Part shown: in pieces, positions 1 to 64,000 of the stretch
Numbering within the stretch: position 1 is the stretch's first letter
How the letters are laid out: each line of letters begins with the position of its first letter
Virus record (IMG/VR): IMGVR_UViG_2639762987_000002
Direction: 5' to 3' (one strand)
DNA length: 64,000 bases
From: a virus
Lineage: Duplodnaviria; Heunggongvirae; Uroviricota; Caudoviricetes
Position numbers and translations under genes: made by a program
Notes under the pieces: generated by a model
What the model was told of the DNA's origin: nothing
Database searches by the model: none
Seen by the model: the letters and a program-made list of their open reading frames with translations, nothing else

Positions 1-633
1 ACTTTTGTAATGCACGTTGACGACATTATGGCGGCAGAGGATGCGGGTGATGTTATCGCAATCTGGCATTCACATACTGATGAATCAGCAGAAGCATCTG
101 ATGCCGATCGTGCAGGCTGTGAAGCGACGGAAGTTCCGTGGATGATTCTGGCTATTCGCAAGAATGTTGAGGGAGATGCCCCTTTCCATTTTAGCGAGAT
201 GAATGTGATCACACCTGATGGTTTCGAAATGCCATACCTGGGTAGACCGTATGTATTTGGCGTATTCGATTGCTGGATGTTGTGTCGGGACTATTTGAAG
301 CGTGAGTTTAACGTCGAACTAAACCCGAACGCACACCTGCATATTCCATCGTGGTACACCGGCGATAACGACATTCTCGATCAGAACTACCGTAACGAGG
401 GATTGGTGCGTCTTGCGCCCGGAACAGAGCCTCAACGTGGGGACGTATTCTTTATCCAATACGGGAAAATGCCTGACCACTGCGCGGTTTATATCGGCGA
501 TGGAATGATTCTTCATCACCAGATCGACCGCCTAAGTTGTCGTGCTTATTACGGCGGAATGTATCAGAAACATACGACGCATCACTTGCGTCACAGAGAC
601 TTGCTCAAGGGAGATGAGACGTGTCTGAGTTAG
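1..633 (+). CDS. Tail tip assembly protein, lambda gpK-like (JAB/MPN + NlpC/P60), 5' end cut by window edge
   Basis: Frame open from nt 1; HSHTDESAEASD metal motif then NlpC/P60-like Cys (FDCWMLCRDY) and His; followed by I- and J-like genes as in lambda. Confidence 0.7.
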   Translation, partial: TFVMHVDDIMAAEDAGDVIAIWHSHTDESAEASDADRAGCEATEVPWMILAIRKNVEGDAPFHFSEMNVITPDGFEMPYLGRPYVFGVFDCWMLCRDYLKREFNVELNPNAHLHIPSWYTGDNDILDQNYRNEGLVRLAPGTEPQRGDVFFIQYGKMPDHCAVYIGDGMILHHQIDRLSCRAYYGGMYQKHTTHHLRHRDLLKGDETCLS

Positions 634-1211
634 TTCATGTGCAGCTTGGCGGCCCTATGGCCAAACATTTTGGCCGCCACTGGCATCTAAAGGTGCGTAA
701 TACAAAACAGGCTCTGGATTTAATTGAGGCCAACAAGCCTGGGTTTAAAGCATGGATGAAGCGCAATATCAAAACCTATGACAGATACCACATCCAGATC
801 ACCAATAAACAGGGCCACAAGTGGTCTGTGGACGAGAGTGAATATCAGATGATGGGGCAGTCTGACAATATTGCAAAAATCCGCATTACACCTGTTCCGC
901 GAGGAAGCGGTGGATCTGCTTTTGGATGGTTTCAGACGGTTGTTGGAGCAGTATTAATGGTTGCCTCGATATGGGTGCCCGCTCTTGCGCCTCTCGGTTT
1001 GTCACTGATGATGGGCGGTATAGCGCAAATCATATCTCCGCAAGCCACTAACGAAAGTGTGAGGCAGGCGGATAACTCGAACTCTTATTACTTTGATGGA
1101 CCTCAAAACACAACAAACCAGGGGAACCCTGTACAGCTTATCTATGGCGAGGAAATTTTAGTTGGCTCACAGGTCGTGAGTTCTTCTATCACCATCGACC
1201 AGCTTATGTAA
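621..1211 (+). CDS. Tail assembly protein, lambda gpI-like
   Basis: 196 aa; hydrophobic central segment and C-terminal LIYGEEILVGSQVVS motif resembling lambda I; 13-nt overlap with upstream gene. Confidence 0.65.
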   Translation: MSELVHVQLGGPMAKHFGRHWHLKVRNTKQALDLIEANKPGFKAWMKRNIKTYDRYHIQITNKQGHKWSVDESEYQMMGQSDNIAKIRITPVPRGSGGSAFGWFQTVVGAVLMVASIWVPALAPLGLSLMMGGIAQIISPQATNESVRQADNSNSYYFDGPQNTTNQGNPVQLIYGEEILVGSQVVSSSITIDQLM

Positions 1212-1228
1212 TCAAGGATTTTTTGGAC

Positions 1229-4200
1229 ATGGAACAGTTCAAGAAGAAAAAATTACCGCTTCTTATTGCCGGTGCTGGTGGCAAGAAAAGTAAAAGCTCC
1301 AGCCGTACCCCGGTTGAAGCTGATGATACTGTCAATTCTCGTGCTATGGCAGCCATCCTCGACCTTCTTGGCGAGGGGGTTATCGGTGGCCTGGTAAATG
1401 GCGCAAAGTCGATCTTCATCGACGATTTACCGATCTTGAATGAAGATGGCTCTTCCAACTTCAGCGGTATTACATGGGATTTTCGTGACGGCTCACAAGA
1501 CCAGACGCCAATGGCTGGTTTTGATTTTGTTGAAACGCCTAAGTCCGTAAATATTCAGCTTAAAAAAACACACGACGTTACGGTTTCAATCGATAACGAT
1601 GAAGCTGATCGCGTTCGTGTCATCATGAAATTCCCCTCTTTACGTAGCGTTGATAAAAGCTCTGGCGATACAAATGGCACTACGGTGAAGTACAAATTCC
1701 AGATCGCCAACGCAGACGCAACATTTTCTGATGTAGTGGCAGAAGGTGAGAAAAGCGTTGATATCACGCTAACGGCAAAGAAAACAGGCGTGTATTACCG
1801 TAGCTATGAGCTGAAACTACCTAAGCCTGGTCGTGCATACAAGGTTAGGGTGATTCGTCTTACGGATGATAACAGTAGCCAGTACCTCTACAACGATACC
1901 TGGGTTGATTCCATCGGTGAGATTGTAGATACCCCCATGAACTACCCTAACTCTGCACTTGTTGGCTTAAAGGTCAATTCAGAGCAGTTTGGTAGCACAA
2001 TGCCTTCCCGTTCGTATTTGGTGCGCGGTATCAAAATTCGAGTGCCGTCAAACTACAACGAATACACCAATACTTATGTCGGCGTATGGGACGGTACTTT
2101 TAAGCTGTTGTCTTCTTCAAACCCTGCGTGGATTCTCTACGATTTGCTTACCAATACTCGGTATGGTCTTGGGCAATTTGTGTCGGAGTCCATGATTGAC
2201 CTCGGCCAGCTCTACCAGATTGGTCGATATTGTGACGAAGAGGTCGATGATGGCTTTGGGGGTAAAGAGAAACGCTTTGCAATCAATACGCAGATCACCA
2301 GTCGACAGGACGCATACCGATTAATTCAGGATATTGCCGGTGCATTCCGCGGCATGGTGTTTTGGGCTGGTGGCATGGTTAACATCATGCAGGATAGCCC
2401 ATCAGATCCGGTAATGATGTTTACCAACTCCAACGTCAAAGATGGACTGTTTACCTATAAAGGTTCTGCGCGTAAAGATCGCCCATCCGTTGCGCTCGTG
2501 ACCTACAACAACAAGGAGGACGGTTATAAGCAAAACATCGAGTACGTTGAAGATCAGGACGCAATGCGCCGTTATGGTGAGCGTAAAACAGAAGTCGTAG
2601 CATTTGGATGTACAAGCCGAGGCCAGGCCCACCGAGTTGGTTTGTGGCTTTTGTATACCGCCAGAATGGAGTCGGATGTAATTACATTTACTGCCGGCTT
2701 AGACGCCTCATTTCTGATGCCCGGTGAAACCGTTCTGATTCAGAACAAATATCGTGCAGGTAAACGTAACTCCGGTCGAATTGTGGAGTTTACCAAAAAC
2801 AGCATCACTCTCGATGCGCCTGTGTCGTTAGCTAAAAGCGGCAGCTTTATTCGGATATTGAATCAGGAAGGCAAAATCGTTGAACGCGATGTTCTTGAAA
2901 CTGGCGAAAACATAACAAAGGTTACGTTTTCAAAAGCCCTGTCGTCAGCGGAAACGCCTGTTTTGAACGGTGTCTGGACAATTACAGAACCAGATCTTGA
3001 ACCTATGCGCGTTCGCATCGTTAACATCGCGCAGGGGGAAACGCCGGGTAGCTTTGACATCACCGCTGTTGAGAACAATCCGTCTAAATATGAGGCAATC
3101 GACAATGGTGCAACGCTTATCCCGCAGAATACGACGGTATTGGACCCGACTTACTCCAAGCCGTCTAATTTGCAAATCACTGAAGGGACTTACCTCTCAA
3201 GCCCGGGCAACCTGTCAGTAAAACTGACTGCAACATGGGAAGGGAAATCTCCAGAGTATTGGATCAGTTGGCGACGTTCTGATGAAAACAATGTATCGAA
3301 CTGGCAATCGGCGCGTGTAACCGAAGAACAATACGAAATCGTTAATGTCGCGGAGAATGGACGCTACGACTTCCAACTGTATGCGGTTTCATTCAACGGT
3401 AAAAAAACAGAAATTATCAGTACCGTTTATCAGGTGCTGGGAACAATGACACCGCCGGATGCACCAACGTCATTAACGGCCGTTGGAGACTATCGTAATG
3501 TGATACTGAATTGGGTTAATCCAGATTCGGTAGACCTTGATCACATTAATGTTTACGCATCCCAGACCAACAATCTGGATACGGCGAAACTGATCGCAGA
3601 GTCTGCAAGCACCACCTTTACACATGCTGGTCTTGGGGATAGCGAAACGTGGTATTACTGGGTTCGAGCATCGAACAAGCGAGGTATGTTAAGCCCTCCG
3701 AACTCAAACTTGGGTACAGAGGCGACAACTCGCGATGTACTGTCGTTCCTGGCTGGCAAAATTACATCTTCCGAGCTTGGTCAGGCTCTGCTTGAGGACA
3801 TCAACAGCAAAGCCTCTCAAGAAGCAGTTGACGAGTTAAATGAGCATATCAACCAGAGCGTCGAATCTTTGGAGGGGTCGGTAAACGACGTTAAGGAAGA
3901 TATAGCTGAATTAGATAAGCAGTTCAGCGATAACCTCGCGGGTTTTGAAATAAAATTCAACGAGCGTAGCGATGCTTTGGAGAACGCACAAACCGAGCTT
4001 AAAGGTGAGGTTTCGGCAACGATCGACAAGGTCAATGAAGCGTTTGAAAAAATTGATGCTACTGATGCTGCAATTGTTGAAATCGAAAACACCGTATCTG
4101 AACACGATAAAGCTCTCGCTAATACAGTCGAGGCAATAAAGGCTGCAAGAGACGAAGCGGCGGCTCTTATTGCTAAGGAAAGCGAGGCTCGTGTTGAAGG

Positions 4201-5953
4201 TGATGCCGCAAACGCTAAACAACTGGAAGTGTTGCAGTCGACGGTAGAGGAAAGTTCCGCAGCCGTTGAAGAAATGAAAAAGACGGTTGCAGAGGTCGAT
4301 CGTGCCAGTGCAGAACTGACTACGAACATTGAGGCGTTAGCTAAAACAAATATTGACCTGGCTCTTCGTCAAGATGAAGACCAGCACAAGCAGATGGTCA
4401 ATAACGCGAAGATCGCAACAACACAGAAAACCTTTGCTGATGATATGTCTGCAATGGCCACGAAGGTTGAGGAAATTCGCGTAGAAATTGGCGAAGACAT
4501 TAAGGCCAGTATTCTGGAAGAGTCCACCGCTCGTGCCGATGGCGATGAAGCGTTGGCAAAGCGTGTCACTCAGCTGCAATCTAAGTTTGAAGGAGATATC
4601 AGCGCGGCGATTAGTACAGAACAGGAGGCTCGTACATCTGCCGATGAAGCTTTGACGAAACAAATAACTCAGCTTGAGTCGAAAGTAAGCAACGATATTG
4701 TCGCAGCCATTAAGGAAGAGCAAGAAGCCCGAGCAACGGAAGATTCGGCTCTGGCAAGCCAGATCACCCAACTTCAGGCAAAAGTTGATGATGATATTTC
4801 TGCTGCAATACGCAGTGAGCAGGAGGCGCGTGCGAGCGGAGACTCTGCGTTAGCTAAACAAATAAACCAGCTTCAAGCAAAGGTTGACGGTGATATATCC
4901 GCTGCCATCACTCAGGAGCAGGAGGCCAGAGCAAGTGCTGACCAGGCGCTCTCACGAGAAATTAACAGCCTGCGAGCACAAACCGGAACTGATATTGCCG
5001 CAGCGGTTGCTGTAGAGACAAAGGCAAGGACTGATGCCGATAGTGCATTGTCCACTCAGATTTCGTCTCTTACAGCAAAAGCTAATGATCTCGAGGCATC
5101 TCTTGCCAGAGAAACAACGGCTCGTGCTGATGGTGATACCGCTTTAACAAAAGAGGTTTCAAGTTTAAAAGCACAGACAGCGAAAGATATTAGTGCGGCC
5201 GTTGCAGTTGAAACGCAGGCTCGAACTGATGCTGACTCGGCGTTGTCGTCTCAGATCACCAAGCTGACCTCTCAATACAAAGAGGATATTAAAGCGGCTG
5301 TAGCAACCGAAACGAAAACGCGTACAGAGCAAGATGCTGCATTGGCGACTCAAATCACAAACTTAGAGTCTCAAACGGCAGCCAACATTTCCGCGGCGGT
5401 AACAACTGAAACGACAGCGAGAACGCAGGCAGATAATGCTCTGAGTGGGCGAATCGATACTCTGAAAGCAGAGGTGGATGGAAATACCGCGACAATTCAA
5501 CAGCAGGCAACAGCTATTGCTAATACCAACAAAAAAGTGTCAACCGCGTGGACGTTGAAAATGGAAACTTCAACGAGCGGAGGGCAGAAGTATGTTGCTG
5601 GTATTGCGCTTGGTATCGACACCACTGGCCTTTCTCAGTTTTTGGTGCAGGCTGACAGGTTTGGTTTGGTCAACTCTGTTAACGGGAAGATCACCACGCC
5701 ATTTGTTATCGAAAACAGTATCGCCTATATGAATGGTGCGTATATCAAGGATGGCACAATCACCAATGCAAAAGTAGGCGATCTGCAATCTACCAATTTT
5801 GTTAGCGGTAGATCTGGATGGCGGTTCGGCAAAAATGGAACGCTTGAGATCAACGGTAATAGCGGGGGTAATGGGCGACTGGTCATAAATGGTCAGCGGA
5901 TTGACGTTTATGACGATAACAACGTCTTACGAGTAAGAATTGGCCTTCTGTGA
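1229..5953 (+). CDS. Tail tip host-specificity protein, lambda gpJ-like, with inserted coiled-coil repeat stalk
   Basis: About 1574 aa from ATG 1229 (ORF track starts at TTG 1223); blocks NSALVGLKVNSEQFG, GFGGKEKRF, AFGCTSRGQAHRVGLWL, KYVAGIALGI..LSQFLV match lambda J from memory. Confidence 0.8.
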   Translation: MEQFKKKKLPLLIAGAGGKKSKSSSRTPVEADDTVNSRAMAAILDLLGEGVIGGLVNGAKSIFIDDLPILNEDGSSNFSGITWDFRDGSQDQTPMAGFDFVETPKSVNIQLKKTHDVTVSIDNDEADRVRVIMKFPSLRSVDKSSGDTNGTTVKYKFQIANADATFSDVVAEGEKSVDITLTAKKTGVYYRSYELKLPKPGRAYKVRVIRLTDDNSSQYLYNDTWVDSIGEIVDTPMNYPNSALVGLKVNSEQFGSTMPSRSYLVRGIKIRVPSNYNEYTNTYVGVWDGTFKLLSSSNPAWILYDLLTNTRYGLGQFVSESMIDLGQLYQIGRYCDEEVDDGFGGKEKRFAINTQITSRQDAYRLIQDIAGAFRGMVFWAGGMVNIMQDSPSDPVMMFTNSNVKDGLFTYKGSARKDRPSVALVTYNNKEDGYKQNIEYVEDQDAMRRYGERKTEVVAFGCTSRGQAHRVGLWLLYTARMESDVITFTAGLDASFLMPGETVLIQNKYRAGKRNSGRIVEFTKNSITLDAPVSLAKSGSFIRILNQEGKIVERDVLETGENITKVTFSKALSSAETPVLNGVWTITEPDLEPMRVRIVNIAQGETPGSFDITAVENNPSKYEAIDNGATLIPQNTTVLDPTYSKPSNLQITEGTYLSSPGNLSVKLTATWEGKSPEYWISWRRSDENNVSNWQSARVTEEQYEIVNVAENGRYDFQLYAVSFNGKKTEIISTVYQVLGTMTPPDAPTSLTAVGDYRNVILNWVNPDSVDLDHINVYASQTNNLDTAKLIAESASTTFTHAGLGDSETWYYWVRASNKRGMLSPPNSNLGTEATTRDVLSFLAGKITSSELGQALLEDINSKASQEAVDELNEHINQSVESLEGSVNDVKEDIAELDKQFSDNLAGFEIKFNERSDALENAQTELKGEVSATIDKVNEAFEKIDATDAAIVEIENTVSEHDKALANTVEAIKAARDEAAALIAKESEARVEGDAANAKQLEVLQSTVEESSAAVEEMKKTVAEVDRASAELTTNIEALAKTNIDLALRQDEDQHKQMVNNAKIATTQKTFADDMSAMATKVEEIRVEIGEDIKASILEESTARADGDEALAKRVTQLQSKFEGDISAAISTEQEARTSADEALTKQITQLESKVSNDIVAAIKEEQEARATEDSALASQITQLQAKVDDDISAAIRSEQEARASGDSALAKQINQLQAKVDGDISAAITQEQEARASADQALSREINSLRAQTGTDIAAAVAVETKARTDADSALSTQISSLTAKANDLEASLARETTARADGDTALTKEVSSLKAQTAKDISAAVAVETQARTDADSALSSQITKLTSQYKEDIKAAVATETKTRTEQDAALATQITNLESQTAANISAAVTTETTARTQADNALSGRIDTLKAEVDGNTATIQQQATAIANTNKKVSTAWTLKMETSTSGGQKYVAGIALGIDTTGLSQFLVQADRFGLVNSVNGKITTPFVIENSIAYMNGAYIKDGTITNAKVGDLQSTNFVSGRSGWRFGKNGTLEINGNSGGNGRLVINGQRIDVYDDNNVLRVRIGLL
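4500..5480 (+). repeat. About ten in-frame tandem 99-bp (33-aa) repeats inside the gpJ-like gene
   Basis: Repeating unit DISAAIxxEQEARAxxDxALxxQIxQLxxKVxx read in the translation; predicted alpha-helical. Confidence 0.75.
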
Positions 5954-6046
5954 TGGTAGAAAAAAATATTTATATCGGTAAAAATAAGTAGGTACTTACT
6001 TAATGGTGGGCAAGGATAGCCCACCAAATCAAGGAGCATATTCAAC

Positions 6047-9000
6047 ATGTGGTACAGGGAAGGTACTATCACATTTACACAGGGCAGCAATACTCTGGTT
6101 GGGGCAGGTACAGCCTGGAACGTAACAGCTAATGGTGTGTTGCCGGGGATGATCGTCATTGGCCCCGACAATAAGCTGTATGAGATCAAGCGCGTAACCA
6201 GTGATACGAACATTGTTCTCTCAGAACCTTATACCGGCGAAACTCAGTCTGAAGTTCCGTGCCGAATCATTACGACCTATGAAGGCGACTTAACACAGTT
6301 TAGCGCGCGCTTTACAGCACTAATGTCGCGTATGTCGGCTGATTCCAAGTCCATGCGCAGTTGGTTGACTGCTCTGGATGAGGTGACAATCGAGCGTGAA
6401 GACGGTACAGAAGTGACCGTTAAGCCGCTAATGCAGATCGTCAACGAGCACAACGAAAACGTTGAGTGGTATAAAAATAACACTGACGCGATTGATGCTG
6501 CTGGCGACAAAGCTCGTGAGGCGGCGGCCAGTGCTGCCGCAGCAGCAAAAAGCGCCAATGCCGCTGGAGAAAAAGCCTCTCAAGCGTCTCAAAGTGCATC
6601 CGCTGCGGCATCCTCACAAAGTGCCGCAAGTGCGAGTGCAACTGCTGCGAAAAAATCTGAAACGAATGCTGCAGCGTCACAAAAATCTGCAGCCACTTCT
6701 GCATCCACCGCGACCACGAAGGCGTCAGAAGCTGCCACCTCAGCCCGGGATGCGGCGGCCTCAAAAGAGGCAGCAAAATCATCAGAAACGAGCGCAGCCT
6801 CGAGCGCCAGTAATGCCGCTTCCTCGGCAACGGCGGCTGGAAATTCCGCGAAGGCGGCAAAAACGTCCGAGACGAACGCCAGGTCTTCTGAAACGGCAGC
6901 GGGACAGAGCGCCTCGGCTGCGGCAGGCTCAAAAACAGCGGCTGCGTCGTCTGCCAGTGCCGCGTCAACAAGTGCCGGGCAGGCCTCAGCCAGTGCCACC
7001 GCCGCCGGAAAATCGGCAGAAAGTGCCGCATCGTCTGCTTCAACGGCCACAACGAAGGCTGGCGAAGCCACTGAACAGGCCAGCGCAGCAGCGAGGTCTG
7101 CTTCCGCAGCGAAGACATCCGAAACGAACGCGAAAGCGTCGGAAACCCGTGCAGAATCCTCAAAAACGGCAGCCGCATCGTCCGCCAGTTCGGCAGCGTC
7201 ATCGGCATCATCTGCGTCTGCTTCAAAAGATGAGGCGACCAGACAGGCGTCAGCAGCGAAGGGCAGCGCCACGACGGCATCCACGAAAGCAACAGAGGCG
7301 GCAGGCAGTGCGACGGCTGCATCTCAGAGCAAAACTGCTGCCGAATCTGCTGCGACTCGTGCAGAAGCTGCCGCTGATCGTGCTGAAGAGATTGCCGGTG
7401 CAGTTGCGATGGAAGACGCAAGCCTTACAACTAAAGGTGTTGTGAAACTTAGCAGTGCTGTCGATAGCACCAGTGAATCGCTGGCTGCAACGCCAAAGGC
7501 AGTTAAAACTGTTAAAGATAGTTCAGTTCAAAAAACTGGCGACACAATGGGAGGGCAGTTAAAAATCGGCACGATAAATGCTCTTCGAATATTCAACCAA
7601 GCCTTTGGCCTTATTTTTAGGCGTTCCGAAGATTATATTCATCTTATCCCGACTAATGAAGGGGAGGGAGAAAATGGAGACATCGGTTCATTAAGACCAT
7701 TCTCTATAAACTTAAGATCAGGGTTGGTGTCCATCGGTAATGGACTAAAAGTTGGTGGTAGTGTTACTGGTAATTTGACCGGAAACGCAGATACTGCGAC
7801 CAAGATCAAGACAGCACGTAAGATTGGGGGCGTGGCATTTGATGGATCGGCAGATATCAACTTGCCTGGAGTCAACGCTACCGGTAATCAAAACACTACA
7901 GGTAATGCTGCGACCGCCACGAAACTTCAGGCAGCCAGAACGATTAACGGTGTGTCATTTGATGGTAGTGCAAATATCACATTGACCCCTTCAAATATTG
8001 GGGCGTTGGCATTAACTGGAGGGACTCTTTCAGGTGGTTTAACTGCTGCTGGTGAGATTATTTCAAAGTCAGCAAATGGTCTGCGTATTGCCTATGGCAA
8101 CTATGGATTCTTTATCCGAAATGATGGCTCAAATACATATTTTATGTTGACAGATTCGGGTAACAGTCTTGGTACGTACAATAGCTTAAGGCCGTTTATA
8201 ATTAGTAACTCTACTGGCAATGTTACAATTGCAACTAAATTAAACGCGAGTAGTGGTATCACTGGATCTTTATCGGGTAATGCAAGCACAGCAACCAAAT
8301 TGCAGACAGCAAGAACCATCGGTGGTGTTAGCTTCGATGGCACTGCGAATATTAATTTGCCTGGTGTTAATGCTGCCGGTAATCAGAACACTACCGGTAA
8401 CGCGGCCACAGCGACCAAGTTGCAAACAGCTAGAACTATTAACGGGGTGTCGTTTAACGGCTCTGCGAATATTTCAATACCAACAATTACGTCCAGAGGG
8501 CGCGTTACTGCGCTCACCGGTACAACACAAGGTGCTGCGACTGGATTGCAGATGTACGAGGCATATAACAATGGCTACCCTTCGTCTTACGGGAATGTGC
8601 TTCATCTTAAGGGCGCAACGGCCGTTGGTGAAGGTGAGTTGTTCATAGGTTGGAGCGGTACAAGTGGTGCTCATGCACCTGTACATGTACGTTCGCGACG
8701 AGATACGGATACATCCAGTTGGTCTGAATGGGCGCAAGTTTATACGTCCAAAGACTCAATTCCAGGTGTCAATGCCACCGGTAATCAGAACACTACTGGC
8801 AACGCAGCCTCTGCAACGAAGTTGCAGACAGCCAGAACAATTGGAGGTGTGTCGTTTAATGGCACCGCCAATATTAACTTGCCGGGTGTTAATATAGCGG
8901 GTAATCAGAATACGACTGGTAACGCAGCTTCAGCCACGAAGTTACAAACGGCTCGTACTATCGGTGGTGTTAGTTTTAACGGCACAGCCAATATTAACTT

Positions 9001-9571
9001 ACCTGGTGTGAATACGACCGGTAATCAGAACACTACTGGTAATGCTGCAACCGCCACAAAATTGCAGACAGCAAGGAAAATTGCTGGTGTGGCGTTTGAT
9101 GGCTCTGCCGATATAACTTTGACTGCGGCTAACCTTAATGCTTATACGAAAACAGAGGTAACAAACCTTCTCAGTTCCTATGTGAAGAGTAGTTCTCTTC
9201 CAAGCATGACTGTGCGAACTTCCTCTGTTTCTGGTGGGGATATGGGCATGAGTTTGTCCACATTCATTAGCCACCTTAAATCAAATGGGGCATTTAGCAA
9301 AAGTTATTGGATTGGCTTTGGCGATGCTATGGGATTCAATGCTGGCAGTATCAACAATATAACGGGATTTGGTGCTGTAGAATTAGCAGAATCTATAATC
9401 GAAGTTTTTAATCTACCTAACGGTGATTATACAATTCGTTTAACAACGTCACATAAAGCTGACTACGGTGGAGTGACAAACGCAATCCTCGTTTATCACT
9501 ACCGTAGTAATAGAAGTCCGTCAGGTCAATGGCTGAAATTTGCCGGTACTGTTGGGGCAACAAGCAACTGA
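6047..9571 (+). CDS. Tail fibre protein (side-tail-fibre type)
   Basis: 1174 aa after RBS AAGGAG; long Ala/Ser-rich tract; repeated ~40-aa units with GNAATATKLQTARTIGGVSF typical of phage tail-fibre repeats; follows J-like gene. Confidence 0.75.
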   Translation: MWYREGTITFTQGSNTLVGAGTAWNVTANGVLPGMIVIGPDNKLYEIKRVTSDTNIVLSEPYTGETQSEVPCRIITTYEGDLTQFSARFTALMSRMSADSKSMRSWLTALDEVTIEREDGTEVTVKPLMQIVNEHNENVEWYKNNTDAIDAAGDKAREAAASAAAAAKSANAAGEKASQASQSASAAASSQSAASASATAAKKSETNAAASQKSAATSASTATTKASEAATSARDAAASKEAAKSSETSAASSASNAASSATAAGNSAKAAKTSETNARSSETAAGQSASAAAGSKTAAASSASAASTSAGQASASATAAGKSAESAASSASTATTKAGEATEQASAAARSASAAKTSETNAKASETRAESSKTAAASSASSAASSASSASASKDEATRQASAAKGSATTASTKATEAAGSATAASQSKTAAESAATRAEAAADRAEEIAGAVAMEDASLTTKGVVKLSSAVDSTSESLAATPKAVKTVKDSSVQKTGDTMGGQLKIGTINALRIFNQAFGLIFRRSEDYIHLIPTNEGEGENGDIGSLRPFSINLRSGLVSIGNGLKVGGSVTGNLTGNADTATKIKTARKIGGVAFDGSADINLPGVNATGNQNTTGNAATATKLQAARTINGVSFDGSANITLTPSNIGALALTGGTLSGGLTAAGEIISKSANGLRIAYGNYGFFIRNDGSNTYFMLTDSGNSLGTYNSLRPFIISNSTGNVTIATKLNASSGITGSLSGNASTATKLQTARTIGGVSFDGTANINLPGVNAAGNQNTTGNAATATKLQTARTINGVSFNGSANISIPTITSRGRVTALTGTTQGAATGLQMYEAYNNGYPSSYGNVLHLKGATAVGEGELFIGWSGTSGAHAPVHVRSRRDTDTSSWSEWAQVYTSKDSIPGVNATGNQNTTGNAASATKLQTARTIGGVSFNGTANINLPGVNIAGNQNTTGNAASATKLQTARTIGGVSFNGTANINLPGVNTTGNQNTTGNAATATKLQTARKIAGVAFDGSADITLTAANLNAYTKTEVTNLLSSYVKSSSLPSMTVRTSSVSGGDMGMSLSTFISHLKSNGAFSKSYWIGFGDAMGFNAGSINNITGFGAVELAESIIEVFNLPNGDYTIRLTTSHKADYGGVTNAILVYHYRSNRSPSGQWLKFAGTVGATSN
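6480..7390 (+). repeat. Low-complexity Ala/Ser/Thr-rich coding tract in tail fibre gene
   Basis: Protein region of ~300 aa dominated by A, S, T, K, E; generates spurious long ORFs in other frames and on the minus strand. Confidence 0.8.
7780..9125 (+). repeat. Tail-fibre 120-nt (40-aa) repeats
   Basis: Three in-phase consecutive copies at 8761-8880, 8881-9000, 9001-9120 plus diverged copies near 7861 and 8341 and partial copies. Confidence 0.8.
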
Positions 9572-9609
9572 TTTAGACATTATTTCTAATAAGGATAATT
9601 TATAAGATG

Positions 9610-9645
9610 GTTGTGAGGTCGATAAATATGGCCTCACAACCGCAG
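9610..9645 (+). terminator. Possible hairpin terminator after tail fibre gene
   Basis: 10-bp inverted repeat GGTTGTGAGG...CCTCACAACC; no clear T-run. Confidence 0.35.
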
Positions 9646-9661
9646 TTATAAGGATATATTT

Positions 9662-9916
9662 ATGAGCTATGGTGCACAGGTTTGGTCGCCATCAAGACAG
9701 GAGATGGTCGATGCGTTGGCCCCTGTTTATTACCTCGATTATTTTACTCCCTCTGGTTCAGGAAGTAGAACATATGAGGTTGAGGCGGGATTGGGAATCG
9801 ACTATTACATAATGGACGTAACCAATGGAAAATACACAAGTCTTACGGTTTCTGGAAATACCATTTCGTGGTCTGGAGCTAGTGGCAATTTAAACATATT
9901 GGTTTTTCAAAAATAA
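9662..9916 (+). CDS. Hypothetical protein (tail-fibre-associated by position)
   Basis: 84 aa ORF with RBS AAGGA; no recognisable motif. Confidence 0.4.
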   Translation: MSYGAQVWSPSRQEMVDALAPVYYLDYFTPSGSGSRTYEVEAGLGIDYYIMDVTNGKYTSLTVSGNTISWSGASGNLNILVFQK

Positions 9917-10524
9917 TGTACGGAAGCAAGATATATCGATCTGACGGGAAGGTCTGGATGTCTCCTTCTTTGTCTCCTATCGTTTTTCAGAGAAAGCAGG
10001 TTGTTTCTTTGTCTGGCGGGACAGAGTTTAACACCCAAATATCTCCAGATCGTTCACCGATGATTTTTGTTGCCTATTCGAAAGCTGTTTCATTAATAGC
10101 CAACAGAATAGTGCGTAATAACCAGGTGATTTACAGTTTCGGAGGTCAGGGTAGCGACTCTAGTGCCACGATATACGTATTTTCGAAAGGTATAGCCAAA
10201 AAAGAAACTTGGGGCATGAGTTTTTTCAATGCGCGAGGAGAGGAGATCTATAATACGGCAAATATCCCACTTTCATTTACCTTTCTTAATAATACGGAGT
10301 GGAACAGTTCTGGAGGGCATGTTTTTGATTACCCGCCAGCGATAATCCCAACATATGCAAATGTGTTCGCGGTTCCAGTACCGGGCGGGGCCATGACAAT
10401 GGTTTATGGATATGCGGCATATGGAAATACTGTTAGTTCCATATTCGTAAACCAACTTAATGGCGGCCATAGTTTTAGCGTAAATGGCAGAGTACCGGTA
10501 ATAAATAGAAATCTGTATAACTGA
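9916..10524 (+). CDS. Hypothetical protein (tail-fibre-associated by position)
   Basis: 202 aa ORF, start overlaps upstream stop (TAATG); Gly/Ser/Asn-rich; no recognisable motif. Confidence 0.45.
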   Translation: MYGSKIYRSDGKVWMSPSLSPIVFQRKQVVSLSGGTEFNTQISPDRSPMIFVAYSKAVSLIANRIVRNNQVIYSFGGQGSDSSATIYVFSKGIAKKETWGMSFFNARGEEIYNTANIPLSFTFLNNTEWNSSGGHVFDYPPAIIPTYANVFAVPVPGGAMTMVYGYAAYGNTVSSIFVNQLNGGHSFSVNGRVPVINRNLYN

Positions 10525-10534
10525 TGAGTAAACG

Positions 10535-10765
10535 ATGAAAAGATTATTTCTAACAATAGCTGTTGTTCTCTCTCTTACTGGCTGTCAGAAATTGCCGACA
10601 CCCATATGTTATGGTGAGGCTATCATTGGTGGACAGGAGACAGTCATACCTATATATGCTGTTAAAAAGGTTAACGGCTATACCTTATACAAAGCGGGTA
10701 GCATCTATAACTGGCGATGGGTTGGAGTAGGTGCTTTCTCATCAGTGCGTTGCAATGCTGAATGA
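10535..10765 (+). CDS. Small lipoprotein, candidate receptor-blocking / superinfection-exclusion protein
   Basis: 76 aa; signal peptide MKRLFLTIAVVLSLTGC with lipobox LTGC; lies directly downstream of tail fibre genes. Confidence 0.5.
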   Translation: MKRLFLTIAVVLSLTGCQKLPTPICYGEAIIGGQETVIPIYAVKKVNGYTLYKAGSIYNWRWVGVGAFSSVRCNAE

Positions 10766-10846
10766 TAAGTAAGTACACACCTACAACAAAAGGGTGAAAT
10801 GTGATATAAATCCGCCATCCCGATTTGACTTTTCATGGAGGAAAAC

Positions 10847-11170
10847 ATGTCGAACGAGATGGCGGGCGTTACAACAGAGCAAGTTGAGCGTATTGCCGCG
10901 ATCGTTGCTAGGGAGGTTGTTGGCAAATTAGGTAAAGAGCTACGTGAAGAAATTGGCCAGGAGGTCAATAATCAGCTGAAAACCTACTTTGGTGATATGA
11001 CCCCGGCGCAACATAGTATTCAACACTCCAATCTGGACAAACTCCTTAACCGGTTAGATTCCATCTCCAGTGGGTTCTTTGGCGGCATTGTTTCTAAAAT
11101 AACGTCGTTCATTATTACTGCACTGCTTTTGGGGTTAGCCGCGTATGGCGTAAAAAATGGACTGCAATAA
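10847..11170 (+). CDS. Membrane protein with C-terminal TM helix (possible holin)
   Basis: RBS GGAGGA before ATG 10847 (ORF track begins 10835); single C-terminal hydrophobic helix; first gene of putative lysis cassette. Confidence 0.35.
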   Translation: MSNEMAGVTTEQVERIAAIVAREVVGKLGKELREEIGQEVNNQLKTYFGDMTPAQHSIQHSNLDKLLNRLDSISSGFFGGIVSKITSFIITALLLGLAAYGVKNGLQ

Positions 11171-11183
11171 CAGGAGATCAAGG

Positions 11184-11876
11184 ATGAAGACTCCGAGAGG
11201 CATTCGTAATAATAACCCCGGTAATCTTGATAAAGGATCACCGTGGCAAGGTCTGGTTGCGAATCCAGGCGAACCGCGCTTTTGCACGTTTAAAGACCCT
11301 GTTTGGGGAATTCGTGCGCTGGCGGTGACTCTAATTACCTACCACGACAAACGTCGCGCAAAAGACGGCTCAAGTATCGATACCATTCGTGAAGTTATTG
11401 AACGTTGGGCACCGCCGAATGAAAACAATACTGACGCCTACATTAATGAGGTGTCTAAAGCCGTTGGTGTAACCGCAGACATGATCATCGATCTGCATGA
11501 TTACGACATCCTTCGACCTTTGGTTGAGGCAATCATTCGCCACGAGAATGGCCGAGGCCCGCTAAAAACGCTGAACACCTGGTATGCGGCAGAAGTAATT
11601 GAGGAAGGTCTGCGTCGAGCTGGCGTTGTTAAGCCGGTGAAAACCGTGAAGGCTGTTCCTGTAACTAAAGAAACCGCAGGCGCAACTGTTACAGCAGGTA
11701 TTGGTCTGGCGCAGCTGGCCGATGTTATGCCGCAGGTTTCCGCTGCTATGGATAAAGCACAAGGTCATATCTCTAGCGGGGATACAGTACGCATCATCTT
11801 CGGTATTGCCACTATTGTTGTGGCAGGATTCATTGCCTGGTCGCAGGTAAGAAAACACCAGAAAGGGATGGTCTAA
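11184..11876 (+). CDS. Lysis-cassette protein, putative cell-wall hydrolase with C-terminal membrane anchor
   Basis: RBS CAGGAG before ATG 11184; motif IRNNNPGNL; C-terminal hydrophobic helix; position before spanin pair. Function inferred from context only. Confidence 0.35.
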   Translation: MKTPRGIRNNNPGNLDKGSPWQGLVANPGEPRFCTFKDPVWGIRALAVTLITYHDKRRAKDGSSIDTIREVIERWAPPNENNTDAYINEVSKAVGVTADMIIDLHDYDILRPLVEAIIRHENGRGPLKTLNTWYAAEVIEEGLRRAGVVKPVKTVKAVPVTKETAGATVTAGIGLAQLADVMPQVSAAMDKAQGHISSGDTVRIIFGIATIVVAGFIAWSQVRKHQKGMV

Positions 11877-11877
11877 T

Positions 11878-12129
11878 ATGCTAGGCAGCCTGATGACAAA
11901 GCTAAAAGTTGCTTTGATTACGCTGGCTGCCGTTCTTTTCGTTCTTGTCGGCGCTTACACGATGGGCGGGAATGCGGCGCGACGAGCAATGGAAGAGAAG
12001 GCAAAACAGGAAGACAGAAAACGACTTCAAAGCACAGTGGATGTCAAAAATGAAACGGTTAATGAAGTGCGGCAAAAAGATGCCTCTGGTGTTCATCGCG
12101 AGCTGTTTGATAAATGGGTGCGTGATTAA
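11878..12129 (+). CDS. Putative i-spanin (Rz-like)
   Basis: 83 aa; N-terminal TM helix then charged helical region; an overlapping lipoprotein gene lies in another frame. Confidence 0.5.
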   Translation: MLGSLMTKLKVALITLAAVLFVLVGAYTMGGNAARRAMEEKAKQEDRKRLQSTVDVKNETVNEVRQKDASGVHRELFDKWVRD

Positions 12130-12286
12130 GACGCAGGCTCCAGGCGTGCTATTCTGCGATGCTGCAAATCCTATTTATGTGAGTAGAGAGGATTTTATGA
12201 CTGAGGAAACGGAGCGACAGTTGCTTATCCACAATACGATAGGTGAAAGGCTGTGTGAGTGGGGGGCACCTGAACTGAGTCGATGA
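12050..12286 (+). CDS. Putative o-spanin (Rz1-like lipoprotein), overlapping the i-spanin gene
   Basis: Alternate frame of ORF 11945-12286; signal peptide MKRLMKCGKKMPLVFIAS with lipobox IASC; start codon uncertain (12041 or 12050). Confidence 0.45.
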   Translation: MKRLMKCGKKMPLVFIASCLINGCVIKTQAPGVLFCDAANPIYVSREDFMTEETERQLLIHNTIGERLCEWGAPELSR

Positions 12287-12502
12287 TTGATGAGTGGTCT
12301 CAGTTTACCTTTTATCCTAAAGATGGCATCTTCACTCATATACACGCCTGTTCACTCAAGCTCATGTTGAATCATTTAGTAATTTGATGTAGATTTATTA
12401 GGCATCCACGTAAGTGGGCACATACAGGCTACGCATCCTCGTAGCCTTCAACCCCGAGAGGGGTGCCGCAATGACACTTGTGTTAACGGCTAAGGTGGAC
12501 AC

Positions 12503-12886
12503 ATGCTGAACGAGAAACGTTCTATACAAACTATTCGCGATTGCACGAGTATTATCGAGACTCATGTGCTGAATCAGCACAAGCTTGAAGTACGTAAGCT
12601 CAATAATGACGCTATTGAACCGGAAGACTCACGCTTCATCGTTACCTTCAAAGACGATGTTGAGCGCGCTGGTGCAAGCGTGAAGCCATTAGCTGAAGCA
12701 ATTTACCTGAATGGTCGTGTTCGTTTTGTAGTCAAGCCAGCTAAACAGTACCCTGAGCTGTCTCGTTTTATCGAGGCTTTTTCGGAGGTTATTGAACATT
12801 CTATTCGCCGCTTCTTACGCAATCATGGTAGCATTGTCAGCACGGTTAAGGCTGATGATTCTGCTACAAAATGGCTCCTACACTAG
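12503..12886 (+). CDS. Hypothetical protein
   Basis: 127 aa; overlaps next ORF by 16 nt, suggesting a two-gene operon. Confidence 0.45.
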   Translation: MLNEKRSIQTIRDCTSIIETHVLNQHKLEVRKLNNDAIEPEDSRFIVTFKDDVERAGASVKPLAEAIYLNGRVRFVVKPAKQYPELSRFIEAFSEVIEHSIRRFLRNHGSIVSTVKADDSATKWLLH

Positions 12887-13623
12887 ATAGCGCATATTCA
12901 AAAGATCTAAGCGAGTTTCCTCATAAAGGGGAGACTCGTGTTGTTCGTTTTGGCTTTCTTATCAATGAAGCCTCCCTCTATAAAATCTCAGAAATTGAAA
13001 TCATTGAACCAGAAGATGACATTTGCCTGTATGTCTCTATGGAACTTGTAGGTGCGCGCGACCAAGGCGACCTGAGCGAATTCATCTTAGATCGAGCGGA
13101 TGAAGATGCCCCTGAAGAAGAGATTATCAAAGAGGTGCTCCAGTCCGGGCTTCTGGACGAAAACAAAAATACGATCGCTGGTAGGATAGCTCTGCGTGAA
13201 TATAGTTTTGTTGAAGACGGTAATGAGATCGAATGTTACCAGGTAGCCGGTGTCGAAACTGTCAGAGAGCGTCGTCAGCGAGGATTGTGTCACCGTACCT
13301 ATCTCTTTCTTCTTCATTGGTATGAGCATTTAGTCTGCGACGATACACAAACCATTCCTGGTGCTAAGATCTGGGCAGGGCCTCTCATGCGAACCGGCGA
13401 TGTGCGTATATACAATGCCAAAACAGAAACGTTCGAGGATGTGTTAGGTGAGTACGGGATGGGGAAAGAAACCGGATTTTTGCCGTGGAACAGAGGATTG
13501 TTGCTTGATGCAGAGTTAAGCTCTTGGCTCCCAAACAAAGTGCAAGTTAACGTTCAGAAATTTATCGTACTTATCATCTCCCGCAAAACAAGAACTCCAG
13601 TAGGTTTATACCTAAAAGATTAA
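12871..13623 (+). CDS. Hypothetical protein
   Basis: 250 aa, acidic N-terminal half; followed by a terminator. Confidence 0.5.
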   Translation: MAPTLDSAYSKDLSEFPHKGETRVVRFGFLINEASLYKISEIEIIEPEDDICLYVSMELVGARDQGDLSEFILDRADEDAPEEEIIKEVLQSGLLDENKNTIAGRIALREYSFVEDGNEIECYQVAGVETVRERRQRGLCHRTYLFLLHWYEHLVCDDTQTIPGAKIWAGPLMRTGDVRIYNAKTETFEDVLGEYGMGKETGFLPWNRGLLLDAELSSWLPNKVQVNVQKFIVLIISRKTRTPVGLYLKD

Positions 13624-13628
13624 AAATC

Positions 13629-13651
13629 AGGCGACTTTGGTCGCCTTTTTT
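13629..13651 (+). terminator. Rho-independent terminator
   Basis: AGGCGAC-TTTG-GTCGCCT hairpin followed by TTTTT. Confidence 0.8.
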
Positions 13652-13751
13652 GTTAACAGCCATTGATTCTCGCCTAAAAATTCTAAGGCAGCACCTACCA
13701 TTTAACCTTTACACCACAGCCGTAGGCATTTAGGCTATATCACATATAAGA

Positions 13752-13764
13752 AAACAAGTTGTTT
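13752..13764. promoter_or_regulatory. Palindrome AAACAAgTTGTTT upstream of parA (operator-like)
   Basis: 13-bp palindrome AAACAA-N-TTGTTT; similar sites at 16682, 28267, 40681, 54203. Confidence 0.45.
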
Positions 13765-13799
13765 CAGACGATAATTATATACGCAAAGGGAACTCTCCA

Positions 13800-14468
13800 A
13801 TGACCAAGATCTTTGTGGTTGGCGGCACAAAGGGCGGGCCTGGCAAATCCACCGTTGCCCAGCAAATTGCCGTTTGCCTGAAAGTCAAAAAGAAGAAGAA
13901 GGTTTATATCACTGATATAGATATTCAGCGCACGACAACAAGCTGGTGTGAAGACCGTCGACAGAACGAAGACCTTGAGCTGATTCCTTTTGCATACGTT
14001 CAGGATGACATCATTAAGCACCTAAAATCGCTTCAGGGTAGAGCTGAGTTTGTAGTGGTAGATGCTGGTGGCTTCGACTCCGAAATTCAGCGACAAGCGA
14101 TGCTGATGGCTGACGTTATCATTATCCCGCTGCGTCCTAAGCGTCGTGATTTGAAATCTTTACGTGACATCGATCCTATTATCGACAATGTTCGCAATGT
14201 AAACGATAAAGTGAAGGTCCGCGCGGTCATGAACCAGTGCCCGGCTTTGCCATCACAAGTGTCTCGCATTCTGGCGGCTAAAGAGATTGTTGAGACGTTT
14301 GGCATCGAGTCTGCGCCAGTCAATCTATATAACCGCAACGTCTATGATGATGCGGAAGAGTCTGGTCGTTCTATCTTTGAAATGACCGGTAGCGAGCGCG
14401 ACAAAAAGGCGGAAGCCGAGTTTGAAGAATTTGTAGATTATCTGTTGAGTCTGGAGGAAGAAGAATAA
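13800..14468 (+). CDS. parA: ParA-family partition ATPase
   Basis: Deviant Walker A GGTKGGPGKST at N-terminus; 222 aa; followed by a small RHH-like gene. Confidence 0.75.
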   Translation: MTKIFVVGGTKGGPGKSTVAQQIAVCLKVKKKKKVYITDIDIQRTTTSWCEDRRQNEDLELIPFAYVQDDIIKHLKSLQGRAEFVVVDAGGFDSEIQRQAMLMADVIIIPLRPKRRDLKSLRDIDPIIDNVRNVNDKVKVRAVMNQCPALPSQVSRILAAKEIVETFGIESAPVNLYNRNVYDDAEESGRSIFEMTGSERDKKAEAEFEEFVDYLLSLEEEE

Positions 14469-14827
14469 TGTCCATGAAAATGGGTGACCTAGCAAAGCGC
14501 AAAGAGCCTGATGCACCGGCTAAGAACACAACTCCTTTGCGCCAACCAGTCAGACCACAGGGACGCCCGACTCGTGGCAAAGAGAAAATTAAAAGCCGCA
14601 CAATGTCACTGGAGGACGAATACTTCGAACTGCTGGAGATGATGAAGTTCATCCCTCGCTTCGAGAAGTTCACTCGTTCTGACGTGATTCGAGCAGCCAT
14701 TTTCCATCTGGCAGAGAAGTCACCGCAGGAAATCGAGGACATCGTGAAATTGAATGAGGCGATCACCGCTGCCGATGTCACGATGCGTACCGATGAAATT
14801 AAACGAGAGTTGATGAAGAAAGGTTAA
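14468..14827 (+). CDS. Putative centromere-binding protein (ParG/RHH-like)
   Basis: 119 aa; basic disordered N-terminus, C-terminal strand-helix-helix-like region; start overlaps parA stop. Confidence 0.4.
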   Translation: MSMKMGDLAKRKEPDAPAKNTTPLRQPVRPQGRPTRGKEKIKSRTMSLEDEYFELLEMMKFIPRFEKFTRSDVIRAAIFHLAEKSPQEIEDIVKLNEAITAADVTMRTDEIKRELMKKG

Positions 14828-14828
14828 A

Positions 14829-14865
14829 AGTTATGCATTGGCGCAATGTACGCGCCAATGCATAA
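14829..14865. other. Perfect 15-bp inverted repeat between convergent genes
   Basis: GTTATGCATTGGCGC-aatgtac-GCGCCAATGCATAAC; no T-run; terminator or protein-binding site. Confidence 0.5.
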
Positions 14866-14879
14866 CTACAGTGTCAGCT

Positions 14880-15647
14880 TTATGCCGCGCTAACACTATG
14901 TTCAGTCCTAACCACCCCAACCTTCACAAAAGGGCTACCGTAGCTTGGTGGCTTCTTGATTAATTTGCCTACATACAGTTTTCTAATATGCTCATCGGCT
15001 ATTCTGCCAACAAATTCATAACGTTTTGTGTCGGGGCCAAGAGCTATATCCCTTGTAAAGTACTGCTGAGAACCGGCTTTGACCCAGCATTCAATCTGAT
15101 AAACTTCCATTATCAGCCCACCATATGTAGCGTAGGCATATTTGAGATTCTCGTCTCTTGGAACCTTTGCCCATACGCCACGCGTAGCTTCATATAATGC
15201 CAGAGCGGACATTCCTGACTTGTAGGTGCTGTTTAGCAGGAAGGCAAGACCGGCGTGCTCAGGAGCAATTTCAGTTTCCTCTTGCAGCACTAAGTGATGG
15301 TAGGCGTCCAGTGATATTCTGCCCATCATGGAACCACTTCCTCGTACCTTATTCGTAAGCTCTCCGACCCCCATAAGGTCGATGCATGTCGCCTCAACAA
15401 GTTTGGCTGTGGTTTCATCCATACCATGACGAAGTATATCTATGCCTAATTTTTTATTAGCCAAAAGTTCTTTGATCCGCATGGATTTGGGAGAGTCATC
15501 GGGATACTTGATGTGATCGAGACAACGAGTCGATTTGCCTTTTCCTATGTAAAACGGTCTTTTCATCTTGTCTTCTGTATCATAGAGACAGTAAACATAG
15601 TATTTAGCCTTATCCAATGATCTCGCGTATACCGATAAATCGTCCAT
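14880..15647 (-). CDS. GIY-YIG family nuclease
   Basis: 255 aa on minus strand; N-terminal YYVYCLYD...PFYIGKGKSTR matches the GIY-YIG motif; C-terminal domain unassigned. Confidence 0.6.
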   Translation of the reverse strand: MDDLSVYARSLDKAKYYVYCLYDTEDKMKRPFYIGKGKSTRCLDHIKYPDDSPKSMRIKELLANKKLGIDILRHGMDETTAKLVEATCIDLMGVGELTNKVRGSGSMMGRISLDAYHHLVLQEETEIAPEHAGLAFLLNSTYKSGMSALALYEATRGVWAKVPRDENLKYAYATYGGLIMEVYQIECWVKAGSQQYFTRDIALGPDTKRYEFVGRIADEHIRKLYVGKLIKKPPSYGSPFVKVGVVRTEHSVSAA

Positions 15648-15765
15648 TATTGCATCTCTTTGCTACTGACTAATGCGTTCTATTTTACACATAAGTTTTT
15701 AATCAATTTAACAGGCTCAAAGTGTAGAGCTTCTGGGCGTCTAAGACGACAAGTTATGCCTGTTT

Positions 15766-15822
15766 CTGTATATATAAATAATAAGTAACTTATTAAATAT
15801 ATACGGAAGCAGGTCTTTTAAA
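15766..15822. promoter_or_regulatory. AT-rich element with TATAAATA core flanked by imperfect inverted repeats (copy A)
   Basis: CTGTATATATAAATAA...TATACGGAAG(C)AGG; second copy at 61957-62015; lies in divergent intergenic region. Confidence 0.4.
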
Positions 15823-15929
15823 AGACACCACCAGAACAACTCCCTTCCGTTTCCACTTCCAAAAACTGCCACCAGTCGCTATCATCCGCTCATTGTGATA
15901 AGTAAGTAACTACCTACCAGGTGAGCCAC

Positions 15930-16670
15930 ATGAGCCAAATCTTTTTCGATACCATCGACAACGACCAGTACGACTTCATGACAGAGTGGAATACCGCTGT
16001 TATGGACAAGTGGGTCGCTGAAAACATTGGTTTGTCGCGCTGTAAAGACGAGGCTGAACTCTTCGAGACGAAGTGGTTTGATTACCGCGACATGCATCCT
16101 CTCATGGCCACCTGTCTTTTTACGGAGGCATACAAACGTCAGTACTCAAATATCATGCTGACGCACGGTCGCGAACACTTTGAAACAGCTCCGTTCACCA
16201 CCGGGTTAAAACGCCTGCCTTATCAGGAGTTGTCGACTGCCAATAAAACGTCGCTATGGAAAGCACGCCAGTTTGCGGATCGCTATTGCTGCTCATACGA
16301 CTACTTTATCTCCACCGTTCTTTCCGCAGCTGCACGACGGCTGTGGGACAAGCTGCCGCGCCCACAGCATTTGTGGCAGCCAGAACTGATTGAGATATTT
16401 GAAGAGAAATTAGCCAGACGCGCAACAACCCGTCTGGATGACTCTCTGGTTAGCTTTAAGCATATGGGAGACATGCAGTTCAACCCGATTCAGGAAAGCT
16501 ATTTTGAGTGGATTCTGGAGCGTTTGCGCACCATCCCTCGCAGCAAGCGCATACGCGCAATTTTCTCCGCTATCTGGCTAATGGAAATCGTTCCAGAGCG
16601 CCTTATTTCCGCCCACTTTCCAGAAGAACTGGAAGAAGCACGGCGGTTTATTGATCCCCTATCTAATTAA
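15930..16670 (+). CDS. Hypothetical protein
   Basis: RBS AGGTGAG before ATG 15930 (ORF track begins GTG 15921); no motif recognised. Confidence 0.5.
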   Translation: MSQIFFDTIDNDQYDFMTEWNTAVMDKWVAENIGLSRCKDEAELFETKWFDYRDMHPLMATCLFTEAYKRQYSNIMLTHGREHFETAPFTTGLKRLPYQELSTANKTSLWKARQFADRYCCSYDYFISTVLSAAARRLWDKLPRPQHLWQPELIEIFEEKLARRATTRLDDSLVSFKHMGDMQFNPIQESYFEWILERLRTIPRSKRIRAIFSAIWLMEIVPERLISAHFPEELEEARRFIDPLSN

Positions 16671-16681
16671 CTAATACTAGA

Positions 16682-16694
16682 AAACAATTTGTTT
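16682..16694. promoter_or_regulatory. Palindrome AAACAAtTTGTTT upstream of helicase gene
   Basis: Perfect half-sites AAACAA/TTGTTT 20 nt upstream of the ATG. Confidence 0.45.
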
Positions 16695-16713
16695 AAAAAA
16701 CAAAGGAAAGCAC

Positions 16714-18054
16714 ATGACCGAACTTTGCCATACAGGACGCGGGCTGTCCGAAGAGTTTGATGAAGATTTCCAGAACAGACTGACGGCATATTTTTGTCGT
16801 GATCACGAGTTTCTTACTCGTGCGGGAGATCTGGTTGTGCCTAGCCAGTTTGCCAATGCGGCCAATGCCATATTGGTTAATATGGTTTCGGGCTATTACC
16901 GTATGTACAAGAGCGCGCCCTCTTCATCTGCAATTCTGGATATGCTTAAGCGTGCGAAACGCGATAAGACTATCCGTGAGGAACTATTCGCCGATGTTGT
17001 TGCTGCGTTTAAGCGCATTCTTGCAGAAAAATTGTCCGATACCTCGTACATGGTTGACCAGGTATCAACCTTCGCAAAAAGTGTAGCGTTTGATGATGCT
17101 CTGATTAAGGCTGCTGAACTGAAAGAGAAAGGCGACTTTCAGGGGGCGATGGCAATCATGGCCAAGGTTCAGCAGATTGGATCGAACGAAGCGACCGGAA
17201 TCTATGACTACTACACCTCCGCAAGTGAGCGATTGAAAGCGCGTGAATATGAGGCTTCAGAGGAGTATGTACCAAACAGTATTACAACTGGACTCCCTCT
17301 TCTCGATAGGTTGCTGTACCAAAAAGGCTGGGCAAAGCGCGAAATGGTGCTCTTCATGGGGTTCGCTAAATCCGGTAAATCGACCGCAATGGGTGAGTTT
17401 TCCATAAACGCAACGCTTGCTGGCTACAATGTTCTGTATCTCTCGCTGGAGGTTCACACCACCATTTTATCCGACCGTTTTGATGCAAGATTGTCGGAGA
17501 CAGAAATGTCCAAGCTGGTGGAACGGCGCGATGAGGTTCATCGTAAGTTGGCAGAGTTGGGAGCCACGAAGGGGATTGGTAGTTTGTGGGTGGTTGAGCG
17601 TCCGTCAGGAAGTATGTCACCGGCAGATCTGGACCGTATGCTTAACAGCATGAAAGCCAACGGCATGGTACCTGACATGGTTGTTGTCGACTACGCAGAT
17701 TTGATGCGTGCCAGTTATGACCTTCGTGATGATCGCGCCAACATTCGTAGTATCTACACCGATTTACGTGCTCTTTATGACAAGCATAACGTTGCTGGGA
17801 TCACGGCATCGCAGACAAACCGTGAAGGTGGCGCGTCAGAAGTTGCCACAATGATGCACGCTGCCGACAACATCGAAAAAGTACGTATTGCTGACCTGGT
17901 AATAACGATCAACAAAACCGAAGAAGAAGAAGCGAAAGGAGAGGCTCGTCTCTACTTTGCCGGTTCACGTAACCAGCAGGGAGGGATCAGCATTCGCGTT
18001 AAACAAAACCTCGAACAAATGCGCTTCATTGAGCGAATCTTAGACGTTACCTAA
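16714..18054 (+). CDS. Replicative DNA helicase (DnaB-like, RecA-fold)
   Basis: 446 aa; Walker A GFAKSGKST, Walker B-like VVVDYADLM; adjacent to primase. Confidence 0.6.
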   Translation: MTELCHTGRGLSEEFDEDFQNRLTAYFCRDHEFLTRAGDLVVPSQFANAANAILVNMVSGYYRMYKSAPSSSAILDMLKRAKRDKTIREELFADVVAAFKRILAEKLSDTSYMVDQVSTFAKSVAFDDALIKAAELKEKGDFQGAMAIMAKVQQIGSNEATGIYDYYTSASERLKAREYEASEEYVPNSITTGLPLLDRLLYQKGWAKREMVLFMGFAKSGKSTAMGEFSINATLAGYNVLYLSLEVHTTILSDRFDARLSETEMSKLVERRDEVHRKLAELGATKGIGSLWVVERPSGSMSPADLDRMLNSMKANGMVPDMVVVDYADLMRASYDLRDDRANIRSIYTDLRALYDKHNVAGITASQTNREGGASEVATMMHAADNIEKVRIADLVITINKTEEEEAKGEARLYFAGSRNQQGGISIRVKQNLEQMRFIERILDVT

Positions 18055-18135
18055 AAAATAAGCGTGGAGAACACCTCCACGCTTGATTCATTGGTGAAAC
18101 AACTTTTCTTTTGCCAAACCACAAAAGAAAAACAC

Positions 18136-19317
18136 ATGAGCCTTTATGTTATATCAACATTTAGGTTGGTCACAATATTGCCTGTTAAAAGTGGAATTAT
18201 CGTGAGCGAGCTGAAAGAGCTAATTACCGAATTAGATTTTGAACAATGGTTGGATACTGAAGGTATCGTTTATCGACGTGGAGGCGTGAGTACTCGCGGT
18301 CGTGAAGTGAATATCAAGGAGTGTCCGGTATGCGGCAGCTCCAACTGGAAGGTATATTTCAATCTGACCAGTGGCGTCGGTAAATGCTTCGCTGGTGATC
18401 ATCCCGAAGAGATTCAGTTCAATAAGCTGGTCTTCCTCAAGCACTACAGCGGCAAATCACGACGACAGTTCGAGGAATATGTGCAGAACGCCCTTCTTTC
18501 CCAGGGGTGGGCACCAAAGAAAGAAGAGCTAGTGCTTGCAAGCACAGTCGAGTTAGAGGAGCCAGTTGCACTCCCTCGTCATTACGAGCTTCCTATAGAT
18601 GGCCGTCTTCCAGACTATCTGGTTGAACGAAACATATCGCCTGAAATGGCAAAGTATTTTGACCTACGATACTGCGTCGAAGGCAAGCACGCCTATGTAG
18701 ATCCGTATACAGATCAGGTTAAAGGACAGATATTCGATATGCGAATACTGATACCGGTTTACGATCTGGATGGGGTAATGAAGACATTTCAGGGACGAGA
18801 CATTACCGGTACAGCAGAACGCCGCTACCTCTTTCCTATGCAACTTCCAGCTTCAGGTAAGTTTCTCTACAACGGCCATAATGCAGTCGGCAAACAGACT
18901 GTAGTTGTCTGTGAGGGGGCGTTCGATGTTATGGGGGTTAAACGAGCTATTTTTGACGAAGAAACATTACGTGATTACGTGGAACCAATAGGAACGTTCG
19001 GGATGCATCTATCTGGTAACACCACTCAGGATGCAGAAGATCAGTTAGGCGCGTTCCTGACGCTCAAGGCGCGTGGATTACGTAATGTGATCATGATGTG
19101 GGATAGTGAAAAGCAAGCTATACGCAACACGATGGCCGCAGCCAGGCGACTGACCAGTATCGGTCTTAATGTCAAAGTTGCGTGTTTGGGTGAGGAAGGA
19201 CTCGACCCGGGCGGTGCAACGCCAGAACAAATTATCAAAGCCTATTATCGGGCAAAACCGTATACCAAACAGTTGGAGTTGCAAAGCAAGGTTTTGGGCA
19301 TTAAGGCTCTATCATAA
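18136..19317 (+). CDS. DNA primase (DnaG-like zinc finger + TOPRIM)
   Basis: ATG 18136 preceded by AAAAGAAAAACACATG; CPVCGSS...GKCFAGDH zinc motif; VVVCEGAFDVMG and MMWDSEKQ TOPRIM-like motifs. Confidence 0.7.
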   Translation: MSLYVISTFRLVTILPVKSGIIVSELKELITELDFEQWLDTEGIVYRRGGVSTRGREVNIKECPVCGSSNWKVYFNLTSGVGKCFAGDHPEEIQFNKLVFLKHYSGKSRRQFEEYVQNALLSQGWAPKKEELVLASTVELEEPVALPRHYELPIDGRLPDYLVERNISPEMAKYFDLRYCVEGKHAYVDPYTDQVKGQIFDMRILIPVYDLDGVMKTFQGRDITGTAERRYLFPMQLPASGKFLYNGHNAVGKQTVVVCEGAFDVMGVKRAIFDEETLRDYVEPIGTFGMHLSGNTTQDAEDQLGAFLTLKARGLRNVIMMWDSEKQAIRNTMAAARRLTSIGLNVKVACLGEEGLDPGGATPEQIIKAYYRAKPYTKQLELQSKVLGIKALS

Positions 19318-19392
19318 CAATCACCTTTAAAATAAGTAGATGATTACTTATCTTTCTGTGAGAATACTTTCATCTGTTAGCTAGGAGTTGGT

Positions 19393-20169
19393 ATGAAAGA
19401 CGAAATTCAGAAATTAGCCTGCGACATCATTGATAAAACTGGTTTAGAAATCAGCGAGAGCAATCGACTAGACATCATTGAAAAAGCGGTAAAAACAGCA
19501 ATGGATCATATCGCCACTCGTTTGGTCGAGATCCCGCTACCGGGGCTACCTTATCTGAAGGTTAAGTTACACGTATGGGGTGAACCTTCTTGTGCACGAC
19601 GTTCTGCATTAGTTGTTTTTATTAGCAAAGAAAACCCGCTCAGTCTTAAAGTGCAGGTTGGAGCATGGCTTGATGGCAGAGTGATCTACACAAATACCGT
19701 TTTTTGTCTTTCAAACGATGAAACTATTGAAGCGGCCATTCAAGAAGCAGTTCTAGCAATGCGCAGCAGCGGTTTGATGAAGAATAACTACGAAGAGTAC
19801 TTGCGTTCGATAAGTGGTGAAAAGACATTATCTCTGAAAGCAGATTTCGTTACCCCGAAAAATCTGTTGGAAGTCTTGCTTAATAAAGGGGCTAATGATG
19901 CCGTAAATGTAATCAGAGAGAGTGAGTATGCGTCTCTTTGCGACATGTGCAAAAGCCAGTTGGATCTGGTGCATATCGTTATTGATGCTGGGAAGGCATG
20001 TGATGGCGTAATGGCGGAATTTGCTTGGAAGGTGGTCAGGATTGCTAACGAATTACCGATGATAGAGCAAGAGGCTAAATCATACGCCACCAATCATGTC
20101 ACAGAGCTTCTTGCCCCCTATCGCTTAGAAAGCAATCAGCGCAAGATGATTAGCTGGGGAAGTTGGTAA
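19393..20169 (+). CDS. Hypothetical protein
   Basis: 258 aa; RBS AGGAG. Confidence 0.5.
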   Translation: MKDEIQKLACDIIDKTGLEISESNRLDIIEKAVKTAMDHIATRLVEIPLPGLPYLKVKLHVWGEPSCARRSALVVFISKENPLSLKVQVGAWLDGRVIYTNTVFCLSNDETIEAAIQEAVLAMRSSGLMKNNYEEYLRSISGEKTLSLKADFVTPKNLLEVLLNKGANDAVNVIRESEYASLCDMCKSQLDLVHIVIDAGKACDGVMAEFAWKVVRIANELPMIEQEAKSYATNHVTELLAPYRLESNQRKMISWGSW

Positions 20170-20224
20170 TCTCTCCGCGCGTCGTTTTTTACGCAAATAA
20201 CGATAGGTAAGTACAAGATTATTT

Positions 20225-20707
20225 ATGGCGGTAGTTGTGAAAGCTGACTTGTCAAAAATCCCCTCTATTTCAGGAAATAATGGTTATTCACTTCGTTGTG
20301 AGGAAGTAAAGATAAACGGTGAGTCGGCATATTGCAGCTACTCCGTTTGCCAGCACACCATTCTTGCCTTCAAAGAAAACCGTCTTCCTCGAACTTCATT
20401 CCAGTCGTGCGCAACCGCTATCAAAGCAGGCAAATGCAAGGCGTTAAAAATGATGGTTGAAGAGATTCGTAAAGGAGAATCTCTGTATTTCGAAGATATG
20501 ACCGTGCTCATTAAGGAGGTTGAAGAACGGAATAAACAAGCCAGAACTTTAAAACGAAAACGTGACAGTGTAACGATTAATGGCATGGTTAAGAAGAGCA
20601 CCACATCACAAACAGCGATCACTGACGTGTATGCGGCGTTGCTTGAAGAAACAACAAAAGAAACACATGAGCAAATCGATCAACATATGGAGGTAAAACA
20701 ACAATGA
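20225..20707 (+). CDS. Hypothetical protein
   Basis: 160 aa; several Cys; overlaps ligase start. Confidence 0.45.
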   Translation: MAVVVKADLSKIPSISGNNGYSLRCEEVKINGESAYCSYSVCQHTILAFKENRLPRTSFQSCATAIKAGKCKALKMMVEEIRKGESLYFEDMTVLIKEVEERNKQARTLKRKRDSVTINGMVKKSTTSQTAITDVYAALLEETTKETHEQIDQHMEVKQQ

Positions 20708-22026
20708 AAAAGTTGATCGCACTTAAGCATAAGCTGGACGAAATGAAAGCTATGGGAACCAATGCAAAAAAAGAGGCATTGGCCAACATGGATGACTTCG
20801 AGCAAAGCATGGTTTCATTGATGCTCAACCCTTTCATCCGTTTTGGGGTAAAGAAATACAAAGTGGCAGAGCCGCTTAGTGAGTCCATCCCAAGTGACGA
20901 AAAAGCCATTGATGTACTGAATAAGCTGGCCTCTCGCGAGCTAACGGGGAACGCAGCAATAGCAGCTGTTGAGTCTATCGTGGCGTCAATGTGCGCCGAT
21001 GGGCAGGACGTGTTCCGTCGTTTCCTCTTAAAAGACCCGAAAGCAGGTGTTGGGATTAGCCTATGCAACAAGGTTTTTGAAAATCCCATTCCGAAATTCG
21101 AGGTGCAGCTGGCGTCACCGTATAAAGAAAAAGGCGACAAATACCCCTTCAAGCCAAATCCTAAAGCAAAATGGCCGATGATTGGCAGTCTTAAGCTCGA
21201 TGGTTTGCGAGTAATTTGCGAGGTTATTGTTGACGAGGAAGAGGTTAACTTCCTTTCTCGTACTGGTAATCCAATCACGTCTCTCGATCACCTAAAGCCA
21301 GCAATGCTCGAATTAGGCAAACTTTCAGGCCACAAACACATCTTCTTCGATGGTGAAGGAACTGCCGGTTCATTTAACCAGTCCGTATCTGCATTGCGCA
21401 AAAAGAACGTGCAGGCAATTGGCGCTATTTATCATGTTTTCGACTTCTTCCTACCGGAATGGCGAGCACAGGCTAAATCCAAAGAGTATGCAAAGACAGG
21501 TATGAAGCTGAAAGAGCGCCTGGCTATGCTGGTGGCGTTGTTCAAAAACGATCGCAGTGAAGGCTACACACAAGACATTCACCTGCATCCGTTCTATATC
21601 ATCCATAGCCACGAAGACTTCATCGAACGCTTCATGAAACGCCTGGACGATAACGAAGAAGGGGAGATGGGCAAAGATCCGAACTCTGTTTACGAGTTTA
21701 AACGTACCCGCAGCTGGTGGAAGTTAAAAGACGAAGATTCAGAAGATGGTGAAATTATCGACTTTGAGCCGGGCGACCCGGACTCTGGTTTTGCCAACAC
21801 ACTTGGAAAAATTGTTATTCGTCTTGAAAACGGCGTCATCGTTCGTGCGAGCGGCATTAAGCATAAATATCTGGATGAGTTCTGGAACAACAAAGAGAAG
21901 TACCGTGGTCGTATTGTCGAGGTTCATTGTCACGAGAAAACACCGGACGGCAGCTTACGCCACCCACGACTGAAATGGCCGCGTTGCTTACGCGATACAG
22001 AAGATCGAATCGGAGATAAAGAATGA
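20704..22026 (+). CDS. ATP-dependent DNA ligase
   Basis: 440 aa; adenylation motif I SLKLDGLR (KxDG). Confidence 0.7.
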   Translation: MKKLIALKHKLDEMKAMGTNAKKEALANMDDFEQSMVSLMLNPFIRFGVKKYKVAEPLSESIPSDEKAIDVLNKLASRELTGNAAIAAVESIVASMCADGQDVFRRFLLKDPKAGVGISLCNKVFENPIPKFEVQLASPYKEKGDKYPFKPNPKAKWPMIGSLKLDGLRVICEVIVDEEEVNFLSRTGNPITSLDHLKPAMLELGKLSGHKHIFFDGEGTAGSFNQSVSALRKKNVQAIGAIYHVFDFFLPEWRAQAKSKEYAKTGMKLKERLAMLVALFKNDRSEGYTQDIHLHPFYIIHSHEDFIERFMKRLDDNEEGEMGKDPNSVYEFKRTRSWWKLKDEDSEDGEIIDFEPGDPDSGFANTLGKIVIRLENGVIVRASGIKHKYLDEFWNNKEKYRGRIVEVHCHEKTPDGSLRHPRLKWPRCLRDTEDRIGDKE

Positions 22027-22202
22027 TGCTCGGCTGGATGATTGCATTTTTAGCAGTTGGTTTTTTCATAGGTATTGTGGTGATGTCCAGTTGCATCAAT
22101 GACTACATTAAAAGCGGTGTTATAGAAAGACGCGGTCGTATTTATCGCATTGTAGAAATAACCAACACCCTGAAGGAGATTAAGGATGATCGTATTAAGT
22201 AA
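22023..22202 (+). CDS. Small membrane protein, paralog family member A
   Basis: 59 aa, below ORF-track cutoff; ATGA overlap with ligase stop; TM helix then RGRIYRIVEIT motif. Confidence 0.4.
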   Translation: MMLGWMIAFLAVGFFIGIVVMSSCINDYIKSGVIERRGRIYRIVEITNTLKEIKDDRIK

Positions 22203-22401
22203 ACGGGAGAAGGAAACGCTTCATGAAATCAGTAAGTGGCCGGAGTTCCCTGAGTACTGGAAGCCTAAAACGCGAGCTAAGTTAGAGCGTTTAGGGTTGG
22301 TTGCAAACGTTTCTGAAACGTGGTGTTCGGCCAACTACCAGTTAACTGATAAAGGGAAAGTATTGCTACAGCAATTAGTAGAATCAGGAGTGTTAAAATG
22401 A
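22186..22401 (+). CDS. Hypothetical small protein
   Basis: 71 aa; RBS AAGGAG. Confidence 0.45.
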   Translation: MIVLSKREKETLHEISKWPEFPEYWKPKTRAKLERLGLVANVSETWCSANYQLTDKGKVLLQQLVESGVLK

Positions 22402-22550
22402 TTCCATACATCTCATTAGCTTTTATGGGTGGCTTCCTTATCGGCTTCGGCATCTGTCGTGATTTAATTAAGCAGGAACTTAAAACCAAAACACTGTGCA
22501 TCGGAAAGCGTGTGTATCGGGTAGTTCATGAAACAAAGGTGAAAAAATGA
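22398..22550 (+). CDS. Small membrane protein, paralog family member B
   Basis: 50 aa, below ORF-track cutoff; ATGA overlaps at both ends; TM helix then GKRVYRVVHET motif paralogous to 22023-22202. Confidence 0.4.
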   Translation: MIPYISLAFMGGFLIGFGICRDLIKQELKTKTLCIGKRVYRVVHETKVKK

Positions 22551-22837
22551 GCAATTTAACTTCTTGGGAATGGTGGTTGGCCACCTATTTCTTAGCGGCC
22601 GGAGTCGCATTCGCCTTTTACGTAGGTCAGTTAGTCGTAAAACTGTTGCTGATTAAATTTGCTAGTCATAAACGTATCGATGATGGTCTGTGGCGTCTTG
22701 GCACCCTAGTGGAAACTCGCTACGGGCAACTTAAGGAGAACGAAACCATTACTATCCAAGCGAAACGATTCACTGCCACCATTACAAGAACACCTAGTCG
22801 TAGAGTGGCCTTGATCAAAAAAGTCACAACCGAATAA
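22547..22837 (+). CDS. Small membrane protein
   Basis: 96 aa; N-terminal TM helix; start overlaps upstream stop. Confidence 0.45.
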   Translation: MSNLTSWEWWLATYFLAAGVAFAFYVGQLVVKLLLIKFASHKRIDDGLWRLGTLVETRYGQLKENETITIQAKRFTATITRTPSRRVALIKKVTTE

Positions 22838-23039
22838 AAACATATTGATAAGTATTTACTTACTTATCTTTTGTGTATAAGATGACTTTGTTTTCGTTGA
22901 GACGCGACTGTTTGAACTTAAATACAAGTGCAAACGAAGAAGTCTATCTGGCAGTAGCCTAATAAGCCAAACACCAGCGAGGTCAGTTTCCAGCCTCGTT
23001 ACCGAAATGGGACACACTGAGCGAGTGTGATTGCAGAAC

Positions 23040-23420
23040 GCAGGAGGGAACATTCATGTTCCCTCCGATGAAGTAACAGAATGGGCGGTTGGTATATTTT
23101 CAACTCCATATGACTCCCGGATTCTTAGCCACTGACCGCCCATCCTGTTACGTCATTTTGTTCAATTATGTCGTTTATACTGGGTTAAAAAGCGGCGACG
23201 TAGCCCGGCTGGTATGGTTAGCCAGCACACAACGTTGAGGCCATTACATTTTTATCAATTCTAAGGTTCTATTCACAGAGATACCGGCGAGCGTTGATAT
23301 GTAACATGTTGGGCAAACATTCAATCGGAGTAGTGGCCTCAACGTTGTGAAGACGGGATTGTTGTGTAGGTTTAACCACTGTTGCCATTGGTGCCTGTTT
23401 TCACAACAAATGATTCCATA
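23040..23420 (+). ncRNA. Candidate structured non-coding RNA region upstream of tRNA cluster
   Basis: No ORF over 60 codons; perfect hairpin 23043-23066; long-range complementarity 23076-23089 with 23135-23148 and 23228-23244 with 23343-23359. Confidence 0.3.
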
Positions 23421-23615
23421 CATCACATTGTATAAATTACAAAGTAGGTGCTGTCCTCAGAAACATCATCTACTTAAAGATTTTGCCTTCTACTATTGAG
23501 CGAAGTCGAAAGCGTCTGGCACTAACGAAAAGTGCAAGTAGCGGTGCGTTTCCTGGCAGAAACTAAACCGTCGCGATTGGCACTGTTGAGTAATAAATAC
23601 TGGCAGTGCTGAATT

Positions 23616-23690
23616 GATGGTGTAGCTCAGCGGTAGAGCAGTTGGCTGTTAACCAACTGGTCGGTGGTTCGAATCCACCCACCATCGCCA
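23616..23690 (+). tRNA. tRNA-Asn (anticodon GTT)
   Basis: Manual fold: acceptor GATGGTG/CACCATC, anticodon loop CTGTTAA, T-loop TTCGAAT, 3' CCA. Confidence 0.75.
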
Positions 23691-23695
23691 ATTTA

Positions 23696-23782
23696 GGGGA
23701 GTTAGTCCGTAGAGGTAGCGGTGTAGACTGTAAATCTACTGTCATGGCGACTCGGGTGGTTCGACTCCATCACTCCCCACCA
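23696..23782 (+). tRNA. tRNA-Tyr (anticodon GTA), long variable arm
   Basis: 87 nt; acceptor GGGGAGT/ACTCCCC, anticodon loop CTGTAAA, T-loop TTCGACT, 3' CCA. Confidence 0.65.
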
Positions 23783-23786
23783 AATT

Positions 23787-23862
23787 GCCGGTTTAGCTCA
23801 GTTGGTAGAGCGCCTGCCTTGTAAGCAGGATGTCAGCGGTTCGAGTCCGTTAACCGGCACCA
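23787..23862 (+). tRNA. tRNA-Thr (anticodon TGT)
   Basis: 76 nt; acceptor GCCGGTT/AACCGGC, D-loop AGTTGGTAGA, anticodon loop CTTGTAA, T-loop TTCGAGT, 3' CCA. Confidence 0.8.
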
Positions 23863-24079
23863 ACACAACAGGAAAGAGCATTGAAAACCGCCGAGACTGC
23901 CCTGTTTTAAGCGTAAGTCCGTGCAAACGTCATACAGTGCTCTTTTCGTTGTGGTTGATGCGCAGACTGATGCGCGGAAAGAAATGCCCCAGCGACACAC
24001 GAGGCGAGTTCACACACTGCAATGCAGTCAGTAGCCGGGGTCGCTAAGCCGGAGATCAGTACCGGTAACCACAACAATT

Positions 24080-24166
24080 GGAGAGTAGGGAGCATGGTGC
24101 TCAAGCGGTCTTGAAAACCGTCCCATTGTGCAAACGATGATGGTTCGATTCCATTACTCTCCGCCA
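24080..24166 (+). tRNA. tRNA-Ser (anticodon TGA), long variable arm
   Basis: 87 nt; acceptor GGAGAGT/ACTCTCC, anticodon loop CTTGAAA, T-loop TTCGATT, 3' CCA. Confidence 0.65.
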
Positions 24167-24320
24167 GACACAGCGTTGAGCGGTTTGGCCTTTTAATCAA
24201 CTCGATTAAGACTCCGCTAACATAAACCAGACCGCTCAACGCTGTGATAGATAATTACGGCAGACGTTCTTAACCATAGCTTGCTAACATCCTAGCAACA
24301 CTTTTTTCAGCGCAAAATTC

Positions 24321-24343
24321 AAAGGGGCTTCGGCCCCTTTTTT
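24321..24343. terminator. Bidirectional rho-independent terminator
   Basis: AAAGGGGC-TTCG-GCCCCTTT with A-run before and T-run after; sits between tRNA cluster and the end of a minus-strand gene. Confidence 0.8.
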
Positions 24344-24358
24344 GTTGAACAGTGCAAT

Positions 24359-25621
24359 TTACTTTGCATAGTCGCCCAATTTTAATATTTCGCGCTTATA
24401 TTCATTAACCATGCTACTGGATTCAGTATAAATTCGATTTAAAAGATTATCGTTATCTTTATTTTCATTTATCTTAATTAGTGCTAATTTATATTCATAG
24501 TCATCAAATGCCACAATTAAATGGTGGCCTGGGATTATATCTTCGTCACTCTTAAAGTATATATCTTCAAGTATGTAATCTAGTTGATTAGATTTTCTTT
24601 TCTCGATGTAATCTTCAGCCATAGCTATTACATCATTCCTGTCATTTAACCTGTTTTTTTCGGAAGGCACATCTTCGTAATGTTGCACGATTGAACAACC
24701 AATAAGGCGTGGGATGTAAACGTCAAAATGAGTAACTCTATCATTCGCGGTTTTAAGTAGTTCCTCAAAGTAGTTTCTTACATGTAAAGGCAACTTCTCA
24801 AAGTAATCATTAATTATAGGAGAACAAGGAGTTTTATAATTCATAAGAACCGACGGTACGAGCTTTGGGTGTCGAAACATCCAGTCCCTTTTAACGTCCG
24901 ATGGAACATAATAACTTTTAATGATATTATCAAAATAATTTATCATTCGAGATTTGAATATTTTGTTGAATCTAAGGTTTATGAATGTATCCAGATAAGG
25001 CATATTTGAATAAGCATCATCAAAAAATATTTCTTCATTGAAGAAATCATATTTATTTAATAAATAAAACAGTTTTTCCGAATTAATATGTTCACAATAA
25101 TCGATTTTTAATCCAAAGATAGCAATGATCAACTTCATCTGAGGTGGGATTTTAAAAATTAATTGTGACACATACGCTCTTTTTTCCTTGAGACATTCCC
25201 CATCAATATAAAATGAACCATCCACATACTCAAATATATTAATAATATGCTTCACATACTGTATTACCTCATGCTGTCTTACCAATGGATAATATAGTCT
25301 ATGTAACTCATCGCTGTTTAAATTAATTTTGTGTTTATCGATAATTTGTTTTGCAAGAAGACATAACTCATCATGTTGATTTAATAAGGAATCAAACCAT
25401 TGTTTAAATGCACTCTTTCGCATTTCGAACAATGATTCAGTTGTTAATTGAAGGGCTGAAAAAGCCGCTTTTGCACTTTTTCTCGCTTCGTAGGCATTCC
25501 ATGCTGTTGCTATAAAAGCAAATGCTGTAGCCAATGTTCCAACAGTTTGACCATTTAAAACAACCCAATCCCAAAAAATGACGGTGAGCAGTAGTATAAT
25601 AATGAAAATTAAAAAAGGCAT
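24359..25621 (-). CDS. AT-rich membrane-anchored protein of unknown function (candidate exclusion/defence gene)
   Basis: 420 aa on minus strand; two N-terminal TM helices; strongly AT-rich by eye relative to flanks; own terminator. Confidence 0.6.
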   Translation of the reverse strand: MPFLIFIIILLLTVIFWDWVVLNGQTVGTLATAFAFIATAWNAYEARKSAKAAFSALQLTTESLFEMRKSAFKQWFDSLLNQHDELCLLAKQIIDKHKINLNSDELHRLYYPLVRQHEVIQYVKHIINIFEYVDGSFYIDGECLKEKRAYVSQLIFKIPPQMKLIIAIFGLKIDYCEHINSEKLFYLLNKYDFFNEEIFFDDAYSNMPYLDTFINLRFNKIFKSRMINYFDNIIKSYYVPSDVKRDWMFRHPKLVPSVLMNYKTPCSPIINDYFEKLPLHVRNYFEELLKTANDRVTHFDVYIPRLIGCSIVQHYEDVPSEKNRLNDRNDVIAMAEDYIEKRKSNQLDYILEDIYFKSDEDIIPGHHLIVAFDDYEYKLALIKINENKDNDNLLNRIYTESSSMVNEYKREILKLGDYAK

Positions 25622-25713
25622 GTATGTATTTCACTCTACTAACTATAAAATATTAGGCTAATGTTAACCAAACAATGCCTTAATTAATAGATTGATCGAG
25701 GCTTTAATAGCTT

Positions 25714-25753
25714 TATAATGCAGACCGCAAAGATAGGTATGCACATACCTATC
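25714..25753 (+). promoter_or_regulatory. Promoter with TATAAT -10 followed by perfect palindrome GATAGGTATG-ca-CATACCTATC
   Basis: TATAAT at 25714-25719; palindrome 25732-25753 belongs to the dispersed GATA(A/G)GTA...TAC(C/T)TATC family. Confidence 0.5.
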
Positions 25754-25795
25754 TTCTTTGTAAGTAAAGTTACATATCAATTCTACGAGGTCACA

Positions 25796-26041
25796 ATGAC
25801 GATCACTATCTACGGACGAGATAACTGCTCATACTGCAAACGTGCGGTCGAGCTGGCGAAGCAACTAAAGGGACATGGCTACGGTGATTATGAGTACATC
25901 GACATCACCACTGCCGGTATCGACAAGGAAAAACTAAGTGAAATTGTTGGTAAACCGGTAGAGACTATCCCCCAAGTGCTGATCGATGGCCAACCGATTG
26001 GCGGATACACAGAACTGGCTGCATACGTCAGCACCCTCTGA
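25796..26041 (+). CDS. Glutaredoxin/NrdC-like thiol-disulfide protein
   Basis: 81 aa from ATG 25796 with RBS GAGGT (ORF track begins 25718); active-site CSYC; C-terminal GG motif. Confidence 0.65.
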   Translation: MTITIYGRDNCSYCKRAVELAKQLKGHGYGDYEYIDITTAGIDKEKLSEIVGKPVETIPQVLIDGQPIGGYTELAAYVSTL

Positions 26042-26046
26042 TTTTA

Positions 26047-26068
26047 ACGGCTCACAGGAGCCGTTTTT
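26047..26068 (+). terminator. Rho-independent terminator
   Basis: ACGGCTC-ACAG-GAGCCGT hairpin followed by TTTTT. Confidence 0.75.
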
Positions 26069-26251
26069 ATTCCCACCAAACTCACTCCCGTTTCCCTTAA
26101 AATTCAAAAAACAACGTCAAAATGATTCCATACCTACTATGTATGGAATCATTGCTGAAAATGAGTTACTTTTACTCTTGATCCTATAAGAATCTATGCC
26201 TAATATACTGTTTACTTATACAGTGCATCGGCGTAACTCGGTGATTGTCAT

Positions 26252-27355
26252 ATGAAAAATAGCTTTGACAGAGCACGCGCTGCGGAGAACACCTCAAAAG
26301 AGGCGATAGAGTATCTCGAAAGAGCATCTCAAATGCAGGCCGTTATGATCTCGCAGGTTAGCAATGACATGAGATTCTCGGACGCATTCATGTTATTCAC
26401 TCGCTTATCTCTGCTGATAACCAGACGTCGGCCAGAGATCGCTGTTCATTGTATTTTGATACATGTTTTGCCGCACATTGCCGATGTAAAAGTAAGTGAC
26501 ATTAATAGGTTCATGGTGAACCAACTGGTCAACCCACTAATACTGGATGGCAAAATTGTTATGGGCCGCCGCGTTTTCTCTCTGATGAAGCAGTTCCTTA
26601 GCTGGTGCGCCTTCCAGGGGATGATAGACGTGTCACCGTTAAACGATATGTCACTAAACAAAGTTGCCGGTGGCGCAAAGCCCACACCTCGCGAGCGGAA
26701 GCTGACCGACGCAGAGGTATGGGTGTTCTGGAATATATGGGACTACTTCAATGTGTGCGCTGGTACAAAATGGGCGGCCAGGCTGTGTCTTGTATCCGCA
26801 AGACGACCTGACGAAGTACTGCGGGCTAAAAAAAGTGAGTTCAATCTTAAGCGTGGGGTTTGGAATCAAGGCAAGAGGAACAAATCTGCCCGTGAGCATT
26901 CGCTGCCTTTAAGCACATTAATGCGCACATGTATTGAAGAGTTGTTCGAATACGGTAAAGGCAGCCAGTGGCTCGTGCCTTCGAATAAAAAAATCGGGAA
27001 AGACCTTCCTATGTCTAAAGTGGCAATAGCCCAGGCATTACGTCGTATCCTGGAACGACCAGAACTGATGGAGCTTGAGCCATTTACACCCCGAGACTTG
27101 CGCCGTACTGCGCGTAGTTACTTCCCAGCATTAGGCATAAGCCAGGAGGTATCACGTAAAATCATGAACCACAGTCTTGAGGGGATAGATCGAGTCTACG
27201 ACCGGCACGATTATATGGACGAGATGCGAGACGCCTTAGAAAGTTTCTCGACGTACATCGCATCAATCGTAGAGCAACCGGATTTAGACGAAATTGACCA
27301 CAAATTTAAGGGAGATCGTCTATCAACAGAGCTTATTCGTGTAAATTTTTCATAG
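26252..27355 (+). CDS. Tyrosine site-specific recombinase (integrase or resolution recombinase)
   Basis: 367 aa; C-terminal region with ARRPDEVLR, LRRTARSY, NHSLEG...YDRHDY resembling tyrosine recombinase boxes. Confidence 0.6.
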   Translation: MKNSFDRARAAENTSKEAIEYLERASQMQAVMISQVSNDMRFSDAFMLFTRLSLLITRRRPEIAVHCILIHVLPHIADVKVSDINRFMVNQLVNPLILDGKIVMGRRVFSLMKQFLSWCAFQGMIDVSPLNDMSLNKVAGGAKPTPRERKLTDAEVWVFWNIWDYFNVCAGTKWAARLCLVSARRPDEVLRAKKSEFNLKRGVWNQGKRNKSAREHSLPLSTLMRTCIEELFEYGKGSQWLVPSNKKIGKDLPMSKVAIAQALRRILERPELMELEPFTPRDLRRTARSYFPALGISQEVSRKIMNHSLEGIDRVYDRHDYMDEMRDALESFSTYIASIVEQPDLDEIDHKFKGDRLSTELIRVNFS

Positions 27356-27736
27356 AGACTTTATGGCCTCAACAACCTTTTGTGATGCGCCTTTCTCTTT
27401 ACCGAATCGCTCGTTATATGCAGCAAGAACCTGTTTTTCGTCCTCGTTAAGAGGAGCAGTGCCTTCTTTGTATAAAAATGCTGCGAGTTCGGGTTGGCGT
27501 TCTTCCAGCACCATCATCATAAGACGACTTGGCTCAATACCCAGTGCCAGCGCCAGCGGACGAACCTTATCGATAGGCAAAGGAATTTTGCCGCTTTTAA
27601 TTAAAGAAAGGTTGTTGGCGTTTTTATACCCAATTGTTTTGGCTATCTGGGCCTGGCTCATAGGTGAGGATTCAATCAACCCTGCGATAAAAGCAGCGTA
27701 GCGACTTTCTATAAATTCAATCTTGTTATCAGACAT
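27350..27736 (-). CDS. XRE-family helix-turn-helix transcriptional regulator
   Basis: 128 aa on minus strand; HTH segment SQAQIAKTIGYKNANNLSLIKSG; divergent from downstream operon. Confidence 0.6.
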   Translation of the reverse strand: MSDNKIEFIESRYAAFIAGLIESSPMSQAQIAKTIGYKNANNLSLIKSGKIPLPIDKVRPLALALGIEPSRLMMMVLEERQPELAAFLYKEGTAPLNEDEKQVLAAYNERFGKEKGASQKVVEAIKSL

Positions 27737-27767
27737 GGTTACAACCTTTGCGCGTTCAATTCTCTCT

Positions 27768-27781
27768 GGTAAGTGCTTACC
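27768..27781. promoter_or_regulatory. Operator-like palindrome GGTAAGTGCTTACC in divergent promoter region of the XRE regulator
   Basis: Perfect palindrome; same core as the site at 51759-51779. Confidence 0.45.
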
Positions 27782-27987
27782 GATATTACATCAAAGGTTA
27801 GGGTTGTAAAGCTATTATCATTTTTTTCGATAGGCACTTAAAAGACCGGTTAAAGGCCATTGCACGGAGAAAAATTAGCCCAAAATAGGTAAGAAAATTA
27901 ACTTGCATATGATATGAATGTATTCAGTATTGATACAAATTTTAGTAGTATTCCTTACCATAGTATAAGTTAGAATGGATTGATTGA

Positions 27988-28200
27988 ATGAACACCACTA
28001 TTTCCAGCCTAATCGCTCTTGAGATCGGACACGTACAGAAATTAGCTGATGAGTGTGTAGCTGACATCCTCACCGATCTACCGAATGAGCAGATTCAGGT
28101 TGGTGTGAATGACACAACTGGCTTTATATTCGAACTTAACAACAAACGCTTCACGCTTCTCAATACCGGCTCCGAGTCTTTAGCCGTCAGAATCTGTTAA
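27988..28200 (+). CDS. Hypothetical small protein
   Basis: 70 aa; first plus-strand ORF after divergent region; followed by hairpin 28214-28248. Confidence 0.4.
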   Translation: MNTTISSLIALEIGHVQKLADECVADILTDLPNEQIQVGVNDTTGFIFELNNKRFTLLNTGSESLAVRIC

Positions 28201-28298
28201 CCCCTCTTCTCCCTGCGCGAATGGCTTAGTTCCCTGTTCGCGCAGTGCTACATTAAACACACTAGTAAATAATTTGTTTTCATAACAAAGGATTAGCC

Positions 28299-30407
28299 AT
28301 GTCTAAAAAACGTTCCATCAAAGAGGTTCAGGACTTCCGTGACAGTGTAAAACGAGTAGTCGCTCTCCTTTCAGGTAAAAACATCCCTGTTGCAGAACGA
28401 GGAGACGACGCTTATGTACGCTATAACGATGATGGAGAGCCAATTCTCGTAAACATCCCATCAATCCCGGATAACGCAACACCGGCATTGATGAATGCTG
28501 TGCGCGGATTTCTCGATCATGAGGTTGCTCACATTTTGTTTACCGATATTCGTGTGTCCAACAAAATGAGAGAAAAAGAACGCGTTCCTTCTTGGTCGCT
28601 ATGGAATGCCTTAGAAGACGTGTTCATCGAGCGAAAAATGGGGCAGGTCTTTAACGGAACAAGACGTAATCTGATGGCAACTCAGCGCCTTATAATCGAA
28701 AAAGTCTTTAAACCAAAGGCTTCAGAGGCTATTGCTTATTGTGGCAAAGATCAGCGCGCGCTTTTTCTAAACTTCTTTCTCTGTCCGGTTGTAAGAGCCT
28801 GGGATGGCCAAGCACCGTTCGTAGATTTCATGGATGAATACTGGCCTGTCATTGAGAAACCAATTTCATTATTAAAAGAACATGGTATCGATGTGGCCGT
28901 GCGTAACATGTCTTGCACCGAGGATTGTGTAAAGGTGGCTGCGACCATAGCTAAGATCCTCAAAGACACTGAAAGTGAAAGCAAAGGTAAGGAGTCAGCT
29001 CCGGGAAAAACTTCCGATCCTTCAGACGCTGACCAGACGGATGCCTCTGGAGAAAACAGTGAAGACAACGAAGATCATGAGACACCCTCAGCGTTAGATA
29101 ATCACAAATCTATCAAATCAGAATCACATAGTAGGTACAAACATGATAATAACGACAGTGATGATTCAGATAATTCTGAATCATCAGAAACAATATTCGA
29201 TGATACAGAAAATGATAAAGAGGTATCAGATTCTGATGCTTCTGATAACGCGGCGTCAGAATCATTAACCGCTGACCACGAAAAAAGAAAAACGACAGAA
29301 GACGGCTCTTCAGATATCCCAACTCCGTCAAAAATGAGTCTGGAAGAGGCTTTAGAGGAGTTGGATAGCATGGAAGATGAAGTCGGAGGCATGACAGAAG
29401 ATGCGCTATCCGAAACGATTAAAAGCGAGTTAACAGAAAGCTCGAAAAGCGAATACAGGCCATACAATCGCTCATACGACTTCATCGGCTCGATTGATCA
29501 GGCAGAAGCCCATATCAAACGGCTTATTAAAACATTCTCCGATATTGATTTGGGAGGATATCCAATCAGCCGCTATCGCATCGTTCCTGAAGGCAACCAG
29601 CTCTTCGACAAATATATTGAAAAGCACCTTTCGTCAGGTGTTTCGTCGACGCTGGCAAAAGACCTGGAACGTGCAATAGCAAGCAGAAACAGAGTTCAGT
29701 TTATACCTGGCCAGCGTCGGGGGCGCATTCATGGTTCAAGTATCTACAGATTAACAATGAATGATGATCGCGTGTTTCGTAAAAAAGAAGAATCTAAAGC
29801 CGTTAACGCCTGTGTTCAACAAGTGATTGATTTATCGGGTTCAATGAGTGGCGAAACGATAAAACTAGCTCTTGCAAGTGCATATACCATCGCCGATGCA
29901 CTTGATCGAATAAATGTTCCCAACATTATCACCGGCTTCACTACATTTGGCAGTCATATGGCAGCAGGAGAACTTAAGGCTATCAAATATGAGTTCTCTC
30001 GCTTTGAATCTTTAATGCTACCTATCATCAAAAATTGGAATGAAAAAGCAAATTCTCGCGAAGTTCGCTCACGTATGGGGTGCGTAGGCTACACATTCCC
30101 ACTTCTTAATAACGTGGATGGTGAAAGCATAGCCAGCCTTGCATCGTTATTTTCCGGTCGCATGGAGGACAGGAAGATCATGCTTGTTCTGAGTGATGGC
30201 GCGCCGTGGGCTGTTGGGAGAGGTTTTGACGCTCATTTGCGTTCAGTTGCGAAGCAAATTGAAACGCAGACTGATATTGATTTGATGGCAATTGGCATCA
30301 TGACTGACGCACCGGAGAGATTTTACTCAAATCATGCCCTGGTAACGAGCGTTGATAGTCTTGGTTCATCTGTAGTTACTGAACTATCTCGTATCATTTT
30401 AAAGTGA
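28299..30407 (+). CDS. vWA-domain protein (CobT-like) with long acidic linker
   Basis: 702 aa; MIDAS-like VIDLSGSMSG; about 120-aa D/E/S-rich tract; C-terminal VLSDGAPW. Confidence 0.65.
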   Translation: MSKKRSIKEVQDFRDSVKRVVALLSGKNIPVAERGDDAYVRYNDDGEPILVNIPSIPDNATPALMNAVRGFLDHEVAHILFTDIRVSNKMREKERVPSWSLWNALEDVFIERKMGQVFNGTRRNLMATQRLIIEKVFKPKASEAIAYCGKDQRALFLNFFLCPVVRAWDGQAPFVDFMDEYWPVIEKPISLLKEHGIDVAVRNMSCTEDCVKVAATIAKILKDTESESKGKESAPGKTSDPSDADQTDASGENSEDNEDHETPSALDNHKSIKSESHSRYKHDNNDSDDSDNSESSETIFDDTENDKEVSDSDASDNAASESLTADHEKRKTTEDGSSDIPTPSKMSLEEALEELDSMEDEVGGMTEDALSETIKSELTESSKSEYRPYNRSYDFIGSIDQAEAHIKRLIKTFSDIDLGGYPISRYRIVPEGNQLFDKYIEKHLSSGVSSTLAKDLERAIASRNRVQFIPGQRRGRIHGSSIYRLTMNDDRVFRKKEESKAVNACVQQVIDLSGSMSGETIKLALASAYTIADALDRINVPNIITGFTTFGSHMAAGELKAIKYEFSRFESLMLPIIKNWNEKANSREVRSRMGCVGYTFPLLNNVDGESIASLASLFSGRMEDRKIMLVLSDGAPWAVGRGFDAHLRSVAKQIETQTDIDLMAIGIMTDAPERFYSNHALVTSVDSLGSSVVTELSRIILK

Positions 30408-30502
30408 ACAAAACAGCCTTAACGATAAGTAACCACTTACGATAGATAATGATATATTTATATAAGAAGTTGAACGCTCATTAGAAAACAAAGGAAAAAC
30501 GC

Positions 30503-31738
30503 ATGACTACTACTGCACTGCAAAATGAAAAAAATCCTTCTGATTACCTTGTTTGCAAGTGGTGCGGAAAATCATTTCACTATTTTAAGTCCCATGTAGC
30601 CAATGGTAATTGCGAGGGCATTCCTGAGTCAGTAAAAGATGCCGATCCTGACACCGTACTGAAAATGTACACAACACAGTTTCCAGATGAGCCAACGCTA
30701 TCGAAAAAGGCACTTGATGCAATTCAAGCTAAACGTGCCGAGCAAAAAAGCGAAATGGCCAAATCATCTGGCGTGACCAGTAGCCCAGGCTACACAGGCA
30801 CAGTTGAGTACAAGACAGATCTGGTCGCAGCTCACGAACTGCTAAATGTAACGGTGAAAGAACTCGGAACAAAACGTGGGACGCCGCTCATGGTTAGCGT
30901 CAACGTCAATACGCCGTTTCCAGAGTTCGTTCCAGAAGTGAAGAAGGGATACGTATATGGCGACTTCGAACTGATCAAAGACATTTTCATGATGCTTGAA
31001 CTTGGCATACCTGGCTATTTGTGGGGTCATGCAGGAACAGGCAAATCTTCATTGCCTACACAACTATGTGCTTTGCTCAATCGTCCGTTAATCCGTGCCC
31101 AACATACAGCATCAATGGAAGAGGCTCATGTTACGGGACAAATTCTGGCGCGTGATGGCTCTACGTATTTCGAGCCTGGCTTGCTTGCGCTCGCAATGAA
31201 GCATGGCTGGGTTTACCTCGCGGATGAATACGACTTTGCGTTTCCACAGATTCTTGGCGTGTATCAGCCAGTGCTGGAAGGTGAAGCGTTGGTCATCAAA
31301 GAGGCGACTCCAGAATGGCGTCGCATTACTCCGCATGAACGGTTTGCTTTCATTGGCACTGGCAACACGAACGGATCTGGTGATGAAACCGGCTTGTACC
31401 AGGGTACAAACATCCAGAACGCCGCGAACTTTTCGCGTTTTGGCATCGTTTCGAATGTGAAATACATGAGCAAAGAGGCAGAGATCAACATGTTGATAAA
31501 TGCCGGTATCGTGGATGAATACGCAGAAAAGATGGTTAAGTTTGCCGGTATCGTTCGCGATGGATACGAAGAACACCTTATCAGTCAGCCAATTGGCCCT
31601 CGTGAACTTTTGTTGTCGGCCAAGATTGGAATGATGCGAGGCGACTTTGTGACAGGTATTGAGCGTTCTTTCATTAACAAACTCCCTTCAGCTTCTGCAC
31701 AAGCGGCTCGTGAAGTTGTTCAAAAAATATTTGGTTAA
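30503..31738 (+). CDS. AAA+ ATPase (MoxR/CobS-like)
   Basis: 411 aa; Walker A GHAGTGKSS, Walker B VYLADEYD; N-terminal Cys cluster CKWCG...NGNCEG. Confidence 0.65.
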   Translation: MTTTALQNEKNPSDYLVCKWCGKSFHYFKSHVANGNCEGIPESVKDADPDTVLKMYTTQFPDEPTLSKKALDAIQAKRAEQKSEMAKSSGVTSSPGYTGTVEYKTDLVAAHELLNVTVKELGTKRGTPLMVSVNVNTPFPEFVPEVKKGYVYGDFELIKDIFMMLELGIPGYLWGHAGTGKSSLPTQLCALLNRPLIRAQHTASMEEAHVTGQILARDGSTYFEPGLLALAMKHGWVYLADEYDFAFPQILGVYQPVLEGEALVIKEATPEWRRITPHERFAFIGTGNTNGSGDETGLYQGTNIQNAANFSRFGIVSNVKYMSKEAEINMLINAGIVDEYAEKMVKFAGIVRDGYEEHLISQPIGPRELLLSAKIGMMRGDFVTGIERSFINKLPSASAQAAREVVQKIFG

Positions 31739-31740
31739 TC

Positions 31741-31944
31741 GTGCGTAAAGGATGTTTCGGCTCTCTTATCGCTGCTTCTGAAACTGGTAAGGCTTGTCTG
31801 GTGTGTCCAGACAAGCCCGATTGTCACCAATCAGCAAAAGAAGTTGCGATTTCGATGCATGGGAAGTTCGTAGGCTTCCCCAATGACAAAATCAAAAAAA
31901 CCAGAAAGGTAAAAACACATGAAGGCACTGATGGTTCGAACTGA
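31741..31944 (+). CDS. Hypothetical small Cys-containing protein
   Basis: 67 aa from GTG; overlaps dnaE start; weak. Confidence 0.25.
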   Translation: MRKGCFGSLIAASETGKACLVCPDKPDCHQSAKEVAISMHGKFVGFPNDKIKKTRKVKTHEGTDGSN

Positions 31945-34900
31945 CTTCTCACTTGGGGAGTCGGCTCTAAAAGCAGAAAACGCGGTGAAGATTGCCAGAG
32001 AAGCTGGCTACACCGCTGTAATTTCAGCAGATAGCATGAATATTGCGAGCGTTATTCCACTACAACGTGCCGCTGGTGACGACATGGCGGTTATTTGTGG
32101 TGTGAAACTAAACATTGTTGATGATCCCACATACGAGCACCGGGCTAAACTTGCTAAAGAATCTATGAGATGTATGGAATCATTAGAGCGGGGACGTAAC
32201 TACTCGTTTACCGCTCTAATTAAAAATGAGCAAGGATATCGCGACATCTGCGAACTAATGACGGTGGCCAACACACGAGAACAGTTCTACTTTGTACCGC
32301 GTCTCTCGCTCGAACAGTTGGTTTCTACATATGCCAAAGGCAACATCATCCTGCTCACTTCCGACATCGGTAGCGTGTTCCAACGCAACGATTTTGCAAA
32401 AATCATAAGCTCACTGATTACAGCGGGCGGGAAAGACAACTTCTATAGTGTGGTTTATCCGCACCCTACCCCATTCTACGACCAGATTAACGTCCGAGCG
32501 ATGAAAGTCGCCAGCGCACTGAAAATAGAGCCAGTAGCGTTCTATCCCGCTTATTACGAATCGATCGACGATGCAGACATTAAAGACATTGCGCACATGG
32601 TTACGAACAACATAAAAATCGACCAGCCGCATCGTCTGCGTATCCCCCACCAGCGAGATAACGCCATCAATGGTCGTCGCCATCTCCTTGAGGCGCTTAA
32701 AGCCTTCTCCGTTCGCATGGATGTGCCGGTAACAGCTGCAATGGCCTCAACAACGCAGGACTCCATTATCGATGCCTGCACATGGCGCTGGCATGAATTG
32801 CCACCAGCACTGCCCAAGATGGCAGACGACGAACCTGCAACGCTGATGAAACTGGCTGTTGCAGGGCTGCGTAAACGTCTTACCACAAAAGAGTTTGGAT
32901 ACACACCACCTGCTTCTGAGAACAGGGTTTATGTTGAGCGGCTAAAGTACGAAATGGACACGCTGACTCGCCTGGGATTCTGTGGTTACTTCCTGATGGT
33001 ACGCGATCTGATGAATCACAGCCGTGAAACTGGCATTCCTGTCGGGCCTGGTCGTGGTTCCTCTGCCGGTTCTCTGGTGGCGTGGTGCATAGGCATAACC
33101 AACGTCGACCCAATCCGTCACGGTCTTCTGTTTGAGCGTTTCATCAACCCTGAGCGTCTCGACTTGCCGGATGCGGACTTGGACTTCAGCCAGGCACGTC
33201 GCCATGAGGTGATCGAGTATCTGAATGAACGCTACGGCGAAGATTACGTTGCAGGCATTCCGAACTTCACCTACCTGGGCGCAGCCTCTGCACTACGTGA
33301 CACCGCTCGTATTTATGGTGTGGAGTCCGCAGATATGGCGGTATCAAAAGAACTGAAGAACGTCGAGGATGATAGCCTTCCATTGGAAGAGCTGCGCGAA
33401 CAACTGGCAAGTCTCGACAAATACGCAACAAAATATCCTGATGCATTCAATGCAGCCTGCAAGTTACAAAGCCTTATGCGTGGCTTTGGTAGACATGCGG
33501 CAGGGATGATCGTAGCAGGTGTTCCTCTGACAGAACGTACACCGGTTGAACGCCGTGGTGACGCGCGTTGTATCGCATTTGACAAGCGTTACTGCGAGGC
33601 TATGGGCCTAATTAAGCTGGACGTACTTGGTCTGGCAACTCTCGATTTGCTCGATAGTGCAAAACGCTACATAAAAGAGAACACAGGTGAAGATATCAAT
33701 CTTGATGCCATTTCTCTTGAAGATCGCAAGGTGCTGGATGGTTTTGCTGCTGGGTACACTCAAGGTGTTTTCCAGCTTGAATCAGGCCCAATGCGCAAGC
33801 TGCTTAAAGATTTAGGTGGTGGAATTGAGCCAATGAGCTTTAAAACGGTTGTTGCTACGACTGCGCTCTTCCGGCCGGGGCCAATTCAGTCAGGCATGTT
33901 GGATGACTATGTTTCTGTAGCCAAAGGCTTTATGACGCCGGAATCATTACACCCCGTTCTTGATGAACTTACCGCAGAAACAAATGGCGTGATTCTCTAT
34001 CAGGAACAGACGATGAACGCGACTCGATTGCTTGCTGGCTTCACAATGGCTGAAGCTGACGGCGTTCGTAAAGCGATCGGCAAAAAAGACATGGAAAAAA
34101 TGAAGAGCATGGGCGAGAAGTTCATCGTTCAGGCTCAAGCTGGCTGGATAGACGTTGAGCTGGAAGATGGCACTACACAGCGCATTCACCGTGCGGAACA
34201 TTTTAAATGCGAAGACGGAACTCTGAAAACTGTCGAAGAGGCACTTGAGTACGGCGCAAAACTACCTATAAACGCAGTACGCGTTACAGCGTCACATCCA
34301 GGGCTATCAGAGATGAAAGCGAAGGAGATCTGGACCGCATTCGAAAAGAATGGTGCCTACCAGTTCAACAAATCACACTCTGTTGCTTACTCCTTAATCA
34401 GTTATCAATCTATGTGGTTGAAAACTCATTATCCCGCGGAGTTCTTCGCTGCTGCTCTCACTATTCTTGGCGAAGATAAACACCAGGGGCTGGTTAAAGA
34501 TGCGCTGACCTATGGTATTCGCGTATTGCCACCAGACGTTAACGTGTCATCTAACCGAATCGAGATCCGCACGCTTGAAGATGGCAGCCAGGTGCTGTAT
34601 GCGCCCTTCTCTGCTGTGAAAGGGTGTTCTGAGAATGGCTGCCAAGCCATCATGAGAGCGCGAGAAAAAGTTGGCGGCAAATTCGAGTCACTGGCGCAAT
34701 TCGAAGAAGCTGTCGAGAAACGTGCCTGTAATAGTCGAGTGCGCGAATCACTGCAAAAAGTAGGTGCGTTTGCATCCATCGAGCCAGGTAGTCTGCCAGC
34801 AACTGATCCAGAGCGTCTCCGCGACCAGGCTGAATTGATGGGAAACCTTGTCATAGACGCAGTTAAAGCCTCACGTCCGTTTGAGATGAACCCCAAACGT

Positions 34901-35437
34901 TCGGCTGAGATTAACGTGCTCATGACACGGATGGCGGCTGAAATGGGATTAGGTGATGAACTAATCCGCCCTAGCATTGGCATTAAGCCGAAAATCATGA
35001 TCATTCTGGACAATGCGAACGGCAATGATGCTCGAACCGGTTACTTTATGGAGAACGGATACGACGACTTTAAGGCCAAGCTATTGACGGCTGGAGATTT
35101 ACGCATGGGCGATCTCTATGTCACAGGCGTTTGCAAGAAGGTTAAAGACAAAGAAAAAGACTACACCAAAGACGAGATCGGCCAGTTCACCGACTTTATA
35201 CGAGAAGAGATCAATCTGGTGCGTCCGACCTATGTGCTGACGTGTGGCAGCCGGGCAACGGCATTGTTTAACAACAAAAACAAGCCATCCGATTTGGTCG
35301 GCAGGAAGGAGTACCTTCCAGACCTTGACGTTACTGTCTTTTACGGGTTTAACCCCAACATTCTTTACTTCAGACCTGAAGAGGGAGAACGACTAGAAGC
35401 GATATTAGCCGACGTAGCAGAAACCATTAAGACGTGA
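31919..35437 (+). CDS. dnaE: DNA polymerase III alpha-type replicase (DnaE family)
   Basis: 1172 aa; N-terminal PHP-like region; core motif GIPVGPGRGSSAGSLVAWCIGITNVDPI; start preceded by AAAGGTAAAAACACATG. Confidence 0.85.
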   Translation: MKALMVRTDFSLGESALKAENAVKIAREAGYTAVISADSMNIASVIPLQRAAGDDMAVICGVKLNIVDDPTYEHRAKLAKESMRCMESLERGRNYSFTALIKNEQGYRDICELMTVANTREQFYFVPRLSLEQLVSTYAKGNIILLTSDIGSVFQRNDFAKIISSLITAGGKDNFYSVVYPHPTPFYDQINVRAMKVASALKIEPVAFYPAYYESIDDADIKDIAHMVTNNIKIDQPHRLRIPHQRDNAINGRRHLLEALKAFSVRMDVPVTAAMASTTQDSIIDACTWRWHELPPALPKMADDEPATLMKLAVAGLRKRLTTKEFGYTPPASENRVYVERLKYEMDTLTRLGFCGYFLMVRDLMNHSRETGIPVGPGRGSSAGSLVAWCIGITNVDPIRHGLLFERFINPERLDLPDADLDFSQARRHEVIEYLNERYGEDYVAGIPNFTYLGAASALRDTARIYGVESADMAVSKELKNVEDDSLPLEELREQLASLDKYATKYPDAFNAACKLQSLMRGFGRHAAGMIVAGVPLTERTPVERRGDARCIAFDKRYCEAMGLIKLDVLGLATLDLLDSAKRYIKENTGEDINLDAISLEDRKVLDGFAAGYTQGVFQLESGPMRKLLKDLGGGIEPMSFKTVVATTALFRPGPIQSGMLDDYVSVAKGFMTPESLHPVLDELTAETNGVILYQEQTMNATRLLAGFTMAEADGVRKAIGKKDMEKMKSMGEKFIVQAQAGWIDVELEDGTTQRIHRAEHFKCEDGTLKTVEEALEYGAKLPINAVRVTASHPGLSEMKAKEIWTAFEKNGAYQFNKSHSVAYSLISYQSMWLKTHYPAEFFAAALTILGEDKHQGLVKDALTYGIRVLPPDVNVSSNRIEIRTLEDGSQVLYAPFSAVKGCSENGCQAIMRAREKVGGKFESLAQFEEAVEKRACNSRVRESLQKVGAFASIEPGSLPATDPERLRDQAELMGNLVIDAVKASRPFEMNPKRSAEINVLMTRMAAEMGLGDELIRPSIGIKPKIMIILDNANGNDARTGYFMENGYDDFKAKLLTAGDLRMGDLYVTGVCKKVKDKEKDYTKDEIGQFTDFIREEINLVRPTYVLTCGSRATALFNNKNKPSDLVGRKEYLPDLDVTVFYGFNPNILYFRPEEGERLEAILADVAETIKT

Positions 35438-35444
35438 TCCCATA

Positions 35445-35469
35445 AACATGGCCTCTATGGCCATGTTTT
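35445..35469 (+). terminator. Rho-independent terminator
   Basis: AACATGGCC-tctat-GGCCATGTT hairpin followed by T-run. Confidence 0.7.
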
Positions 35470-35562
35470 CCCTTATCCCCTCATATCCCCTATCCTCGAA
35501 CTCCTTGCCTTATCATCACAATGATATAATCAATATAAAATGATAAGTAAAAAGGAAAGCAC

Positions 35563-35994
35563 ATGATCACCGATATTTACGAGAAAATAATGTCTGATCT
35601 CGAGTTTGACCGAGACAATCTGGAGGAAGTCTGGCGTAGACAACCCCGCCTTTTAATGGAGTATGGCTCAAAACTCGCTCATGCAGAAAGAAGTGTCGCA
35701 GAGGCAAAACTTAACCTTGAAGCTGTTGAAGCAAAGCTATACGACACAGAGCGTAAGAACTTGAGTATGAACGGCATTAAGTTCAACGAGTCTGTACTGG
35801 ACGCTAAGGTTAAAACAAACCCACAGTATCTGTCTAAACGGCAGAAGTTGGATGAAGCACGGCACATCGCAGACATATACAAACATGCTGTCGCCGCCTT
35901 TTCGCATCGCCGAGACATGATCGTTCAGGCGTCAAAGATGGCCATCGTTGAATTAGAGCGATTAGGCTCTGAACGCTTTATTACTCCCCGTTGA
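35563..35994 (+). CDS. Hypothetical protein (coiled-coil)
   Basis: 143 aa; start context AAAAGGAAAGCACATG. Confidence 0.5.
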   Translation: MITDIYEKIMSDLEFDRDNLEEVWRRQPRLLMEYGSKLAHAERSVAEAKLNLEAVEAKLYDTERKNLSMNGIKFNESVLDAKVKTNPQYLSKRQKLDEARHIADIYKHAVAAFSHRRDMIVQASKMAIVELERLGSERFITPR

Positions 35995-36111
35995 TTTTTG
36001 ATAGATAATAAGTAAGTACTGATCTATCATTTAACAGCTCGAAAGAGCCACGAATGAACGAAAGCCCAACGCGCATAGCGCCATCGGCCAAATCACAACA
36101 AGGAGAAACAC

Positions 36112-37140
36112 ATGTCTAAGACATTACTTGATTTGCTTAACAAAACTCGTGAAGACATTGCCGCCAAACGTGGTAACAACGTTGATCTGACTCGCTTAAA
36201 AGACGGCGTCAACTATATCCGCATCTTCCCGAATAAAGACGACCCAAACGGTAAGTTCTTCCAGACTTTCGGTATGCACTACGTTAAGTATCAGAACGAG
36301 GAAGGTAAAGAAGCAACCAACGCTTATATTTGTGAGCAACATACTCACGGTCGCGCTTGTCAGCTATGCGAAATGGTGATGGAAGGTCGCGCTCGTCACA
36401 AGGGTAACAAAGCAATGGAAGAACGCATCGGTCAAATGCGTGCCACTCCTCGCTACCTGGTCAACGGCATTCTTTCTGCTCGTGAGGATTTCGCAGATGC
36501 TGAGAAATGCCAGTTAATCGAGCTGCCGTCTACTGTATTCGATGATATCTGCAAAGCAATCACCGAAGACATCGCTGATGATATCGGCAATCCACTGAGC
36601 AAAGAGGAAGGCTACGCATTCCTGATTAAACGTACTGGCTCTGGTCGCGATACCAAATATGACGTCTCGCCTAAGCGTAAAGTCTACAAAGGCGATATCG
36701 AAGATAAATTCTGGAATACCCAGCATGATCTGATCGCATACGCAAATCAGGCTGATGAAACTCGTCTTCTGTCGACAGTTCGCACTATGGGTCGTCTGAT
36801 TGGCATCGCTGCACCAACTGCCGCAGCATCTGCACCAGCAATTTCCTCAACCGCGAAAACATCGGCTGCGGCACTACCTGGATTTGGCTCTGTCACTGGT
36901 CATACAGAAGGAGCGACGGCTGTAGCAACCGCGCACACACCGGCTTCTGAACCAACCAGTCTGGTTGATGAAGAAATCCTCCGTGCCGTTGAAACTGAAT
37001 TTAAACCAGAGGCAAGTTCCGCTGCCGTTGCTGTATCAGTCAAAGAGTCTGAAGCAGTCGCAGCGACATCTGTAGCAACCGCATCTGCGACGGAAGATGA
37101 AGGTCTGGATGACCTACTGAGAGAGCTGGACTCTCTGTAA
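36112..37140 (+). CDS. Single-stranded DNA-binding protein (gp32-like)
   Basis: 342 aa; Cys/His cluster CEQHTHGRACQLCEM; Ala/Ser-rich linker; acidic C-terminal tail EDEGLDDLLRELDSL. Confidence 0.5.
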   Translation: MSKTLLDLLNKTREDIAAKRGNNVDLTRLKDGVNYIRIFPNKDDPNGKFFQTFGMHYVKYQNEEGKEATNAYICEQHTHGRACQLCEMVMEGRARHKGNKAMEERIGQMRATPRYLVNGILSAREDFADAEKCQLIELPSTVFDDICKAITEDIADDIGNPLSKEEGYAFLIKRTGSGRDTKYDVSPKRKVYKGDIEDKFWNTQHDLIAYANQADETRLLSTVRTMGRLIGIAAPTAAASAPAISSTAKTSAAALPGFGSVTGHTEGATAVATAHTPASEPTSLVDEEILRAVETEFKPEASSAAVAVSVKESEAVAATSVATASATEDEGLDDLLRELDSL

Positions 37141-37156
37141 TCCCATTACGTGACCA

Positions 37157-37185
37157 GTAAGGCGTCTACGGACGCCTTACTTTTT
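37157..37185 (+). terminator. Rho-independent terminator
   Basis: GTAAGGCGTC-TACG-GACGCCTTAC followed by TTTTT; lies inside the ORF-track 5' extension of the next gene. Confidence 0.8.
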
Positions 37186-37200
37186 GGAAGGAATGTACCG

Positions 37201-38145
37201 GTGAATTATCTCTTCGTAGATGGCAATAGCCTGGGTTATTACCACCAACAATCTGACAAATTGCACAACGGCGAAATGGAAGTACAGGCTGCTTTCGGCT
37301 TTGTTAAGAACGTCCGTCGTTATGCCTCCATCCTCCATGCCCGACCTATGATTCTTTGGGATGGATTTAGTGACAAGCGTCGCGACTTTTACCCGGACTA
37401 CAAAGCAAATCGCGACGACGATCCTGATATGAAAAAGATGAAGGAAGGCTTTGCTATCCAGAAGCCATACATCCTCAAAATGATGACCGCGCTTGGTGTT
37501 AACCAAATCATTGCAAAAGATGCAGAAGCGGATGATCTGGCCGGGCTGCTGGTATCCCGCATGGCACCGCAGCCAACCGTTGAACACATCTATCTGTTAA
37601 CAGGCGATAGCGACTGGCTTCAGTTAGTTCGCGAAAACGTAAGCTGGGTAAGCCTGCGTGAAGACGCCAAAAACAAGCAGGTTAATTTTGAGCAATTTGC
37701 GGAGCTGACAGGATTCGCCACGCCTCGCGCATTTTTGGAAGCAAAAGCATTACAAGGCGATAACTCGGACAACATTAGCGGTGTTGGTGGCATTGGTGCT
37801 GGCGGTGCGAAAGAGCTGCTGCATGAATGGGGAAGTGTCGCAACGATGGTACGCGGCATCAACGACGGCTCAATCGTGGTTAATAAAGGGCGTCATAAGA
37901 CCGCCTTCAACAAACTAGCGAAGAATGCCTTCAACGAGAAAACAGGCTGTCGAATGCTCGAAGCGTTCAAGAGAAACATCACGCTAATGAACCTGATTGA
38001 GACGAAGTTTCCGCCTACCGAAATCGAAACAATCAAAGGCAATCGTGACGTGAAAGCATTCGAGCAACTGTGCTACGAGCTGAATTTCCGTTCGTTCCTT
38101 GAAGACCTTGAAGTGTTTGTTCTTCCATTCGAAAGGTATTGCTAA
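37201..38145 (+). CDS. 5'-3' exonuclease / flap endonuclease (PIN-like)
   Basis: N-terminal YLFVDGNSLGYY as in Pol I-type 5' nucleases; GDSDWLQLV; start set at GTG 37201 after RBS GGAAGG because the ORF-track start 37150 overlaps the terminator. Confidence 0.7.
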   Translation: MNYLFVDGNSLGYYHQQSDKLHNGEMEVQAAFGFVKNVRRYASILHARPMILWDGFSDKRRDFYPDYKANRDDDPDMKKMKEGFAIQKPYILKMMTALGVNQIIAKDAEADDLAGLLVSRMAPQPTVEHIYLLTGDSDWLQLVRENVSWVSLREDAKNKQVNFEQFAELTGFATPRAFLEAKALQGDNSDNISGVGGIGAGGAKELLHEWGSVATMVRGINDGSIVVNKGRHKTAFNKLAKNAFNEKTGCRMLEAFKRNITLMNLIETKFPPTEIETIKGNRDVKAFEQLCYELNFRSFLEDLEVFVLPFERYC

Positions 38146-38411
38146 TGCTTAAATCGATTATCAATGGCGCTACAACCACCCCTGCCCAACTGGCAAAAGA
38201 GATTGTCTTTTATCACGGTGAGTACGCTGTCATCGCACTGCCGTCAATTCTAGGCGCTGCCGGAATGAAAGCGACAGATCGCGAGTTTGGATTAGTCAGC
38301 GAGCAGGTCGTAAAAATCCTCGCTCGTGTATCCAGACTCCTTAACCACGATGCGATTGTATTCGACGAATCCGCCGCTTTAAAACGAATCAACGAAACAA
38401 AAGGAGCCTGA
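38145..38411 (+). CDS. Hypothetical small protein
   Basis: ATG 38145 overlaps upstream stop (TAATG); ORF track begins TTG 38139. Confidence 0.4.
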   Translation: MLKSIINGATTTPAQLAKEIVFYHGEYAVIALPSILGAAGMKATDREFGLVSEQVVKILARVSRLLNHDAIVFDESAALKRINETKGA

Positions 38412-38413
38412 TC

Positions 38414-39487
38414 ATGGCAAAAGGAAAATCCGCACTGGCACTTGCTCTGAAAAAGAAAATCGGTAGCAACGACGAAATTCAGAAAGTAACTCATTGGATT
38501 GATACAGGCTTTCCACCGTTAAACAAAGCTATTTCTGGTCGTTACGATGGCGGCTTCCCATGTGGTCGTATCGTCGAAGTATTCGGTCCTCCAAGTGCAG
38601 GGAAAACGTTCCTTGCAACAGCAGCGATGATCTCCGCTCAAAAACAAGATGGTCTGGCGGTATTCCTCGATCATGAAAACAGTTTTGACGTTGGTCTGGC
38701 TGTAGCCAATGGCCTGAACGCAGATGAGGATGACGGTCAGTGGGTATACAAGCAGCCTGATACCTTCGAAGACTCTGTAGAGTTGATCGGCACAATTCTT
38801 AAATTGGTACGTGATGAAGAGCTTATTCCTGAATCAGCACCTATCTGTATCGTGGCTGACTCACTTGCGTCTATGGTTCCGAACTCCAAAGCCGAGAAGT
38901 TCGAAAAGATGGCTGAAGGCACTGCCAAAGACAAAGATCAGCTAAACATGAACGACAATACGGCACTGGCTCGTGCGACAAGTGCGAACTTCCCTACTCT
39001 GGCTTTGTGGGCACGCAAATACAACGCCTGCATCATCTTCTTGAATCAGGTTCGCACAAAAATCGGTGTAATGTTTGGCGACCCTACTACGTCGCCAGGT
39101 GGAGATTCACCGAAGTTCTACGCTTCTGTACGTATCCGTCTTGGTGCATCGGTGATGAAGGATGGTAAAGAGAAGATCGGCCAGGACGTAGGCGCAGAAT
39201 GCATCAAAAATAAAGTTGCACCACCGTATGGCAAATGCACCTGGAAATTCTACTTCGATCCTACTCGTGGCCTCGACGTTATCGAATCGCTCGTCGAGTA
39301 CATGCTGGAAGAAGGATACCTGCCAAAGAACGCCAGCGGGCGAGTTGAAATTGGTGACAAGAAATACACCAAATCGCAGATCGTCGAGATGTATCGGGAG
39401 AAGCCACTGGCTGAAATCATTGCGGCTTTGCAGGCAATCGACGACCGAAGAGCAAAAGACAACCCCACCGAGTCAGTAGAAGAGTAA
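38414..39487 (+). CDS. RecA-family recombinase
   Basis: 357 aa; Walker A VFGPPSAGKTFLA; RBS AAAGGAG. Confidence 0.65.
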   Translation: MAKGKSALALALKKKIGSNDEIQKVTHWIDTGFPPLNKAISGRYDGGFPCGRIVEVFGPPSAGKTFLATAAMISAQKQDGLAVFLDHENSFDVGLAVANGLNADEDDGQWVYKQPDTFEDSVELIGTILKLVRDEELIPESAPICIVADSLASMVPNSKAEKFEKMAEGTAKDKDQLNMNDNTALARATSANFPTLALWARKYNACIIFLNQVRTKIGVMFGDPTTSPGGDSPKFYASVRIRLGASVMKDGKEKIGQDVGAECIKNKVAPPYGKCTWKFYFDPTRGLDVIESLVEYMLEEGYLPKNASGRVEIGDKKYTKSQIVEMYREKPLAEIIAALQAIDDRRAKDNPTESVEE

Positions 39488-39493
39488 ACACAA

Positions 39494-39516
39494 GGCGTCC
39501 ACAGGACGCCTTTTTT
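39494..39516 (+). terminator. Rho-independent terminator
   Basis: GGCGTCC-ACA-GGACGCC followed by TTTTTT. Confidence 0.8.
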
Positions 39517-39521
39517 ATCTC

Positions 39522-39550
39522 TTGAAAATATATAAGTACTTACTTATTAT
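39522..39550 (+). promoter_or_regulatory. Sigma70-like promoter with palindrome ATAAGTACTTACTTAT in the spacer
   Basis: TTGAAA (39522-39527), 17-nt spacer, TATTAT (39545-39550); spacer carries the dispersed palindrome family. Confidence 0.5.
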
Positions 39551-39579
39551 TTTCGCATAACAACCACATAGGAAAACAC

Positions 39580-39780
39580 ATGATCAAAATCTATCTATTG
39601 GCAGTAGCCACAGGCCTTTCAGTGGCTCTCATCTACGGTTTACTGGTTCCGTCGCTGATTTCTACCAAGAGTGATTTAGCCGTCATGTTTGGAGTTATCG
39701 TTGGTTTTGGTGCTCCTGTAATCGGTCTTATTGCTGGTCGTAAGTTTATCAACTCATTAATCAAAGCAAAGGGGAAATAA
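39580..39780 (+). CDS. Small membrane protein
   Basis: 66 aa; two hydrophobic helices; immediately upstream of SPFH lipoprotein gene. Confidence 0.5.
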   Translation: MIKIYLLAVATGLSVALIYGLLVPSLISTKSDLAVMFGVIVGFGAPVIGLIAGRKFINSLIKAKGK

Positions 39781-39783
39781 GTA

Positions 39784-40614
39784 ATGAAGAAAGGTTTACT
39801 TGCAGTTGCTCTGGCGGCTATTTGCACAATGGGTCTTACTGGCTGTGATCGCGTGGAGCCTGGATACGTTGGCATCAAAGTAAACAAATTAGGTGAAGAC
39901 AAAGGGATCGGTGAAGTGGTTGGCGTTGGTCGCCAATGGACAGGTCTTAACACCGAACTTTACGTATTCCCGACCTTCAAACAAATGAAGACCTACGACG
40001 AACCGTTCACATTCCAGATGAGTGACGGTACTGCTATTGGTCACAAAATTGGCGTTGCGTATCTGGTTAATCGTGACAAGGTAACGACGGTGTTCCAGAC
40101 CTATCGCAAAGGCGTAGACGATATCACCGAATCAGATCTGCGTCAGAAAATTGCCGACTCTCTAAACCGTTTGGCCAGCCGTATGACCACTGACTCATTT
40201 ATCGACGGTGGTAAGGCGCAATTGCTGGACAACGCACTGAAAGACATTCAGAAAGAGATGTCTCCGGTTGGTATTGAGGTACTGAGCCTGTCATGGGTTG
40301 GAAAGCCTGATTACCCAAAAACCGTCATTGAATCTATCAACGCCAAAGTAACGGCTAACCAGCGTACTCTGCAACGTCAGCAGGAAGTTGAACAGCGTAA
40401 AGCTGAGGCGAATATGCTACGTGAACAGGCTAATGGTGAAGCTGATGCTATCCGTGCTCGTGCGCAAGCAGAAGCCGACGCCATTCGTCTGCGCGGTGAA
40501 GCTCTGCGTCAAAACCCGAACGTTATGGAGCTGGAAGCCATCAATAAATGGAATGGCCAGTTACCGCAGTACATGACTCAAGGGGCTAACACTCCTTTCA
40601 TTACAGTGAAATAA
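39784..40614 (+). CDS. SPFH/band-7 domain lipoprotein
   Basis: 276 aa; lipoprotein signal MKKGLLAVALAAICTMGLTGC; C-terminal EAEANMLREQANGEADAIRARAQAEAD coiled coil typical of HflK/C-like proteins. Confidence 0.55.
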   Translation: MKKGLLAVALAAICTMGLTGCDRVEPGYVGIKVNKLGEDKGIGEVVGVGRQWTGLNTELYVFPTFKQMKTYDEPFTFQMSDGTAIGHKIGVAYLVNRDKVTTVFQTYRKGVDDITESDLRQKIADSLNRLASRMTTDSFIDGGKAQLLDNALKDIQKEMSPVGIEVLSLSWVGKPDYPKTVIESINAKVTANQRTLQRQQEVEQRKAEANMLREQANGEADAIRARAQAEADAIRLRGEALRQNPNVMELEAINKWNGQLPQYMTQGANTPFITVK

Positions 40615-40632
40615 CTCTCATTAAGAAGATCA

Positions 40633-40656
40633 GGCGTCCAGTTGGACGCCGTTTTA
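40633..40656 (+). terminator. Rho-independent terminator
   Basis: GGCGTCC-agtt-GGACGCC followed by GTTTTATT. Confidence 0.7.
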
Positions 40657-40680
40657 TTCTCGTTATTATCACACACAAGA

Positions 40681-40693
40681 AAACAATTTGTTA
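40681..40693. promoter_or_regulatory. Palindrome AAACAAtTTGTTa upstream of gene 40710
   Basis: Member of the AAACAA-N-TTGTTT family. Confidence 0.4.
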
Positions 40694-40709
40694 AAAGGTT
40701 AAGTTAATT

Positions 40710-41534
40710 ATGCCCAACCACATTACAAACGAAATCCGAGTCATAGGTGGTACAAATAAACAACGCTTAGATTTCATACGTGCCATAACTAACAAAAAAG
40801 GTCTAATTGACTTTAATACCATTTGCAGACGTCCGAAAAGTATAGAAATGGAAGAAAACAATCATATCAGGCGCATGGCCTCTGCAATGGCGGGCGAAAC
40901 AGTTTACGACCACATGTTCGGTGAATTAAAGACTCCAGAACAGGTCGAATTAGCTATGCGTGAATCAGGAATGACACGCAAGGAAATTCGCAAAATCAAA
41001 GAGCAGGCTCTTATGCGGCTTGAGAATTATCGTCGCTATGGCTATTACTCATGGTTTGACTGGTCGCGAGCTAATTGGGGAACAAAATGGAATGCCTACA
41101 ACATCGAAATGCCCGTAAAACGTATCCCTACACGTATTAAGTACGGCCATAATTTCCGCCATACACACGTTCGAGCATATGCAAAAAGAATCTATAAAAA
41201 ACGTCTTGCAAGACATGCCGCAACTGGTGGTGAGTTGGTGATTCGCTTTGAAACAGCCTGGTCTATGCCAAAACCAATTTATCAAGCGATGGCTAGAAAG
41301 TTCCCGCACCTTGAGTTTGTAATACGTTATGCAGACGAAGACTTCGGCAATAACTGCGGATTCATTTTACTTCGCAACGGCAAATGGGAATATGACTACA
41401 TTGCACCGGCGAATAACAAACAATCGTCAGAAGAAAAAATCAAATGGCGCAAGTTCGCCTTTGAGTTATGTTGTCCTGGTATCACTCCACAAGAATACGG
41501 TCTAAATGAAGAATACGAATACGCCGGATATTAA
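40710..41534 (+). CDS. Hypothetical protein
   Basis: 274 aa; Trp-rich motif YSWFDWSRANWGTKWNAYNIE; basic. Confidence 0.5.
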   Translation: MPNHITNEIRVIGGTNKQRLDFIRAITNKKGLIDFNTICRRPKSIEMEENNHIRRMASAMAGETVYDHMFGELKTPEQVELAMRESGMTRKEIRKIKEQALMRLENYRRYGYYSWFDWSRANWGTKWNAYNIEMPVKRIPTRIKYGHNFRHTHVRAYAKRIYKKRLARHAATGGELVIRFETAWSMPKPIYQAMARKFPHLEFVIRYADEDFGNNCGFILLRNGKWEYDYIAPANNKQSSEEKIKWRKFAFELCCPGITPQEYGLNEEYEYAGY

Positions 41535-41581
41535 AAAAAATTGTCATTTAGCTTTACGCATGAAGCATAGAGGTTAATAAG

Positions 41582-42322
41582 ATGAAAAGAAAAATTGAAG
41601 AACCAAAAACGACCCTTAATAAACATGGGGAAAAAATTCAAACACATCCAGCGTTCGGTCTTGTGAAAACAAGCCGTGTTAGCACAACTGGCATTCGCCT
41701 ATTTGATTCAGAACTGGAACATAGAGACTATATTGAAATAGGCGTTTACGAGGCGGAACTGTCCTTAGACAATGAACGAACCCGCCCACAAAGAAGTTGC
41801 AATAGACGGCCTTTAGTTGAAATTAGACTTAGCCAGGCACAATGGGCTGCTATGGTTAGCAGTTTTGGAGTGGGCGAAGGTGTGCCATGCACTATTTCAT
41901 ATAAAACCATTGGAGACTCAATTAGAGTTCATGATATTGCCGAGCAAAAAAGTATTCGGCAAAAATTCAACGATCAAATAAAGGCCGCTACGAATAGTGA
42001 GATTGATCGACTTAATCAGCAAGTTTCAGAGCTAGGTGAACTTGTGAAAAAAGGAAGAGCTGGAAAACGTGACCTTGAAGAACTATATAGAAAACTAGCA
42101 TCTGCTGTAGCTAACCTTCCTGAAAATCTGTGCTTTGCTACCGAATTAATGCAGGAACAAATGGATGAAATTGTCTCATCTGGAAAGGCGGAGATTGAGG
42201 CGTATGTTGCGGGCACGGTTATGCGTAAAGGGTTAGCAGCATTAGGCACAGAATCATGCATTAACGATGATCCTACTGTCTCTATCACCAAAATGGAAAG
42301 CGGTAAAGAATTACTGCCATAA
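41582..42322 (+). CDS. Hypothetical protein (coiled-coil)
   Basis: 246 aa; RBS GAGG. Confidence 0.5.
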   Translation: MKRKIEEPKTTLNKHGEKIQTHPAFGLVKTSRVSTTGIRLFDSELEHRDYIEIGVYEAELSLDNERTRPQRSCNRRPLVEIRLSQAQWAAMVSSFGVGEGVPCTISYKTIGDSIRVHDIAEQKSIRQKFNDQIKAATNSEIDRLNQQVSELGELVKKGRAGKRDLEELYRKLASAVANLPENLCFATELMQEQMDEIVSSGKAEIEAYVAGTVMRKGLAALGTESCINDDPTVSITKMESGKELLP

Positions 42323-42342
42323 ATGCATCTGAGGTACTGACA

Positions 42343-42732
42343 ATGCTTTTAATTCAACCTGGGTTCGGTTTAAAGATAAAAAAAGGGCATATGTTTGGTG
42401 AGCGAGATTCCAAACGAAAAATTCTGTCTATTCGATTACCATTTATCACCATTCATTGGTTAAACAGAGAGTCAACCGATTATTGGTATAAATGCGCAAG
42501 AGCAGCATTTAACGACCCTGACTGGTTTGTAGAAAATCACCACGCGGTTCGTCAGGCAAAAAGAAAGGCTAATACGACATATATGAAGGCATATCAGGAT
42601 GCCTGGGAAGAACATCGTGGCCGATACCAAAAAAACATTGAAAAACTTGAATCAGAAAATATGGACCTAAGAAGAAAACTCGGTGAAGCACGTCGAGACA
42701 TCGAAGCATATAAACGTCTTGTATCGGAGTGA
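42343..42732 (+). CDS. Hypothetical protein
   Basis: 129 aa; basic, C-terminal coiled coil. Confidence 0.45.
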   Translation: MLLIQPGFGLKIKKGHMFGERDSKRKILSIRLPFITIHWLNRESTDYWYKCARAAFNDPDWFVENHHAVRQAKRKANTTYMKAYQDAWEEHRGRYQKNIEKLESENMDLRRKLGEARRDIEAYKRLVSE

Positions 42733-42793
42733 ATATATCTTTGCTTTATTTTTTCAAAGGTGATTATTTTCCTATTTATAAGGAGAAGTAAAC

Positions 42794-43219
42794 ATGGCAG
42801 CAATTAAGAAACTCTACGATGCCGCAAACGCGGCTCTGGATGTTATTGATGATGAAGTATCAAAAGGCTTTCCTGAACCTGATTGGGCGCATCAGCTACG
42901 AAACGCTATCGCCGAAATGAATCCACCAGATCCGACCACCGACGAGACAGACTGGCAGCGATTTATCCGTATGTACGCTCAGGAAATAGGTCCAACGCCA
43001 ACGGCAGAGCAAGCAATGCTGCTGAAATACTTCAAAGAGGCGGGAGAGGATTTACCAATTGATGACTCAGCATATTGGTTCCACTGCGCATGGCGTAAGT
43101 ATGACGTGATATTCACACAAGGCATGGGGAGCAAAGATATGGTTGTGTGGCATCTACTCCATATAGACACAGCCGTTGACAGAGTTATTGAACAGTTTTT
43201 CCCTAAACAAGAAGATTGA
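42794..43219 (+). CDS. Hypothetical protein
   Basis: 141 aa; RBS AAGGAG. Confidence 0.5.
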   Translation: MAAIKKLYDAANAALDVIDDEVSKGFPEPDWAHQLRNAIAEMNPPDPTTDETDWQRFIRMYAQEIGPTPTAEQAMLLKYFKEAGEDLPIDDSAYWFHCAWRKYDVIFTQGMGSKDMVVWHLLHIDTAVDRVIEQFFPKQED

Positions 43220-43274
43220 TCGCCTATTCATAACTAACAAAATAAGTAAACACTAACCACAAAAGGAAAAACAC

Positions 43275-43550
43275 ATGAGAGTTTTAGTTCGAATCGTTAC
43301 CAGCACTGTCTATGACGTGTTTCCGCTTTTTATGGTCAAAGCCGATGGCCTTAACGACGAAGAAACTGACGCACTGATCCAGCGTATTCTCGTTGAATAT
43401 ACAGGTCATGACGCTGATTCAGTGATGGTTGATGATGATGGTGTTTGTTGGCATAACGGCAACTGTTGGTACGTAGAAGAGACTCAACAAATCAGTGATG
43501 AAGATGCCGCACATCTTGAGCGTATTTTAAGCATCAGCACTTTTGAGTGA
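43275..43550 (+). CDS. Hypothetical acidic small protein
   Basis: 91 aa; start context AAAAGGAAAAACACATG. Confidence 0.5.
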   Translation: MRVLVRIVTSTVYDVFPLFMVKADGLNDEETDALIQRILVEYTGHDADSVMVDDDGVCWHNGNCWYVEETQQISDEDAAHLERILSISTFE

Positions 43551-43765
43551 GTTTACAGTAAAGTTTATATAAGTTAGTATCTACCTATCATGAAGATTTT
43601 TATTGAATACTTGTTACTCATCGTTTCAATAGCTTTTGTCATCGACTGCATTTTCACTGGTGTCATTCGTAAAGTCTTTTCCCCGGTGCACGACGTAGTC
43701 ATAAACGCTTTGGCTATCGTGCTCGTATTTAATTCAGCATTTGATGTAATCAAAGAGGTGGCAGC

Positions 43766-44101
43766 ATGAAGACCATCCCATTCGCGCTGTTGTTTCTTTC
43801 TTCGATCGTTGTGGCTGACACCACTGTTTATCAGTGTGAAATGTCTGTAGCCGACGTTAAGAATGGCGCTCTTACCGACGTCATAAAAGCACCATATGGA
43901 GCGATGGTCGTAGACAGCGGCGACCAGTTCTATGTTGTGCGTGACGATCGAGTGTTGTCATCCCCATATCTCACAAATCGTAATGGCAAATTAACCGGCG
44001 TCGGAGAAGACCACTTCGTATACAACAAATACAAGGGCTTCTATGGCGTTCACGCTTCTCAGCAAAGCTACCTTTTCGATGACTGCAAGGAGGTTGGGTA
44101 A
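43766..44101 (+). CDS. Secreted small protein (signal peptide)
   Basis: 111 aa; N-terminal MKTIPFALLFLSSIVVA signal; RBS AGAGGTGG. Confidence 0.5.
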   Translation: MKTIPFALLFLSSIVVADTTVYQCEMSVADVKNGALTDVIKAPYGAMVVDSGDQFYVVRDDRVLSSPYLTNRNGKLTGVGEDHFVYNKYKGFYGVHASQQSYLFDDCKEVG

Positions 44102-44313
44102 TGGCATTAACACTGGCAGGTCTGGAAATCGAGAAAACAAGCGGCTACTGGCGTGCTAAGGGTTTCAAGCAGCCTGGCATTCTTGAGCGTCTGGAACGTG
44201 AAGATGGGTATATCGTCCACCAGCGGCGTGAATGGCGTATGTACGATCCAGAAACAGGAAAACTGACTACAAAAGCCGGAACACTTTGGGGTCTGTTGAA
44301 GAAAATACACTAA
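44101..44313 (+). CDS. Hypothetical small protein
   Basis: 70 aa; start overlaps upstream stop (TAATG). Confidence 0.45.
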   Translation: MALTLAGLEIEKTSGYWRAKGFKQPGILERLEREDGYIVHQRREWRMYDPETGKLTTKAGTLWGLLKKIH

Positions 44314-44360
44314 ATGCAAACTGACTGCGGCTCGTTCCGCAGTCATATTTCATAGTCGTC

Positions 44361-44893
44361 ACCGCTGACAGCATACACAATCAACTACCGCTGATAGCAT
44401 ATCGAGAGTCTATCTCACCGCTCACAGCATACTTTACTCGATTTTTTACCGCTGACAGCATACTTAAGAAATTGCATGAATAATGTGTCCCGGTATGGGT
44501 ATAACCAGAACAAAATTACCGCTGGCAGCATACGAATGTCTGACATATACCATTAATTACCGCTGATAGCATATCCAAACAAAAATTCCTCAATAAAACA
44601 CCGCTGACAGCATACGTTCTATCAGGGAGTAGCAGGCAATAAATGCCTTTCACTACAAGCAATCAGCGCAATAGCAATAGAATGTTAGTGAGCGCAAACC
44701 TATATGGAATGCACTCTTCGAGGTTAGTAACCACTGGGGAGGTATGACAGAGCATTGAGTGGTGATAGATGATTTACCGCTCACAGCATACGTTCATCTC
44801 ACTATACCGCTGGTAGCATATCTTTAACCGTTCACAGCATACTTTTCAGAAAAATAGCCGCTGATAGCATACATTTCACCGCTGACAGCATAT
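44361..44893 (+). repeat. Iteron array downstream of rep gene (12 direct repeats, consensus ACCGCTGACAGCATAC)
   Basis: Copies begin at 44361, 44387, 44417, 44448, 44518, 44559, 44600, 44776, 44806, 44827, 44857, 44878; all same orientation, irregular spacing 21-70 bp. Confidence 0.85.
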
Positions 44894-45987
44894 CAAAGCA
44901 GTTTGAGACTATTGGAAAGGATCTCAATCATCTTGATATTTTCAGGCGTCAAATTCTGCGAAAGTTCGGTTATCTTGTTGATAATGTTCTGTTTGGCATC
45001 AATTTCCCCAGCTTTCTCATCTGGTTTTTTGGGTTCGATGTCTTCAGGTTTTGGCGGTGCGACTTTGAGTTTTGGATTGCGGCTGTGAATCTGGATATAG
45101 ATCGACCGCCCACGCTTAATCTCGCTGTATTCGAGATAGCCCAAATCTTGGAGAGCTTTTAAGCCGTTACGTATAGTCTGATTCTGCGAGCTGACATTCC
45201 TGCTACTCAAATTGAGTCGCGCACGCAATCGAGCAAGCGATACCGGCGCAGGCTTGGTTGGAAGACTTTCGATGAAGGTGTACAGAGCCTGTGCTGTTTC
45301 TTTGCGTGGTAGCTTATTGATAACCTTTAACTGCAAAAGAACCTTATGGTCAAAGCGATATAGCTCGGCCAGCTTCGGTTCTGCATAGAACACCACCGTA
45401 TCTTTCTGCTCGTTGTAGTCCACGCTATTGATGAGGTGCACCATCAGAAGCGAGATCTTGTTAGAGCCGTCGACGTTCTTTTCTTCATACGTTCTCTGGA
45501 AAGACAGAGTTGTACGCATGATCTTCAAAAGACTGTTTGTAAGCCGGTCGCGGAGTGTTTTGCGGATCTGTGACGATGGATAGCCACAAAACTTAGCAAA
45601 TTTCGTGATGCTTAACTCGACACGACCGTTAGGTTCGCCGTATTCTGCCAGCGAACGCACAACGCCCACCCACGTTTTGAAATCATGATCCATGTCGAGA
45701 CGAGGACCGGTTATCTTGATATCGGAATAGCCTTCAGAACGGGCTACTTCGAGCTGGACAAGCTCCTTTGAAGCATCGATCTCATTTGGCTTGTTACGTT
45801 TACTGTATTTTGTTCCCTTAAGCGTGGGGACGAACAACCCCAGTCGCATCAACGCAATTGGTTGGACTGTATTGTTGCTATTAGGGACAAGTTCCCCTGT
45901 GTACAATTCAAGGGAACCTTCTTCAAAGTTGTCGATGTTATCTTCTACTTCTTTGTTATTTTTACCTTTTTTATTTTTTGTGGACAT
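44893..45987 (-). CDS. repA: Iteron-binding plasmid-type replication initiator (RepA-like)
   Basis: Minus strand, 364 aa from ATG at 45987 with RBS AAAGG (ORF track extends to 46107 across iterons); flanked on both sides by iterons. Confidence 0.6.
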   Translation of the reverse strand: MSTKNKKGKNNKEVEDNIDNFEEGSLELYTGELVPNSNNTVQPIALMRLGLFVPTLKGTKYSKRNKPNEIDASKELVQLEVARSEGYSDIKITGPRLDMDHDFKTWVGVVRSLAEYGEPNGRVELSITKFAKFCGYPSSQIRKTLRDRLTNSLLKIMRTTLSFQRTYEEKNVDGSNKISLLMVHLINSVDYNEQKDTVVFYAEPKLAELYRFDHKVLLQLKVINKLPRKETAQALYTFIESLPTKPAPVSLARLRARLNLSSRNVSSQNQTIRNGLKALQDLGYLEYSEIKRGRSIYIQIHSRNPKLKVAPPKPEDIEPKKPDEKAGEIDAKQNIINKITELSQNLTPENIKMIEILSNSLKLL

Positions 45988-46007
45988 GTGGACACCTTTG
46001 TCATTCA

Positions 46008-46109
46008 ACCGCTGACAGCATACTTGATTTGCCGCTGACAGAATACCAAAAACAGTTGGCAGCATACGGTGAACCGCTGACAGACTATCAATTACCGCTG
46101 ACAGCATAC
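46008..46109 (+). repeat. Origin-proximal iterons upstream of rep gene (5 copies, about 21-bp periodicity)
   Basis: Copies at 46008, 46031, 46052 (degenerate), 46073, 46094. Confidence 0.8.
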
Positions 46110-46149
46110 ATGAACATGACTTCAGACCAGGCGTGGCGCGGCTTACAGC

Positions 46150-46222
46150 GATCGGGGATCTTATTTGATCTATATAAGGATCTGTCTATGGATCTCTTTA
46201 TTAGGATCTATCCTGTGGATAT
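46150..46222. promoter_or_regulatory. Origin-like region: six clustered GATC sites and a DnaA-box-like TGTGGATAT
   Basis: GATC at 46150, 46157, 46168, 46180, 46191, 46205, four inside (A/T)GGATCT heptamers; TGTGGATAT at 46214-46222 is 8/9 to the DnaA box. Confidence 0.6.
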
Positions 46223-46308
46223 GTGAATAATTAAAACAGGCATTTACTACCTTCGGCGCACCTGGTGGGTTATCGTTGCCTCGGCTAACAATCACAGAAA
46301 AATGACAT

Positions 46309-46953
46309 ATGGATCTAAAACGCACGCGCTGGGTTCGTCGTCTTGAAGACGGCTCCTACACTATCGAATCAAATTCCAACCTGAATAAGCAGAAGTTGCT
46401 TTGTGACATCTGCGGTATAGCGGCGAAGTGCCCGATCTACGAAACCAGAATTAAACTTGATAAGGCTGGTGTGAATTTTCATTTAAACAGTTGCATCAGG
46501 TACGTTCCATTACTCGCATTTCGTAAACCGATCATCGGATTGGATGCTCCCTACTTCAACACACTCCGTTCAGGTGTGACGTGGCGAGATCGTTTATCAC
46601 CAGACAAGCTGATTTGCCTCGTATCCGCAGACACAGGGAAAATCATCCGTTTTGGGAAAGTAGACAAGGTTTACTCAGGCCCAGTAGACGAAATGTTGCG
46701 GAAACACAGCCGGTTTAATCATCTCTGTATGGGTGGTGAGAAAATCGAGAAGGTAGAAGAAGTGATCCGCAAATCCTACGGACACTTTCTGACCAAAGAT
46801 AGCCTGCTCACCGCAATCTACATCAAACATGTAAAACGTGAGTTCGACCTCGAATACCACAGCGAAGAAGAGCTTAACCTTGTTGACCCACGTCCAAAAG
46901 CTGGCGTCATAAGCATAAACGCAGCGCGTAAAAAGCCCACTGACGCGCTGTAA
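46309..46953 (+). CDS. Hypothetical protein
   Basis: 214 aa; several Cys; no motif recognised. Confidence 0.5.
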   Translation: MDLKRTRWVRRLEDGSYTIESNSNLNKQKLLCDICGIAAKCPIYETRIKLDKAGVNFHLNSCIRYVPLLAFRKPIIGLDAPYFNTLRSGVTWRDRLSPDKLICLVSADTGKIIRFGKVDKVYSGPVDEMLRKHSRFNHLCMGGEKIEKVEEVIRKSYGHFLTKDSLLTAIYIKHVKREFDLEYHSEEELNLVDPRPKAGVISINAARKKPTDAL

Positions 46954-47207
46954 CCCTCCAGATCGTATATTGGCGTAGATAGAATCTACGCCTCCTCAAA
47001 ATAGCTCTCATAGCGTTCTACAGTGATTCTGTCTTATTTTTAGTCATATAGACAAGCAAACTTGCGCCACAATAAATAGGTATATACTTACTTATAAATT
47101 TTGTATATTAAGGCGCTCGTTTCATTCCTAACATACCGTTATGCATAGTTGTTTACCTCATCATTGCTCTTAGAATTTGTATCAAAATAACCACAAAGGA
47201 AAAATAC

Positions 47208-48293
47208 ATGACTTTGCCATACGGCGTCATTTCTGACTGCCACTACCACAAATGGGATGCGTTCTCCACGACGAACGCTGAGGGGCTTAACTCCAGACTT
47301 GAAATACAGTTGGAAGCAACGAAAGAAGCAGCCATCGCCATGAAGAAGGCCGGTTGTAAGTACATGTTGGTTGCCGGTGATACATTTCACGTCCGAGGAA
47401 CTGTGTCCCCTTCTGTTTTGCATTACGTAACTGAAACGTACAAGTGGATTATCAACGAGCTTGATCTGATAGTAGTAATGCTGGCCGGTAATCACGATCT
47501 TGAAACCAACGATTCAGTATATAGCGCCAACGCAGCAGCATCGCTGAGTTCTATCGGCGTGGTAATCGTATGTGGCAAGCGCCCACACTCAATAAAAATT
47601 GGTGATGTGACTGTCCACCTGATTAGCTGGCGTAACAATCATGCGGAGCTTATCAGCGATCTGAAAGCATTACGTAAGAGCGTAGAAGGTGATAATCATG
47701 ACGTTGTTATCCATACATCCATTAACAAAGCCATTCCAACAATGCCTGACGTCGGTATCGATGCGCAGGAGTTAAAGGATATCGGCTTTCGTCTCGTGCT
47801 TAGTGGGCATTACCACAACCACAAAGAGGTCATTCCTGGAGTTATCAGTGTCGGTGCGCTGACCCATCAAAATTGGGGAGATGTTGGATCTCTGGCTGGT
47901 TACATGATCGTAAACCCGGACGGCAGTTTCAGTCACTACGAAACCAGTGCGCCTAAATTCATTAACCTGGAAGATTATGTTGCCGATGACCAAATTCGCG
48001 GCAACTACGTGCGTTTCCGCGCCGTAATCGAGAACGATGAAGAAGGCATTAAGTACCAGAACATCCTTAAAACAATGGGTGCAAAAGGTGTTGTGTGCAA
48101 CTTCATCCGTAAGTCATCAATGATGGAAGGGACTGCAAGCACAACGGAAACCAGCAAAATCGATAGCCTGGGAGAGTCGGTATCTGCTTATTGCAAGATT
48201 GTCCACGATACTGACGGCGGATTTGATCTGAGCAAGTTGGATATTTTGTGTCAGGAAATCCTCACCGAAGCGGAGAGTTCGGAGGCTGTGTGA
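47208..48293 (+). CDS. sbcD: SbcD/Mre11-family nuclease
   Basis: 361 aa; phosphoesterase motifs LVAGDTFH, LAGNHD, SGHYHNH; start context AAAGGAAAAATACATG. Confidence 0.75.
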   Translation: MTLPYGVISDCHYHKWDAFSTTNAEGLNSRLEIQLEATKEAAIAMKKAGCKYMLVAGDTFHVRGTVSPSVLHYVTETYKWIINELDLIVVMLAGNHDLETNDSVYSANAAASLSSIGVVIVCGKRPHSIKIGDVTVHLISWRNNHAELISDLKALRKSVEGDNHDVVIHTSINKAIPTMPDVGIDAQELKDIGFRLVLSGHYHNHKEVIPGVISVGALTHQNWGDVGSLAGYMIVNPDGSFSHYETSAPKFINLEDYVADDQIRGNYVRFRAVIENDEEGIKYQNILKTMGAKGVVCNFIRKSSMMEGTASTTETSKIDSLGESVSAYCKIVHDTDGGFDLSKLDILCQEILTEAESSEAV

Positions 48294-48526
48294 GGCAAAG
48301 TCGTTATGGGAGCTTTCGAGACTTTGCCATCACGATGAAAAGACTTGAACGAGGCCAGACGGTGATGTTTCACAAGCCCTACCCGCCACAAGGAAATCCC
48401 GTAGCGTTTTATCTTGGAAGGTTAACCAGAAAAGGCGTATTGAGGCGCAGATCCTTCCCGGCGCATACGGAGTTCAGATTGAAAGAAGGTCAAAAGCTAA
48501 CACACGGTATCAAAGGTGTTATATGA
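48290..48526 (+). CDS. Hypothetical small basic protein between sbcD and sbcC
   Basis: GTG 48290 after RBS GGAGG, GTGA overlap with sbcD stop; ORF track begins GTG 48248. Confidence 0.3.
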   Translation: MRQSRYGSFRDFAITMKRLERGQTVMFHKPYPPQGNPVAFYLGRLTRKGVLRRRSFPAHTEFRLKEGQKLTHGIKGVI

Positions 48527-50439
48527 AGTTTTTAAAGCTCCAGGTTGAGAATTTTATGGCTATCGCCAGCGCGGAGGTCGAGTTAGATCAGCGTGGTTTA
48601 GTGCTCATTCAGGGTGTTAATAGTGATGATAGTTCCGCATCAAGTAATGGCTCTGGAAAGTCAACGCTAATGAATAGCCTGATGTGGTGTCTTTATGGCG
48701 AAACAGCTCATGGTGTGAAGGGTGACGATGTGTTGTCTACCGACCATGAAAAGAACTGTCGTGTTGCAGTAACCATCGAGGATGAAGGCAAGAGATATGC
48801 GATCATTCGTCACCGTAAACACAAAGAGTTCAAAAATCGTCTTATCGTTCGTGGTGAAGATGGCGATATGACGAAAGGCAAAGATGCGCTGACGCAAGAG
48901 TTCGTCGAGCGTCTGATCGGTGCATCTAAAGAGGTTTTCATGGCTTCCATCTATGCGAGCCAAGAAGCTATGCCAGATTTACCTGGAATGTCCGACAAAA
49001 ACCTCAAAACCATCGTAGAAGAAGCCGCTGGCGTTGACAGACTGACACGCGCCTACGCTATTGCTCGTGAGCGAGCTAATGCAGCTGCCGCACGTATGGA
49101 TGTGGTTAAAACCAAATTGGAGTCGACAATCTCGACCATTGAGGCAACACAGTCAGAAATTGAGTCAGCGAAAGCCTCCTCTGAATCATGGGAGCAAGAG
49201 CGTTCTAAACGTTATGACGATGCCCTGGCTGGGCTGGCCAGTGCCGAAGTTGAGTTAACGGAAGTTGAACTTGAGATCCGCACTCTTCCCGAACAGATCC
49301 GTGATACCGAGAAGGCAATCGAAAGTGAGCGCAAAAAGTTAGCCTCAAAAGAAGAACATGACGCCAAGTTGCTCAAAGTTCGTGGTGCGATAACTGATAT
49401 TCGGGCAAGCATCAAAGCTACAGAAAATAGTCAGGCTGATGCAATGAGCCGCGCGCGTAATTTTAAGACCAAAGCAGAAGAGGTTGGTACTAAAGTGGGA
49501 TCACCATGTCCTACTTGTGGCAAAGCCTACTGCGAAGAAGATCTATCAACGGTGAAGGAGAATTTCATTGAACAAGCACGTCAGGAAATTGGTCAGGCGA
49601 AGACACTTGCAGAGGCAATGGCTAAACACAAAACGAATCTTGAGAAAGCGTTAAGCATTGAGTCTGCCCTTGTTAAAACGACACCTGATGTAACGGCTAT
49701 CATTGCCCGGATTGAAGAGCTTACGAAACAACTCTCATCTTTGCGTCATCGTGAGAAGGAGGTTGTTGCTATTGAGTCTCTTGTGACTCGTGCTCGTACT
49801 GAGGTCGATCGTATATCAAAAGAGATTAATCCGTTTATTGCTCTTATCGCCAGACACGAAGATAACTTGGTATCCAGTAAGTCTACCTTCAAGTCCTTAA
49901 AAGATGAGTTGAAGGCTATTCAGGAACAAACGTTGCTATTGGAAAAAGCTCGTCAGGTCTACTCTCCTGCCGGGGTGCGTTCTCATATTTTGACGTCTGT
50001 TACGCCTTTCCTGAATACACGCACTGCCGAGTATCTCAATACGTTGTCTGACGGGAATATTACTGCTGAGTGGTCGACGATGGATGTCACTAAAAAAGGT
50101 GAGTATCGCGACAAATTCAACATTAGTGTGCAGAAGAAAGGTTCAAGTAAGTCGTTCCAGACCCTCTCTGGTGGTGAGAAGCGGAAGGTTCGCATTGCGT
50201 GTTCTTTGGCATTGCAGGATCTGGTTAGTAACCGGGCGAGTAAAAACATCGATTTGTTTATCGGCGACGAAATTGACGATGCACTCGATACAGCCGGTCT
50301 TGAACGCCTCATGGGTATTCTGGAGTCCAAAGCTCGCGAGCGAGGTACTGTGCTGATTATCTCCCATAAAGAGATGAAGTCATGGTTCCGGGAAACTATT
50401 ACGCTGGAAGTTAAAGAGGGGCGCAGCTATGTCGTTTAA
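48523..50439 (+). CDS. sbcC: SbcC/Rad50-family ATPase
   Basis: 638 aa; Walker A NGSGKST, coiled coil with zinc-hook CPTCG, signature LSGGEKRK, Walker B DEIDDALD. Confidence 0.75.
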   Translation: MKFLKLQVENFMAIASAEVELDQRGLVLIQGVNSDDSSASSNGSGKSTLMNSLMWCLYGETAHGVKGDDVLSTDHEKNCRVAVTIEDEGKRYAIIRHRKHKEFKNRLIVRGEDGDMTKGKDALTQEFVERLIGASKEVFMASIYASQEAMPDLPGMSDKNLKTIVEEAAGVDRLTRAYAIARERANAAAARMDVVKTKLESTISTIEATQSEIESAKASSESWEQERSKRYDDALAGLASAEVELTEVELEIRTLPEQIRDTEKAIESERKKLASKEEHDAKLLKVRGAITDIRASIKATENSQADAMSRARNFKTKAEEVGTKVGSPCPTCGKAYCEEDLSTVKENFIEQARQEIGQAKTLAEAMAKHKTNLEKALSIESALVKTTPDVTAIIARIEELTKQLSSLRHREKEVVAIESLVTRARTEVDRISKEINPFIALIARHEDNLVSSKSTFKSLKDELKAIQEQTLLLEKARQVYSPAGVRSHILTSVTPFLNTRTAEYLNTLSDGNITAEWSTMDVTKKGEYRDKFNISVQKKGSSKSFQTLSGGEKRKVRIACSLALQDLVSNRASKNIDLFIGDEIDDALDTAGLERLMGILESKARERGTVLIISHKEMKSWFRETITLEVKEGRSYVV

Positions 50440-51172
50440 ATTAAGCCGCTCGCAGTTTTTGCAGGTATTTGCAGTGATGCAGTCGATAAAACTGATCAAT
50501 GGGCATACTTCCAATGGTGCGGCTCCACGTATTCTGTGGGGCAGCAACAATATTGACGGAGTACAATTTGCCGCGTTGCTTGGTCTAATATCCGAGACGC
50601 CATTGATGCAAAGTTTGAAATCACTACCACCTGGATGTATTGCGCCGATCCTGATTAATCCTTTTGTTGAGGGGGGATATCTTCCCAACGTCGGGCCTGG
50701 GTTTATTGCATCCCATGAAACTGAAGATCTTAACATTAATAGCGAAGGGTTCTTTGGGGGAATGGGTGCGCATCACTGTATGGCTTTCACGAACCTTATT
50801 CGACTTGCCAATAAGCGGGTGGATAGTTTGGCATCGCCAGGTGATGCTTTTACTGGTTTCCTTATCCAAAGGAGGGATAAAAAGTACAGTGCGGACAAAC
50901 TACAGTTTGTTGGTAAGTATGGAGAAATGGTAGAAATCGAACTTCAGCTCCCTCATGTTTTAGCAAACGATAGTGCAGACAGTCGGAGGCTGTTGGGCAT
51001 CATGCGTCATTTCATAGCAAGTGGTGTTAAACATACCGCAGATAAACGTGTCACGCAGGAAAATGAGTATTCAGACTTTGCAAACTATCCCCAACCAACG
51101 TTGCAAACGGCAATAGTAGCCAATTCGTTGGAGGCGAGATTATTGGAAAACCCTATATGGGGAACATGGTAA
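50429..51172 (+). CDS. Hypothetical protein
   Basis: 247 aa; overlaps sbcC stop by 11 nt. Confidence 0.5.
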   Translation: MSFKLSRSQFLQVFAVMQSIKLINGHTSNGAAPRILWGSNNIDGVQFAALLGLISETPLMQSLKSLPPGCIAPILINPFVEGGYLPNVGPGFIASHETEDLNINSEGFFGGMGAHHCMAFTNLIRLANKRVDSLASPGDAFTGFLIQRRDKKYSADKLQFVGKYGEMVEIELQLPHVLANDSADSRRLLGIMRHFIASGVKHTADKRVTQENEYSDFANYPQPTLQTAIVANSLEARLLENPIWGTW

Positions 51173-51181
51173 GGAGACTAT

Positions 51182-51751
51182 ATGAGTAAAAAAATCAGCG
51201 TAGTTGGTGTTGATCCCTCAATGAGCAACTTTGGGCTTGCTGTGGGCACTTTAGACCTTGAGACGGACGAACTTGAGATTCACGGCCTTACTCTTATTGA
51301 GACTAAAGCGGGGAGTAACAAAAAGACCGTTCGTGTGAACAGTGACGATCTGCGCCGAGCCAGTGAAATATGGCGTGTTGCGAAGCCAATCATTGATAAG
51401 GCAAATATGGTTTTTTGTGAGCTACCGGTTGGGAGCCAAAACTCTCGTTCGCAGACGTCTTACGGTATTTGTATCGGTGTACTTGCGTGTGTGGATAAGC
51501 CATTGATCCAGGTTACTCCAAACGAAATCAAGCATTTTGTCGGCAATAAACTTACTACATCGAAAGAAGAGATTATCCAGTGGGCTACGAAAAAACACCC
51601 TAAAGCACCGTGGCTGCGTCGTAAGCAATCTGGACAGGATGTTCTCGTGAACAAAAACGAACATTTGGCTGATGCGGTGGCTGCCATCCATACCGGTATG
51701 CAAACAGATCAGTTCCGCCAGGTGCGCGATGTTCTTAAGTCTCTCATTTGA
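51182..51751 (+). CDS. RuvC-like Holliday junction resolvase
   Basis: 189 aa; N-terminal VVGVDPSMSNFGLAVG, internal FCELPVG, C-terminal DAVAAIHTG resembling RuvC catalytic segments. Confidence 0.6.
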   Translation: MSKKISVVGVDPSMSNFGLAVGTLDLETDELEIHGLTLIETKAGSNKKTVRVNSDDLRRASEIWRVAKPIIDKANMVFCELPVGSQNSRSQTSYGICIGVLACVDKPLIQVTPNEIKHFVGNKLTTSKEEIIQWATKKHPKAPWLRRKQSGQDVLVNKNEHLADAVAAIHTGMQTDQFRQVRDVLKSLI

Positions 51752-51785
51752 TTTCATTGATAGGTAAGTGCTTATCTATTAACAT

Positions 51786-51815
51786 GGGCCACTATATTTA
51801 GTGGCCCTCTTTATT
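51786..51815 (+). terminator. Hairpin terminator
   Basis: GGGCCACT-atattt-AGTGGCCC followed by TCTTTATTT. Confidence 0.6.
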
Positions 51816-51824
51816 TGGTGATAC

Positions 51825-54140
51825 ATGATAAGCATCGTAAAACGTAACGGCCAAACAGAGCCGTTATCCGAAGAAAAATACAACCGCGTCGTAATGTATG
51901 GCGTAGAAGGCATTCGTGGTGTAAGCGCATCCGCTGTAGCAATGGGAGCTGCGGCCAGCATTTTTGATGGGATGACCACCAGCCAGTTGCATGAGGCTTT
52001 GGTTAAATCTGCCGCTGATTTGATCTCACCAGAAGCACCAAATTACTCACAGGTGGCTGCCCGCCTGAACATTTTTAAAATCCGCAAAGATGCCTTCGGT
52101 CGTTACGACTATCCGAACTTCTACCAACACATTGTCAAGAACGTTAACAAGGGCGTTTATGACAAGGATTTGCTGACACATTATTCGTTTGAAGAGATCG
52201 AAGAACTCGGCAATTACATTAAGCCGAAACGTGACGATCTTTTTGGCTATGCAGCTACGGTGCAGTTGCAAAGCAAATACCTCGTTCAAAACCGTGTTAC
52301 TGGTGAGATTCATGAGGGGCCGCAACATATCTATATGCTGGTAGGCATGTGTCTGTTCCAGAATTGGGAAGACGACTGCGCTGGCAAAACACGTATGGAG
52401 ATGGTCAAAGGTTTCTATGACGTTACAAGTACGTTCAAACTGTCTCTGCCCACACCTATCATGGCCGGCGTCCGTACTCCAACCCGTCAGTTCTCCAGTT
52501 GTGTGCTGATTGAGTCTGGCGATAGTCTGAAAGGGATTAGTGCAGCTTCAGCCGCAATTATCGACTACGTTTCACGTCGTGCTGGAATTGGTATTGGTAT
52601 TGGCCGTATCCGTGCGCTGGGCAGCGAGATCCGCAATGGTGAAGCCACCCATACCGGAGTTATTCCATTCCTGAAGCATTTCCAGACGGCTGTTAAATCT
52701 TGTTCGCAAGGTGGTGTTCGTGGTGGCGCAGCAACAGCGTTTTACCCGATCTGGCATCTTGAAGTTGAAAGTCTGCTGGTGGTGAAAAATAACCGTGGTA
52801 TTGATGAAAACCGCGTTCGCCATCTTGATTACGGCGTCATGAGTAACCGTCTAATGTACCGTCGACTCGTCAGAAGCGAGAACATCACTCTGTTCAGCCC
52901 GCATGATGTGCCTGATATGTACGAAGCCTTCTTCACAGACCAGGAGCTGTTTGAAAAGCTGTACCATAAATACGAAGCCGATGATTCAATTCGCAAGAAG
53001 TCAGTACCTGCCATTGAGCTGTTCTCATCTCTGATGCAGGAACGAGCGTCCACGGGCCGAATTTATATTGCGAACGTCGATCATATTAATGAGCATGGCG
53101 CTTTCATTCCTGCTCTTGCACCTGTCCGCCAGTCAAACCTGTGTATGGAGATCACCCTACCCACCCGTCCACTGGCATTTACCGACGACCCGAACGGTGA
53201 GATCGCGCTATGCACTTTATCCGCTTTTAACCTCGGAGCCATCCGTTCACTGGAGTCTCTTAAAGAGGTGGCGTTCTATGCCGTTGCTGCACTGGATTCG
53301 TTACTGGATTATCAAGACTATCCGATGGAGGCAGCCGAAGTGCCTGCCAAAGCTCGTCGTAGCTTGGGAATTGGTGTAACCAACTTTGCTTATTACCTGG
53401 CAAAGAATGGCGTTCGTTATTCTGATACCGCTGGCAATAAACTGGTGCATGAAACGTTCGAAGCTATCCAGTATTACCTTCTTGATGCCAGCTGCCGACT
53501 TGCTGAAGCAAAAGGTGAGTGTGACTGGTTTGAGCAGACCAAATACGCAATTGGTCAGTTGCCGATCGACCATTACCGTTCTTCATTAGACGAAAGTGGC
53601 GAAACCAACTTTGAGTTAAAGATGCCGTGGGAAGAACTGCGTGAACGTATTGCAAAATACGGCCTTCGCAACTCCACACTGACGGCACAAATGCCATGCG
53701 AGACTTCCAGCCAGATCACTAATTCCACCAACGGCATCGAACCGCCTCGTGGCCCGGTGTCGGTGAAATCTTCTAAGGACGGCATCGTTAAGATGGTCGT
53801 GCCTGAGTTTGAAAAACTGAAGGAACAGTATGAATACCTGTGGGATATGCCGGACAACCGCGGCTATCTGACAAAGGTGGCGATCATCCAGAAGTTCTTT
53901 GACCAGGCTATTTCAGCCAATACCAACTATGACCCTTCTCGCTTTGAAGGCGATAAAGTCCCAATGATGACGCTACTGTCAGATTTGCTTCTCGCCTACA
54001 AGATGGGAGTTAAAACGCTTTACTACCACAACACCAGAGATGGTGCAGGAAAGCGTGATGACGACGAACCGCAGAATCCACTGGCGCAAGCTGTAGCCGT
54101 CGAGCCAGAAGATGAGTGCGACGGAGCCTGCAAAATCTGA
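51825..54140 (+). CDS. nrdA: Ribonucleotide reductase class Ia large subunit
   Basis: 771 aa; N-terminal ATP-cone-like VKRNGQTEPL; active-site SNLCMEITLPT and PCETSSQI. Confidence 0.9.
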   Translation: MISIVKRNGQTEPLSEEKYNRVVMYGVEGIRGVSASAVAMGAAASIFDGMTTSQLHEALVKSAADLISPEAPNYSQVAARLNIFKIRKDAFGRYDYPNFYQHIVKNVNKGVYDKDLLTHYSFEEIEELGNYIKPKRDDLFGYAATVQLQSKYLVQNRVTGEIHEGPQHIYMLVGMCLFQNWEDDCAGKTRMEMVKGFYDVTSTFKLSLPTPIMAGVRTPTRQFSSCVLIESGDSLKGISAASAAIIDYVSRRAGIGIGIGRIRALGSEIRNGEATHTGVIPFLKHFQTAVKSCSQGGVRGGAATAFYPIWHLEVESLLVVKNNRGIDENRVRHLDYGVMSNRLMYRRLVRSENITLFSPHDVPDMYEAFFTDQELFEKLYHKYEADDSIRKKSVPAIELFSSLMQERASTGRIYIANVDHINEHGAFIPALAPVRQSNLCMEITLPTRPLAFTDDPNGEIALCTLSAFNLGAIRSLESLKEVAFYAVAALDSLLDYQDYPMEAAEVPAKARRSLGIGVTNFAYYLAKNGVRYSDTAGNKLVHETFEAIQYYLLDASCRLAEAKGECDWFEQTKYAIGQLPIDHYRSSLDESGETNFELKMPWEELRERIAKYGLRNSTLTAQMPCETSSQITNSTNGIEPPRGPVSVKSSKDGIVKMVVPEFEKLKEQYEYLWDMPDNRGYLTKVAIIQKFFDQAISANTNYDPSRFEGDKVPMMTLLSDLLLAYKMGVKTLYYHNTRDGAGKRDDDEPQNPLAQAVAVEPEDECDGACKI

Positions 54141-54202
54141 CATATGGTGGGGGATATCCCCACCTTCTCTTTGATTTGTAAGCCTTGTTTAAACACATAA
54201 GA

Positions 54203-54215
54203 TAACAACTTGTTT
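54203..54215. promoter_or_regulatory. Palindrome tAACAAcTTGTTT upstream of nrdB
   Basis: Member of the AAACAA-N-TTGTTT family. Confidence 0.4.
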
Positions 54216-54246
54216 AAACGCACCAAAAAAGAAAAAGGAAAAACAC

Positions 54247-55389
54247 ATGTCATATTCAACGTTCCGTTTGGGTGCTAATGATGCAACCAAAGAGCCTATG
54301 TTCCTCGGACAATCTGTCAACGTGGCACGTTACGATCAGCAAAAATACCGTGATTTTGAAAAGTTGATTGAACGTCAATTGTCTTTCTTCTGGCGGCCGG
54401 AAGAAGTTGATATTTCGAGCGATCGTATCGACTTCAACACGAAGCTGCGGGACCACGAACGTCACATTTTTCTGAGCAATCTCCGTTATCAAACGTTACT
54501 CGATTCAGTTCAGGGACGTAGTCCAAATGCAACGCTGCTGCCGCTTATCTCTATTCCTGAACTGGAAACGTGGGTTGAAACGTGGTCTTTCTCTGAGACT
54601 ATCCATAGCCGCAGCTACACCCACATTATTCGTGGCATGGTGGACGATCCGAGCATTGTTTTTGACGGTATTGTTACGGATGAAGAAATCATCAACCGAG
54701 CGATCAGTATCTCTGCTGAATATGACAGGCTTTATGGGATGACCTGCGAGCGCCAGTCGTTAGGTGAGAAGGAATTTGAGCGTCTGTACGTAAATGAATA
54801 TGGCTGGGAGCCATACCCTTTGCATCGTCAGCTTTTCCGCACGTTGGTGTCCATTAATGCTCTTGAGGCGATCCGTTTCTACGTAAGTTTTGCATGTACG
54901 TTTGCCTTTGGTGAACGGAAGTTGCTTGAGGGTAACACCAAAATTATGCGCTTTATTGCCCGTGATGAAGCTCTGCATTGCGAAGGAACTGAACGCATGA
55001 TCCGCTTCATGCGTACCGGTCGCGAAGGTTTATTGTGGAAAGAGATTGCTGCTGATGAAGAAAACGTCATTTACGACACCATGAAATCAGTCGCCGAACA
55101 AGAAATGAACTGGGCAGACTATCTCTTCAAAGACGGTTCGATGATTGGTTTAAACGCGGATATTCTCAAAACCTATGTAAAATACCGCACCAATCTGGCT
55201 ATGAATCGTCTTGGCCTGAAGTCTTTATTTCCAGAAGTTACCACTGATCCGCTGGTCTGGATGAACAAGTGGTTGTTAACCGACACACTGCAAATTGCAC
55301 CACAAGAGGCAGAGCAAAGCACATATCTGGTAGGTCAGATCGATTCTACCGTGGATAAGGCTTCTCTAAGCCAGTTTGCAGACCTGTAA
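54247..55389 (+). CDS. nrdB: Ribonucleotide reductase class Ia small subunit
   Basis: 380 aa; di-iron/tyrosyl-radical protein features; directly downstream of nrdA; start context AAAAAGGAAAAACACATG. Confidence 0.9.
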
Positions 55390-55466
55390 ACCGATACAAA
55401 GCATTATGTGGCCTAGCAACGCTGGGCCACAATGGATCACAAGAATTAAGAAGGAACAAAACTAGC

Positions 55467-56336
55467 ATGAACTTTACCAAACTGACTGACCACCTGAAAC
55501 TTGCCACCGATCGACTCATTGGATTTAAGCCAGAACCATATGAATTGCATGAAGGCCATGGTGTAGCCACTGAAAGTATTTACAAGATGGTCGATCAGTT
55601 TCATGAACTCTTCCAGCATCCGAGACGCGTTATGCCGACACCAGAGCTGCTTCGTCTCCGTGCAAGCCTGATTCATGAAGAAGCTGTAGTGGAAGGTATT
55701 CCAGCTGCAATGAATGGGGATATTGAGCAACTGCTGGATGCAATGGCCGACTTTTTATACGTTGGTGTTGGTACGATGGTCGCCATCAAAGGTGGTATTT
55801 CTACCGGCATGACCTATTACACGCAGGAACAGAGCATTGATCGCTTTATGCAGACAATTTTTGTGCCTGGTAACACTGTTTTCGATGATATGGCAATGCC
55901 ATTTCAGGAAGCTCGTGAGGCGTCATGTATGCTCGAAGAGCTGGCAGATAAACTTGAGAAGAAGACTGTTAAGGATTCTGAGCTGATTCAGGAACTGCGC
56001 CGTGTAATGAACAAAATCTATGTGGCGTGCATGATGACTTATCGACTGGCTGATTTTCTCGGTATCAATGTCGTCGAGCTGGTTGGCGAAATTCATCGGT
56101 CCAACATGACAAAATTATGGCCTGCAGATGCCGAAGAGCGTCGCCATGCTGTGGCCAACTGCAAATACGACTCTTCTGACCTGGGATTTCGCCATGCTGA
56201 TGGCACCGATAAGATGATCGGTTTTCGAATTTCCGATGGAAAGATTCTGAAGTCTCCAACCTATAGTGATGTCGATTTATCCTCCTTTGTTGAGCAAGCT
56301 AAAGCCTCAGCAATGTACGGAATGATCAAAAAATAA
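55467..56336 (+). CDS. Possible MazG-like nucleoside triphosphate pyrophosphohydrolase
   Basis: 289 aa; helical EExxE/D-rich segment LIHEEAVVEGIPAAMNGDIEQLLDAMADFLYV; assignment tentative. Confidence 0.4.
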   Translation: MNFTKLTDHLKLATDRLIGFKPEPYELHEGHGVATESIYKMVDQFHELFQHPRRVMPTPELLRLRASLIHEEAVVEGIPAAMNGDIEQLLDAMADFLYVGVGTMVAIKGGISTGMTYYTQEQSIDRFMQTIFVPGNTVFDDMAMPFQEAREASCMLEELADKLEKKTVKDSELIQELRRVMNKIYVACMMTYRLADFLGINVVELVGEIHRSNMTKLWPADAEERRHAVANCKYDSSDLGFRHADGTDKMIGFRISDGKILKSPTYSDVDLSSFVEQAKASAMYGMIKK

Positions 56337-56405
56337 TTGTAGGTAGTTATCTATCTGTGTATATTGCGCTGGCGCGTTAAATTTCTGAAACAACTATTCG
56401 TTTTT

Positions 56406-56431
56406 GGTGGCCTATGGCCACCATTTTTTTA
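56406..56431 (+). terminator. Rho-independent terminator
   Basis: TGGTGGCC-tat-GGCCACCA followed by TTTTTTT. Confidence 0.8.
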
Positions 56432-56507
56432 TCTGTCTGGTCTTGTTCTCTCAATAAATGTAAACTCACGCAATGAATAAGTGGTTACTTATCTTTGTGA
56501 GGTTTTT

Positions 56508-57611
56508 GTGTCACTCCTTTTGAATCGTGAGCATACGAACGGTCAGGTAACAAACGCATCGTATGCAAAAGTTATTGAGACGGTGCTTAAAAGCGGCGTG
56601 CAGGCTGATGATCGCACAGGCACTGGTACTTTAAGCACCTGCTACGTTCCCTCTTACTACATGCTTACTGGTGGGACTGTGCCGCTTATTTCTGGAAAGG
56701 CGGTAAATCTTAAGCCACTGCTTGTCGAACTTGAGTGGTATCTGAAAGGCACGGGCAACATCCAATTTCTCAAGGATAACGGCGTTAAGATTTGGGATGC
56801 ATGGGCCGATGAGAATGGCGATTTGGGGCCGGTTTACGGTAAGCAGTGGCGTCGATGGGAAGATACCCGCATCGTGAGCCATAGTGAATATCTGAGCAAG
56901 ATCGCTACTTTCCGTGAACGCGGGTACAAAGTCGAGGGATACCTGGGTATCAGTGAAGATCGCGTAGTGCTGTCCCGTGAAATCGATCAGCTACAGCGTA
57001 TTGTCGATACACTGCGCACGAACCCTACCGATCGTCGCATCATGCTTAACGCATGGAACGTAGGCGAGCTTGAGGATATGAAACTGCCACCTTGCCACTT
57101 TGTCTTCTCTTTGTGGAGTCGTGAACTGGATTTTGAAACCCGTTTAACGATGGCAACTGACATTGGTCTACAACACAGTCGCCTCGGTTATGAGTCTATC
57201 TACACCAAGATGCTATACGATCTGGAGATGGACGGCAGTGTTACTGAAACTGAACTGGATGAACTTGGAATCCCCAAACGCATCCTCAACTCCTGCCTCG
57301 TACAGCGTAGCGTAGACACTTTTGTTGGTATGCCATTCAATATTGCTGGCTATGGCATTCTCACTCATTTTCTCGCGAAGATTACGGGTCACATGGCCGG
57401 TGCATTTGTGCATTTTGGCTTTGACGTGCATTTGTACAACAACCACATGGAAGGTGTGTGTGAGCTAATGCAACGACAGGCTCCAGAGCATTCAGATCCG
57501 GTCGTTATATTCCCTAATGAATGGTCTGAGCTGGATGATTTCAAATGGGACGAGATTCTTATTCTTGGCTATGCCCCTCTACCGTGGATCAAGGTTCCAG
57601 TGGCGGTGTGA
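56508..57611 (+). CDS. thyA: Thymidylate synthase (ThyA)
   Basis: DRTGTGTLS near N-terminus and catalytic MLNAWNVGELEDMKLPPCHFVFSLW; start uncertain (GTG 56508 after GAGG; ORF track begins GTG 56481). Confidence 0.85.
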   Translation: MSLLLNREHTNGQVTNASYAKVIETVLKSGVQADDRTGTGTLSTCYVPSYYMLTGGTVPLISGKAVNLKPLLVELEWYLKGTGNIQFLKDNGVKIWDAWADENGDLGPVYGKQWRRWEDTRIVSHSEYLSKIATFRERGYKVEGYLGISEDRVVLSREIDQLQRIVDTLRTNPTDRRIMLNAWNVGELEDMKLPPCHFVFSLWSRELDFETRLTMATDIGLQHSRLGYESIYTKMLYDLEMDGSVTETELDELGIPKRILNSCLVQRSVDTFVGMPFNIAGYGILTHFLAKITGHMAGAFVHFGFDVHLYNNHMEGVCELMQRQAPEHSDPVVIFPNEWSELDDFKWDEILILGYAPLPWIKVPVAV

Positions 57612-57612
57612 T

Positions 57613-58026
57613 ATGGCAAGAGGTATGTATGTCTTATGCGAAATTGAAGGTGTGCTGGCAAATACCAGCCATCGTAAATCTGTATCTGACTCGGATGCAG
57701 GCCAATTCATTGCCGGTGATGAACTCATTTTCCCCACCAGCCGTATGTTGCGTGGTTTTGCTCGCTCAGGGGCTGAAGTGGTGCTTATCAGTAGCCGCTC
57801 TGAAACTCTTGAAGCGCCCACTAAACGATGGCTGAAAGATTTTGGTGTTGATTACGACTGGCTTCACCTCGTACCGAATAGCACTAGTTATGAGAAGCAT
57901 ATTAAGCGCACATTAGCGGAGCATAAAGGCGATCTGCTTATCGCTGCGCTGGTGCACGATCCTCGACTCCGTGCCGCTTTAGCTGACTCACATCATAGAC
58001 CGGTCATCTATGAGGTGAGCAAATGA
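57613..58026 (+). CDS. Hypothetical protein
   Basis: ATG 57613 two nt after thyA stop; ORF track begins 57517 inside thyA; no motif recognised. Confidence 0.4.
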   Translation: MARGMYVLCEIEGVLANTSHRKSVSDSDAGQFIAGDELIFPTSRMLRGFARSGAEVVLISSRSETLEAPTKRWLKDFGVDYDWLHLVPNSTSYEKHIKRTLAEHKGDLLIAALVHDPRLRAALADSHHRPVIYEVSK

Positions 58027-58499
58027 AGATGATAGCTGCTGTTGGCCGTAACTATGAGATCGGCATAGCGAACGAACTGCCCTGGCGTTGTTCTACCGAT
58101 CTGAAGCTATTTAAGAGACTCACCAAAAACGCCACTGTCGTTATGGGGCGTAAAACGATGGAAAGTCTCAAACGCCCTCTTCCAGAGCGTCATAACCTCG
58201 TTTTGACGCGCTCTCATGGCTTTGTACCAAATGGATTCTACCCTGCTGGTGTGGATGATGTGTTGCGATTACCAGAGCCTGTGTGGGTGATTGGCGGGGA
58301 ACAAATTTACTCGCTATTCATGCCGCATGTTGAAGAGATTTGGCTCTCCCACATCGGCGTTGATGTGCCAAACGCCGATGCATTCTTCCCGGCAAGCATG
58401 ATGCGTAATTTAGGCTTTGTGCCTGTTGAAACAGCTTATACCCAACGAGCCAGCGAGGAAGAGCCTGGCTTTTCGCAGATCGTATACAGAAGGTCGTAA
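58023..58499 (+). CDS. folA: Dihydrofolate reductase
   Basis: 158 aa; MIAAVGRNYEIGIANELPWR and VVMGRKTMESL match DHFR N-terminal motifs; ATGA overlap with upstream gene. Confidence 0.85.
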   Translation: MKMIAAVGRNYEIGIANELPWRCSTDLKLFKRLTKNATVVMGRKTMESLKRPLPERHNLVLTRSHGFVPNGFYPAGVDDVLRLPEPVWVIGGEQIYSLFMPHVEEIWLSHIGVDVPNADAFFPASMMRNLGFVPVETAYTQRASEEEPGFSQIVYRRS

Positions 58500-59143
58500 T
58501 GGATTACCGGATTGGGATCACTGGTGCTCAGGGCAGTGGGAAAACAACCCTGGCTAAATATATCGACAAACATTACGGAATCCCTTACGTGGATGCTGGT
58601 GTCGGAAGTTTGATGAGCCGCCTCGGTGTTCGAGTAGGTGATTCTATGCCTCTATATGAGCGGCTTCAGATTCAAATGGAAATAGCAAAGCATATAGAGC
58701 TACTTACGCGTGGTGCTGAAGGCTTTGTTATCGATCGCACACCTGCTGATGTTATGGCCTACACGTTGGATTTGGTCGGCCATACAAATGAAGATCGGTG
58801 TATTGAGTTAGCCCTCGATATCGAAAAGTTTTGCCACAAAACTGCTATTTCAAACTTTAACGCCATTGCTGGCCTACGCCCGGGGGTCGCTCTCTCAGAG
58901 CGAGATTACTTGCGGTCACAACGAGCATCATTAGACCGTCTGTATGTCGCTCGTATTGATGCGTTGATGTGCGGGGAACTGACAAAAATTCACCTGCATC
59001 CGCAAAGGGGAGATCTGCAAACCTTCGTCGTTTCCAACCGGTATCGCACAGTTGAAGCAAGAGCCAGATCAGTGATGAGAATGCTAGATAACGCGGTAGA
59101 AAAGATAGAAAACCGGTTCTGTGGCCGAGTGACCGTTCATTAG
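58499..59143 (+). CDS. P-loop nucleotide kinase (possible dNMP kinase)
   Basis: 214 aa; Walker A GITGAQGSGKTT at N-terminus; sits in nucleotide-metabolism cluster. Confidence 0.45.
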   Translation: MDYRIGITGAQGSGKTTLAKYIDKHYGIPYVDAGVGSLMSRLGVRVGDSMPLYERLQIQMEIAKHIELLTRGAEGFVIDRTPADVMAYTLDLVGHTNEDRCIELALDIEKFCHKTAISNFNAIAGLRPGVALSERDYLRSQRASLDRLYVARIDALMCGELTKIHLHPQRGDLQTFVVSNRYRTVEARARSVMRMLDNAVEKIENRFCGRVTVH

Positions 59144-59204
59144 AAATTGTTCGCCTCTTCGACATTGCGACAATAAAACTCTCAAAATGGGTTAAGGATA
59201 AAAA

Positions 59205-59624
59205 ATGTTTAGTGAAATGTTGCTTGAAGATGAACTGGATCGGAAAACAACAGAGGCTTTGATTCGTGTAGCGGACGAACATTCCCGGTCGCTTATGAGC
59301 GATCGAGAGGCTCGTCTGGCTATTCGTGCCATATTCGAAACTGCGCAGGGGCTTGTTGGTACACAAGTGGGTGAAGCCATTAACATCGCCATGTCTCAGT
59401 TCAGTGAAGGCAGTAAAAAGTCTCTGTTTCCTATGCATTTGATGCTGGCTGGTGGCACGGTGCTTTATATCTCTGTTTGTCTGGATAGCAACCAAATCAA
59501 TATTCTCAACACTGTGTCAGGTAAGTGGAAAGATCCGATTGTCTGTGAAACCAGTGAAGAAACTTTGAAAAAAGCGGCTCAATTTGTACGTAGCGCACTA
59601 CTTAAGGGCGCTAAGAAGTTGTAA
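59205..59624 (+). CDS. Hypothetical protein
   Basis: 139 aa; helical. Confidence 0.5.
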   Translation: MFSEMLLEDELDRKTTEALIRVADEHSRSLMSDREARLAIRAIFETAQGLVGTQVGEAINIAMSQFSEGSKKSLFPMHLMLAGGTVLYISVCLDSNQINILNTVSGKWKDPIVCETSEETLKKAAQFVRSALLKGAKKL

Positions 59625-59633
59625 GGAGTTCTG

Positions 59634-60191
59634 ATGACAACGATTGTTGCAGGCATCGATATCGAGTCTACGGGACTGGATTTCCTTGCTGGTCATAAAA
59701 TTATTGAAATCGCAATTACCCGCTATGAACTGGAGACACAGAGACATATTGATAGTCTGGAGATGCGTTTTAACCCTCGCAGAAACATAGATCCGAAAGC
59801 TCAAGCCGTTCATGGCATTTCATTGGAACAGCTCGCAGCTGAACCTTTGTTGTCAAATCATGCCAGCGAAATTGGCGCTTATATGGGGGCATGTAGTGTG
59901 TGGGTTGCTCATAACGGCGAAGCATTTGATATACCATTTATTCGACACGAGTTTTCAGGGTATGGAGTAAGACTGCCAGAAGTTCCTGTTATAGATACTA
60001 TGTTATCGGGATTGTGGGCCACAGAAGACGGCAAACGTCCCCGCCTTGAAGAGTTGGCCTTCTCTCTTGGCTATATATACGATCATGCCAAAGCACATAG
60101 TGCCTTATATGACACAAACTTAATGATGCAATGCTTCTTTAAGGCACGTAATAAGTACGGATTTTTTAAATTACCCTCTGAAATTGTGTAA
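59634..60191 (+). CDS. DnaQ-like 3'-5' exonuclease (DEDDh)
   Basis: 185 aa; Exo I GIDIESTGL, Exo II HNGEAFD, Exo III HSALYDT. Confidence 0.75.
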   Translation: MTTIVAGIDIESTGLDFLAGHKIIEIAITRYELETQRHIDSLEMRFNPRRNIDPKAQAVHGISLEQLAAEPLLSNHASEIGAYMGACSVWVAHNGEAFDIPFIRHEFSGYGVRLPEVPVIDTMLSGLWATEDGKRPRLEELAFSLGYIYDHAKAHSALYDTNLMMQCFFKARNKYGFFKLPSEIV

Positions 60192-60195
60192 AACA

Positions 60196-60233
60196 AAAGC
60201 CTACTTTAAAAAGTTTAAAGTAGGCTTTCTTTT
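60196..60233 (+). terminator. Rho-independent terminator
   Basis: AAAGCCTACTTT-loop-AAAGTAGGCTTT followed by CTTTT. Confidence 0.8.
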
Positions 60234-60349
60234 AAAGAACAGTAGCCTTTCAATCATTTCCTGCCTGTATTTAATACTTTTCCGCCTGATAGGTTTAGTC
60301 AAAATGCAGCCATCGAAACGCAAATGTAACCAAACAGAAGGAGACTTAC

Positions 60350-61159
60350 ATGAGTTCGGTTGAAAATGTAATGACAAATGATGATCTGGACGAGCTGACA
60401 GCCATGTTGCAATCACTTGATGAACCAGTAAAAAAAGCTGCACAGGTTGAAAATACTGATGATATTGACGATCTGCTGCTCGGCCTAGATGCTGGCGTAG
60501 CCATGAGTTCTGATGATGTTGCCGAAGAACTGTTCAATGAAGAAAAAGCAGGTGATTTCAGCTCTGCTTTAAATGAGTTGGAGTTAGCGCATGAGCCTAT
60601 AAACGTAATTAACGCTGAAAGTGTTGAAGCTGCCGAAAACGAGCCAGAACAATTGGGATTTATTGAGGTTGAAGAGTGTGTTGAGGTTAATGATGAATTA
60701 AAAGTTCAACAGTCAAATGATAGCAATACAAATAAAAAAGCTCGTACTGCAAGAGGTCCTCGTTTTACTTTAAGTGATAAAGATGATTCGTTTTTCAATA
60801 AAGCGGGCTTAGAAAAAGATATTTTCTTAGACGCTTACGATAACGCGCCTGTCAAAGCAAAGGATAAGATATTAAACCTTCTTAATTGGTTTAGCGGAGG
60901 TCCAGATATTAGTGTTTACACGGTAATTTCCATGAGACACCTTCTCACAGAAAAGAAGGCTACAAGTAATAGTATTAAGATTGCTTTAATGAGCAATCCA
61001 GAAAAACCGTATCCGCTTAATACTGCGTCAACTCAGGCTGGGCAAATGATGGCTGTATTTCCAGCGACAGGAATTGCCGTTAGAGACGGTGGAAATCTAA
61101 CATTGAACGAAGAATCACCGATCGTTAAGAAGTTTGTCGCGGAGTACACTATTGGATGA
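60350..61159 (+). CDS. Hypothetical acidic protein
   Basis: 269 aa; D/E-rich N-terminal half; RBS AAGGAG. Confidence 0.5.
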   Translation: MSSVENVMTNDDLDELTAMLQSLDEPVKKAAQVENTDDIDDLLLGLDAGVAMSSDDVAEELFNEEKAGDFSSALNELELAHEPINVINAESVEAAENEPEQLGFIEVEECVEVNDELKVQQSNDSNTNKKARTARGPRFTLSDKDDSFFNKAGLEKDIFLDAYDNAPVKAKDKILNLLNWFSGGPDISVYTVISMRHLLTEKKATSNSIKIALMSNPEKPYPLNTASTQAGQMMAVFPATGIAVRDGGNLTLNEESPIVKKFVAEYTIG

Positions 61160-61342
61160 CGTTCCCCTACTTAAAATAAAGCCCATAGAGAGCTTTATAG
61201 TACTGGGTAAGCCAATCACATACCCAGCACCACAAAAACGCGCCAGAGAGCTTCTCGTTTGCATTTCTGGCGCGTTTTATTTGATTGCCAGACATAAAAT
61301 CAAATGCAAAAATAGGTATATACTTACCTATCGAGAAAGAAG

Positions 61343-61936
61343 ATGATTGCAGCCGAAAAAATCAAACAGCGAAAGCGCGACAACTCTCTTCGTGACCTCT
61401 GGAGAACACCTGACTGGCTGTTTTCTGCCATTCAACGTTATCTTGGAGTGACATTTGATGTTGACGTTGCCTGCAACAAGGACAATGCAAAGCTGCCTAA
61501 TTTCATAGGCGTTGAGCGTGATGCTTTGAAATCTGAATGGGGACAGCCAGGTACAATTGCCTTCCTCAATCCACCCTACTCCAAAATCTCCCCCTGGATT
61601 GATGCGGCTATACGTGAGCAGGCTCGCGGAGTTACAACAGTGATGCTAATTCCTCAATCCCTAGATACAAAGTGGTATGAGCGTGCAACAGAGTGTGCGA
61701 ATGAGACGATTATTCTGTCTGGTGGCCGCGTAGCGTTTGTCGAGCCTGACGTAAATCTGGGTCAGGTAGAAGTAAACATCAACCCAGGTGGCAGTATGCT
61801 CGTTGTTTTTCGAGGATTCTGTCAGGACGCTGGGCACTCTATAAGCAAGATCCCTTTGGACGTCATGAAAAGTCTGGGAGGGTATGATCCTGCGAATGTG
61901 ATCAGGAAAAAAAGACCATCAAAGAAGGCTGCTTAG
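61343..61936 (+). CDS. DNA N6-adenine methyltransferase (phage Dam-like)
   Basis: 197 aa; catalytic FLNPPYSKISPW (NPPY) motif. Confidence 0.7.
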   Translation: MIAAEKIKQRKRDNSLRDLWRTPDWLFSAIQRYLGVTFDVDVACNKDNAKLPNFIGVERDALKSEWGQPGTIAFLNPPYSKISPWIDAAIREQARGVTTVMLIPQSLDTKWYERATECANETIILSGGRVAFVEPDVNLGQVEVNINPGGSMLVVFRGFCQDAGHSISKIPLDVMKSLGGYDPANVIRKKRPSKKAA

Positions 61937-61956
61937 TTTGTTCTGGTGTCTGTAAT

Positions 61957-62015
61957 TAGCCTGCTTCTGTATATATAAATAACTACATATTAATTATTAA
62001 TATACGGAAGAAGGC
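61957..62015. promoter_or_regulatory. AT-rich element with TATAAATA core flanked by imperfect inverted repeats (copy B)
   Basis: CTGTATATATAAATAA...TATACGGAAGAAGG; paralogous to 15766-15822. Confidence 0.4.
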
Positions 62016-62121
62016 TGTTTTGTATCAGAGACTCCAGACCTGAACATCACTACAGAATCCACTAGAACCCCTTCCCAGACGCTTTAAAATCGATTTTATG
62101 AACCACTTTAAGGAAACCAAC

Positions 62122-62349
62122 ATGTCATACCCGACTAATGTCGTTGCGCTCGTAGAGAGCGATTTTCTGGCCCAGGCTCGTGAAATGATGAAAGATCGTG
62201 AGCAGGCTTTCAACTTGTACGAATGGGCAATTAAGTGCTTGCATCTTGGCGAGCATCGCGAACTTGTTGAACAGCTTTTAGGTGAGTTGATCAATGAGGT
62301 GTTTGCCTTGAATGTTCAACTACATGGTAGAGAAAATAATCAATCATAA
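62122..62349 (+). CDS. Hypothetical small protein
   Basis: 75 aa from ATG 62122 with RBS AAGGAAA (ORF track begins 62098). Confidence 0.45.
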   Translation: MSYPTNVVALVESDFLAQAREMMKDREQAFNLYEWAIKCLHLGEHRELVEQLLGELINEVFALNVQLHGRENNQS

Positions 62350-62399
62350 TGATAGATAAGTACAAACTATTCATAAAGTGAATTGTAAGTGCTAAGATC

Positions 62400-62850
62400 T
62401 GATAGTTTCCAGTCGTAGACTGGAGACTCGACCTGATGGGTGGGGGTAAGCGTCACTGGCGTCAGGTTTAAAAAAGCTCACTACCAGCGTAGAACTGGTG
62501 CCGTTTAGGTGTCGGGGAAGGGGGAACCAAAGTGAGCAGAGACAAGGGTCACTTTATGATTGTCGAGTCTGGGGTGTTTCGAGAGGTTGAATCCAGTACT
62601 CCCCTTCATAAAGTGTGGGAAGATCTCGGTTCTGGGGTGCTGTCATCCATAACTTCCCAAGTCTAAGCTGGCAGTAGACTTAGACCATAACTTTTCAGGT
62701 TATGAAACGACCAGGTTGGTGAGAGATTTTTATACTCACCTCCCTGGGAGAGTATTACCTGAAAAGACAACCTCTCACTTCGTTCGAGGTGAACTTCACT
62801 CACTTCGTTCGTTCAGTTCAGGTTTATAAAAACCTGTTCTGGGAAGTAAT
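62400..62850 (+). ncRNA. Candidate structured RNA or regulatory leader in an ORF-free region
   Basis: No ORF; complementary AGACTCGAC (62424-62432) and GTCGAGTCT (62562-62570); repeated TCTGGGGTG and CACTTCGTTCG motifs. Confidence 0.25.
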
Positions 62851-62872
62851 TTGTTTATTTTAATAATTATTA

Positions 62873-62897
62873 ACACGCACGCGTGTGCGCACGCGCG
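62873..62897. other. 25-nt strictly alternating purine-pyrimidine tract (Z-DNA-prone)
   Basis: ACACGCACGCGTGTGCGCACGCGCG containing palindromes CACGCGTG and GTGCGCAC; upstream of RNase H start. Confidence 0.6.
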
Positions 62898-62934
62898 AGG
62901 AAAAATCGGCGCGGCGCTTGATTCAGGAGTTTAT

Positions 62935-63525
62935 ATGACGACGAAGACACCAGCCCGATCGCAAGCAAAAACTCGCAAAAAAGCCAAAAACAAAAATTCC
63001 CCCCGCACCAATCCCACAACGCCTGTCGTAGAGTTCAATCCCCAGCTTAAAACCGTGAAAATCTTTAGTGATGGCTCTTGCCTTAAAAATCCGGGTGGCC
63101 CGGGCGGTTACGGTATCGTTCTCCAGTATCGTGGTGAGGAACGCGAGTTCTCAGATGGTTTTCATAGCACCACCAATAACCGCATGGAGATGATGGGGGC
63201 ACTTATCGGGCTGGAGCGTTTGAAATATCCATGCAACGTTATTTTGCACTCTGATAGCCAGTATCTGAAAAACGGCATGACACAGTGGATGAAATGGTGG
63301 AAACGCAATGGATGGATGACTTCTGACAAAAAACCGGTAAAGAATGTTGATCTGTGGAAGCGTCTGGATGAGGCCGCAAGTCGACATAATGTTCGCTGGA
63401 AGTGGGTTAAAGGCCACGCCGGGCATCGTGAGAATGAAATATGCGATCGACTCGCGAAGATCGCAGCTTTTTCAGCAGCAGATATGCCTCACAAGAAAGA
63501 TATTGGTTTTGTTTATAATAAGTAG
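62935..63525 (+). CDS. rnhA: Ribonuclease HI with basic N-terminal extension
   Basis: ATG 62935 after RBS CAGGAG (ORF track begins 62851); [48 protein letters not shown] closely match bacterial RNase HI from memory. Confidence 0.9.
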
Positions 63526-63673
63526 TAAGTAAGTGTTTACCTATCATTTTAAATCATGTATCTTATCGGCGTCAGGATGACAATGTGTCGGTAAGACACA
63601 GTTCCAGGATGGAACGAGAAAGGCGGCTGGCAATCGCCAGCCGCAACTCTTTCTGACACTGGATGGGGTCCAC

Positions 63674-63982
63674 ATGGCACGTCAAACCTATTTCACTTCT
63701 GCAACTAAACGTCCTCGTTCTTTACGTCAAATTTTGGCCGAATTATTTAGCGGTCGTGTTATGTCACGTCTTGATGAACTAGAGACTACCGTTCGGTTGC
63801 TGAATGAACGTTTAGATAATCAAGCGTCAGTTGTTGCGAACGTGGGGGCGATTGTTGCCTCTGGTTCTTCACGCGAAGCGAAAAGTACACGGCCTTTAGT
63901 GAAGGAGAAAAACAACAAGGACAGTTCGAATGGAAAATTTTCAAAGAAAGAGGCTGAAACCAATGGCCTACGTTCTCATTAG
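63674..63982 (+). CDS. Hypothetical protein
   Basis: 102 aa; preceded by GC-rich hairpin GCGGCTGGC-aatc-GCCAGCCGC at about 63623-63645. Confidence 0.45.
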   Translation: MARQTYFTSATKRPRSLRQILAELFSGRVMSRLDELETTVRLLNERLDNQASVVANVGAIVASGSSREAKSTRPLVKEKNNKDSSNGKFSKKEAETNGLRSH

Positions 63983-64000
63983 AGTTTCACTGGCGACGGT

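Follow-up and report, generated by a model that had tools for sequence, protein, structure and literature searches.

The ten tandem 33-residue units of this gpJ-like protein are, in our structure models, the distal half of a much enlarged alpha-helical shaft in the central tail fiber, and the best reading is that of an enlarged, modular shaft that is probably metastable. Judged by its sequence relatives, the protein belongs to a known class of central-fiber shafts, of which it is a long and unusually regular example. Owing to this regularity, the sequence logic behind the shaft can be read off easily: three hendecads per unit, a mirror-symmetric motif of small and hydrophobic residues, and an E-R-D core ladder. 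The broader question behind such shafts is how noncontractile tails acquire energy and a signal for opening and for crossing the outer membrane.

The gene lies in the window, the 64,000-nucleotide stretch of IMG/VR virus record IMGVR_UViG_2639762987_000002 (Caudoviricetes) that was analyzed here. The genome carrying it is an SSU5-like E. coli phage-plasmid, of a kind that about 3% of the complete E. coli genomes carry. The J open reading frame extends on the plus strand from an ATG at 1229 to a stop codon at 5953, and a TTG is found in the same frame at 1223. At the nucleotide level, the gene is 94% identical to CYRAN_20 of phage Cyrano/pLF82, which is annotated as 'tail host specificity protein J'. 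The gene order M-L-K-I-J is common to Cyrano, PhiR41_1, and SSU5, and K- and I-like genes likewise precede J in the window. Comparison of codon usage with the tRNA cluster of the window gave nothing notable. The features on which the argument rests are the following.

10-633, plus strand: gpK-like tail-tip gene with JAB and NlpC/P60 (Pfam; synteny with Cyrano K)
621-1211, plus strand: gpI-like tail-tip gene (synteny with Cyrano I)
1229-5953, plus strand: gpJ-like central tail fiber/tail tip gene, 1,574 aa (open reading frame, Pfam, BLASTP)
1229-3727, plus strand: hub and FNIII core of J, aa 1-833 (colinear with residues 3-835 of lambda J)
3728-4495, plus strand: predicted proximal, nonrepetitive alpha-helical shaft with heptad-like periodicity, aa 834-1089 (AF2, hydrophobic periodicity)
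4163-4249, plus strand: isolated, degenerate unit copy, aa 979-1007 (13.9 bits with the unit HMM, E = 1.8e-5)
4496-5482, plus strand: ten tandem 33-aa units, aa 1090-1418 (unit HMM, lag-33 identity)
4778-4876, plus strand: 99 bases, one unit at the unit 3/4 junction, missing in the E. coli HCP30S3_I2 allele (alignment to the window)
5483-5896, plus strand: central straight fiber beta-prism (PF09327), aa 1419-1556 (Pfam, E = 2.3e-41)
5897-5953, plus strand: short tail at the C terminus, aa 1557-1574, with the stop codon (translation; ending as in T1 gp33)
6047-9571, plus strand: side tail fiber gene downstream of J, 1,174 aa, listed for context (Pfam Gp34_trimer)

BLASTP aligned aa 20 to 858 with lambda J at 32% identity (E = 8e-119, 873 columns), and Pfam identified FNIII-A_GpJ at aa 101 to 235 (E = 1.1e-29), Phage-tail_3 at 357 to 520 (E = 7.5e-34), fn3 at 744 to 823, and Phage_Tail_Tip (PF09327) at 1422 to 1556. 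The NCBIfam model lambda_TipJ matched with E = 1.8e-158 and 529 bits, below its equivalog cutoff of 1950; by these scores, the protein is a J homolog and not a lambda-J equivalog. Lambda gpJ (PDB 8IYK, 8XCI, and 8XCJ) consists of a hub, two FNIII domains, an alpha-helical shaft, a central straight fiber, and a receptor-binding domain. The window protein has in common with it the colinear hub and FNIII domains, a shaft at the equivalent place, the PF09327 prism, and the position after K- and I-like genes. The prism, the counterpart of lambda residues 841 to 971, aligned with lambda J 841 to 931 by BLASTP. In a Foldseek comparison of the AF2 model with the PDB, the prism domain alone was recovered, matching lambda gpJ (8xcj, E = 4e-7, and 8xci) and the SU10 tip fiber, and the helix gave nothing informative. 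Whereas lambda gpJ continues after the prism with a LamB-binding domain of 160 to 200 aa, the window protein stops 18 aa past it. BLASTP produced no alignment with lambda J 932 to 1132, and on this comparison the LamB-type receptor-binding domain of lambda (about residues 972 to 1132) is without a counterpart.

The repeats themselves are confirmed. Amino acid identity at a lag of 33 residues is 0.50, compared with a mean of 0.10 (SD, 0.016; maximum, 0.16) in 2,000 shuffles; with a value about 24 SD above the shuffles and units conserved in hundreds of proteins, chance or artifact is ruled out as their origin. The units start at nucleotides 4496, 4595, 4694, 4793, 4892, 4991, 5090, 5186, 5285, and 5384, unit 7 (5090 to 5185) encoding 32 aa, and share the consensus D-I-x-A-A-I-x-x-E-x-x-A-R-A-x-A-D-x-A-L-S-x-Q-I-x-x-L-x-A-x-x-x-G. 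Each scores 47 to 60 bits with the unit HMM, values that are partly circular because the HMM was built from these ten units, so that independent support comes from the lag-33 statistic and from the units in other proteins. The same HMM found no unit in lambda J. Searches with Pfam, strict as well as lenient, returned no family spanning the unit, only subthreshold coiled-coil families such as SF-assemblin. At the DNA level, the units are 39 to 64% identical (mean, 51%), their longest common word is 11 nt, and synonymous sites between them are saturated. Tandem Repeats Finder detected no 99-bp array in the J gene, and the repeat is visible at the protein level or with low-stringency seeds only. 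Given this mean identity and the shortness of the shared words, the units must be old.

Together, the ten units make up the last 329 residues of the helical shaft. Each unit comprises three hendecads, equivalent to nine helical turns, and I2, I6, E9, R13, D17, L20, I24, and L27 form its core stripe. In a profile of 134 distinct units, positions 4, 12, 14, 19, 21, and 29 are small (A/S/T) in 87 to 100%, positions 6, 24, and 27 are hydrophobic, and E9 and R13 are 100% conserved. Positions 15 to 18 and 32 to 1 are rich in G and D.

AF2 predicts helix over aa 834 to 1405 with two short breaks, at 988 to 993, which the degenerate unit copy spans, and at 1253 to 1259. The proximal helices (834 to 987 and 994 to 1124; pLDDT about 80) come from single-sequence prediction and the distal ones (1058 to 1252 and 1260 to 1405) from prediction with an MSA, in which the units have a pLDDT of 70 to 87. 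Not a single proline occurs among the 583 residues from 838 to 1420. In the BLASTP alignment, the 560-aa stretch from 859 to 1418 is inserted between lambda residues 835 and 841 and thus inside the short alpha-helical shaft of lambda (PMC11101478). That shaft is a three-helix structure of about 53 residues (809 to 861), in contrast to about 572 residues with ten units here; as modeled, the window shaft, with about 570 helical residues, is ten times as long. Hydrophobicity shows periods of 3.65 and 2.07 in the repeats and of 3.56 alone upstream, the first two being harmonics that a 33-residue period forces. Directly after the helix, AF2 predicts strands at 1411 to 1416, 1419 to 1431, 1437 to 1448, and 1454 to 1463, and the first two strands of the prism keep the register of an eleventh, degenerate unit.

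These results bear out most of what a sequence-only reading had claimed, namely, that the protein is gpJ-like, that it carries about ten tandem in-frame 33-residue repeats, that these are predicted to be helical, and that they are absent from lambda J. The long coiled coil that it had predicted is in line with the AF2 helix, and cryo-electron microscopy of the homologous F-pyocin central fiber (PMC12874032, PMC13455828) speaks for a trimeric coiled coil. It was right in placing the repeats between the J core and a C-terminal domain, but this domain is the conserved beta-prism rather than a receptor-binding region of the lambda type. Its proposal that the repeats lengthen the central fiber agrees with the enlarged shaft, but lengthening is probably only half of their function, given the fold switch of the pyocin shaft.

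Among solved structures, phmmer found the best sequence match in T1 gp33 (9l9p_S, E = 3.8e-30), followed by the F2 pyocin tail fiber (25vf_A, E = 4e-25), aligned over units 7 to 10 and the prism (query 452 to 729 against chain 911 to 1193), and it also found DEV gp56 (9ze4_N). T1 gp33 (PDB 9L9P, chain S; PMC11945409) shares the prism and the C-terminal ending of the window protein but differs in length (1,172 aa) and has about three 33-aa units (DDIQASLTDIREVIATETEALSREIDQLKAQIG) instead of ten. Its C-terminal 350 residues are unresolved in the structure, being only modeled, with a length of about 37 nm (PMC11945409). The central fibers of F-type pyocins (F7, PMC12874032; F2/ATCC 15442, PDB 25vf, PMC13455828) resemble the window protein in having a coiled coil directly before the PF09327 prism, a period of about 33 residues, the small/hydrophobic motif, and no fused receptor-binding domain. 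They differ in that their switch region comprises 163 residues, or about five units, compared with ten units and about 255 further helical residues in the window protein. The pyocin shaft carries side fibers and its tip PyoF11/F12, for neither of which an equivalent was identified in the window. In the pyocin, side fibers are required to stabilize the coiled coil, which weighs against a fold switch in the window protein. That switch has been shown for the pyocin and is proposed by homology here. A similar helical unit precedes the PF09327 prism in DEV gp56, a 'gpJ-like short fibre' (PDB 9ZE4; PMC12892993), and is found in the shaft of T7-type tail fibers (PF03906), but these proteins belong to podoviruses and have shorter arrays with unit spacings of 32, 36, or 39 residues. 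The J proteins SSU5_020, Cyrano CYRAN_20, and that of PhiR41_1 are orthologs, and in Klebsiella relatives (2,201 aa) the whole C-terminal half is replaced. In the records and literature on SSU5-like J proteins, we found no description of the repeat, and the literature on SSU5 held nothing specific to J regarding tail-tip morphology or receptor.

From the anatomy, the predicted helix, the homology, and the motif described here, we infer a trimeric, metastable shaft that switches from coiled coil to beta-structure to open the tail, a proposal that we consider reasonably likely and that extends to a phage J protein what has been demonstrated for the pyocin. There, cryo-electron microscopy revealed a three-stranded coiled coil (PMC13455828), and in F7 its conversion to a beta-prism is required for killing (PMC12874032). 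In our model, three chains would form a trimeric coiled coil in the virion, with a repeat part of about 49 nm in a shaft of about 85 nm, which would clamp the FNIII domains shut and keep the tip far from the tube. Engagement of a receptor at the tip would trigger the conversion, which would nucleate at the constitutive prism strands and proceed upward, each unit becoming one beta-hairpin with strands at positions 4 to 14 and 19 to 29 and turns at 15 to 18 and 30 to 3. The repeat part would thereby shorten about fivefold, from about 49 to about 10 nm. The tube would be pulled up to the outer membrane, and release of the FNIII closure would let the tape measure protein and the DNA exit.

This model draws on the correspondence between the unit and the pyocin switch motif. 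For F7, a pattern SxSxxMxxLxS with buried Glu/Asp-Arg i+4 pairs was reported (PMC12874032). In our own, provisional mapping, unit positions 19 to 29 read SxSxxMxxLxS, with the mirror image at 4 to 14, and E9-R13 corresponds to an i+4 salt bridge, Glu1039-Arg1043, reported there. The motif partners all fit i + j = 33, as an antiparallel meander needs. When the unit is plotted on an ideal 11/3 helical wheel, four of the six positions conserved as small point outward, in agreement with the report on the 'S' positions of the pyocin. Small residues beside a coiled-coil core may also be a sign of tight packing of the helices. From the position numbers, the published mutated positions of F7 (987, 995, 1010, and 1017) could not be aligned to a strict 33-residue period. 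Covariation between unit columns (MI with APC), weighing hairpin against helix contacts, was not significant for hairpins with 211 units (P value of about 0.13), and the suggestive signal obtained with an Neff of about 21 vanished in this larger set. A few prism strands at the start of the nonswitching region were proposed as a 'seed' in the pyocin (PMC12874032), and the strands predicted directly after the helix in the window protein are of this type.

A static shaft, in which a rigid trimeric coiled coil sets the reach of the tip, for example, through O antigen or capsule, without any large change, is possible but in our view not probable. In that case, unit number would tune reach only, and our result would come down to an accurate account of a lengthened central fiber. 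The AF2 helices are uninterrupted, a monomer prediction giving only helix for the shaft, and the similar units of T7-type tail fiber proteins lie in a shaft that is regarded as structural. For the C terminus of T1 gp33, the published description goes no further than a long flexible extension (PMC11945409), and lambda and T5 were stated to show no extensive switch (PMC12874032). Variation in unit number between lineages with conserved first and last units, described below, would also suit a spacer. Such a shaft, however, leaves unexplained why small residues are nearly invariant at helix-exposed positions, why the mirror-symmetric motif is identical to the switch motif of the pyocin, and why positions 15 to 18 and 32 to 1 are rich in G and D, which is unusual for a coiled coil. 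Moreover, even the short shaft of lambda turns partly into beta-strands: its AHS residues 841 to 861, which align with aa 1419 to 1439 here, are helical when closed and become beta-strands on LamB binding (PMC11101478).

It is unlikely that the shaft serves chiefly to carry side tail fibers or small tip RBPs, with the repeats as repeated binding sites, although such a role would be compatible with the other readings. F-pyocin side fibers bind at a kink of the shaft (PMC13455828, PMC12874032), DEV gp56 recruits gp55 and gp54, and the window protein offers both helix breaks and a side fiber gene directly after J. The product of that gene matches Mu S and T4 gp34 among PDB sequences and belongs to PHROG tail fiber families, but comparison with PDB sequences revealed no similarity of its N terminus to the pyocin side fiber or to any solved attachment domain. 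Three side fibers would not need ten nearly equivalent sites, and there are no small RBP genes immediately 3' of J.

Relatives differ in unit number. The window and Cyrano proteins have the same ten units, PhiR41_1 has nine, SSU5 has five, and the wider J family ranges from 3 to 21 with the first and last units conserved. Two pairs of otherwise near-identical alleles differ by an exact in-register 99-bp indel, with microhomology at both junctions: PhiR41_1 and CMS-2020a SCU-175 (ten units), and the window and HCP30S3_I2 (nine units), where the deletion junctions read CAACTTCAG|GCAAAAGTTGA and CAGCTTCAA|GCAAAGGTTGA. Among IMG/VR alleles whose tip is 96 to 99% identical to that of the window, all 26 have ten units, and a span shorter by 99 bp was found in 1 of the 40 matches listed, of 165 full-length matches among E. 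coli plasmid alleles. The suggestion that the array is prone to variation in repeat number by recombination is only weakly true, as the two indels and the family range speak for it and shared words of 11 nt or less against it; the comparison among related phages that had been called for does reveal variation, but it is rare among close alleles. Changes in unit number would come about when, on rare occasions, whole units are gained or lost in register. Frequent slippage is rejected, given the divergence of the unit DNA and the counts among the alleles listed. A recombination-prone contingency locus, in which frequent copy number change varies fiber length within populations, is very improbable despite the two indels and their microhomology, as the low DNA identity of the units, their saturated synonymous sites, their invisibility to Tandem Repeats Finder, and the allele counts all speak against it.

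Tentatively, the unit could be the quantum of a modular alpha-to-beta spring, in which nine turns (about 5 nm) collapse into one hairpin (about 1 nm). By their number, the units would then fix both the stroke, here about 40 nm, and the energy stored for opening the tail tip, and in-register gain or loss would tune this number to the thickness of the host surface layers. Were this so, SSU5-like phage-plasmids would be a natural length series with which to test the fold switch in a real phage instead of a bacteriocin. The alleles found in nature span 3 to 21 units, with pairs exactly one unit apart among them, and provide material to test shaft length against reach, stroke, and host range. A Cor-type exclusion gene lies near J in the window, as one does in T1.

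Our analysis confirmed both the observation and the main interpretation of the sequence-only reading of the J gene, which had described a helical, coiled-coil-type extension of about ten tandem in-frame 33-residue repeats absent from lambda J. Two details had to be corrected: what the C-terminal domain is, and how often the copy number changes. What we add is an explicit 33-residue architecture, its apparent match to a published fold-switch motif, and a natural copy-number series.

The window is a portion of an SSU5-like phage-plasmid. Its J gene matches Escherichia phage Cyrano (pLF82 of E. coli LF82) and phage CMS-2020a over the full length at 94-95%; other SSU5-like elements match only the first 55%. 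The Cyrano counterpart carries the annotation "tail host specificity protein J"; genes M, L, K, and I precede it.

Features of the J gene and protein (domains from Pfam)
nt 1229-5953, + strand: J open reading frame from the ATG at 1229, 1574 aa
aa 101-235: FNIII-A_GpJ
aa 357-520: Phage-tail_3
aa 744-823: fn3
aa 1090-1418 (nt 4496-5482): array of ten 33-aa units
aa 1422-1556: Phage_Tail_Tip (PF09327), at the extreme end

The units are arranged head-to-tail, the seventh being 32 aa long, and lag-33 identity within the array is 0.50, compared with 0.10 ± 0.016 in 2000 shuffles. A degenerate lone copy lies at aa 979-1007. Tandem Repeats Finder did not detect the J array because its units are only 39-64% identical in DNA (mean, 51%), with a longest common word of 11 nt. 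Synonymous sites of the units are effectively randomised, and the array is therefore old.

BLASTP aligned aa 20-858 with lambda J 3-835 (32% identity) and aa 1419-1507 with lambda J 841-931, so that the 560 residues between these blocks occupy the exact place of lambda's short alpha-helical shaft. By cryo-EM, lambda J comprises hub domains, two FNIII domains, a three-helix shaft (~809-861), a central straight fibre forming a beta-sheet prism, and a receptor-binding domain, and shaft residues 841-861 become two beta-strands upon LamB binding (PMC11101478). This switching segment aligns with aa 1419-1439 of the window's J. A search of lambda J with an HMM of the unit found zero units. AF2 with an 81-sequence alignment predicted helix at aa 1058-1252 and 1260-1405 of the segment 1057-1574 (pLDDT mostly 70-87), followed by a beta domain opening with strands 1411-1416, 1419-1431, 1437-1448, and 1454-1463; given aa 820-1125 as a single sequence, it predicted helix at 834-987 and 994-1124. 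Together with the absence of proline from aa 838-1420, these helices delimit a shaft of ~572 residues, for which 0.15 nm per residue of predicted helix gives ~85 nm, ~49 nm of it in the repeats. Hydrophobic periodicity is 3.56 (heptad-like) in the proximal shaft and 3.65 (33/9, hendecad-like) and 2.07 in the repeats, the latter two values being harmonics of the 33-residue period and not to be over-read. Two antisense open reading frames within the shaft-coding region (3817-4329 and 4337-4771, both on the - strand; 170 and 144 aa) are probably not genes but by-products of its Ala/Glu-rich, stop-poor composition.

The C-terminal receptor-binding region expected from sequence proved to be the PF09327 prism; J stops 18 residues past it, as does T1 gp33, and has no counterpart of the lambda receptor-binding domain.

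Four entries of interest emerged from a phmmer search of PDB sequences. T1 gp33 (9L9P chain S) contains 33-aa units of its own and shares the C terminus of J, and the F2 pyocin tail fibre (25VF) aligns with J over the prism and units 7-10. The other two are DEV gp56 (9ZE4) and lambda J, the latter matched in the prism only. The J feature is one of a class that T1, F-type pyocins, and DEV are now known to share. Flexibility prevented the last 350 residues of T1 gp33 from being resolved, and they were represented by a modelled extension of 37 nm (PMC11945409). In F-type pyocins, two cryo-EM studies showed the homologous segment to be a three-stranded coiled coil at which the side fibres attach (PMC13455828, PMC12874032). 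In the post-ejection state of the F7 pyocin, the entire 163-residue coiled coil becomes a triangular beta-prism, and introducing Gln at the small residues packed in the prism corners abolishes killing while leaving assembly unaffected; the authors describe the pattern SxSxxMxxLxS together with i+4 Glu-Arg pairs that are buried, and of 120 siphophage central fibres they predict 24 to switch similarly, with no mention of repeats (PMC12874032).

From 134 distinct units of SSU5-like J proteins, we built a profile: D1, I2, A4 (95%), A/S at 5, I/V/L at 6, E9 (100%), A/T at 12, R13 (100%), A/T/V at 14, A/G at 16, D17 (96%), A19, L20, S/A/G at 21, I/V at 24, L27, A/S at 29, and G/D at 33. Mapped by sequence, this unit appears to fit the pyocin fold-switch pattern: SxSxxMxxLxS can be read at positions 19-29 and its mirror image at 4-14, with E9 and R13 as the putative i+4 pair. 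All motif partners satisfy i+j=33, the condition for cross-strand neighbours in a predicted antiparallel hairpin that would turn at 15-18 and 30-3. Because consecutive units obey this relation among themselves as well as internally, the columns could stay aligned through a meander of any length. Covariation between unit columns gave no significant signal for the hairpin contacts (p ~0.13). Of the constitutive prism strands, the first two (NTATIQQQATAIA and VSTAWTLKMETS) would keep the register of the two half-units. On an ideal 11/3 helical wheel, I2, I6, E9, R13, D17, L20, and I24 form the core stripe and A4, A14, A19, and A29 point outward, like the reported pyocin "S" positions.

Units per J protein among relatives
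Cyrano and CMS-2020a (SCU-107): 10
CMS-2020a (SCU-175): 10
PhiR41_1: 9
SSU5: 5
Lambda: 0
78 IMG/VR loci: 3 to about 12
26 IMG/VR loci with tips 96-99% identical to the window's: 10 in all

The array is present in 168 of 5426 complete E. coli genomes (3.1%), in every case on a plasmid (mostly ~100-125 kb) and in none on the chromosome; the sources include humans, pigs, chickens, cattle, a dolphin, and a giant panda. In 165 of the 168, the match extends over 80% or more of the query, and among the 40 matches listed, nearly all span the same 1401 bp. The HCP30S3_I2 allele lacks exactly window 4778-4876, one unit lost between units 3 and 4, the most similar neighbours, with junctions CAACTTCAG/GCAAAAGTTGA and CAGCTTCAA/GCAAAGGTTGA. 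An exact 99-bp unit also distinguishes PhiR41_1 from CMS-2020a (SCU-175); the indel is flanked by GAyATATCwGCTGCTATTAA, and the DNA is otherwise near-identical. Unit-by-unit comparison showed orthologous units to be colinear and the first and last to be conserved. Whole units are therefore gained or lost in register, but rarely.

In two Klebsiella phage-plasmids (GArcari-2022b and vB_Kpn_1825-KPC53), a J frame of 2201 aa from position 4001 is 75% identical in nucleotides to the window's J over the N-terminal 55%; the C-terminal half is different and much longer, with 7- and 11-residue periodicity and a dissimilar C terminus, and the 33-aa unit was not found in these proteins. Five IMG/VR loci (L009, L045, L061, L073, and L074) have tip-domain frames of 416-1098 aa, counted from the first Met following the upstream stop and far shorter than full J, which suggests interrupted or frameshifted genes or assembly errors.

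When all 1.84 billion representative proteins were scanned with phmmer, 1843 clusters reached E ≤ 1e-3, of which 110 reached E ≤ 1e-30. In the best 138 proteins, a unit spacing of 32 residues is commonest, followed by 36, 33, and 39, and the longest arrays have 24 units. One J homologue of 2138 aa (P0121), with the same order of FNIII-A_GpJ, Phage-tail_3, and PF09327 (1856-2000), bears 21 units, including a run of 18 consecutive ones spaced at 33 residues; its array is double that of the window's J. Ten units are thus not exceptional. T7-type fibre proteins, too, contain similar units.

Elsewhere in the window, four tRNA genes (Asn-GTT, Tyr-GTA, Thr-TGT, and Ser-TGA) cluster at 23616-24166 (+ strand); codon usage of J and the side fibre gene has no obvious bias towards them. 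The side tail fibre gene (6047-9571; 1174 aa, with a Gp34_trimer domain and Mu/P1 S-like parts) carries three tandem 120-bp (40-aa) repeats near its C terminus (8765-9119), the sole Tandem Repeats Finder array within the 64 kb. Downstream of it lie a small "outer membrane protein" frame (9662-9916), a 202-aa membrane protein (9916-10524), and a 76-aa homologue of the Cor superinfection-exclusion protein (10535-10765; phrog_1119, E=7.8e-30). As the Cor proteins of T1, phi80, and N15 block FhuA, this homologue may hint at the receptor of the central fibre.

Follow-up and report, generated by a model that had tools for sequence, protein, structure and literature searches.

Operator-like palindromes recur along the window, a 64,000-nucleotide stretch of an SSU5/pHCM2-type phage-plasmid with 98% identity to Escherichia phage Cyrano, which raises the question of what these sequences do and which protein would bind them. 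An initial annotation had interpreted about 19 intergenic copies as operators of a single dimeric repressor, comparable to C1 of phage P1. Our analysis suggests that the 22-bp palindromes are probably the operator set of the repressor of the plasmid (prophage) state, with an XRE-fold protein as the candidate binder. If true, one phage-encoded repressor would keep this E. coli virus silent during its plasmid life. The principle of multi-operator repression is already known; the regulon of an SSU5-like phage-plasmid is apparently undescribed.

A palindrome family confined to intergenic DNA

The motif is clearly enriched over shuffled controls. GATARGTA occurs 19 times on the two strands of the window (2.58 expected; none of 100 shuffles contained as many), and intergenic DNA alone contains 15 matches, compared with 0.53 (maximum 4) in 1000 dinucleotide shuffles. 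In an unbiased 7-mer enrichment of the intergenic DNA, the highest-ranking words include ATAAGTA, TAAGTAA, and ATAGGTA. A 22-bp palindromic PWM, refined by iteration, whose ideal site consists of the arms RATARGTAAGT and ACTTACYTATY, detects 21 sites in the window, 19 of which lie within the 12.7% that is intergenic; 18 of the 43 intergenic gaps carry a site with a PWM score of at least 13, compared with 0.16 (maximum 2) after shuffling of these gaps. The complete Cyrano genome contains 28 sites (0.33 expected), which are spread over 2–85 kb; the region at 85–108 kb, which has only one real site, consists mostly of silent genes but includes several accessory genes that are expressed in the lysogen. 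All coordinates listed in the initial annotation have a copy or a recognizable variant, but the list lacked the strong site at 43568–43589 and the weak site at 25759–25778.

The sites combine TARGTA hexamers in inverted orientation, which are frequently repeated with a 4-bp phase, and show half-site spacings of −2, 2, and 6; both the inverted symmetry and the quantized spacing are far above chance. The spacings of 2 and 6 bp are both real and difficult to explain by a single rigid dimer, which challenges the proposal of a dimeric repressor. Apparent size classes of 18 and 22 bp were rejected as a product of the 4-bp-phased tandem half-sites. Two PWM hits (15773 and 61974) were set aside as members of another palindrome family, and four exact half-sites in coding DNA (13296, 13568, 30019, and one at 29093 that is also a PWM hit) are probably due to chance.

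Location of the sites relative to genes and promoters

The copies in the window, about 20 in number, lie at the 5′ border of almost all lytic transcription units, including genes for replication, recombination, nucleotide metabolism, lysis, tail, and head. The site between the tail J-like and tail-fibre genes (AATAAGTAGGTACTTACTTAAT; 5983–6004; PWM score 24.5), which is followed by a hairpin, has a Cyrano ortholog at 22447, and that upstream of the holin/lysis block (GATAAGTAAGTACACACCTACA; 10764–10785; score 21.3) is kept in Klebsiella. Another site (GATAAGTAAGTAACTACCTACC; 15897–15918; score 24.5), with a start codon 13 bp downstream, is located at about +4 to +25 past TTCCAA-17-TATCAT, which is conserved in a three-lineage alignment. 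The next two lie 7 bp 5′ of the −10-like tgTGAGAAT (AATAAGTAGATGATTACTTATC; 19331–19352; score 22.5; orthologs present) and immediately 5′ of an ATG at 20225 (GATAGGTAAGTACAAGATTATT; 20202–20223; score 17.9; core TAAGTAAGTAC conserved in four lineages). The best-scoring site is a perfect palindrome (GATAAGTATTTACTTACTTATC; 22847–22868; score 29.0) upstream of a tRNA cluster and 7 bp 5′ of TATAAG, with a footprint seen across about 60 relatives. A second perfect palindrome (GATAGGTATGCACATACCTATC; 25732–25753; score 27.5), in tandem with a weaker one (TGTAAGTAAAGTTACATATC; 25759–25778), indeed follows a perfect TATAAT, lying about +6 downstream of TTGATC-16-TATAAT (25692–25719; 10/12 in the promoter scan).

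Farther along the window, GATAAGTAACCACTTACG (30424–30441; core TAAGTA-AC-CACTTA) precedes an AAA_5 ATPase gene, with a conserved TATAAGA farther downstream, and AATAAGTAAGTACTGATCTATC (36007–36028; score 25.5; orthologs present), upstream of a gp32-like SSB gene, is associated with a promoter-like TAGATA-17-TATCAT. Just 3′ of a terminator (39492–39512), AATATATAAGTACTTACTTATT (39527–39548; score 26.2) fills the spacer and the −10 of TTGAAA-17-TATTAT (39522–39550), which bears out the earlier description of a palindrome enclosed by this promoter. A weak site immediately 5′ of the SD/ATG at 43275 (AATAAGTAAACACTAACCACAA; 43241–43262; score 8.5) has stronger orthologs (ATAAGTAAGTACATAC), and the nearby TATAAGTTAGTATCTACCTATC (43568–43589; score 23.7) overlaps the −10 of a conserved TTTACA-17-TAGTAT (43552–43580). 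Sites also precede an sbcD-like gene (AATAGGTATATACTTACTTATA; 47075–47096; score 26.1; 7 bp 5′ of TATATT), the RNR alpha gene (GATAGGTAAGTGCTTATCTATT; 51759–51780; score 27.8; followed by a terminator-like hairpin at 51786–51807), a thyX-like gene (AATGAATAAGTGGTTACTTATC; 56472–56493; score 20.7), and an adenine methyltransferase gene (AATAGGTATATACTTACCTATC; 61311–61332; score 28.0). Further copies are the weak TAATTGTAGGTAGTTATCTATC (56334–56355; score 14.0), GATAGATAAGTACAAACTATTC (62351–62372; score 19.1), and AGTAAGTAAGTGTTTACCTATC (63524–63545; score 23.7).

With respect to sigma-70 promoters, whether predicted or conserved, the sites are thus placed across the −35, in the spacer, across the −10, between +4 and +25, or immediately before the RBS, and some lie at −41 to −20 ahead of TATAAG or tgTAAGAAT. 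Such varying positions fit repressor operators but neither an activator site nor a special promoter element. Only two plus-strand promoter matches of 10/12 occur in 38 kb, and both coincide with sites; promoter-like matches overall are not enriched, and a good −35 is missing from most enteric sites. Several sites occupy gaps of 26–75 bp within operons, right before an RBS or a terminator, and in this respect resemble the stoperators of mycobacteriophages more closely than classical operators.

A candidate repressor and its half-site variants

The sites are kept at orthologous positions between diverged flanks in lineages of about 75% identity (pHCM2, Klebsiella, Y. pestis pMT1, and Photorhabdus), and they are found also in relatives from Kluyvera, Buttiauxella, and Serratia. 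Relatives from Acinetobacter have the identical architecture, with the half-site TCAGTA replacing TAAGTA. Together with the palindromy, the intergenic confinement, and the variable placement over or right after promoter-like sequences, this conservation supports the operator reading well, and we infer from it that the sites are bound by a protein.

The best candidate for this protein is a 128-aa XRE-fold protein (27350–27736, minus strand), the homolog of the Cyrano ‘putative repressor’ CYRAN_45. It is a Cro/CI-type five-helix HTH protein with a short helical tail, whose best structural matches are C.BclI, C.AhdI, HigA, SinR, Stl, lambda cI, and 434. An S24 peptidase or other sensor domain was not found in this protein; SOS inducibility of Cyrano would therefore require an anti-repressor. 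As proposed earlier, one copy of the motif (GGTAAGTGCTTACC; 27768–27781) lies in the divergent region upstream of the XRE gene; it lies immediately past the predicted promoter of the XRE gene (TTTACA-16-TAATAT, 27810–27783, minus strand), at the predicted start point, and is conserved in seven enteric lineages. The divergent 70-aa gene (27988–28200, plus strand; phrog_2627), a homolog of CYRAN_46, occupies the position of Cro.

The recognition helix of the XRE protein appears to vary partly in step with the half-site in a comparison based on three specificity classes: N(A/P)N(N/I)LSLIK pairs with TAAGTA, YQNQVSFIK with an excess of TATGTA (10 vs. 2.5), and RPNVLSMIK with TCAGTA. Together with its fold, its expression in the lysogen, and the site at its own predicted start point, this partial covariation makes the XRE protein, already suggested as the binder in the initial annotation, a plausible candidate. 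The covariation is incomplete in the one informative enteric lineage, that with YQNQVSF, where no more than about half of the half-sites have changed, mostly in the left arms, and the site at the XRE promoter shows no change.

Expression data from Cyrano also support this candidate. The XRE gene is expressed in lysogens at about 10 times background, while 81% of the first genes after a site are near the detection floor (PMC9928086). In macrophages, CYRAN_46 is up about 90-fold, and upon partial induction, expression rises abruptly and precisely at three sites (genes 11→12, 55→56, and 59→60). The tRNA cluster behind the best-scoring site yields reads in the lysogen, and the decrease in expression across the sites is significant in only one of five conditions; both count against repression.

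In the lysogen, the XRE protein would be produced from its own promoter, and the site at the start point suggests autoregulation. Where a site overlaps the −35, spacer, −10, or +1, the bound repressor would occlude the promoter; in the very short gaps within operons, it may act as a roadblock to read-through, like the stoperators of L5.

Alternative explanations

It is unlikely, though conceivable, that another phage-encoded lytic factor, either the product of the 70-aa gene (27988–28200) or an unrecognized regulator, binds the sites as an activator or temporal switch, with the palindrome standing in for the −35. This role is played by the −22 box in the Lpa-dependent late promoters of P1 and by the MotA box in the middle promoters of T4. 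In Acinetobacter, a TATACT −10 follows the motif at a constant distance without a conserved −35, an arrangement that could equally be an activator-dependent promoter, and several enteric sites without a good −35 are followed, after exactly 7 bp, by a −10-like hexamer. The core AAGTACTT resembles the −22 box of P1 (AAGTnACTT), likewise a short palindrome with an AAGT/ACTT core near the −10 in a phage-plasmid, and the genes behind the sites are silent in the lysogen, with some rising together on partial induction. However, the sites vary in position between −41 and +25 relative to conserved or predicted −10 elements, a spread that an activator of fixed geometry could not use, at least three sites overlap seemingly self-sufficient promoters (9–10/12 matches), and some immediately precede a start codon or terminator. 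Moreover, a search for an Lpa homolog found none, and the Lpa box has 9 bp, whereas the elements here have 22 bp and, in the enteric lineages, no fixed −10 geometry. We therefore favor repression over activation.

An RNA-level element, in which intercistronic plus-strand hairpins serve as processing sites, stabilizers, or weak terminators, is very improbable. The neighboring genes all share the plus strand, perfect copies fold with a z of about −5, several copies end in TATCTTT, and expression tends downward across the sites in one condition. Nevertheless, the arm mismatches (50 G:T vs. 47 A:C) show no preference for G:U, and the arms are symmetric without strand bias, which leaves an RNA hairpin unsupported. 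Three of six tested sites fold no better than shuffles, the AT-rich stems lack a T-tract, the terminator scan selects none of them, the choice of R or Y at position 5 is independent between the arms, and copies upstream of predicted start points would stay untranscribed.

Still less credible is that a host protein (Fur-like or nucleoid-associated) binds the sites, or that they simply result from intergenic sequence rich in stop codons: the GATAA...TTATC ends presumably recall Fur-box hexamers, (TAAG)n offers stops in all three frames, as does TAAGTAAGTAA with its TAA codons, and some copies overlap stop codons, but the half-site is lineage-dependent (TAAGTA, TATGTA, or TCAGTA), which is unexpected for a conserved host factor, TATGTATGTA lacks any stop codon, and the inverted symmetry and quantized spacing are far above chance.

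Comparison with known repressor systems

The nearest functional analogs of the putative operator set are the multi-operator immunity of P1 C1 and the stoperators of mycobacteriophage L5. The parallel to P1 drawn in the initial annotation holds for the lifestyle: each of the two persists as a plasmid prophage of about 100 kb, with numerous scattered early or lytic promoters, that of the repressor among them, thought to be held by a single repressor. In the P1 record, annotated C1 operators include those at ref, mat, ssb, lpa, c1, and coi. The parallel does not extend to the components. With tblastn, the window, Cyrano, and the Acinetobacter relative yielded no C1 homolog (E above 3), C1 is a 283-aa protein, whereas the candidate here is a small XRE-fold protein, and its 17-bp ‘monovalent’ operators are asymmetric, in contrast to the palindromic sites of the present family. 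Moreover, the late genes of P1 have separate Lpa promoters, whereas here one motif occurs also in the head and tail region.

Cluster A mycobacteriophages (L5, Bxb1, and TipsytheTRex) have more than 20 repressor sites genome-wide, located at promoters and in short intergenic spaces, and it has been proposed that the operators stop initiation and the stoperators elongation (PMC9283540). This resembles the about 28 sites per genome observed here, several of them in short intra-operon gaps. The sites of L5 are asymmetric 13-mers oriented with transcription and bound by a monomer with an HTH and a stoperator domain (PMC9283540), whereas those described here are symmetric, the candidate binder has a Cro/CI-type HTH, and the block of elongation is a proposal.

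The switches of lambdoid phages, 434, and P22 and the controller (C) proteins of restriction-modification systems are similar in the XRE/Cro-CI HTH fold, the palindromic operators, and a repressor gene divergent from a small gene, with an operator at the repressor's own promoter. Differences are the absence of an S24 peptidase domain and the tandem phasing of the half-sites by 4 bp; moreover, the phage-plasmid has tens of putative operators spread over 85 kb in place of two or three clusters.

Genomic context and recurrence of the palindrome

The genes of the window annotated from relatives comprise tail and lysis genes, ParA, a helicase, a primase, a ligase, a tRNA cluster, a glutaredoxin, an integrase, a 128-aa "transcriptional regulator/putative repressor", a CobT-like protein, an AAA ATPase, DnaE, UvsY-, gp32-, and UvsX-like recombination genes, RepA with iterons, and SbcCD, RNR, ThyX, and others. 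Almost all of them lie on the plus strand. Gene content and orientation therefore identify the window as the non-structural two-thirds of an SSU5/pHCM2-type phage-plasmid. Across most of its length, it shares 98% identity with Escherichia phage Cyrano (pLF82, OV696614), and its identity to the Escherichia coli plasmid pAVS0968-B is 99.6%; Salmonella phage SSU5 (~77% identity) aligns in parts only. Phage-plasmids of this type are common in clinical E. coli, Klebsiella, Salmonella Typhi (pHCM2), Enterobacter, and Yersinia pestis (pMT1), and some of them carry ESBL genes.

The motif GATARGTA occurs 19 times in the window (2.58 expected) and 15 times in its 8.1 kb of intergenic DNA (0.53 expected; maximum of 4 across 1000 dinucleotide shuffles). 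A blind search for enriched 7-mers in intergenic DNA returned ATAAGTA, TAAGTAA, ATAGGTA, and GTAAGTA, and only the RepA iteron formed a stronger family. Iteration from ten seeds gave a palindromic weight matrix of 22 bp that identifies 21 sites in the window, 19 of which are intergenic (the intergenic share of the window is 12.7%), and 18 of the 43 intergenic gaps bear a site, compared with 0.16 after shuffling of the gaps. The dispersed palindrome family described in the initial annotation is thus enriched over shuffled controls; all 19 of its coordinates are correct, and two further sites (43568-43589 and 25759-25778) are added.

The ideal site, RATARGTAAGT|ACTTACYTATY, is composed of inverted TARGTA/TACYTA hexamers, which are spaced at -2, +2, and +6 only, with none at the other distances from -2 to 14 (expectation ~0). 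A spacing of 6 alone is present at site 25732, and the site at the tRNA cluster is conserved with a spacing of 2. The arms are frequently 4-bp-phased duplicates (TAAGTAAGTA), which explains the mixture of site sizes reported initially; the supposed 18-bp and 22-bp classes reduce to tandem half-sites in 4-bp phase. Enteric elements have no conserved position beyond the 22 bp. The variable spacing departs from the one fixed half-site distance expected of a rigid dimer and challenges the dimeric repressor that had been proposed to bind here.

Distribution across the phage genome

In the complete genome of Cyrano, the matrix detects 28 sites (0.33 in shuffles), all but two of them intergenic. They span the region from 2 to 85 kb, starting at the terminase/portal junction, and occur in the head, tail, lysis, replication, recombination, and nucleotide metabolism blocks. 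The remaining stretch (85-108 kb), which encodes several accessory genes expressed in the lysogen and otherwise mostly genes near background, has only one real site, located upstream of parB.

Several sites occupy gaps of 26-75 bp inside operons, and some overlap a stop codon or precede a terminator. At 5983-6030 and 51759-51807, and at 5442-5490 of locus L003, a GC-rich terminator-like hairpin follows rather than precedes the site, which therefore lies between a stop codon and the terminator that belongs to the upstream unit. The best palindrome is located upstream of a cluster of tRNA genes (Asn, Tyr, Thr, and Ser; 23616-24166); the corresponding region of Cyrano has reads in the lysogen that are scored as CYRAN_40.

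Conservation and lineage-specific half-sites

The sites are retained at orthologous positions in pHCM2 of S. Typhi, in a Klebsiella plasmid, and in further loci from IMG/VR and genomes whose DNA is only ~75% identical, while their flanks diverge. Relatives from Y. pestis (pMT1), Kluyvera, Buttiauxella, Serratia, and Photorhabdus also carry sites above the null expectation. Among ~60 relatives, both the operator at the tRNA cluster and the TATAAG located 7 bp downstream are invariant; the 4-5 bp directly upstream of this operator (22842-22846) are hypervariable among near-identical E. coli phage-plasmids. A block of ~60 bp at 15835-15896 (TTCCCTTCCGTTTCCACTTCCAAAAAC...CAGTCGCTATCAT) is near-invariant across the lineages of E. 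coli, pHCM2, and Klebsiella, which elsewhere share ~75% identity, a degree of conservation that exceeds the need of a promoter alone.

The phage-plasmids of the Acinetobacter AB group share a syntenic replication module and have ~16 intergenic copies of (A/G)ATCAGTCAGT|ACTGACTATACT (z above 20). Their sites have the architecture AGTnAGT|ACTnACT in common with those of the enteric lineages but contain the half-site TCAGTA instead of TAAGTA. In the A. baumannii plasmid NZ_CP035046, the ~16 intergenic copies of ATCAGTCAGTACTGACTATACT (1722-48343) stand at a fixed distance to a TATACT hexamer resembling a -10 element, and three variant copies are located between the homolog of the candidate repressor XRE and its divergent neighbor. 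A third variant, TATGTA, is in excess in one enteric lineage (L098; 10 copies vs 2.5 expected), where, for example, the tRNA site reads GTATGTA-TT-TACATAC and the gp32 site TATGTATGTA.

Position relative to promoter elements

Over 38 kb, a promoter scan yields only two plus-strand matches at 10 of 12 positions, each of them at a site: TTGATC-16-TATAAT ends 12 bp upstream of the palindrome at 25732, and TTGAAA-17-TATTAT encloses the palindrome at 39527. The initial annotation had noted the TATAAT of the former and the enclosing promoter of the latter. Elsewhere, the arrangement differs from site to site. At 43568, the site contains the -10 element of TTTACA-17-TAGTAT, a promoter-like sequence conserved in three lineages. 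The site at 15897, preceded in three lineages by TTCCAA-17-TAT(C/G)AT, would extend from about +4 to +25, and the start codon follows after another 13 bp. Sites 22847 and 19331 have a conserved -10-like hexamer 7 bp downstream, which places them at -41 to -20; the sites at 20202 and 43241 lie directly against the ATG or the ribosome-binding site. Site 30424 and a conserved TATAAG are separated by a distance that varies by 11 bp among lineages.

Enteric sites thus range from -41 to +25 relative to -10 elements, and only in Acinetobacter is the distance fixed. Such a spread would be unusable for a factor that must contact RNA polymerase from one set position, but not for a repressor that needs only to occupy the promoter or the early transcribed DNA. 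As judged from the sequence, it is this geometry that decides whether the enteric sites would be operators or promoter elements, and it disfavors a special promoter or activator element. The Acinetobacter variant may nevertheless be an activator-type site, since TATACT always follows the palindrome at the same distance and is not accompanied by a conserved -35 element; the variable position of the enteric sites is unlike that of an activator with fixed contacts.

The two arms of the element are roughly equal (scores of 9.5 and 8.6), mismatches between them show no strand bias, and RNA folding is significant for perfect copies only. These properties suggest a site for protein binding in double-stranded DNA and not a transcript structure. 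An RNA hairpin or intrinsic terminator is disfavored by the arm mismatches (50 G:T vs 47 A:C), which reveal no compensatory or G:U preference, by stems that lack a T-tract, by the three of six tested sites that fold no better than shuffles, and by a terminator scan that picked up none of the sites. A six-frame stop cassette, (TAAG)n, is incompatible with the lineage variants, as TATGTA lacks a stop codon and TCAGTA yields plus-strand stops in at most two frames.

A candidate repressor with a Cro/CI-type fold

Of the recognizable DNA-binding regulators in the neighborhood, only the 128-aa protein XRE (27350-27736, minus strand) is both conserved and syntenic in the SSU5 as well as the AB group; the Acinetobacter homolog is 48% identical. 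It has a weak match to HTH_19 (E = 7.8e-4, below the Pfam cut-off) and matches the transcriptional regulator family phrog_8 (1.3e-11). Among PDB entries, its profile matches a LexA-like helix-turn-helix, an "immunity repressor", and 434 Cro, and a Foldseek search with its AlphaFold (AF2) model (pLDDT 79.5) returned C-proteins, HigA, SinR, Stl, lambda cI, and the 434 repressor. XRE is thus predicted to have the helix-turn-helix fold of the Cro/CI type. As is typical of operators for such proteins, the sites are inverted repeats and overlap with conserved -10 elements or promoter-like sequences. Other annotated "regulators" are poor candidates for the binder, namely FljA-like and UmuD-like proteins and small proteins without family assignment.

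The predicted promoter of XRE (TTTACA-16-TAATAT; 27810-27783, minus strand) is followed at its predicted start point by GGTAAGTGCTTACC, which is the copy that the initial annotation had noticed in the divergent XRE region. Seven enteric lineages retain both hexamers along with the palindrome; a conserved site in this position suggests that XRE may be autoregulated.

The specificity of XRE is predicted to reside in helix N39-K47. All lineages with TAAGTA sites have the predicted recognition helix N(A/P)N(N/I)LSLIK; that of the lineage enriched in TATGTA reads YQNQVSFIK, and that of Acinetobacter RPNVLSMIK. This apparent covariation of helix and half-site across only three classes is suggestive but weak, because TAAGTA is still enriched in the YQNQVSF lineage (6 vs 2.2 expected), the changes affect mainly the left arms, and the site at the XRE promoter is unchanged. 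Wider sampling yielded five loci in a scan of genome contigs and already-known lineages in IMG/VR; PLSDB and the complete E. coli genomes contain no complete plasmid of the YQNQVSF lineage, which is represented by the 103-kb contig ABZCOC010000014.1 (GCA_050572525.1), and three distant XRE homologs (P0070, P0071, and P0087) occur in unrelated chromosomal contexts of no use for covariation.

The sites are probably binding sites of a phage-encoded transcription regulator and would define the lytic transcription units. Their more specific assignment as operators of an XRE-type prophage repressor is favored with somewhat less confidence; indirect support for binding and repression by XRE comes from the partial covariation of helix with half-site and from its expression in lysogens.

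The gene divergent from XRE (27988-28200, plus strand; 70 aa; phrog_2627) keeps its position in all lineages, including Acinetobacter. The expression of its Cyrano homolog increases from a log2 of 4.3 to 10.8 in macrophages, and its product is a candidate for a Cro-like protein or an anti-repressor.

Transcription of Cyrano across the sites

In Cyrano lysogens, the XRE homolog CYRAN_45 is transcribed ~10-fold above the prophage background (PMC9928086, Table 1 and S1 Table), and 81% of the first genes behind sites are near the detection floor in the same dataset. When strain LF82 is grown in macrophages, transcript levels jump exactly at three sites (between genes 11 and 12, 55 and 56, and 59 and 60), so that these sites coincide with start regions. 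Averaged over all sites, the Cyrano RNA-seq data show no step-up in expression. In one of five conditions, the mean step across sites is negative (-0.89 vs +0.36 elsewhere, p = 0.009), and in the other four it is not significant; this is compatible with, but not strong evidence for, boundary or roadblock behavior.

Comparison with other dispersed operator systems

The initial annotation likened the palindromes to the operators of P1 C1, and in lifestyle P1 is an evident analogue. The likeness holds for the dispersal of many operators over a plasmid prophage (28 sites in Cyrano) but not for the protein or its target. Homology to P1 is rejected, since tblastn searches of the window, Cyrano, and an Acinetobacter plasmid returned nothing below E = 0.6 (the best value for Lpa; 3.0 for C1). 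The operators of C1 are annotated as 17-bp, monovalent, and asymmetric, whereas the present sites are symmetric, and the -22 box of P1 Lpa lies at a fixed distance from the -10 element, a distance that varies among enteric sites.

Cluster A mycobacteriophages possess more than 20 operators and stoperators, asymmetric 13-mers that are bound in an orientation-dependent manner by a monomeric two-domain repressor (PMC9283540). The distribution of the present sites over promoters and short intergenic gaps appears to be closest to this system, which likewise has more than 20 sites in such positions. By contrast, the sites described here are symmetric and not oriented with transcription (9 exact half-sites on the plus and 10 on the minus strand), and the candidate protein has a Cro/CI-type helix-turn-helix. 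On these comparisons, one inferred repressor with tens of operators that silences a large temperate phage throughout its genome would therefore be a new instance of a known strategy, outside the protein families of C1 and the stoperator repressors.

A more far-reaching scenario, which we consider rather unlikely, is that of a convergent, symmetric counterpart of the stoperators. A small XRE-type repressor would keep the 85-kb lytic genome silent by acting at promoters and also by blocking elongation, the 4-bp-phased arms would permit its units to bind in alternative or overlapping registers (-2, 2, and 6), and phage-plasmids of the SSU5, pMT1, and Acinetobacter AB types would use the half-site (TAAGTA, TATGTA, or TCAGTA) as a tunable immunity code.

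Full-text literature searches turned up neither the motif nor a repressor regulon of the SSU5 family, although a prior description may exist; the only statement found on lysogeny control in SSU5/pHCM2-type elements is the annotation of CYRAN_45 as "putative repressor" (PMC9928086). An operator consensus, a site map of nearly every lytic transcription unit, and a named candidate repressor with predicted specificity residues allow direct tests of immunity groups, induction, superinfection exclusion, and engineered derepression. Lineage-specific half-sites would allow sequence-based prediction of hetero-immunity among SSU5-like elements.

Other repeats and variable regions

The stretches at 44361-44893, 46008-46117, and 46160-46235, around repA (44893-46107, minus strand), make up the origin region of the plasmid. 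The gene is flanked by at least 13 copies of the iteron ACCGCTGACAGCATAC, adjoined by a cluster of GGATCT/GATC repeats and a DnaA-like box, TGTGGATA. An ORF of 420 aa without a Pfam match (24359-25621, minus strand) stands where Cyrano has CYRAN_41 to CYRAN_43, the last of which is the top-expressed Cyrano gene in lysogens (723 times background); this stretch appears to be a variable accessory slot adjoining the immunity region.

The matrix matches at 15773 and 61974 belong to a second, unrelated large palindrome, in which CTG(C/T)TTCTGTATATA is followed by ~20 AT-rich bp and TATATACGGAAG(C/A)AGG. It is present at 15757-15812 and 61958-62012 of the window, at 31178, 78098, and 108356 of Cyrano, and also in Klebsiella.

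Follow-up and report, generated by a model that had tools for sequence, protein, structure and literature searches.

Cyrano (pLF82) is an SSU5-like siphovirus phage-plasmid that makes virions (PMC9928086), and its tail fibre, CYRAN_21, is encoded directly after the tip protein gpJ. The heptad tract of the lambda side tail fibre Stf (orf-401/orf-314) has been modelled as a proximal coiled-coil domain in the Ur-lambda model (PMC12617516), and T4 gp34 (4uxe, 5nxf, 5nxh, 9x3r) contains a repeated fibrous motif with intervening knobs (PMC5537660). The myoviruses Mu and P1/P7 carry fibres (Mu gp49, or S, and P1/P7 gpS; 5yvq, 8ju3) whose tips, switched through Gin/Cin inversion, require a downstream chaperone (U/Tfa). 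Recurrent motifs in tail-fibre genes reportedly act as recombination linkers. For such motifs, a passage of PMC3945230 cites Haggard-Ljungquist 1992 and Sandmeier 1992, 1994.

The 64,000-nt window (the whole stretch of viral DNA that was analysed, IMGVR_UViG_2639762987_000002) carries a fibre gene related to all of these (Table 1). Judged by sequence comparison, it is genuinely a tail-fibre gene and belongs to an SSU5-like siphovirus kept as an E. coli plasmid, and the tail-fibre identity proposed in the first-pass annotation was confirmed. The ATG is preceded at a distance of 8 nt by a Shine-Dalgarno sequence, AAGGAG, and the gene starts 94 nt downstream of a gpJ-like ORF (1223-5953) with FNIII-A_GpJ, Phage-tail_3 and Phage_Tail_Tip domains; the order of the tail module after tip protein J is syntenic with that of Cyrano and related plasmids. 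PHROG tail-fibre families match the ORF at E = 0, the gene is 99.8% identical to that of the public plasmid NZ_CP070135.1, and the protein is a homologue of the characterised proteins lambda Stf (BLASTP, 4e-23), Mu S and T4 gp34. CYRAN_21, annotated as "tail fiber protein", occupies the same locus and is 97.9% identical over the common 58%: no residue differs between the two proteins through aa 487, a stretch that comprises anchor, coiled coil and collar motif, and the last repeat unit (C3) together with the receptor-binding tip is 97% identical in nucleotide sequence. In contrast, CYRAN_21 has 1341 aa, other knobs, a three-unit array elsewhere and a single unit ahead of the tip.

Two small ORFs that come after the fibre gene in the window (9662-9916 and 9916-10524) are absent from Cyrano. 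These gave no Pfam or NCBIfam match and matched only PHROG 557 and 425, which are non-chaperone families; in the Pfam, NCBIfam and PHROG searches, no assembly chaperone of the Tfa, U or gp38 type was found downstream of the fibre. Some fibre tips fold without a separate chaperone, so its absence does not exclude a fibre, and in Cyrano, with the same tip, no gene lies between fibre and holin.

Table 1. Features of the fibre gene, numbered from the first base of the window.
Feature	Position	Strand	Remarks
Side tail-fibre gene	6047..9571	+	1174 aa plus stop; SSU5/Cyrano-type phage-plasmid
N-terminal domain, SSU5-type (aa 1-150)	6047..6496	+	Presumed virion attachment domain
Three composition-driven, spurious ORFs (span)	6441..7445	both	ORF list; substitution pattern
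Alternative-frame ORF	6441-7421	-	326 aa
Alternative-frame ORF	6462-7445	+	327 aa
Alternative-frame ORF	6589-7284	-	231 aa
Ala/Ser-rich shaft, 43 unbroken heptads (x-A-x-x-S-A-x)	6497..7411	+	Predicted alpha-helical coiled coil
Conserved motif KGVVKLSSAVDSTSESLAATPKAVK (aa 463-487), shaft end	7433..7507	+	Alignable with Mu S (5yvq) and lambda Stf; allele mosaics have their left junction here
Unit array A, two 40-aa units (aa 567-646)	7745..7984	+	Core motif; unit table
Knob 1 (aa 647-731), T4 gp34/Mu S-type trimerisation domain	7985..8239	+	Pfam and PDB matches
Unit array B, two 40-aa units (aa 732-811)	8240..8479	+	Unit table; right junction of the L004-type central cassette in the first unit
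Knob 2 (aa 812-905), conserved globular module	8480..8761	+	Kept in homologues P0001-P0034
Unit array C, three tandem 120-nt/40-aa units	8762..9121	+	TRF; C1 8762-8881, C2 8882-9001, C3 9002-9121
23-nt exact run in C1	8777..8799	+	Partner 9017..9039 in C3; longest in-register run among 21 unit pairs
Neck and C-terminal receptor-binding domain (aa 1026-1174), Mu S type	9122..9568	+	phmmer, AF2, Foldseek

Our preferred explanation, to which we assign a probability of about 80%, combines a modular fibre, old repeat units, rare crossovers and alternative frames of compositional origin. The fibre would be a rod, modular and presumably trimeric, built from four types of part: an SSU5-type N-terminal anchor; a coiled coil of about 300 residues and 43 Ala/Ser heptads from the lambda Stf lineage, about 45 nm long when calculated at 0.15 nm per residue; three modules, each a unit array plus knob like those in P1/Mu S and T4 gp34; and a Mu-S-type receptor-binding tip. 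The units would serve as shaft spacers, setting the spacing of the knobs and the reach of the tip. Conservation of their coding sequence leaves short islands of identity, as the natural variants show, and at these islands rare unequal crossovers may add or remove whole units in frame, while inter-allelic crossovers may join different distal cassettes. The gene itself is ordinary and was catalogued before, and its variation is that of known tail-fibre modularity.

The beginning of the fibre (query 1-513) is 77.8% identical in nucleotide sequence to the tail fibre of Salmonella phage SSU5. Lambda StfN is not related to this domain, the alignment with lambda starting only at aa 202; the domain's role in virion attachment is presumed from its position. 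The tract that follows (aa 151-455) is rich in Ala (38%), Ser (23%) and Thr (10%). Its lag-7 autocorrelation gave z = 10, with z at least 7 at every multiple of 7, and the Fourier peak lay at 3.5 residues; heptad position 2 was Ala in 43/43 repeats, position 5 Ser in 33/43 and position 6 Ala in 30/43. It shares 72% identity with lambda Stf aa 205-352 and exceeds the lambda tract by exactly 15 heptads (105 aa) between two common anchors. AF2 predicted helices over approximately aa 131-476, with mean pLDDT of 10-residue blocks mostly at 70-88, and the modelled shaft fragment was helical at fragment residues 2-166 and 171-347. The Ala/Ser/Thr-rich tract of about 300 aa described in the first-pass annotation is therefore real, but its seven-residue heptads are strict, and the term "low-complexity" misleads; what the gene encodes here is an extended coiled-coil shaft, for which full helicity is predicted, and not low-complexity filler. 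The likeness to lambda Stf continues into the KG(I/V)V.LSSA...LAATPKAVK motif (54% identical), whereas the anchors are unrelated and the distal part of Stf is of the T4 gp37 type; that of the window is of the P1/Mu/gp34 type, with no tfa gene.

The long spurious ORFs that had been expected in other frames are present, and sequence composition suggests that they are artefacts, since a GCN/TCN-rich tract could by itself leave long stop-free alternative frames. Relative to lambdoid stf genes, substitutions at codon positions 1/2/3 of the fibre frame numbered 16/12/53 and 15/15/39; this concentration at position 3 marks the other-frame ORFs as spurious. Equivalent ORFs have been annotated elsewhere, as orf206b on the opposite strand in lambda and as a minus-strand call by PGAP that runs across the tract and, in one record, cuts the fibre short; a different record labels the fibre "short-chain fatty acid transporter". 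The coiled-coil tract thus misleads gene callers, as orf206b, the PGAP truncation and the wrong product name illustrate.

Distal to the shaft, the family Gp34_trimer (PF21446) matched aa 617-719 with 92.1 bits against a cut-off of 27, and knob 1 matched 5yvq (E = 8e-30) and 4uxe (E = 9e-19) in the PDB; no Pfam family matched knob 2. The tip matched 8ju3 by phmmer (E = 2.5e-13, aa 1062-1153). In an AF2 model of aa 895-1174, 10-residue blocks of the tip domain had mean pLDDT of 65-88, and Foldseek against the PDB returned 8ju3, "Mu phage tail fiber", as the sole significant match (E = 2.9e-7; the next had E = 0.77). The C-terminal domain, as modelled, has the Mu tail-fibre tip fold. The collar motif, a Gp34_trimer-type knob and this fold are shared with Mu S and P1/P7 gpS, and the unit DNA is approximately 74% identical to that of P7 Sv′; unlike in Mu and P1, neither an invertible segment nor a downstream chaperone gene accompanies the fibre. 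With T4 gp34, the fibre shares the trimerisation knob (92 bits) and the alternation of a repeated motif with knobs, whereas its units are not demonstrably the alpha-beta repeat of T4 gp34/gp12, as judged with a profile built from 28 diverse units. Of all PDB chains searched, this profile matched those of phage L Dec (6e3c, E = 7e-4) and PhiM1 gp47 (8vbx, E = 2e-3) alone, neither match being strong; chains of T4 gp34/gp12, in which the repeat is resolved for gp34 744-877 and for gp12, stayed unmatched at E up to 10. Phage_fiber_2 (PF03406) gave no match, with E allowed up to 0.01 for the complete protein and up to 10 for the isolated array; some homologues of the fibre have it elsewhere in the protein. 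Most of the array had 10-residue block mean pLDDT of 39-56 in the AF2 monomer, with long stretches below 50.

TRF found one tandem array in the window (8765-9119, period 120, 3.0 copies, score 365, 73% matches). The three 120-nt repeats that the first-pass annotation had placed in phase at 8761-9120 do exist, but at one base off the codon register, and its diverged copies correspond to the four 40-aa units upstream (arrays A and B). The description as near-identical did not hold for the DNA: codon-aligned identities within array C were 91/120, 94/120 and 82/120 (68-78%; 91, 93 and 82 at the originally given offset), with longest exact runs of 14, 23 and 11 nt. Near-identity was confined to the protein, and there to C1 and C2 (38/40 aa; C3 matched C1 at 31/40 and C2 at 30/40), which share the rare derived residues Ser17 and Asn33. 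Across all unit pairs of the fibre, DNA identity was 64-94/120. Ungapped identity of 68-78% over 120 nt is a similarity far beyond chance. Codon choice, by comparison, was scrambled: C1 and C2 had 17 identical codons, where a random draw expects 13.7 ± 2.9, and for same-residue positions the unit pairs stood at random-draw level (z from -1.3 to +3.0). The same scrambling was observed in the arrays of Cyrano, Goslar and HdSG1, at every adjacent pair in five independent fibres, and no concerted evolution between units was detected. This pattern identifies the units as old paralogues whose peptide is apparently under purifying selection and whose codon choice would have drifted to randomness.

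Unit number was compared in 10 independent sequences with array C, namely 8 complete E. coli genomes and two IMG/VR contigs. Nine had three units (7/8 genomes and both contigs, at 97-100% identity), and the remaining one, a plasmid of E. coli MS 145-7 (L002), had five, in the order C1, C2, a hybrid of the 5′ end of C3 with the remainder of C1, C2 and C3. This array is 240 bp longer, in frame, with the crossover inside the 23-nt C1/C3 run, and the gene outside it differs from the window by only 22 substitutions. E. albertii 153_2_TBG_A (L009) has two units where Cyrano has three in another array, with a hybrid of units 1 and 2 at whose junction identity extends over only 7-12 nt. Moreover, the same tip stands behind one unit in 30 protein clusters and behind three in 4 clusters, and the position of array B holds four units in other alleles. 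The repeats are thus not invariant among isolates, given the five-unit allele, the one-unit deletion in a sister array and the one- and three-unit alleles with the same tip. The earlier proposal that they are recombination substrates altering fibre length was supported by the five- and two-unit hybrids, but the events are rare and the units are not near-identical; that the repeats vary host range was not supported, because the same tip occurs behind one, three or five units and unit number showed no link to host range. Mosaic junctions fell after the ATPKAVK motif, within B1, over the initial ~25 nt of C3 and immediately past the C3 neck. Identity to allele L004 falls across 7447-7536 and recovers at about 8271-8370, and the tip is replaced by cassette exchange downstream of unit 3. 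These patterns support real, if rare, unit recombination; as to its direction and mechanism, RecA-type crossover, replication slippage and template switching would all be possible.

The length variants L002 and L009 could instead mark a hypervariable contingency locus, at which near-identical repeats slip or recombine often and fibre length varies within populations, and many short-read assemblies indeed give the fibre as "partial", possibly by breaking in the arrays. We regard this as very unlikely, since identity between the units is no higher than 68-78%, no exact run exceeds 23 nt, their codon identity lies at the random-draw level, concerted evolution was not detected and the three-unit state prevails in the complete genomes and both IMG/VR contigs. 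Conversely, the units might be purely structural and effectively invariant, the five- and two-unit arrays being assembly artefacts and the one- and three-unit alleles unrelated cassettes. Each number variant is known from a single public assembly, the L002 hybrid junction was not found in IMG/VR, and a C2-unit probe, which would match a five-unit array twice, gave nothing in a metagenome scan. However, both variants are exact 120-nt multiples, in frame, with the hybrid switch point in shared identity, which is the signature of crossover and not of assembler collapse or expansion; they also occur in two different arrays and lineages, and the remainder of the L002 gene is nearly unchanged. This alternative appears unlikely to us. 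So does the proposal that the codon-randomised state is itself selected, arrays of identical units collapsing and rare unit steps fitting the reach of the tip to O-antigen or capsule thickness. It would accommodate the random codon identity of C1 and C2 despite their shared Ser17 and Asn33, the scrambling of all adjacent pairs in five fibres and the constancy of the tip behind different unit numbers; yet codon identity is saturated and not beyond saturation, so that great age with purifying selection explains it equally well, and unit number tracks no host information available. It is likewise doubtful that fibre length is, beside tip identity, an evolvable host-range parameter, with codon-scrambled arrays as a throttled length switch whose rare in-frame steps re-tune the reach of an unchanged tip through O-antigen or capsule.

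Two further readings concern the tract and the source of the variation. A disordered linker, or genuine overlapping genes, might be suspected from other-frame ORFs of 231-327 aa with annotated equivalents in lambda and by PGAP. Both are extremely unlikely in view of the perfect heptad phase across 43 repeats, the helical AF2 prediction, the homology to the lambda Stf coiled coil, the clustering of substitutions at fibre-frame third positions and the translations, whose Arg/Pro/Gln-rich or Ala/Asp/Phe-rich composition is that of artefacts. A dedicated diversification system, either a Mu/P1-like invertible segment or a diversity-generating retroelement, would be suggested by P7/P1, whose invertible C segment contains relatives of the distal modules. 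This idea is hardly credible here: inverted repeats in 5900-11200 amount to just two weak 18-nt examples, the closest relatives have no annotated invertase gene next to their fibre, and the direct repeats include no template/variable repeat pair.

Under the preferred reading of a modular fibre with old units and rare crossovers, the gene cleanly illustrates fibre-module rearrangement, with two natural in-frame events of unit gain or loss, one of them exactly at the longest identity run, and with cassette junctions at conserved motifs. The principle is that of the recombination linkers: conserved motifs are common to the fibres of the unrelated phages Goslar, 9g, JenK1, Acinetobacter T4-likes and cyanophage P-TIM68, and the mosaic junctions of the window family fall at conserved motifs; what is added is two concrete gain/loss events with hybrid units. 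The fibre gene raises no new question; it is useful in engineering phage-plasmid or lambdoid fibres, for which the units and the ATPKAVK motif offer natural places to splice.

The element in the window also encodes its own RecA (PF00154). In region-level alignments, the window matches at 98% nucleotide identity a Cyrano stretch annotated with UvsY, a gp32-like SSB and an exonuclease, and, again at 98%, a stretch with SbcCD-like and RuvC genes.

The fibre gene (ORF 6047-9571, + strand; 1174 aa), preceded at a distance of 8 nt by the ribosome-binding site AAGGAG, is 99.8% identical across its length to the E. coli plasmid NZ_CP070135.1 and 97.9% identical, across the shared 58% of the gene, to Escherichia phage Cyrano (= pLF82). 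Cyrano, a virion-producing SSU5-like siphovirus phage-plasmid (PMC9928086), can be aligned to the window along most of the window's length. The gene is already catalogued and does not depart from known tail-fibre architecture. NCBIfam gave no match to the fibre protein, and scans for inverted repeats, promoters and terminators around the gene yielded nothing notable.

Coordinates of the fibre repeat units and of two other features of the element
Feature	Position	Strand	Remarks
gpJ-type tip protein	1223-5953		1576 aa; upstream of fibre; FNIII-A_GpJ, Phage-tail_3 and Phage_Tail_Tip domains
Units A1-A2	aa 567-646		further diverged pair
Units B1-B2	aa 732-811		further diverged pair
Unit C1	8762-8881	+	array C, in codon register
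Unit C2	8882-9001	+	array C, in codon register
Unit C3	9002-9121	+	array C, in codon register
Element's own RecA	38414-39487	+	357 aa, PF00154, intein-free

Tandem Repeats Finder, applied to the whole 64 kb, returned a single array (8765-9119, period 120, 3.0 copies, 73% matches). The three in-phase 120-nt repeats noted in the first-pass annotation are present, codon-aligned at 8762-9121, together with four diverged copies; they are not the near-identical DNA repeats described there, because the C1-C3 pairs match at only 91, 94 and 82 of 120 bases. Residues in common amount to 38/40 for C1/C2, 31/40 for C1/C3 and 30/40 for C2/C3, and the unit consensus is PGVNxxGNQxTTGNAATATKLQTARTIGGVSFDGSANIxL. 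Nucleotide identity among all 21 unit pairs is 64-94/120. At positions with the same amino acid, C1 and C2 have 17 identical codons, against 13.7 +/- 2.9 expected if codons were drawn at random according to their usage in this gene; over all unit pairs z lies between -1.3 and +3.0, with the highest residual codon similarity between C1 and C3 (z = 3.0). Nei-Gojobori pS values of 0.7-1.0 had suggested units more different than random, but this was rejected as an artefact of two-fold-degenerate sites, since the codon-identity test shows plain saturation. The same codon-scrambled pattern was found between adjacent units in Cyrano, other plasmid alleles, Goslar and HdSG1. No concerted evolution between units was detected, orthologous units in other isolates being 97-100% identical. 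Judged by these sequences, the units are best described as old, codon-randomised paralogues.

No match of the unit to PF03406 was obtained with the whole protein or, at E up to 10, with the array alone, which returned noise only, and phmmer of the array against the PDB gave only a chance match to rotavirus VP4 (E = 0.32). A unit profile gave two matches, both weak, to phage L Dec in its trimeric C-terminal spike and to the PhiM1 fibre gp47, and none to gp34 or gp12. Unit DNA is ~70-76% identical in fibres of Goslar, P7, 9g, JenK1, HdSG1, Acinetobacter T4-likes and a Prochlorococcus phage; it is therefore recognisable in very different phages, as a pan-phage fibre motif.

The 3′ kilobase of the gene had 177 matches among 5,426 complete E. 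coli genomes, eight of them with array C. The matching stretch spans 1012 nt (3 units) in seven of these eight and 1252 nt in strain MS 145-7 (NZ_CP146657.1), whose gene, in one public assembly, has 22 substitutions relative to the window and a single insertion, of 240 nt. Its units run in the order C1, C2, hybrid, C2, C3, and the hybrid is C3-specific in its first 15 nt and C1-specific in the rest. The switch point falls inside ACCGGTAATCAGAACACTACTGG (8777-8799 and 9017-9039); of the exact runs that the gene's 21 unit pairs have in register, this is the longest. The array has the sequence expected of an unequal C3 x C1 crossover. Shen and Huang reportedly placed the lower limit for RecA-dependent exchange in E. 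coli at about 23-27 bp in 1986, and the length of this run is at that classically reported limit. The host plasmid of this sole 5-unit allele (198,406 bp) was typed as conjugative IncC + rep_cluster_488, and appears to have formed by cointegration of the phage-plasmid and an IncC plasmid.

A change in unit number independent of the MS 145-7 event is seen in the E. albertii plasmid NZ_CP099896.1, which, in one public assembly, has 2 units versus 3 in Cyrano; the alignment gap is exactly 120 nt, and one unit is a hybrid of units 1 and 2. The tip is unchanged behind 1 unit in 30 protein clusters and behind 3 units in 4 clusters. A k-mer search of IMG/VR located the C2-specific 41-mer in one contig and the C1-specific 42-mer in two, both contigs with array C having 3 units; an exact IMG/VR search for the C3/C1 hybrid junction gave 0 matches, as did a metagenome scan for the C2-specific 41-mer. 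The first-pass annotation had proposed the repeats as recombination substrates varying fibre length or host range, and had set against this the possibility that they are invariant across isolates. Variants with five and two units do exist, but rarely. The proposal was right in kind, in that the repeats do serve as recombination substrates altering fibre length, but it overstated the degree: they are poor substrates, and such events are rare. An effect of unit number on host range is hypothetical.

Larger differences among alleles are mosaic. Relative to allele GTEN_23, identity is 96-100% up to ~7446, collapses from 7447-7536 just after ATPKAVK, and recovers at ~8271-8370, inside unit B1. In >100 Cyrano-type alleles, 97% identity starts at 9000-9002, the first bases of C3, and other alleles retain C1-C3 and the neck and then switch tip after ...NLLSSY, the alternative tip having a peptidase-S74-type chaperone domain. 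The position of these junctions at conserved motifs and units suggests that host-range change most plausibly arises from tip exchange at conserved linkers. Such exchange was reportedly proposed in the early tail-fibre papers listed as references 72-74 of PMC3945230. Phage recombinases act on short, diverged homologies (PMC3945230). The single Cyrano unit was also considered as a C1/C3 deletion hybrid, a reading that the alignment does not support: homology to the window starts within the unit's first ~25 nt, and the upstream knob is another module.

The RecA orthologue of Cyrano (23066-25405 of segment L008) is 779 aa long and split by an intein that carries a homing endonuclease of the LAGLIDADG type, whereas the window's RecA has none, which accounts for a 1.26-kb gap in the alignment of the two elements. 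By alignment to the Cyrano annotation, the window is 98% identical in nucleotides to the stretch annotated as UvsY, gp32-like SSB and exonuclease, and likewise to that with SbcCD-like and RuvC genes. When Cyrano 32000-81000 was compared and pieces >400 bp were listed, window 23692-26103, 40703-42786 and 44313-46139 were without a long match; they seem to be accessory indels that set the two phage-plasmids apart.

Downstream of a conserved motif common to Mu S and lambda Stf (KGVVKLSSAVDSTSESLAATPKAVK, aa 463-487), the distal half of the fibre is built on one recurring plan, a unit array joined to a knob. Knob 1 matched Pfam Gp34_trimer with 92 bits (cut-off 27) and the solved structures of Mu S (5yvq, 8e-30) and T4 gp34 (4uxe, 9e-19). 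In sequence, the last 150 residues of the protein match the tip of the Mu fibre (8ju3, 2.5e-13), and the same structure was the sole significant Foldseek match (E = 2.9e-7) of an AF2 monomer model of aa 895-1174, in which the mean pLDDT of 10-residue blocks is 65-88 in the tip domain. The resemblance to the Mu S tip suggests the LPS core as a candidate receptor. Only the tip of this model is usable: its units are unfolded and yield neither a fold nor a rise per unit. The trimeric state of the fibre, the way a unit folds and any effect of unit number on phenotype are presumptive. Internal knobs resembling the C-terminal receptor-binding domain (...GAFN..W......G.IEV....YTIR.TT...) occur at aa 810-940 of the Cyrano fibre (segment L001, 6000-10026) and aa 520-640 of GTEN_23, and the shaft of a single fibre may therefore bear two or more tip-like modules.

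The Ala/Ser tract (aa 151-455; 38% Ala, 23% Ser, 10% Thr) had been called low-complexity, a label that its periodicity contradicts. Autocorrelation peaks at lag 7 (z = 10), each multiple of 7 up to 56 gives z = 7-9.5, and the Fourier power of the Ala and Ser/Thr indicators is maximal at 3.5 residues. The tract comprises 43 heptads with zero phase breaks, with Ala at position 2 in 43/43, Ser at position 5 in 33/43 and Ala at position 6 in 30/43. The tract is homologous to lambda Stf: Stf 205-352 is 72% identical to aa 202-349, and Stf 231-394 is 54% identical to aa 312-496 with a 21-residue gap (3 heptads). Counted between two anchors common to both proteins, the tract of the window exceeds that of lambda by exactly 105 residues (15 heptads). 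The Ur-lambda structure (PMC12617516) models Stf as a trimeric fibre whose "proximal coiled-coil domain" comprises residues 102-393. In a single-sequence AF2 model of aa 130-500, residues 2-166 and 171-347 of the fragment are helical, with pLDDT averaged over 10-residue blocks mostly at 70-88; the modelled fold-back at 166-170 is a monomer artefact, of a kind also described in PMC12617516. Rather than low-complexity filler, the tract is a shaft of coiled-coil type, with an expected length of about 45 nm.

Three ORFs in other frames, 231-327 aa long, sit exactly over this tract. They are spurious, as the first-pass annotation held: substitutions relative to two lambdoid stf genes fall mostly at fibre-frame codon position 3 (16/12/53 and 15/15/39 at positions 1/2/3). 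Even so, the fibre gene misleads public annotation through opposite-strand calls, truncated CDSs and a wrong name. The lambda orf206b (L006 5148-5768) is an opposite-strand ORF annotated in that phage's Ala/Ser tract, and in NZ_CP099896.1 the fibre CDS is truncated because PGAP called a minus-strand "hypothetical protein" inside the tract (L009 1043-1726). Some public fibre CDSs are shortened, with the start placed after the tract; another public record (L011 603-4598) names the fibre "short-chain fatty acid transporter", and many database entries are "partial", that is, cut at contig ends.

The gpJ-like protein contains ~10 tandem 33-residue repeats at 4493-5482 (aa 1091-1420; lag-33 autocorrelation z = 19.9) with the pattern DISAAI..EQEAR...D.AL..QI.QL.AKV. 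Tandem Repeats Finder missed them at the DNA level, and this is therefore again a protein repeat with diverged codons. Their period of 33 residues (3 x 11) hints at an inserted coiled coil of the hendecad type; the insertion brings the protein to 1576 aa, versus 1132 aa for lambda J (3,399-nt CDS). Between the fibre and lysis genes lie ORFs 9662-9916 (84 aa) and 9916-10524 (202 aa), both on the + strand. Pfam and NCBIfam gave no match to them, and their sole matches are PHROG 557 ("outer membrane protein") and PHROG 425 ("membrane associated protein", of the moron category). They are present in the closest plasmids but missing from Cyrano despite the same fibre tip, and therefore constitute an independent indel; they may be morons or exclusion genes instead of chaperones for the fibre. 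The fibre codons are unusually rich in Ser (13%), Thr (12%) and Asn (7%), with near-even use of synonymous codons. A tRNA cluster at 23616-24166 (+) comprises Asn(GTT), Tyr(GTA), Thr(TGT) and Ser(TGA), whereas the Cyrano annotation has Asn, Thr and Ser only.
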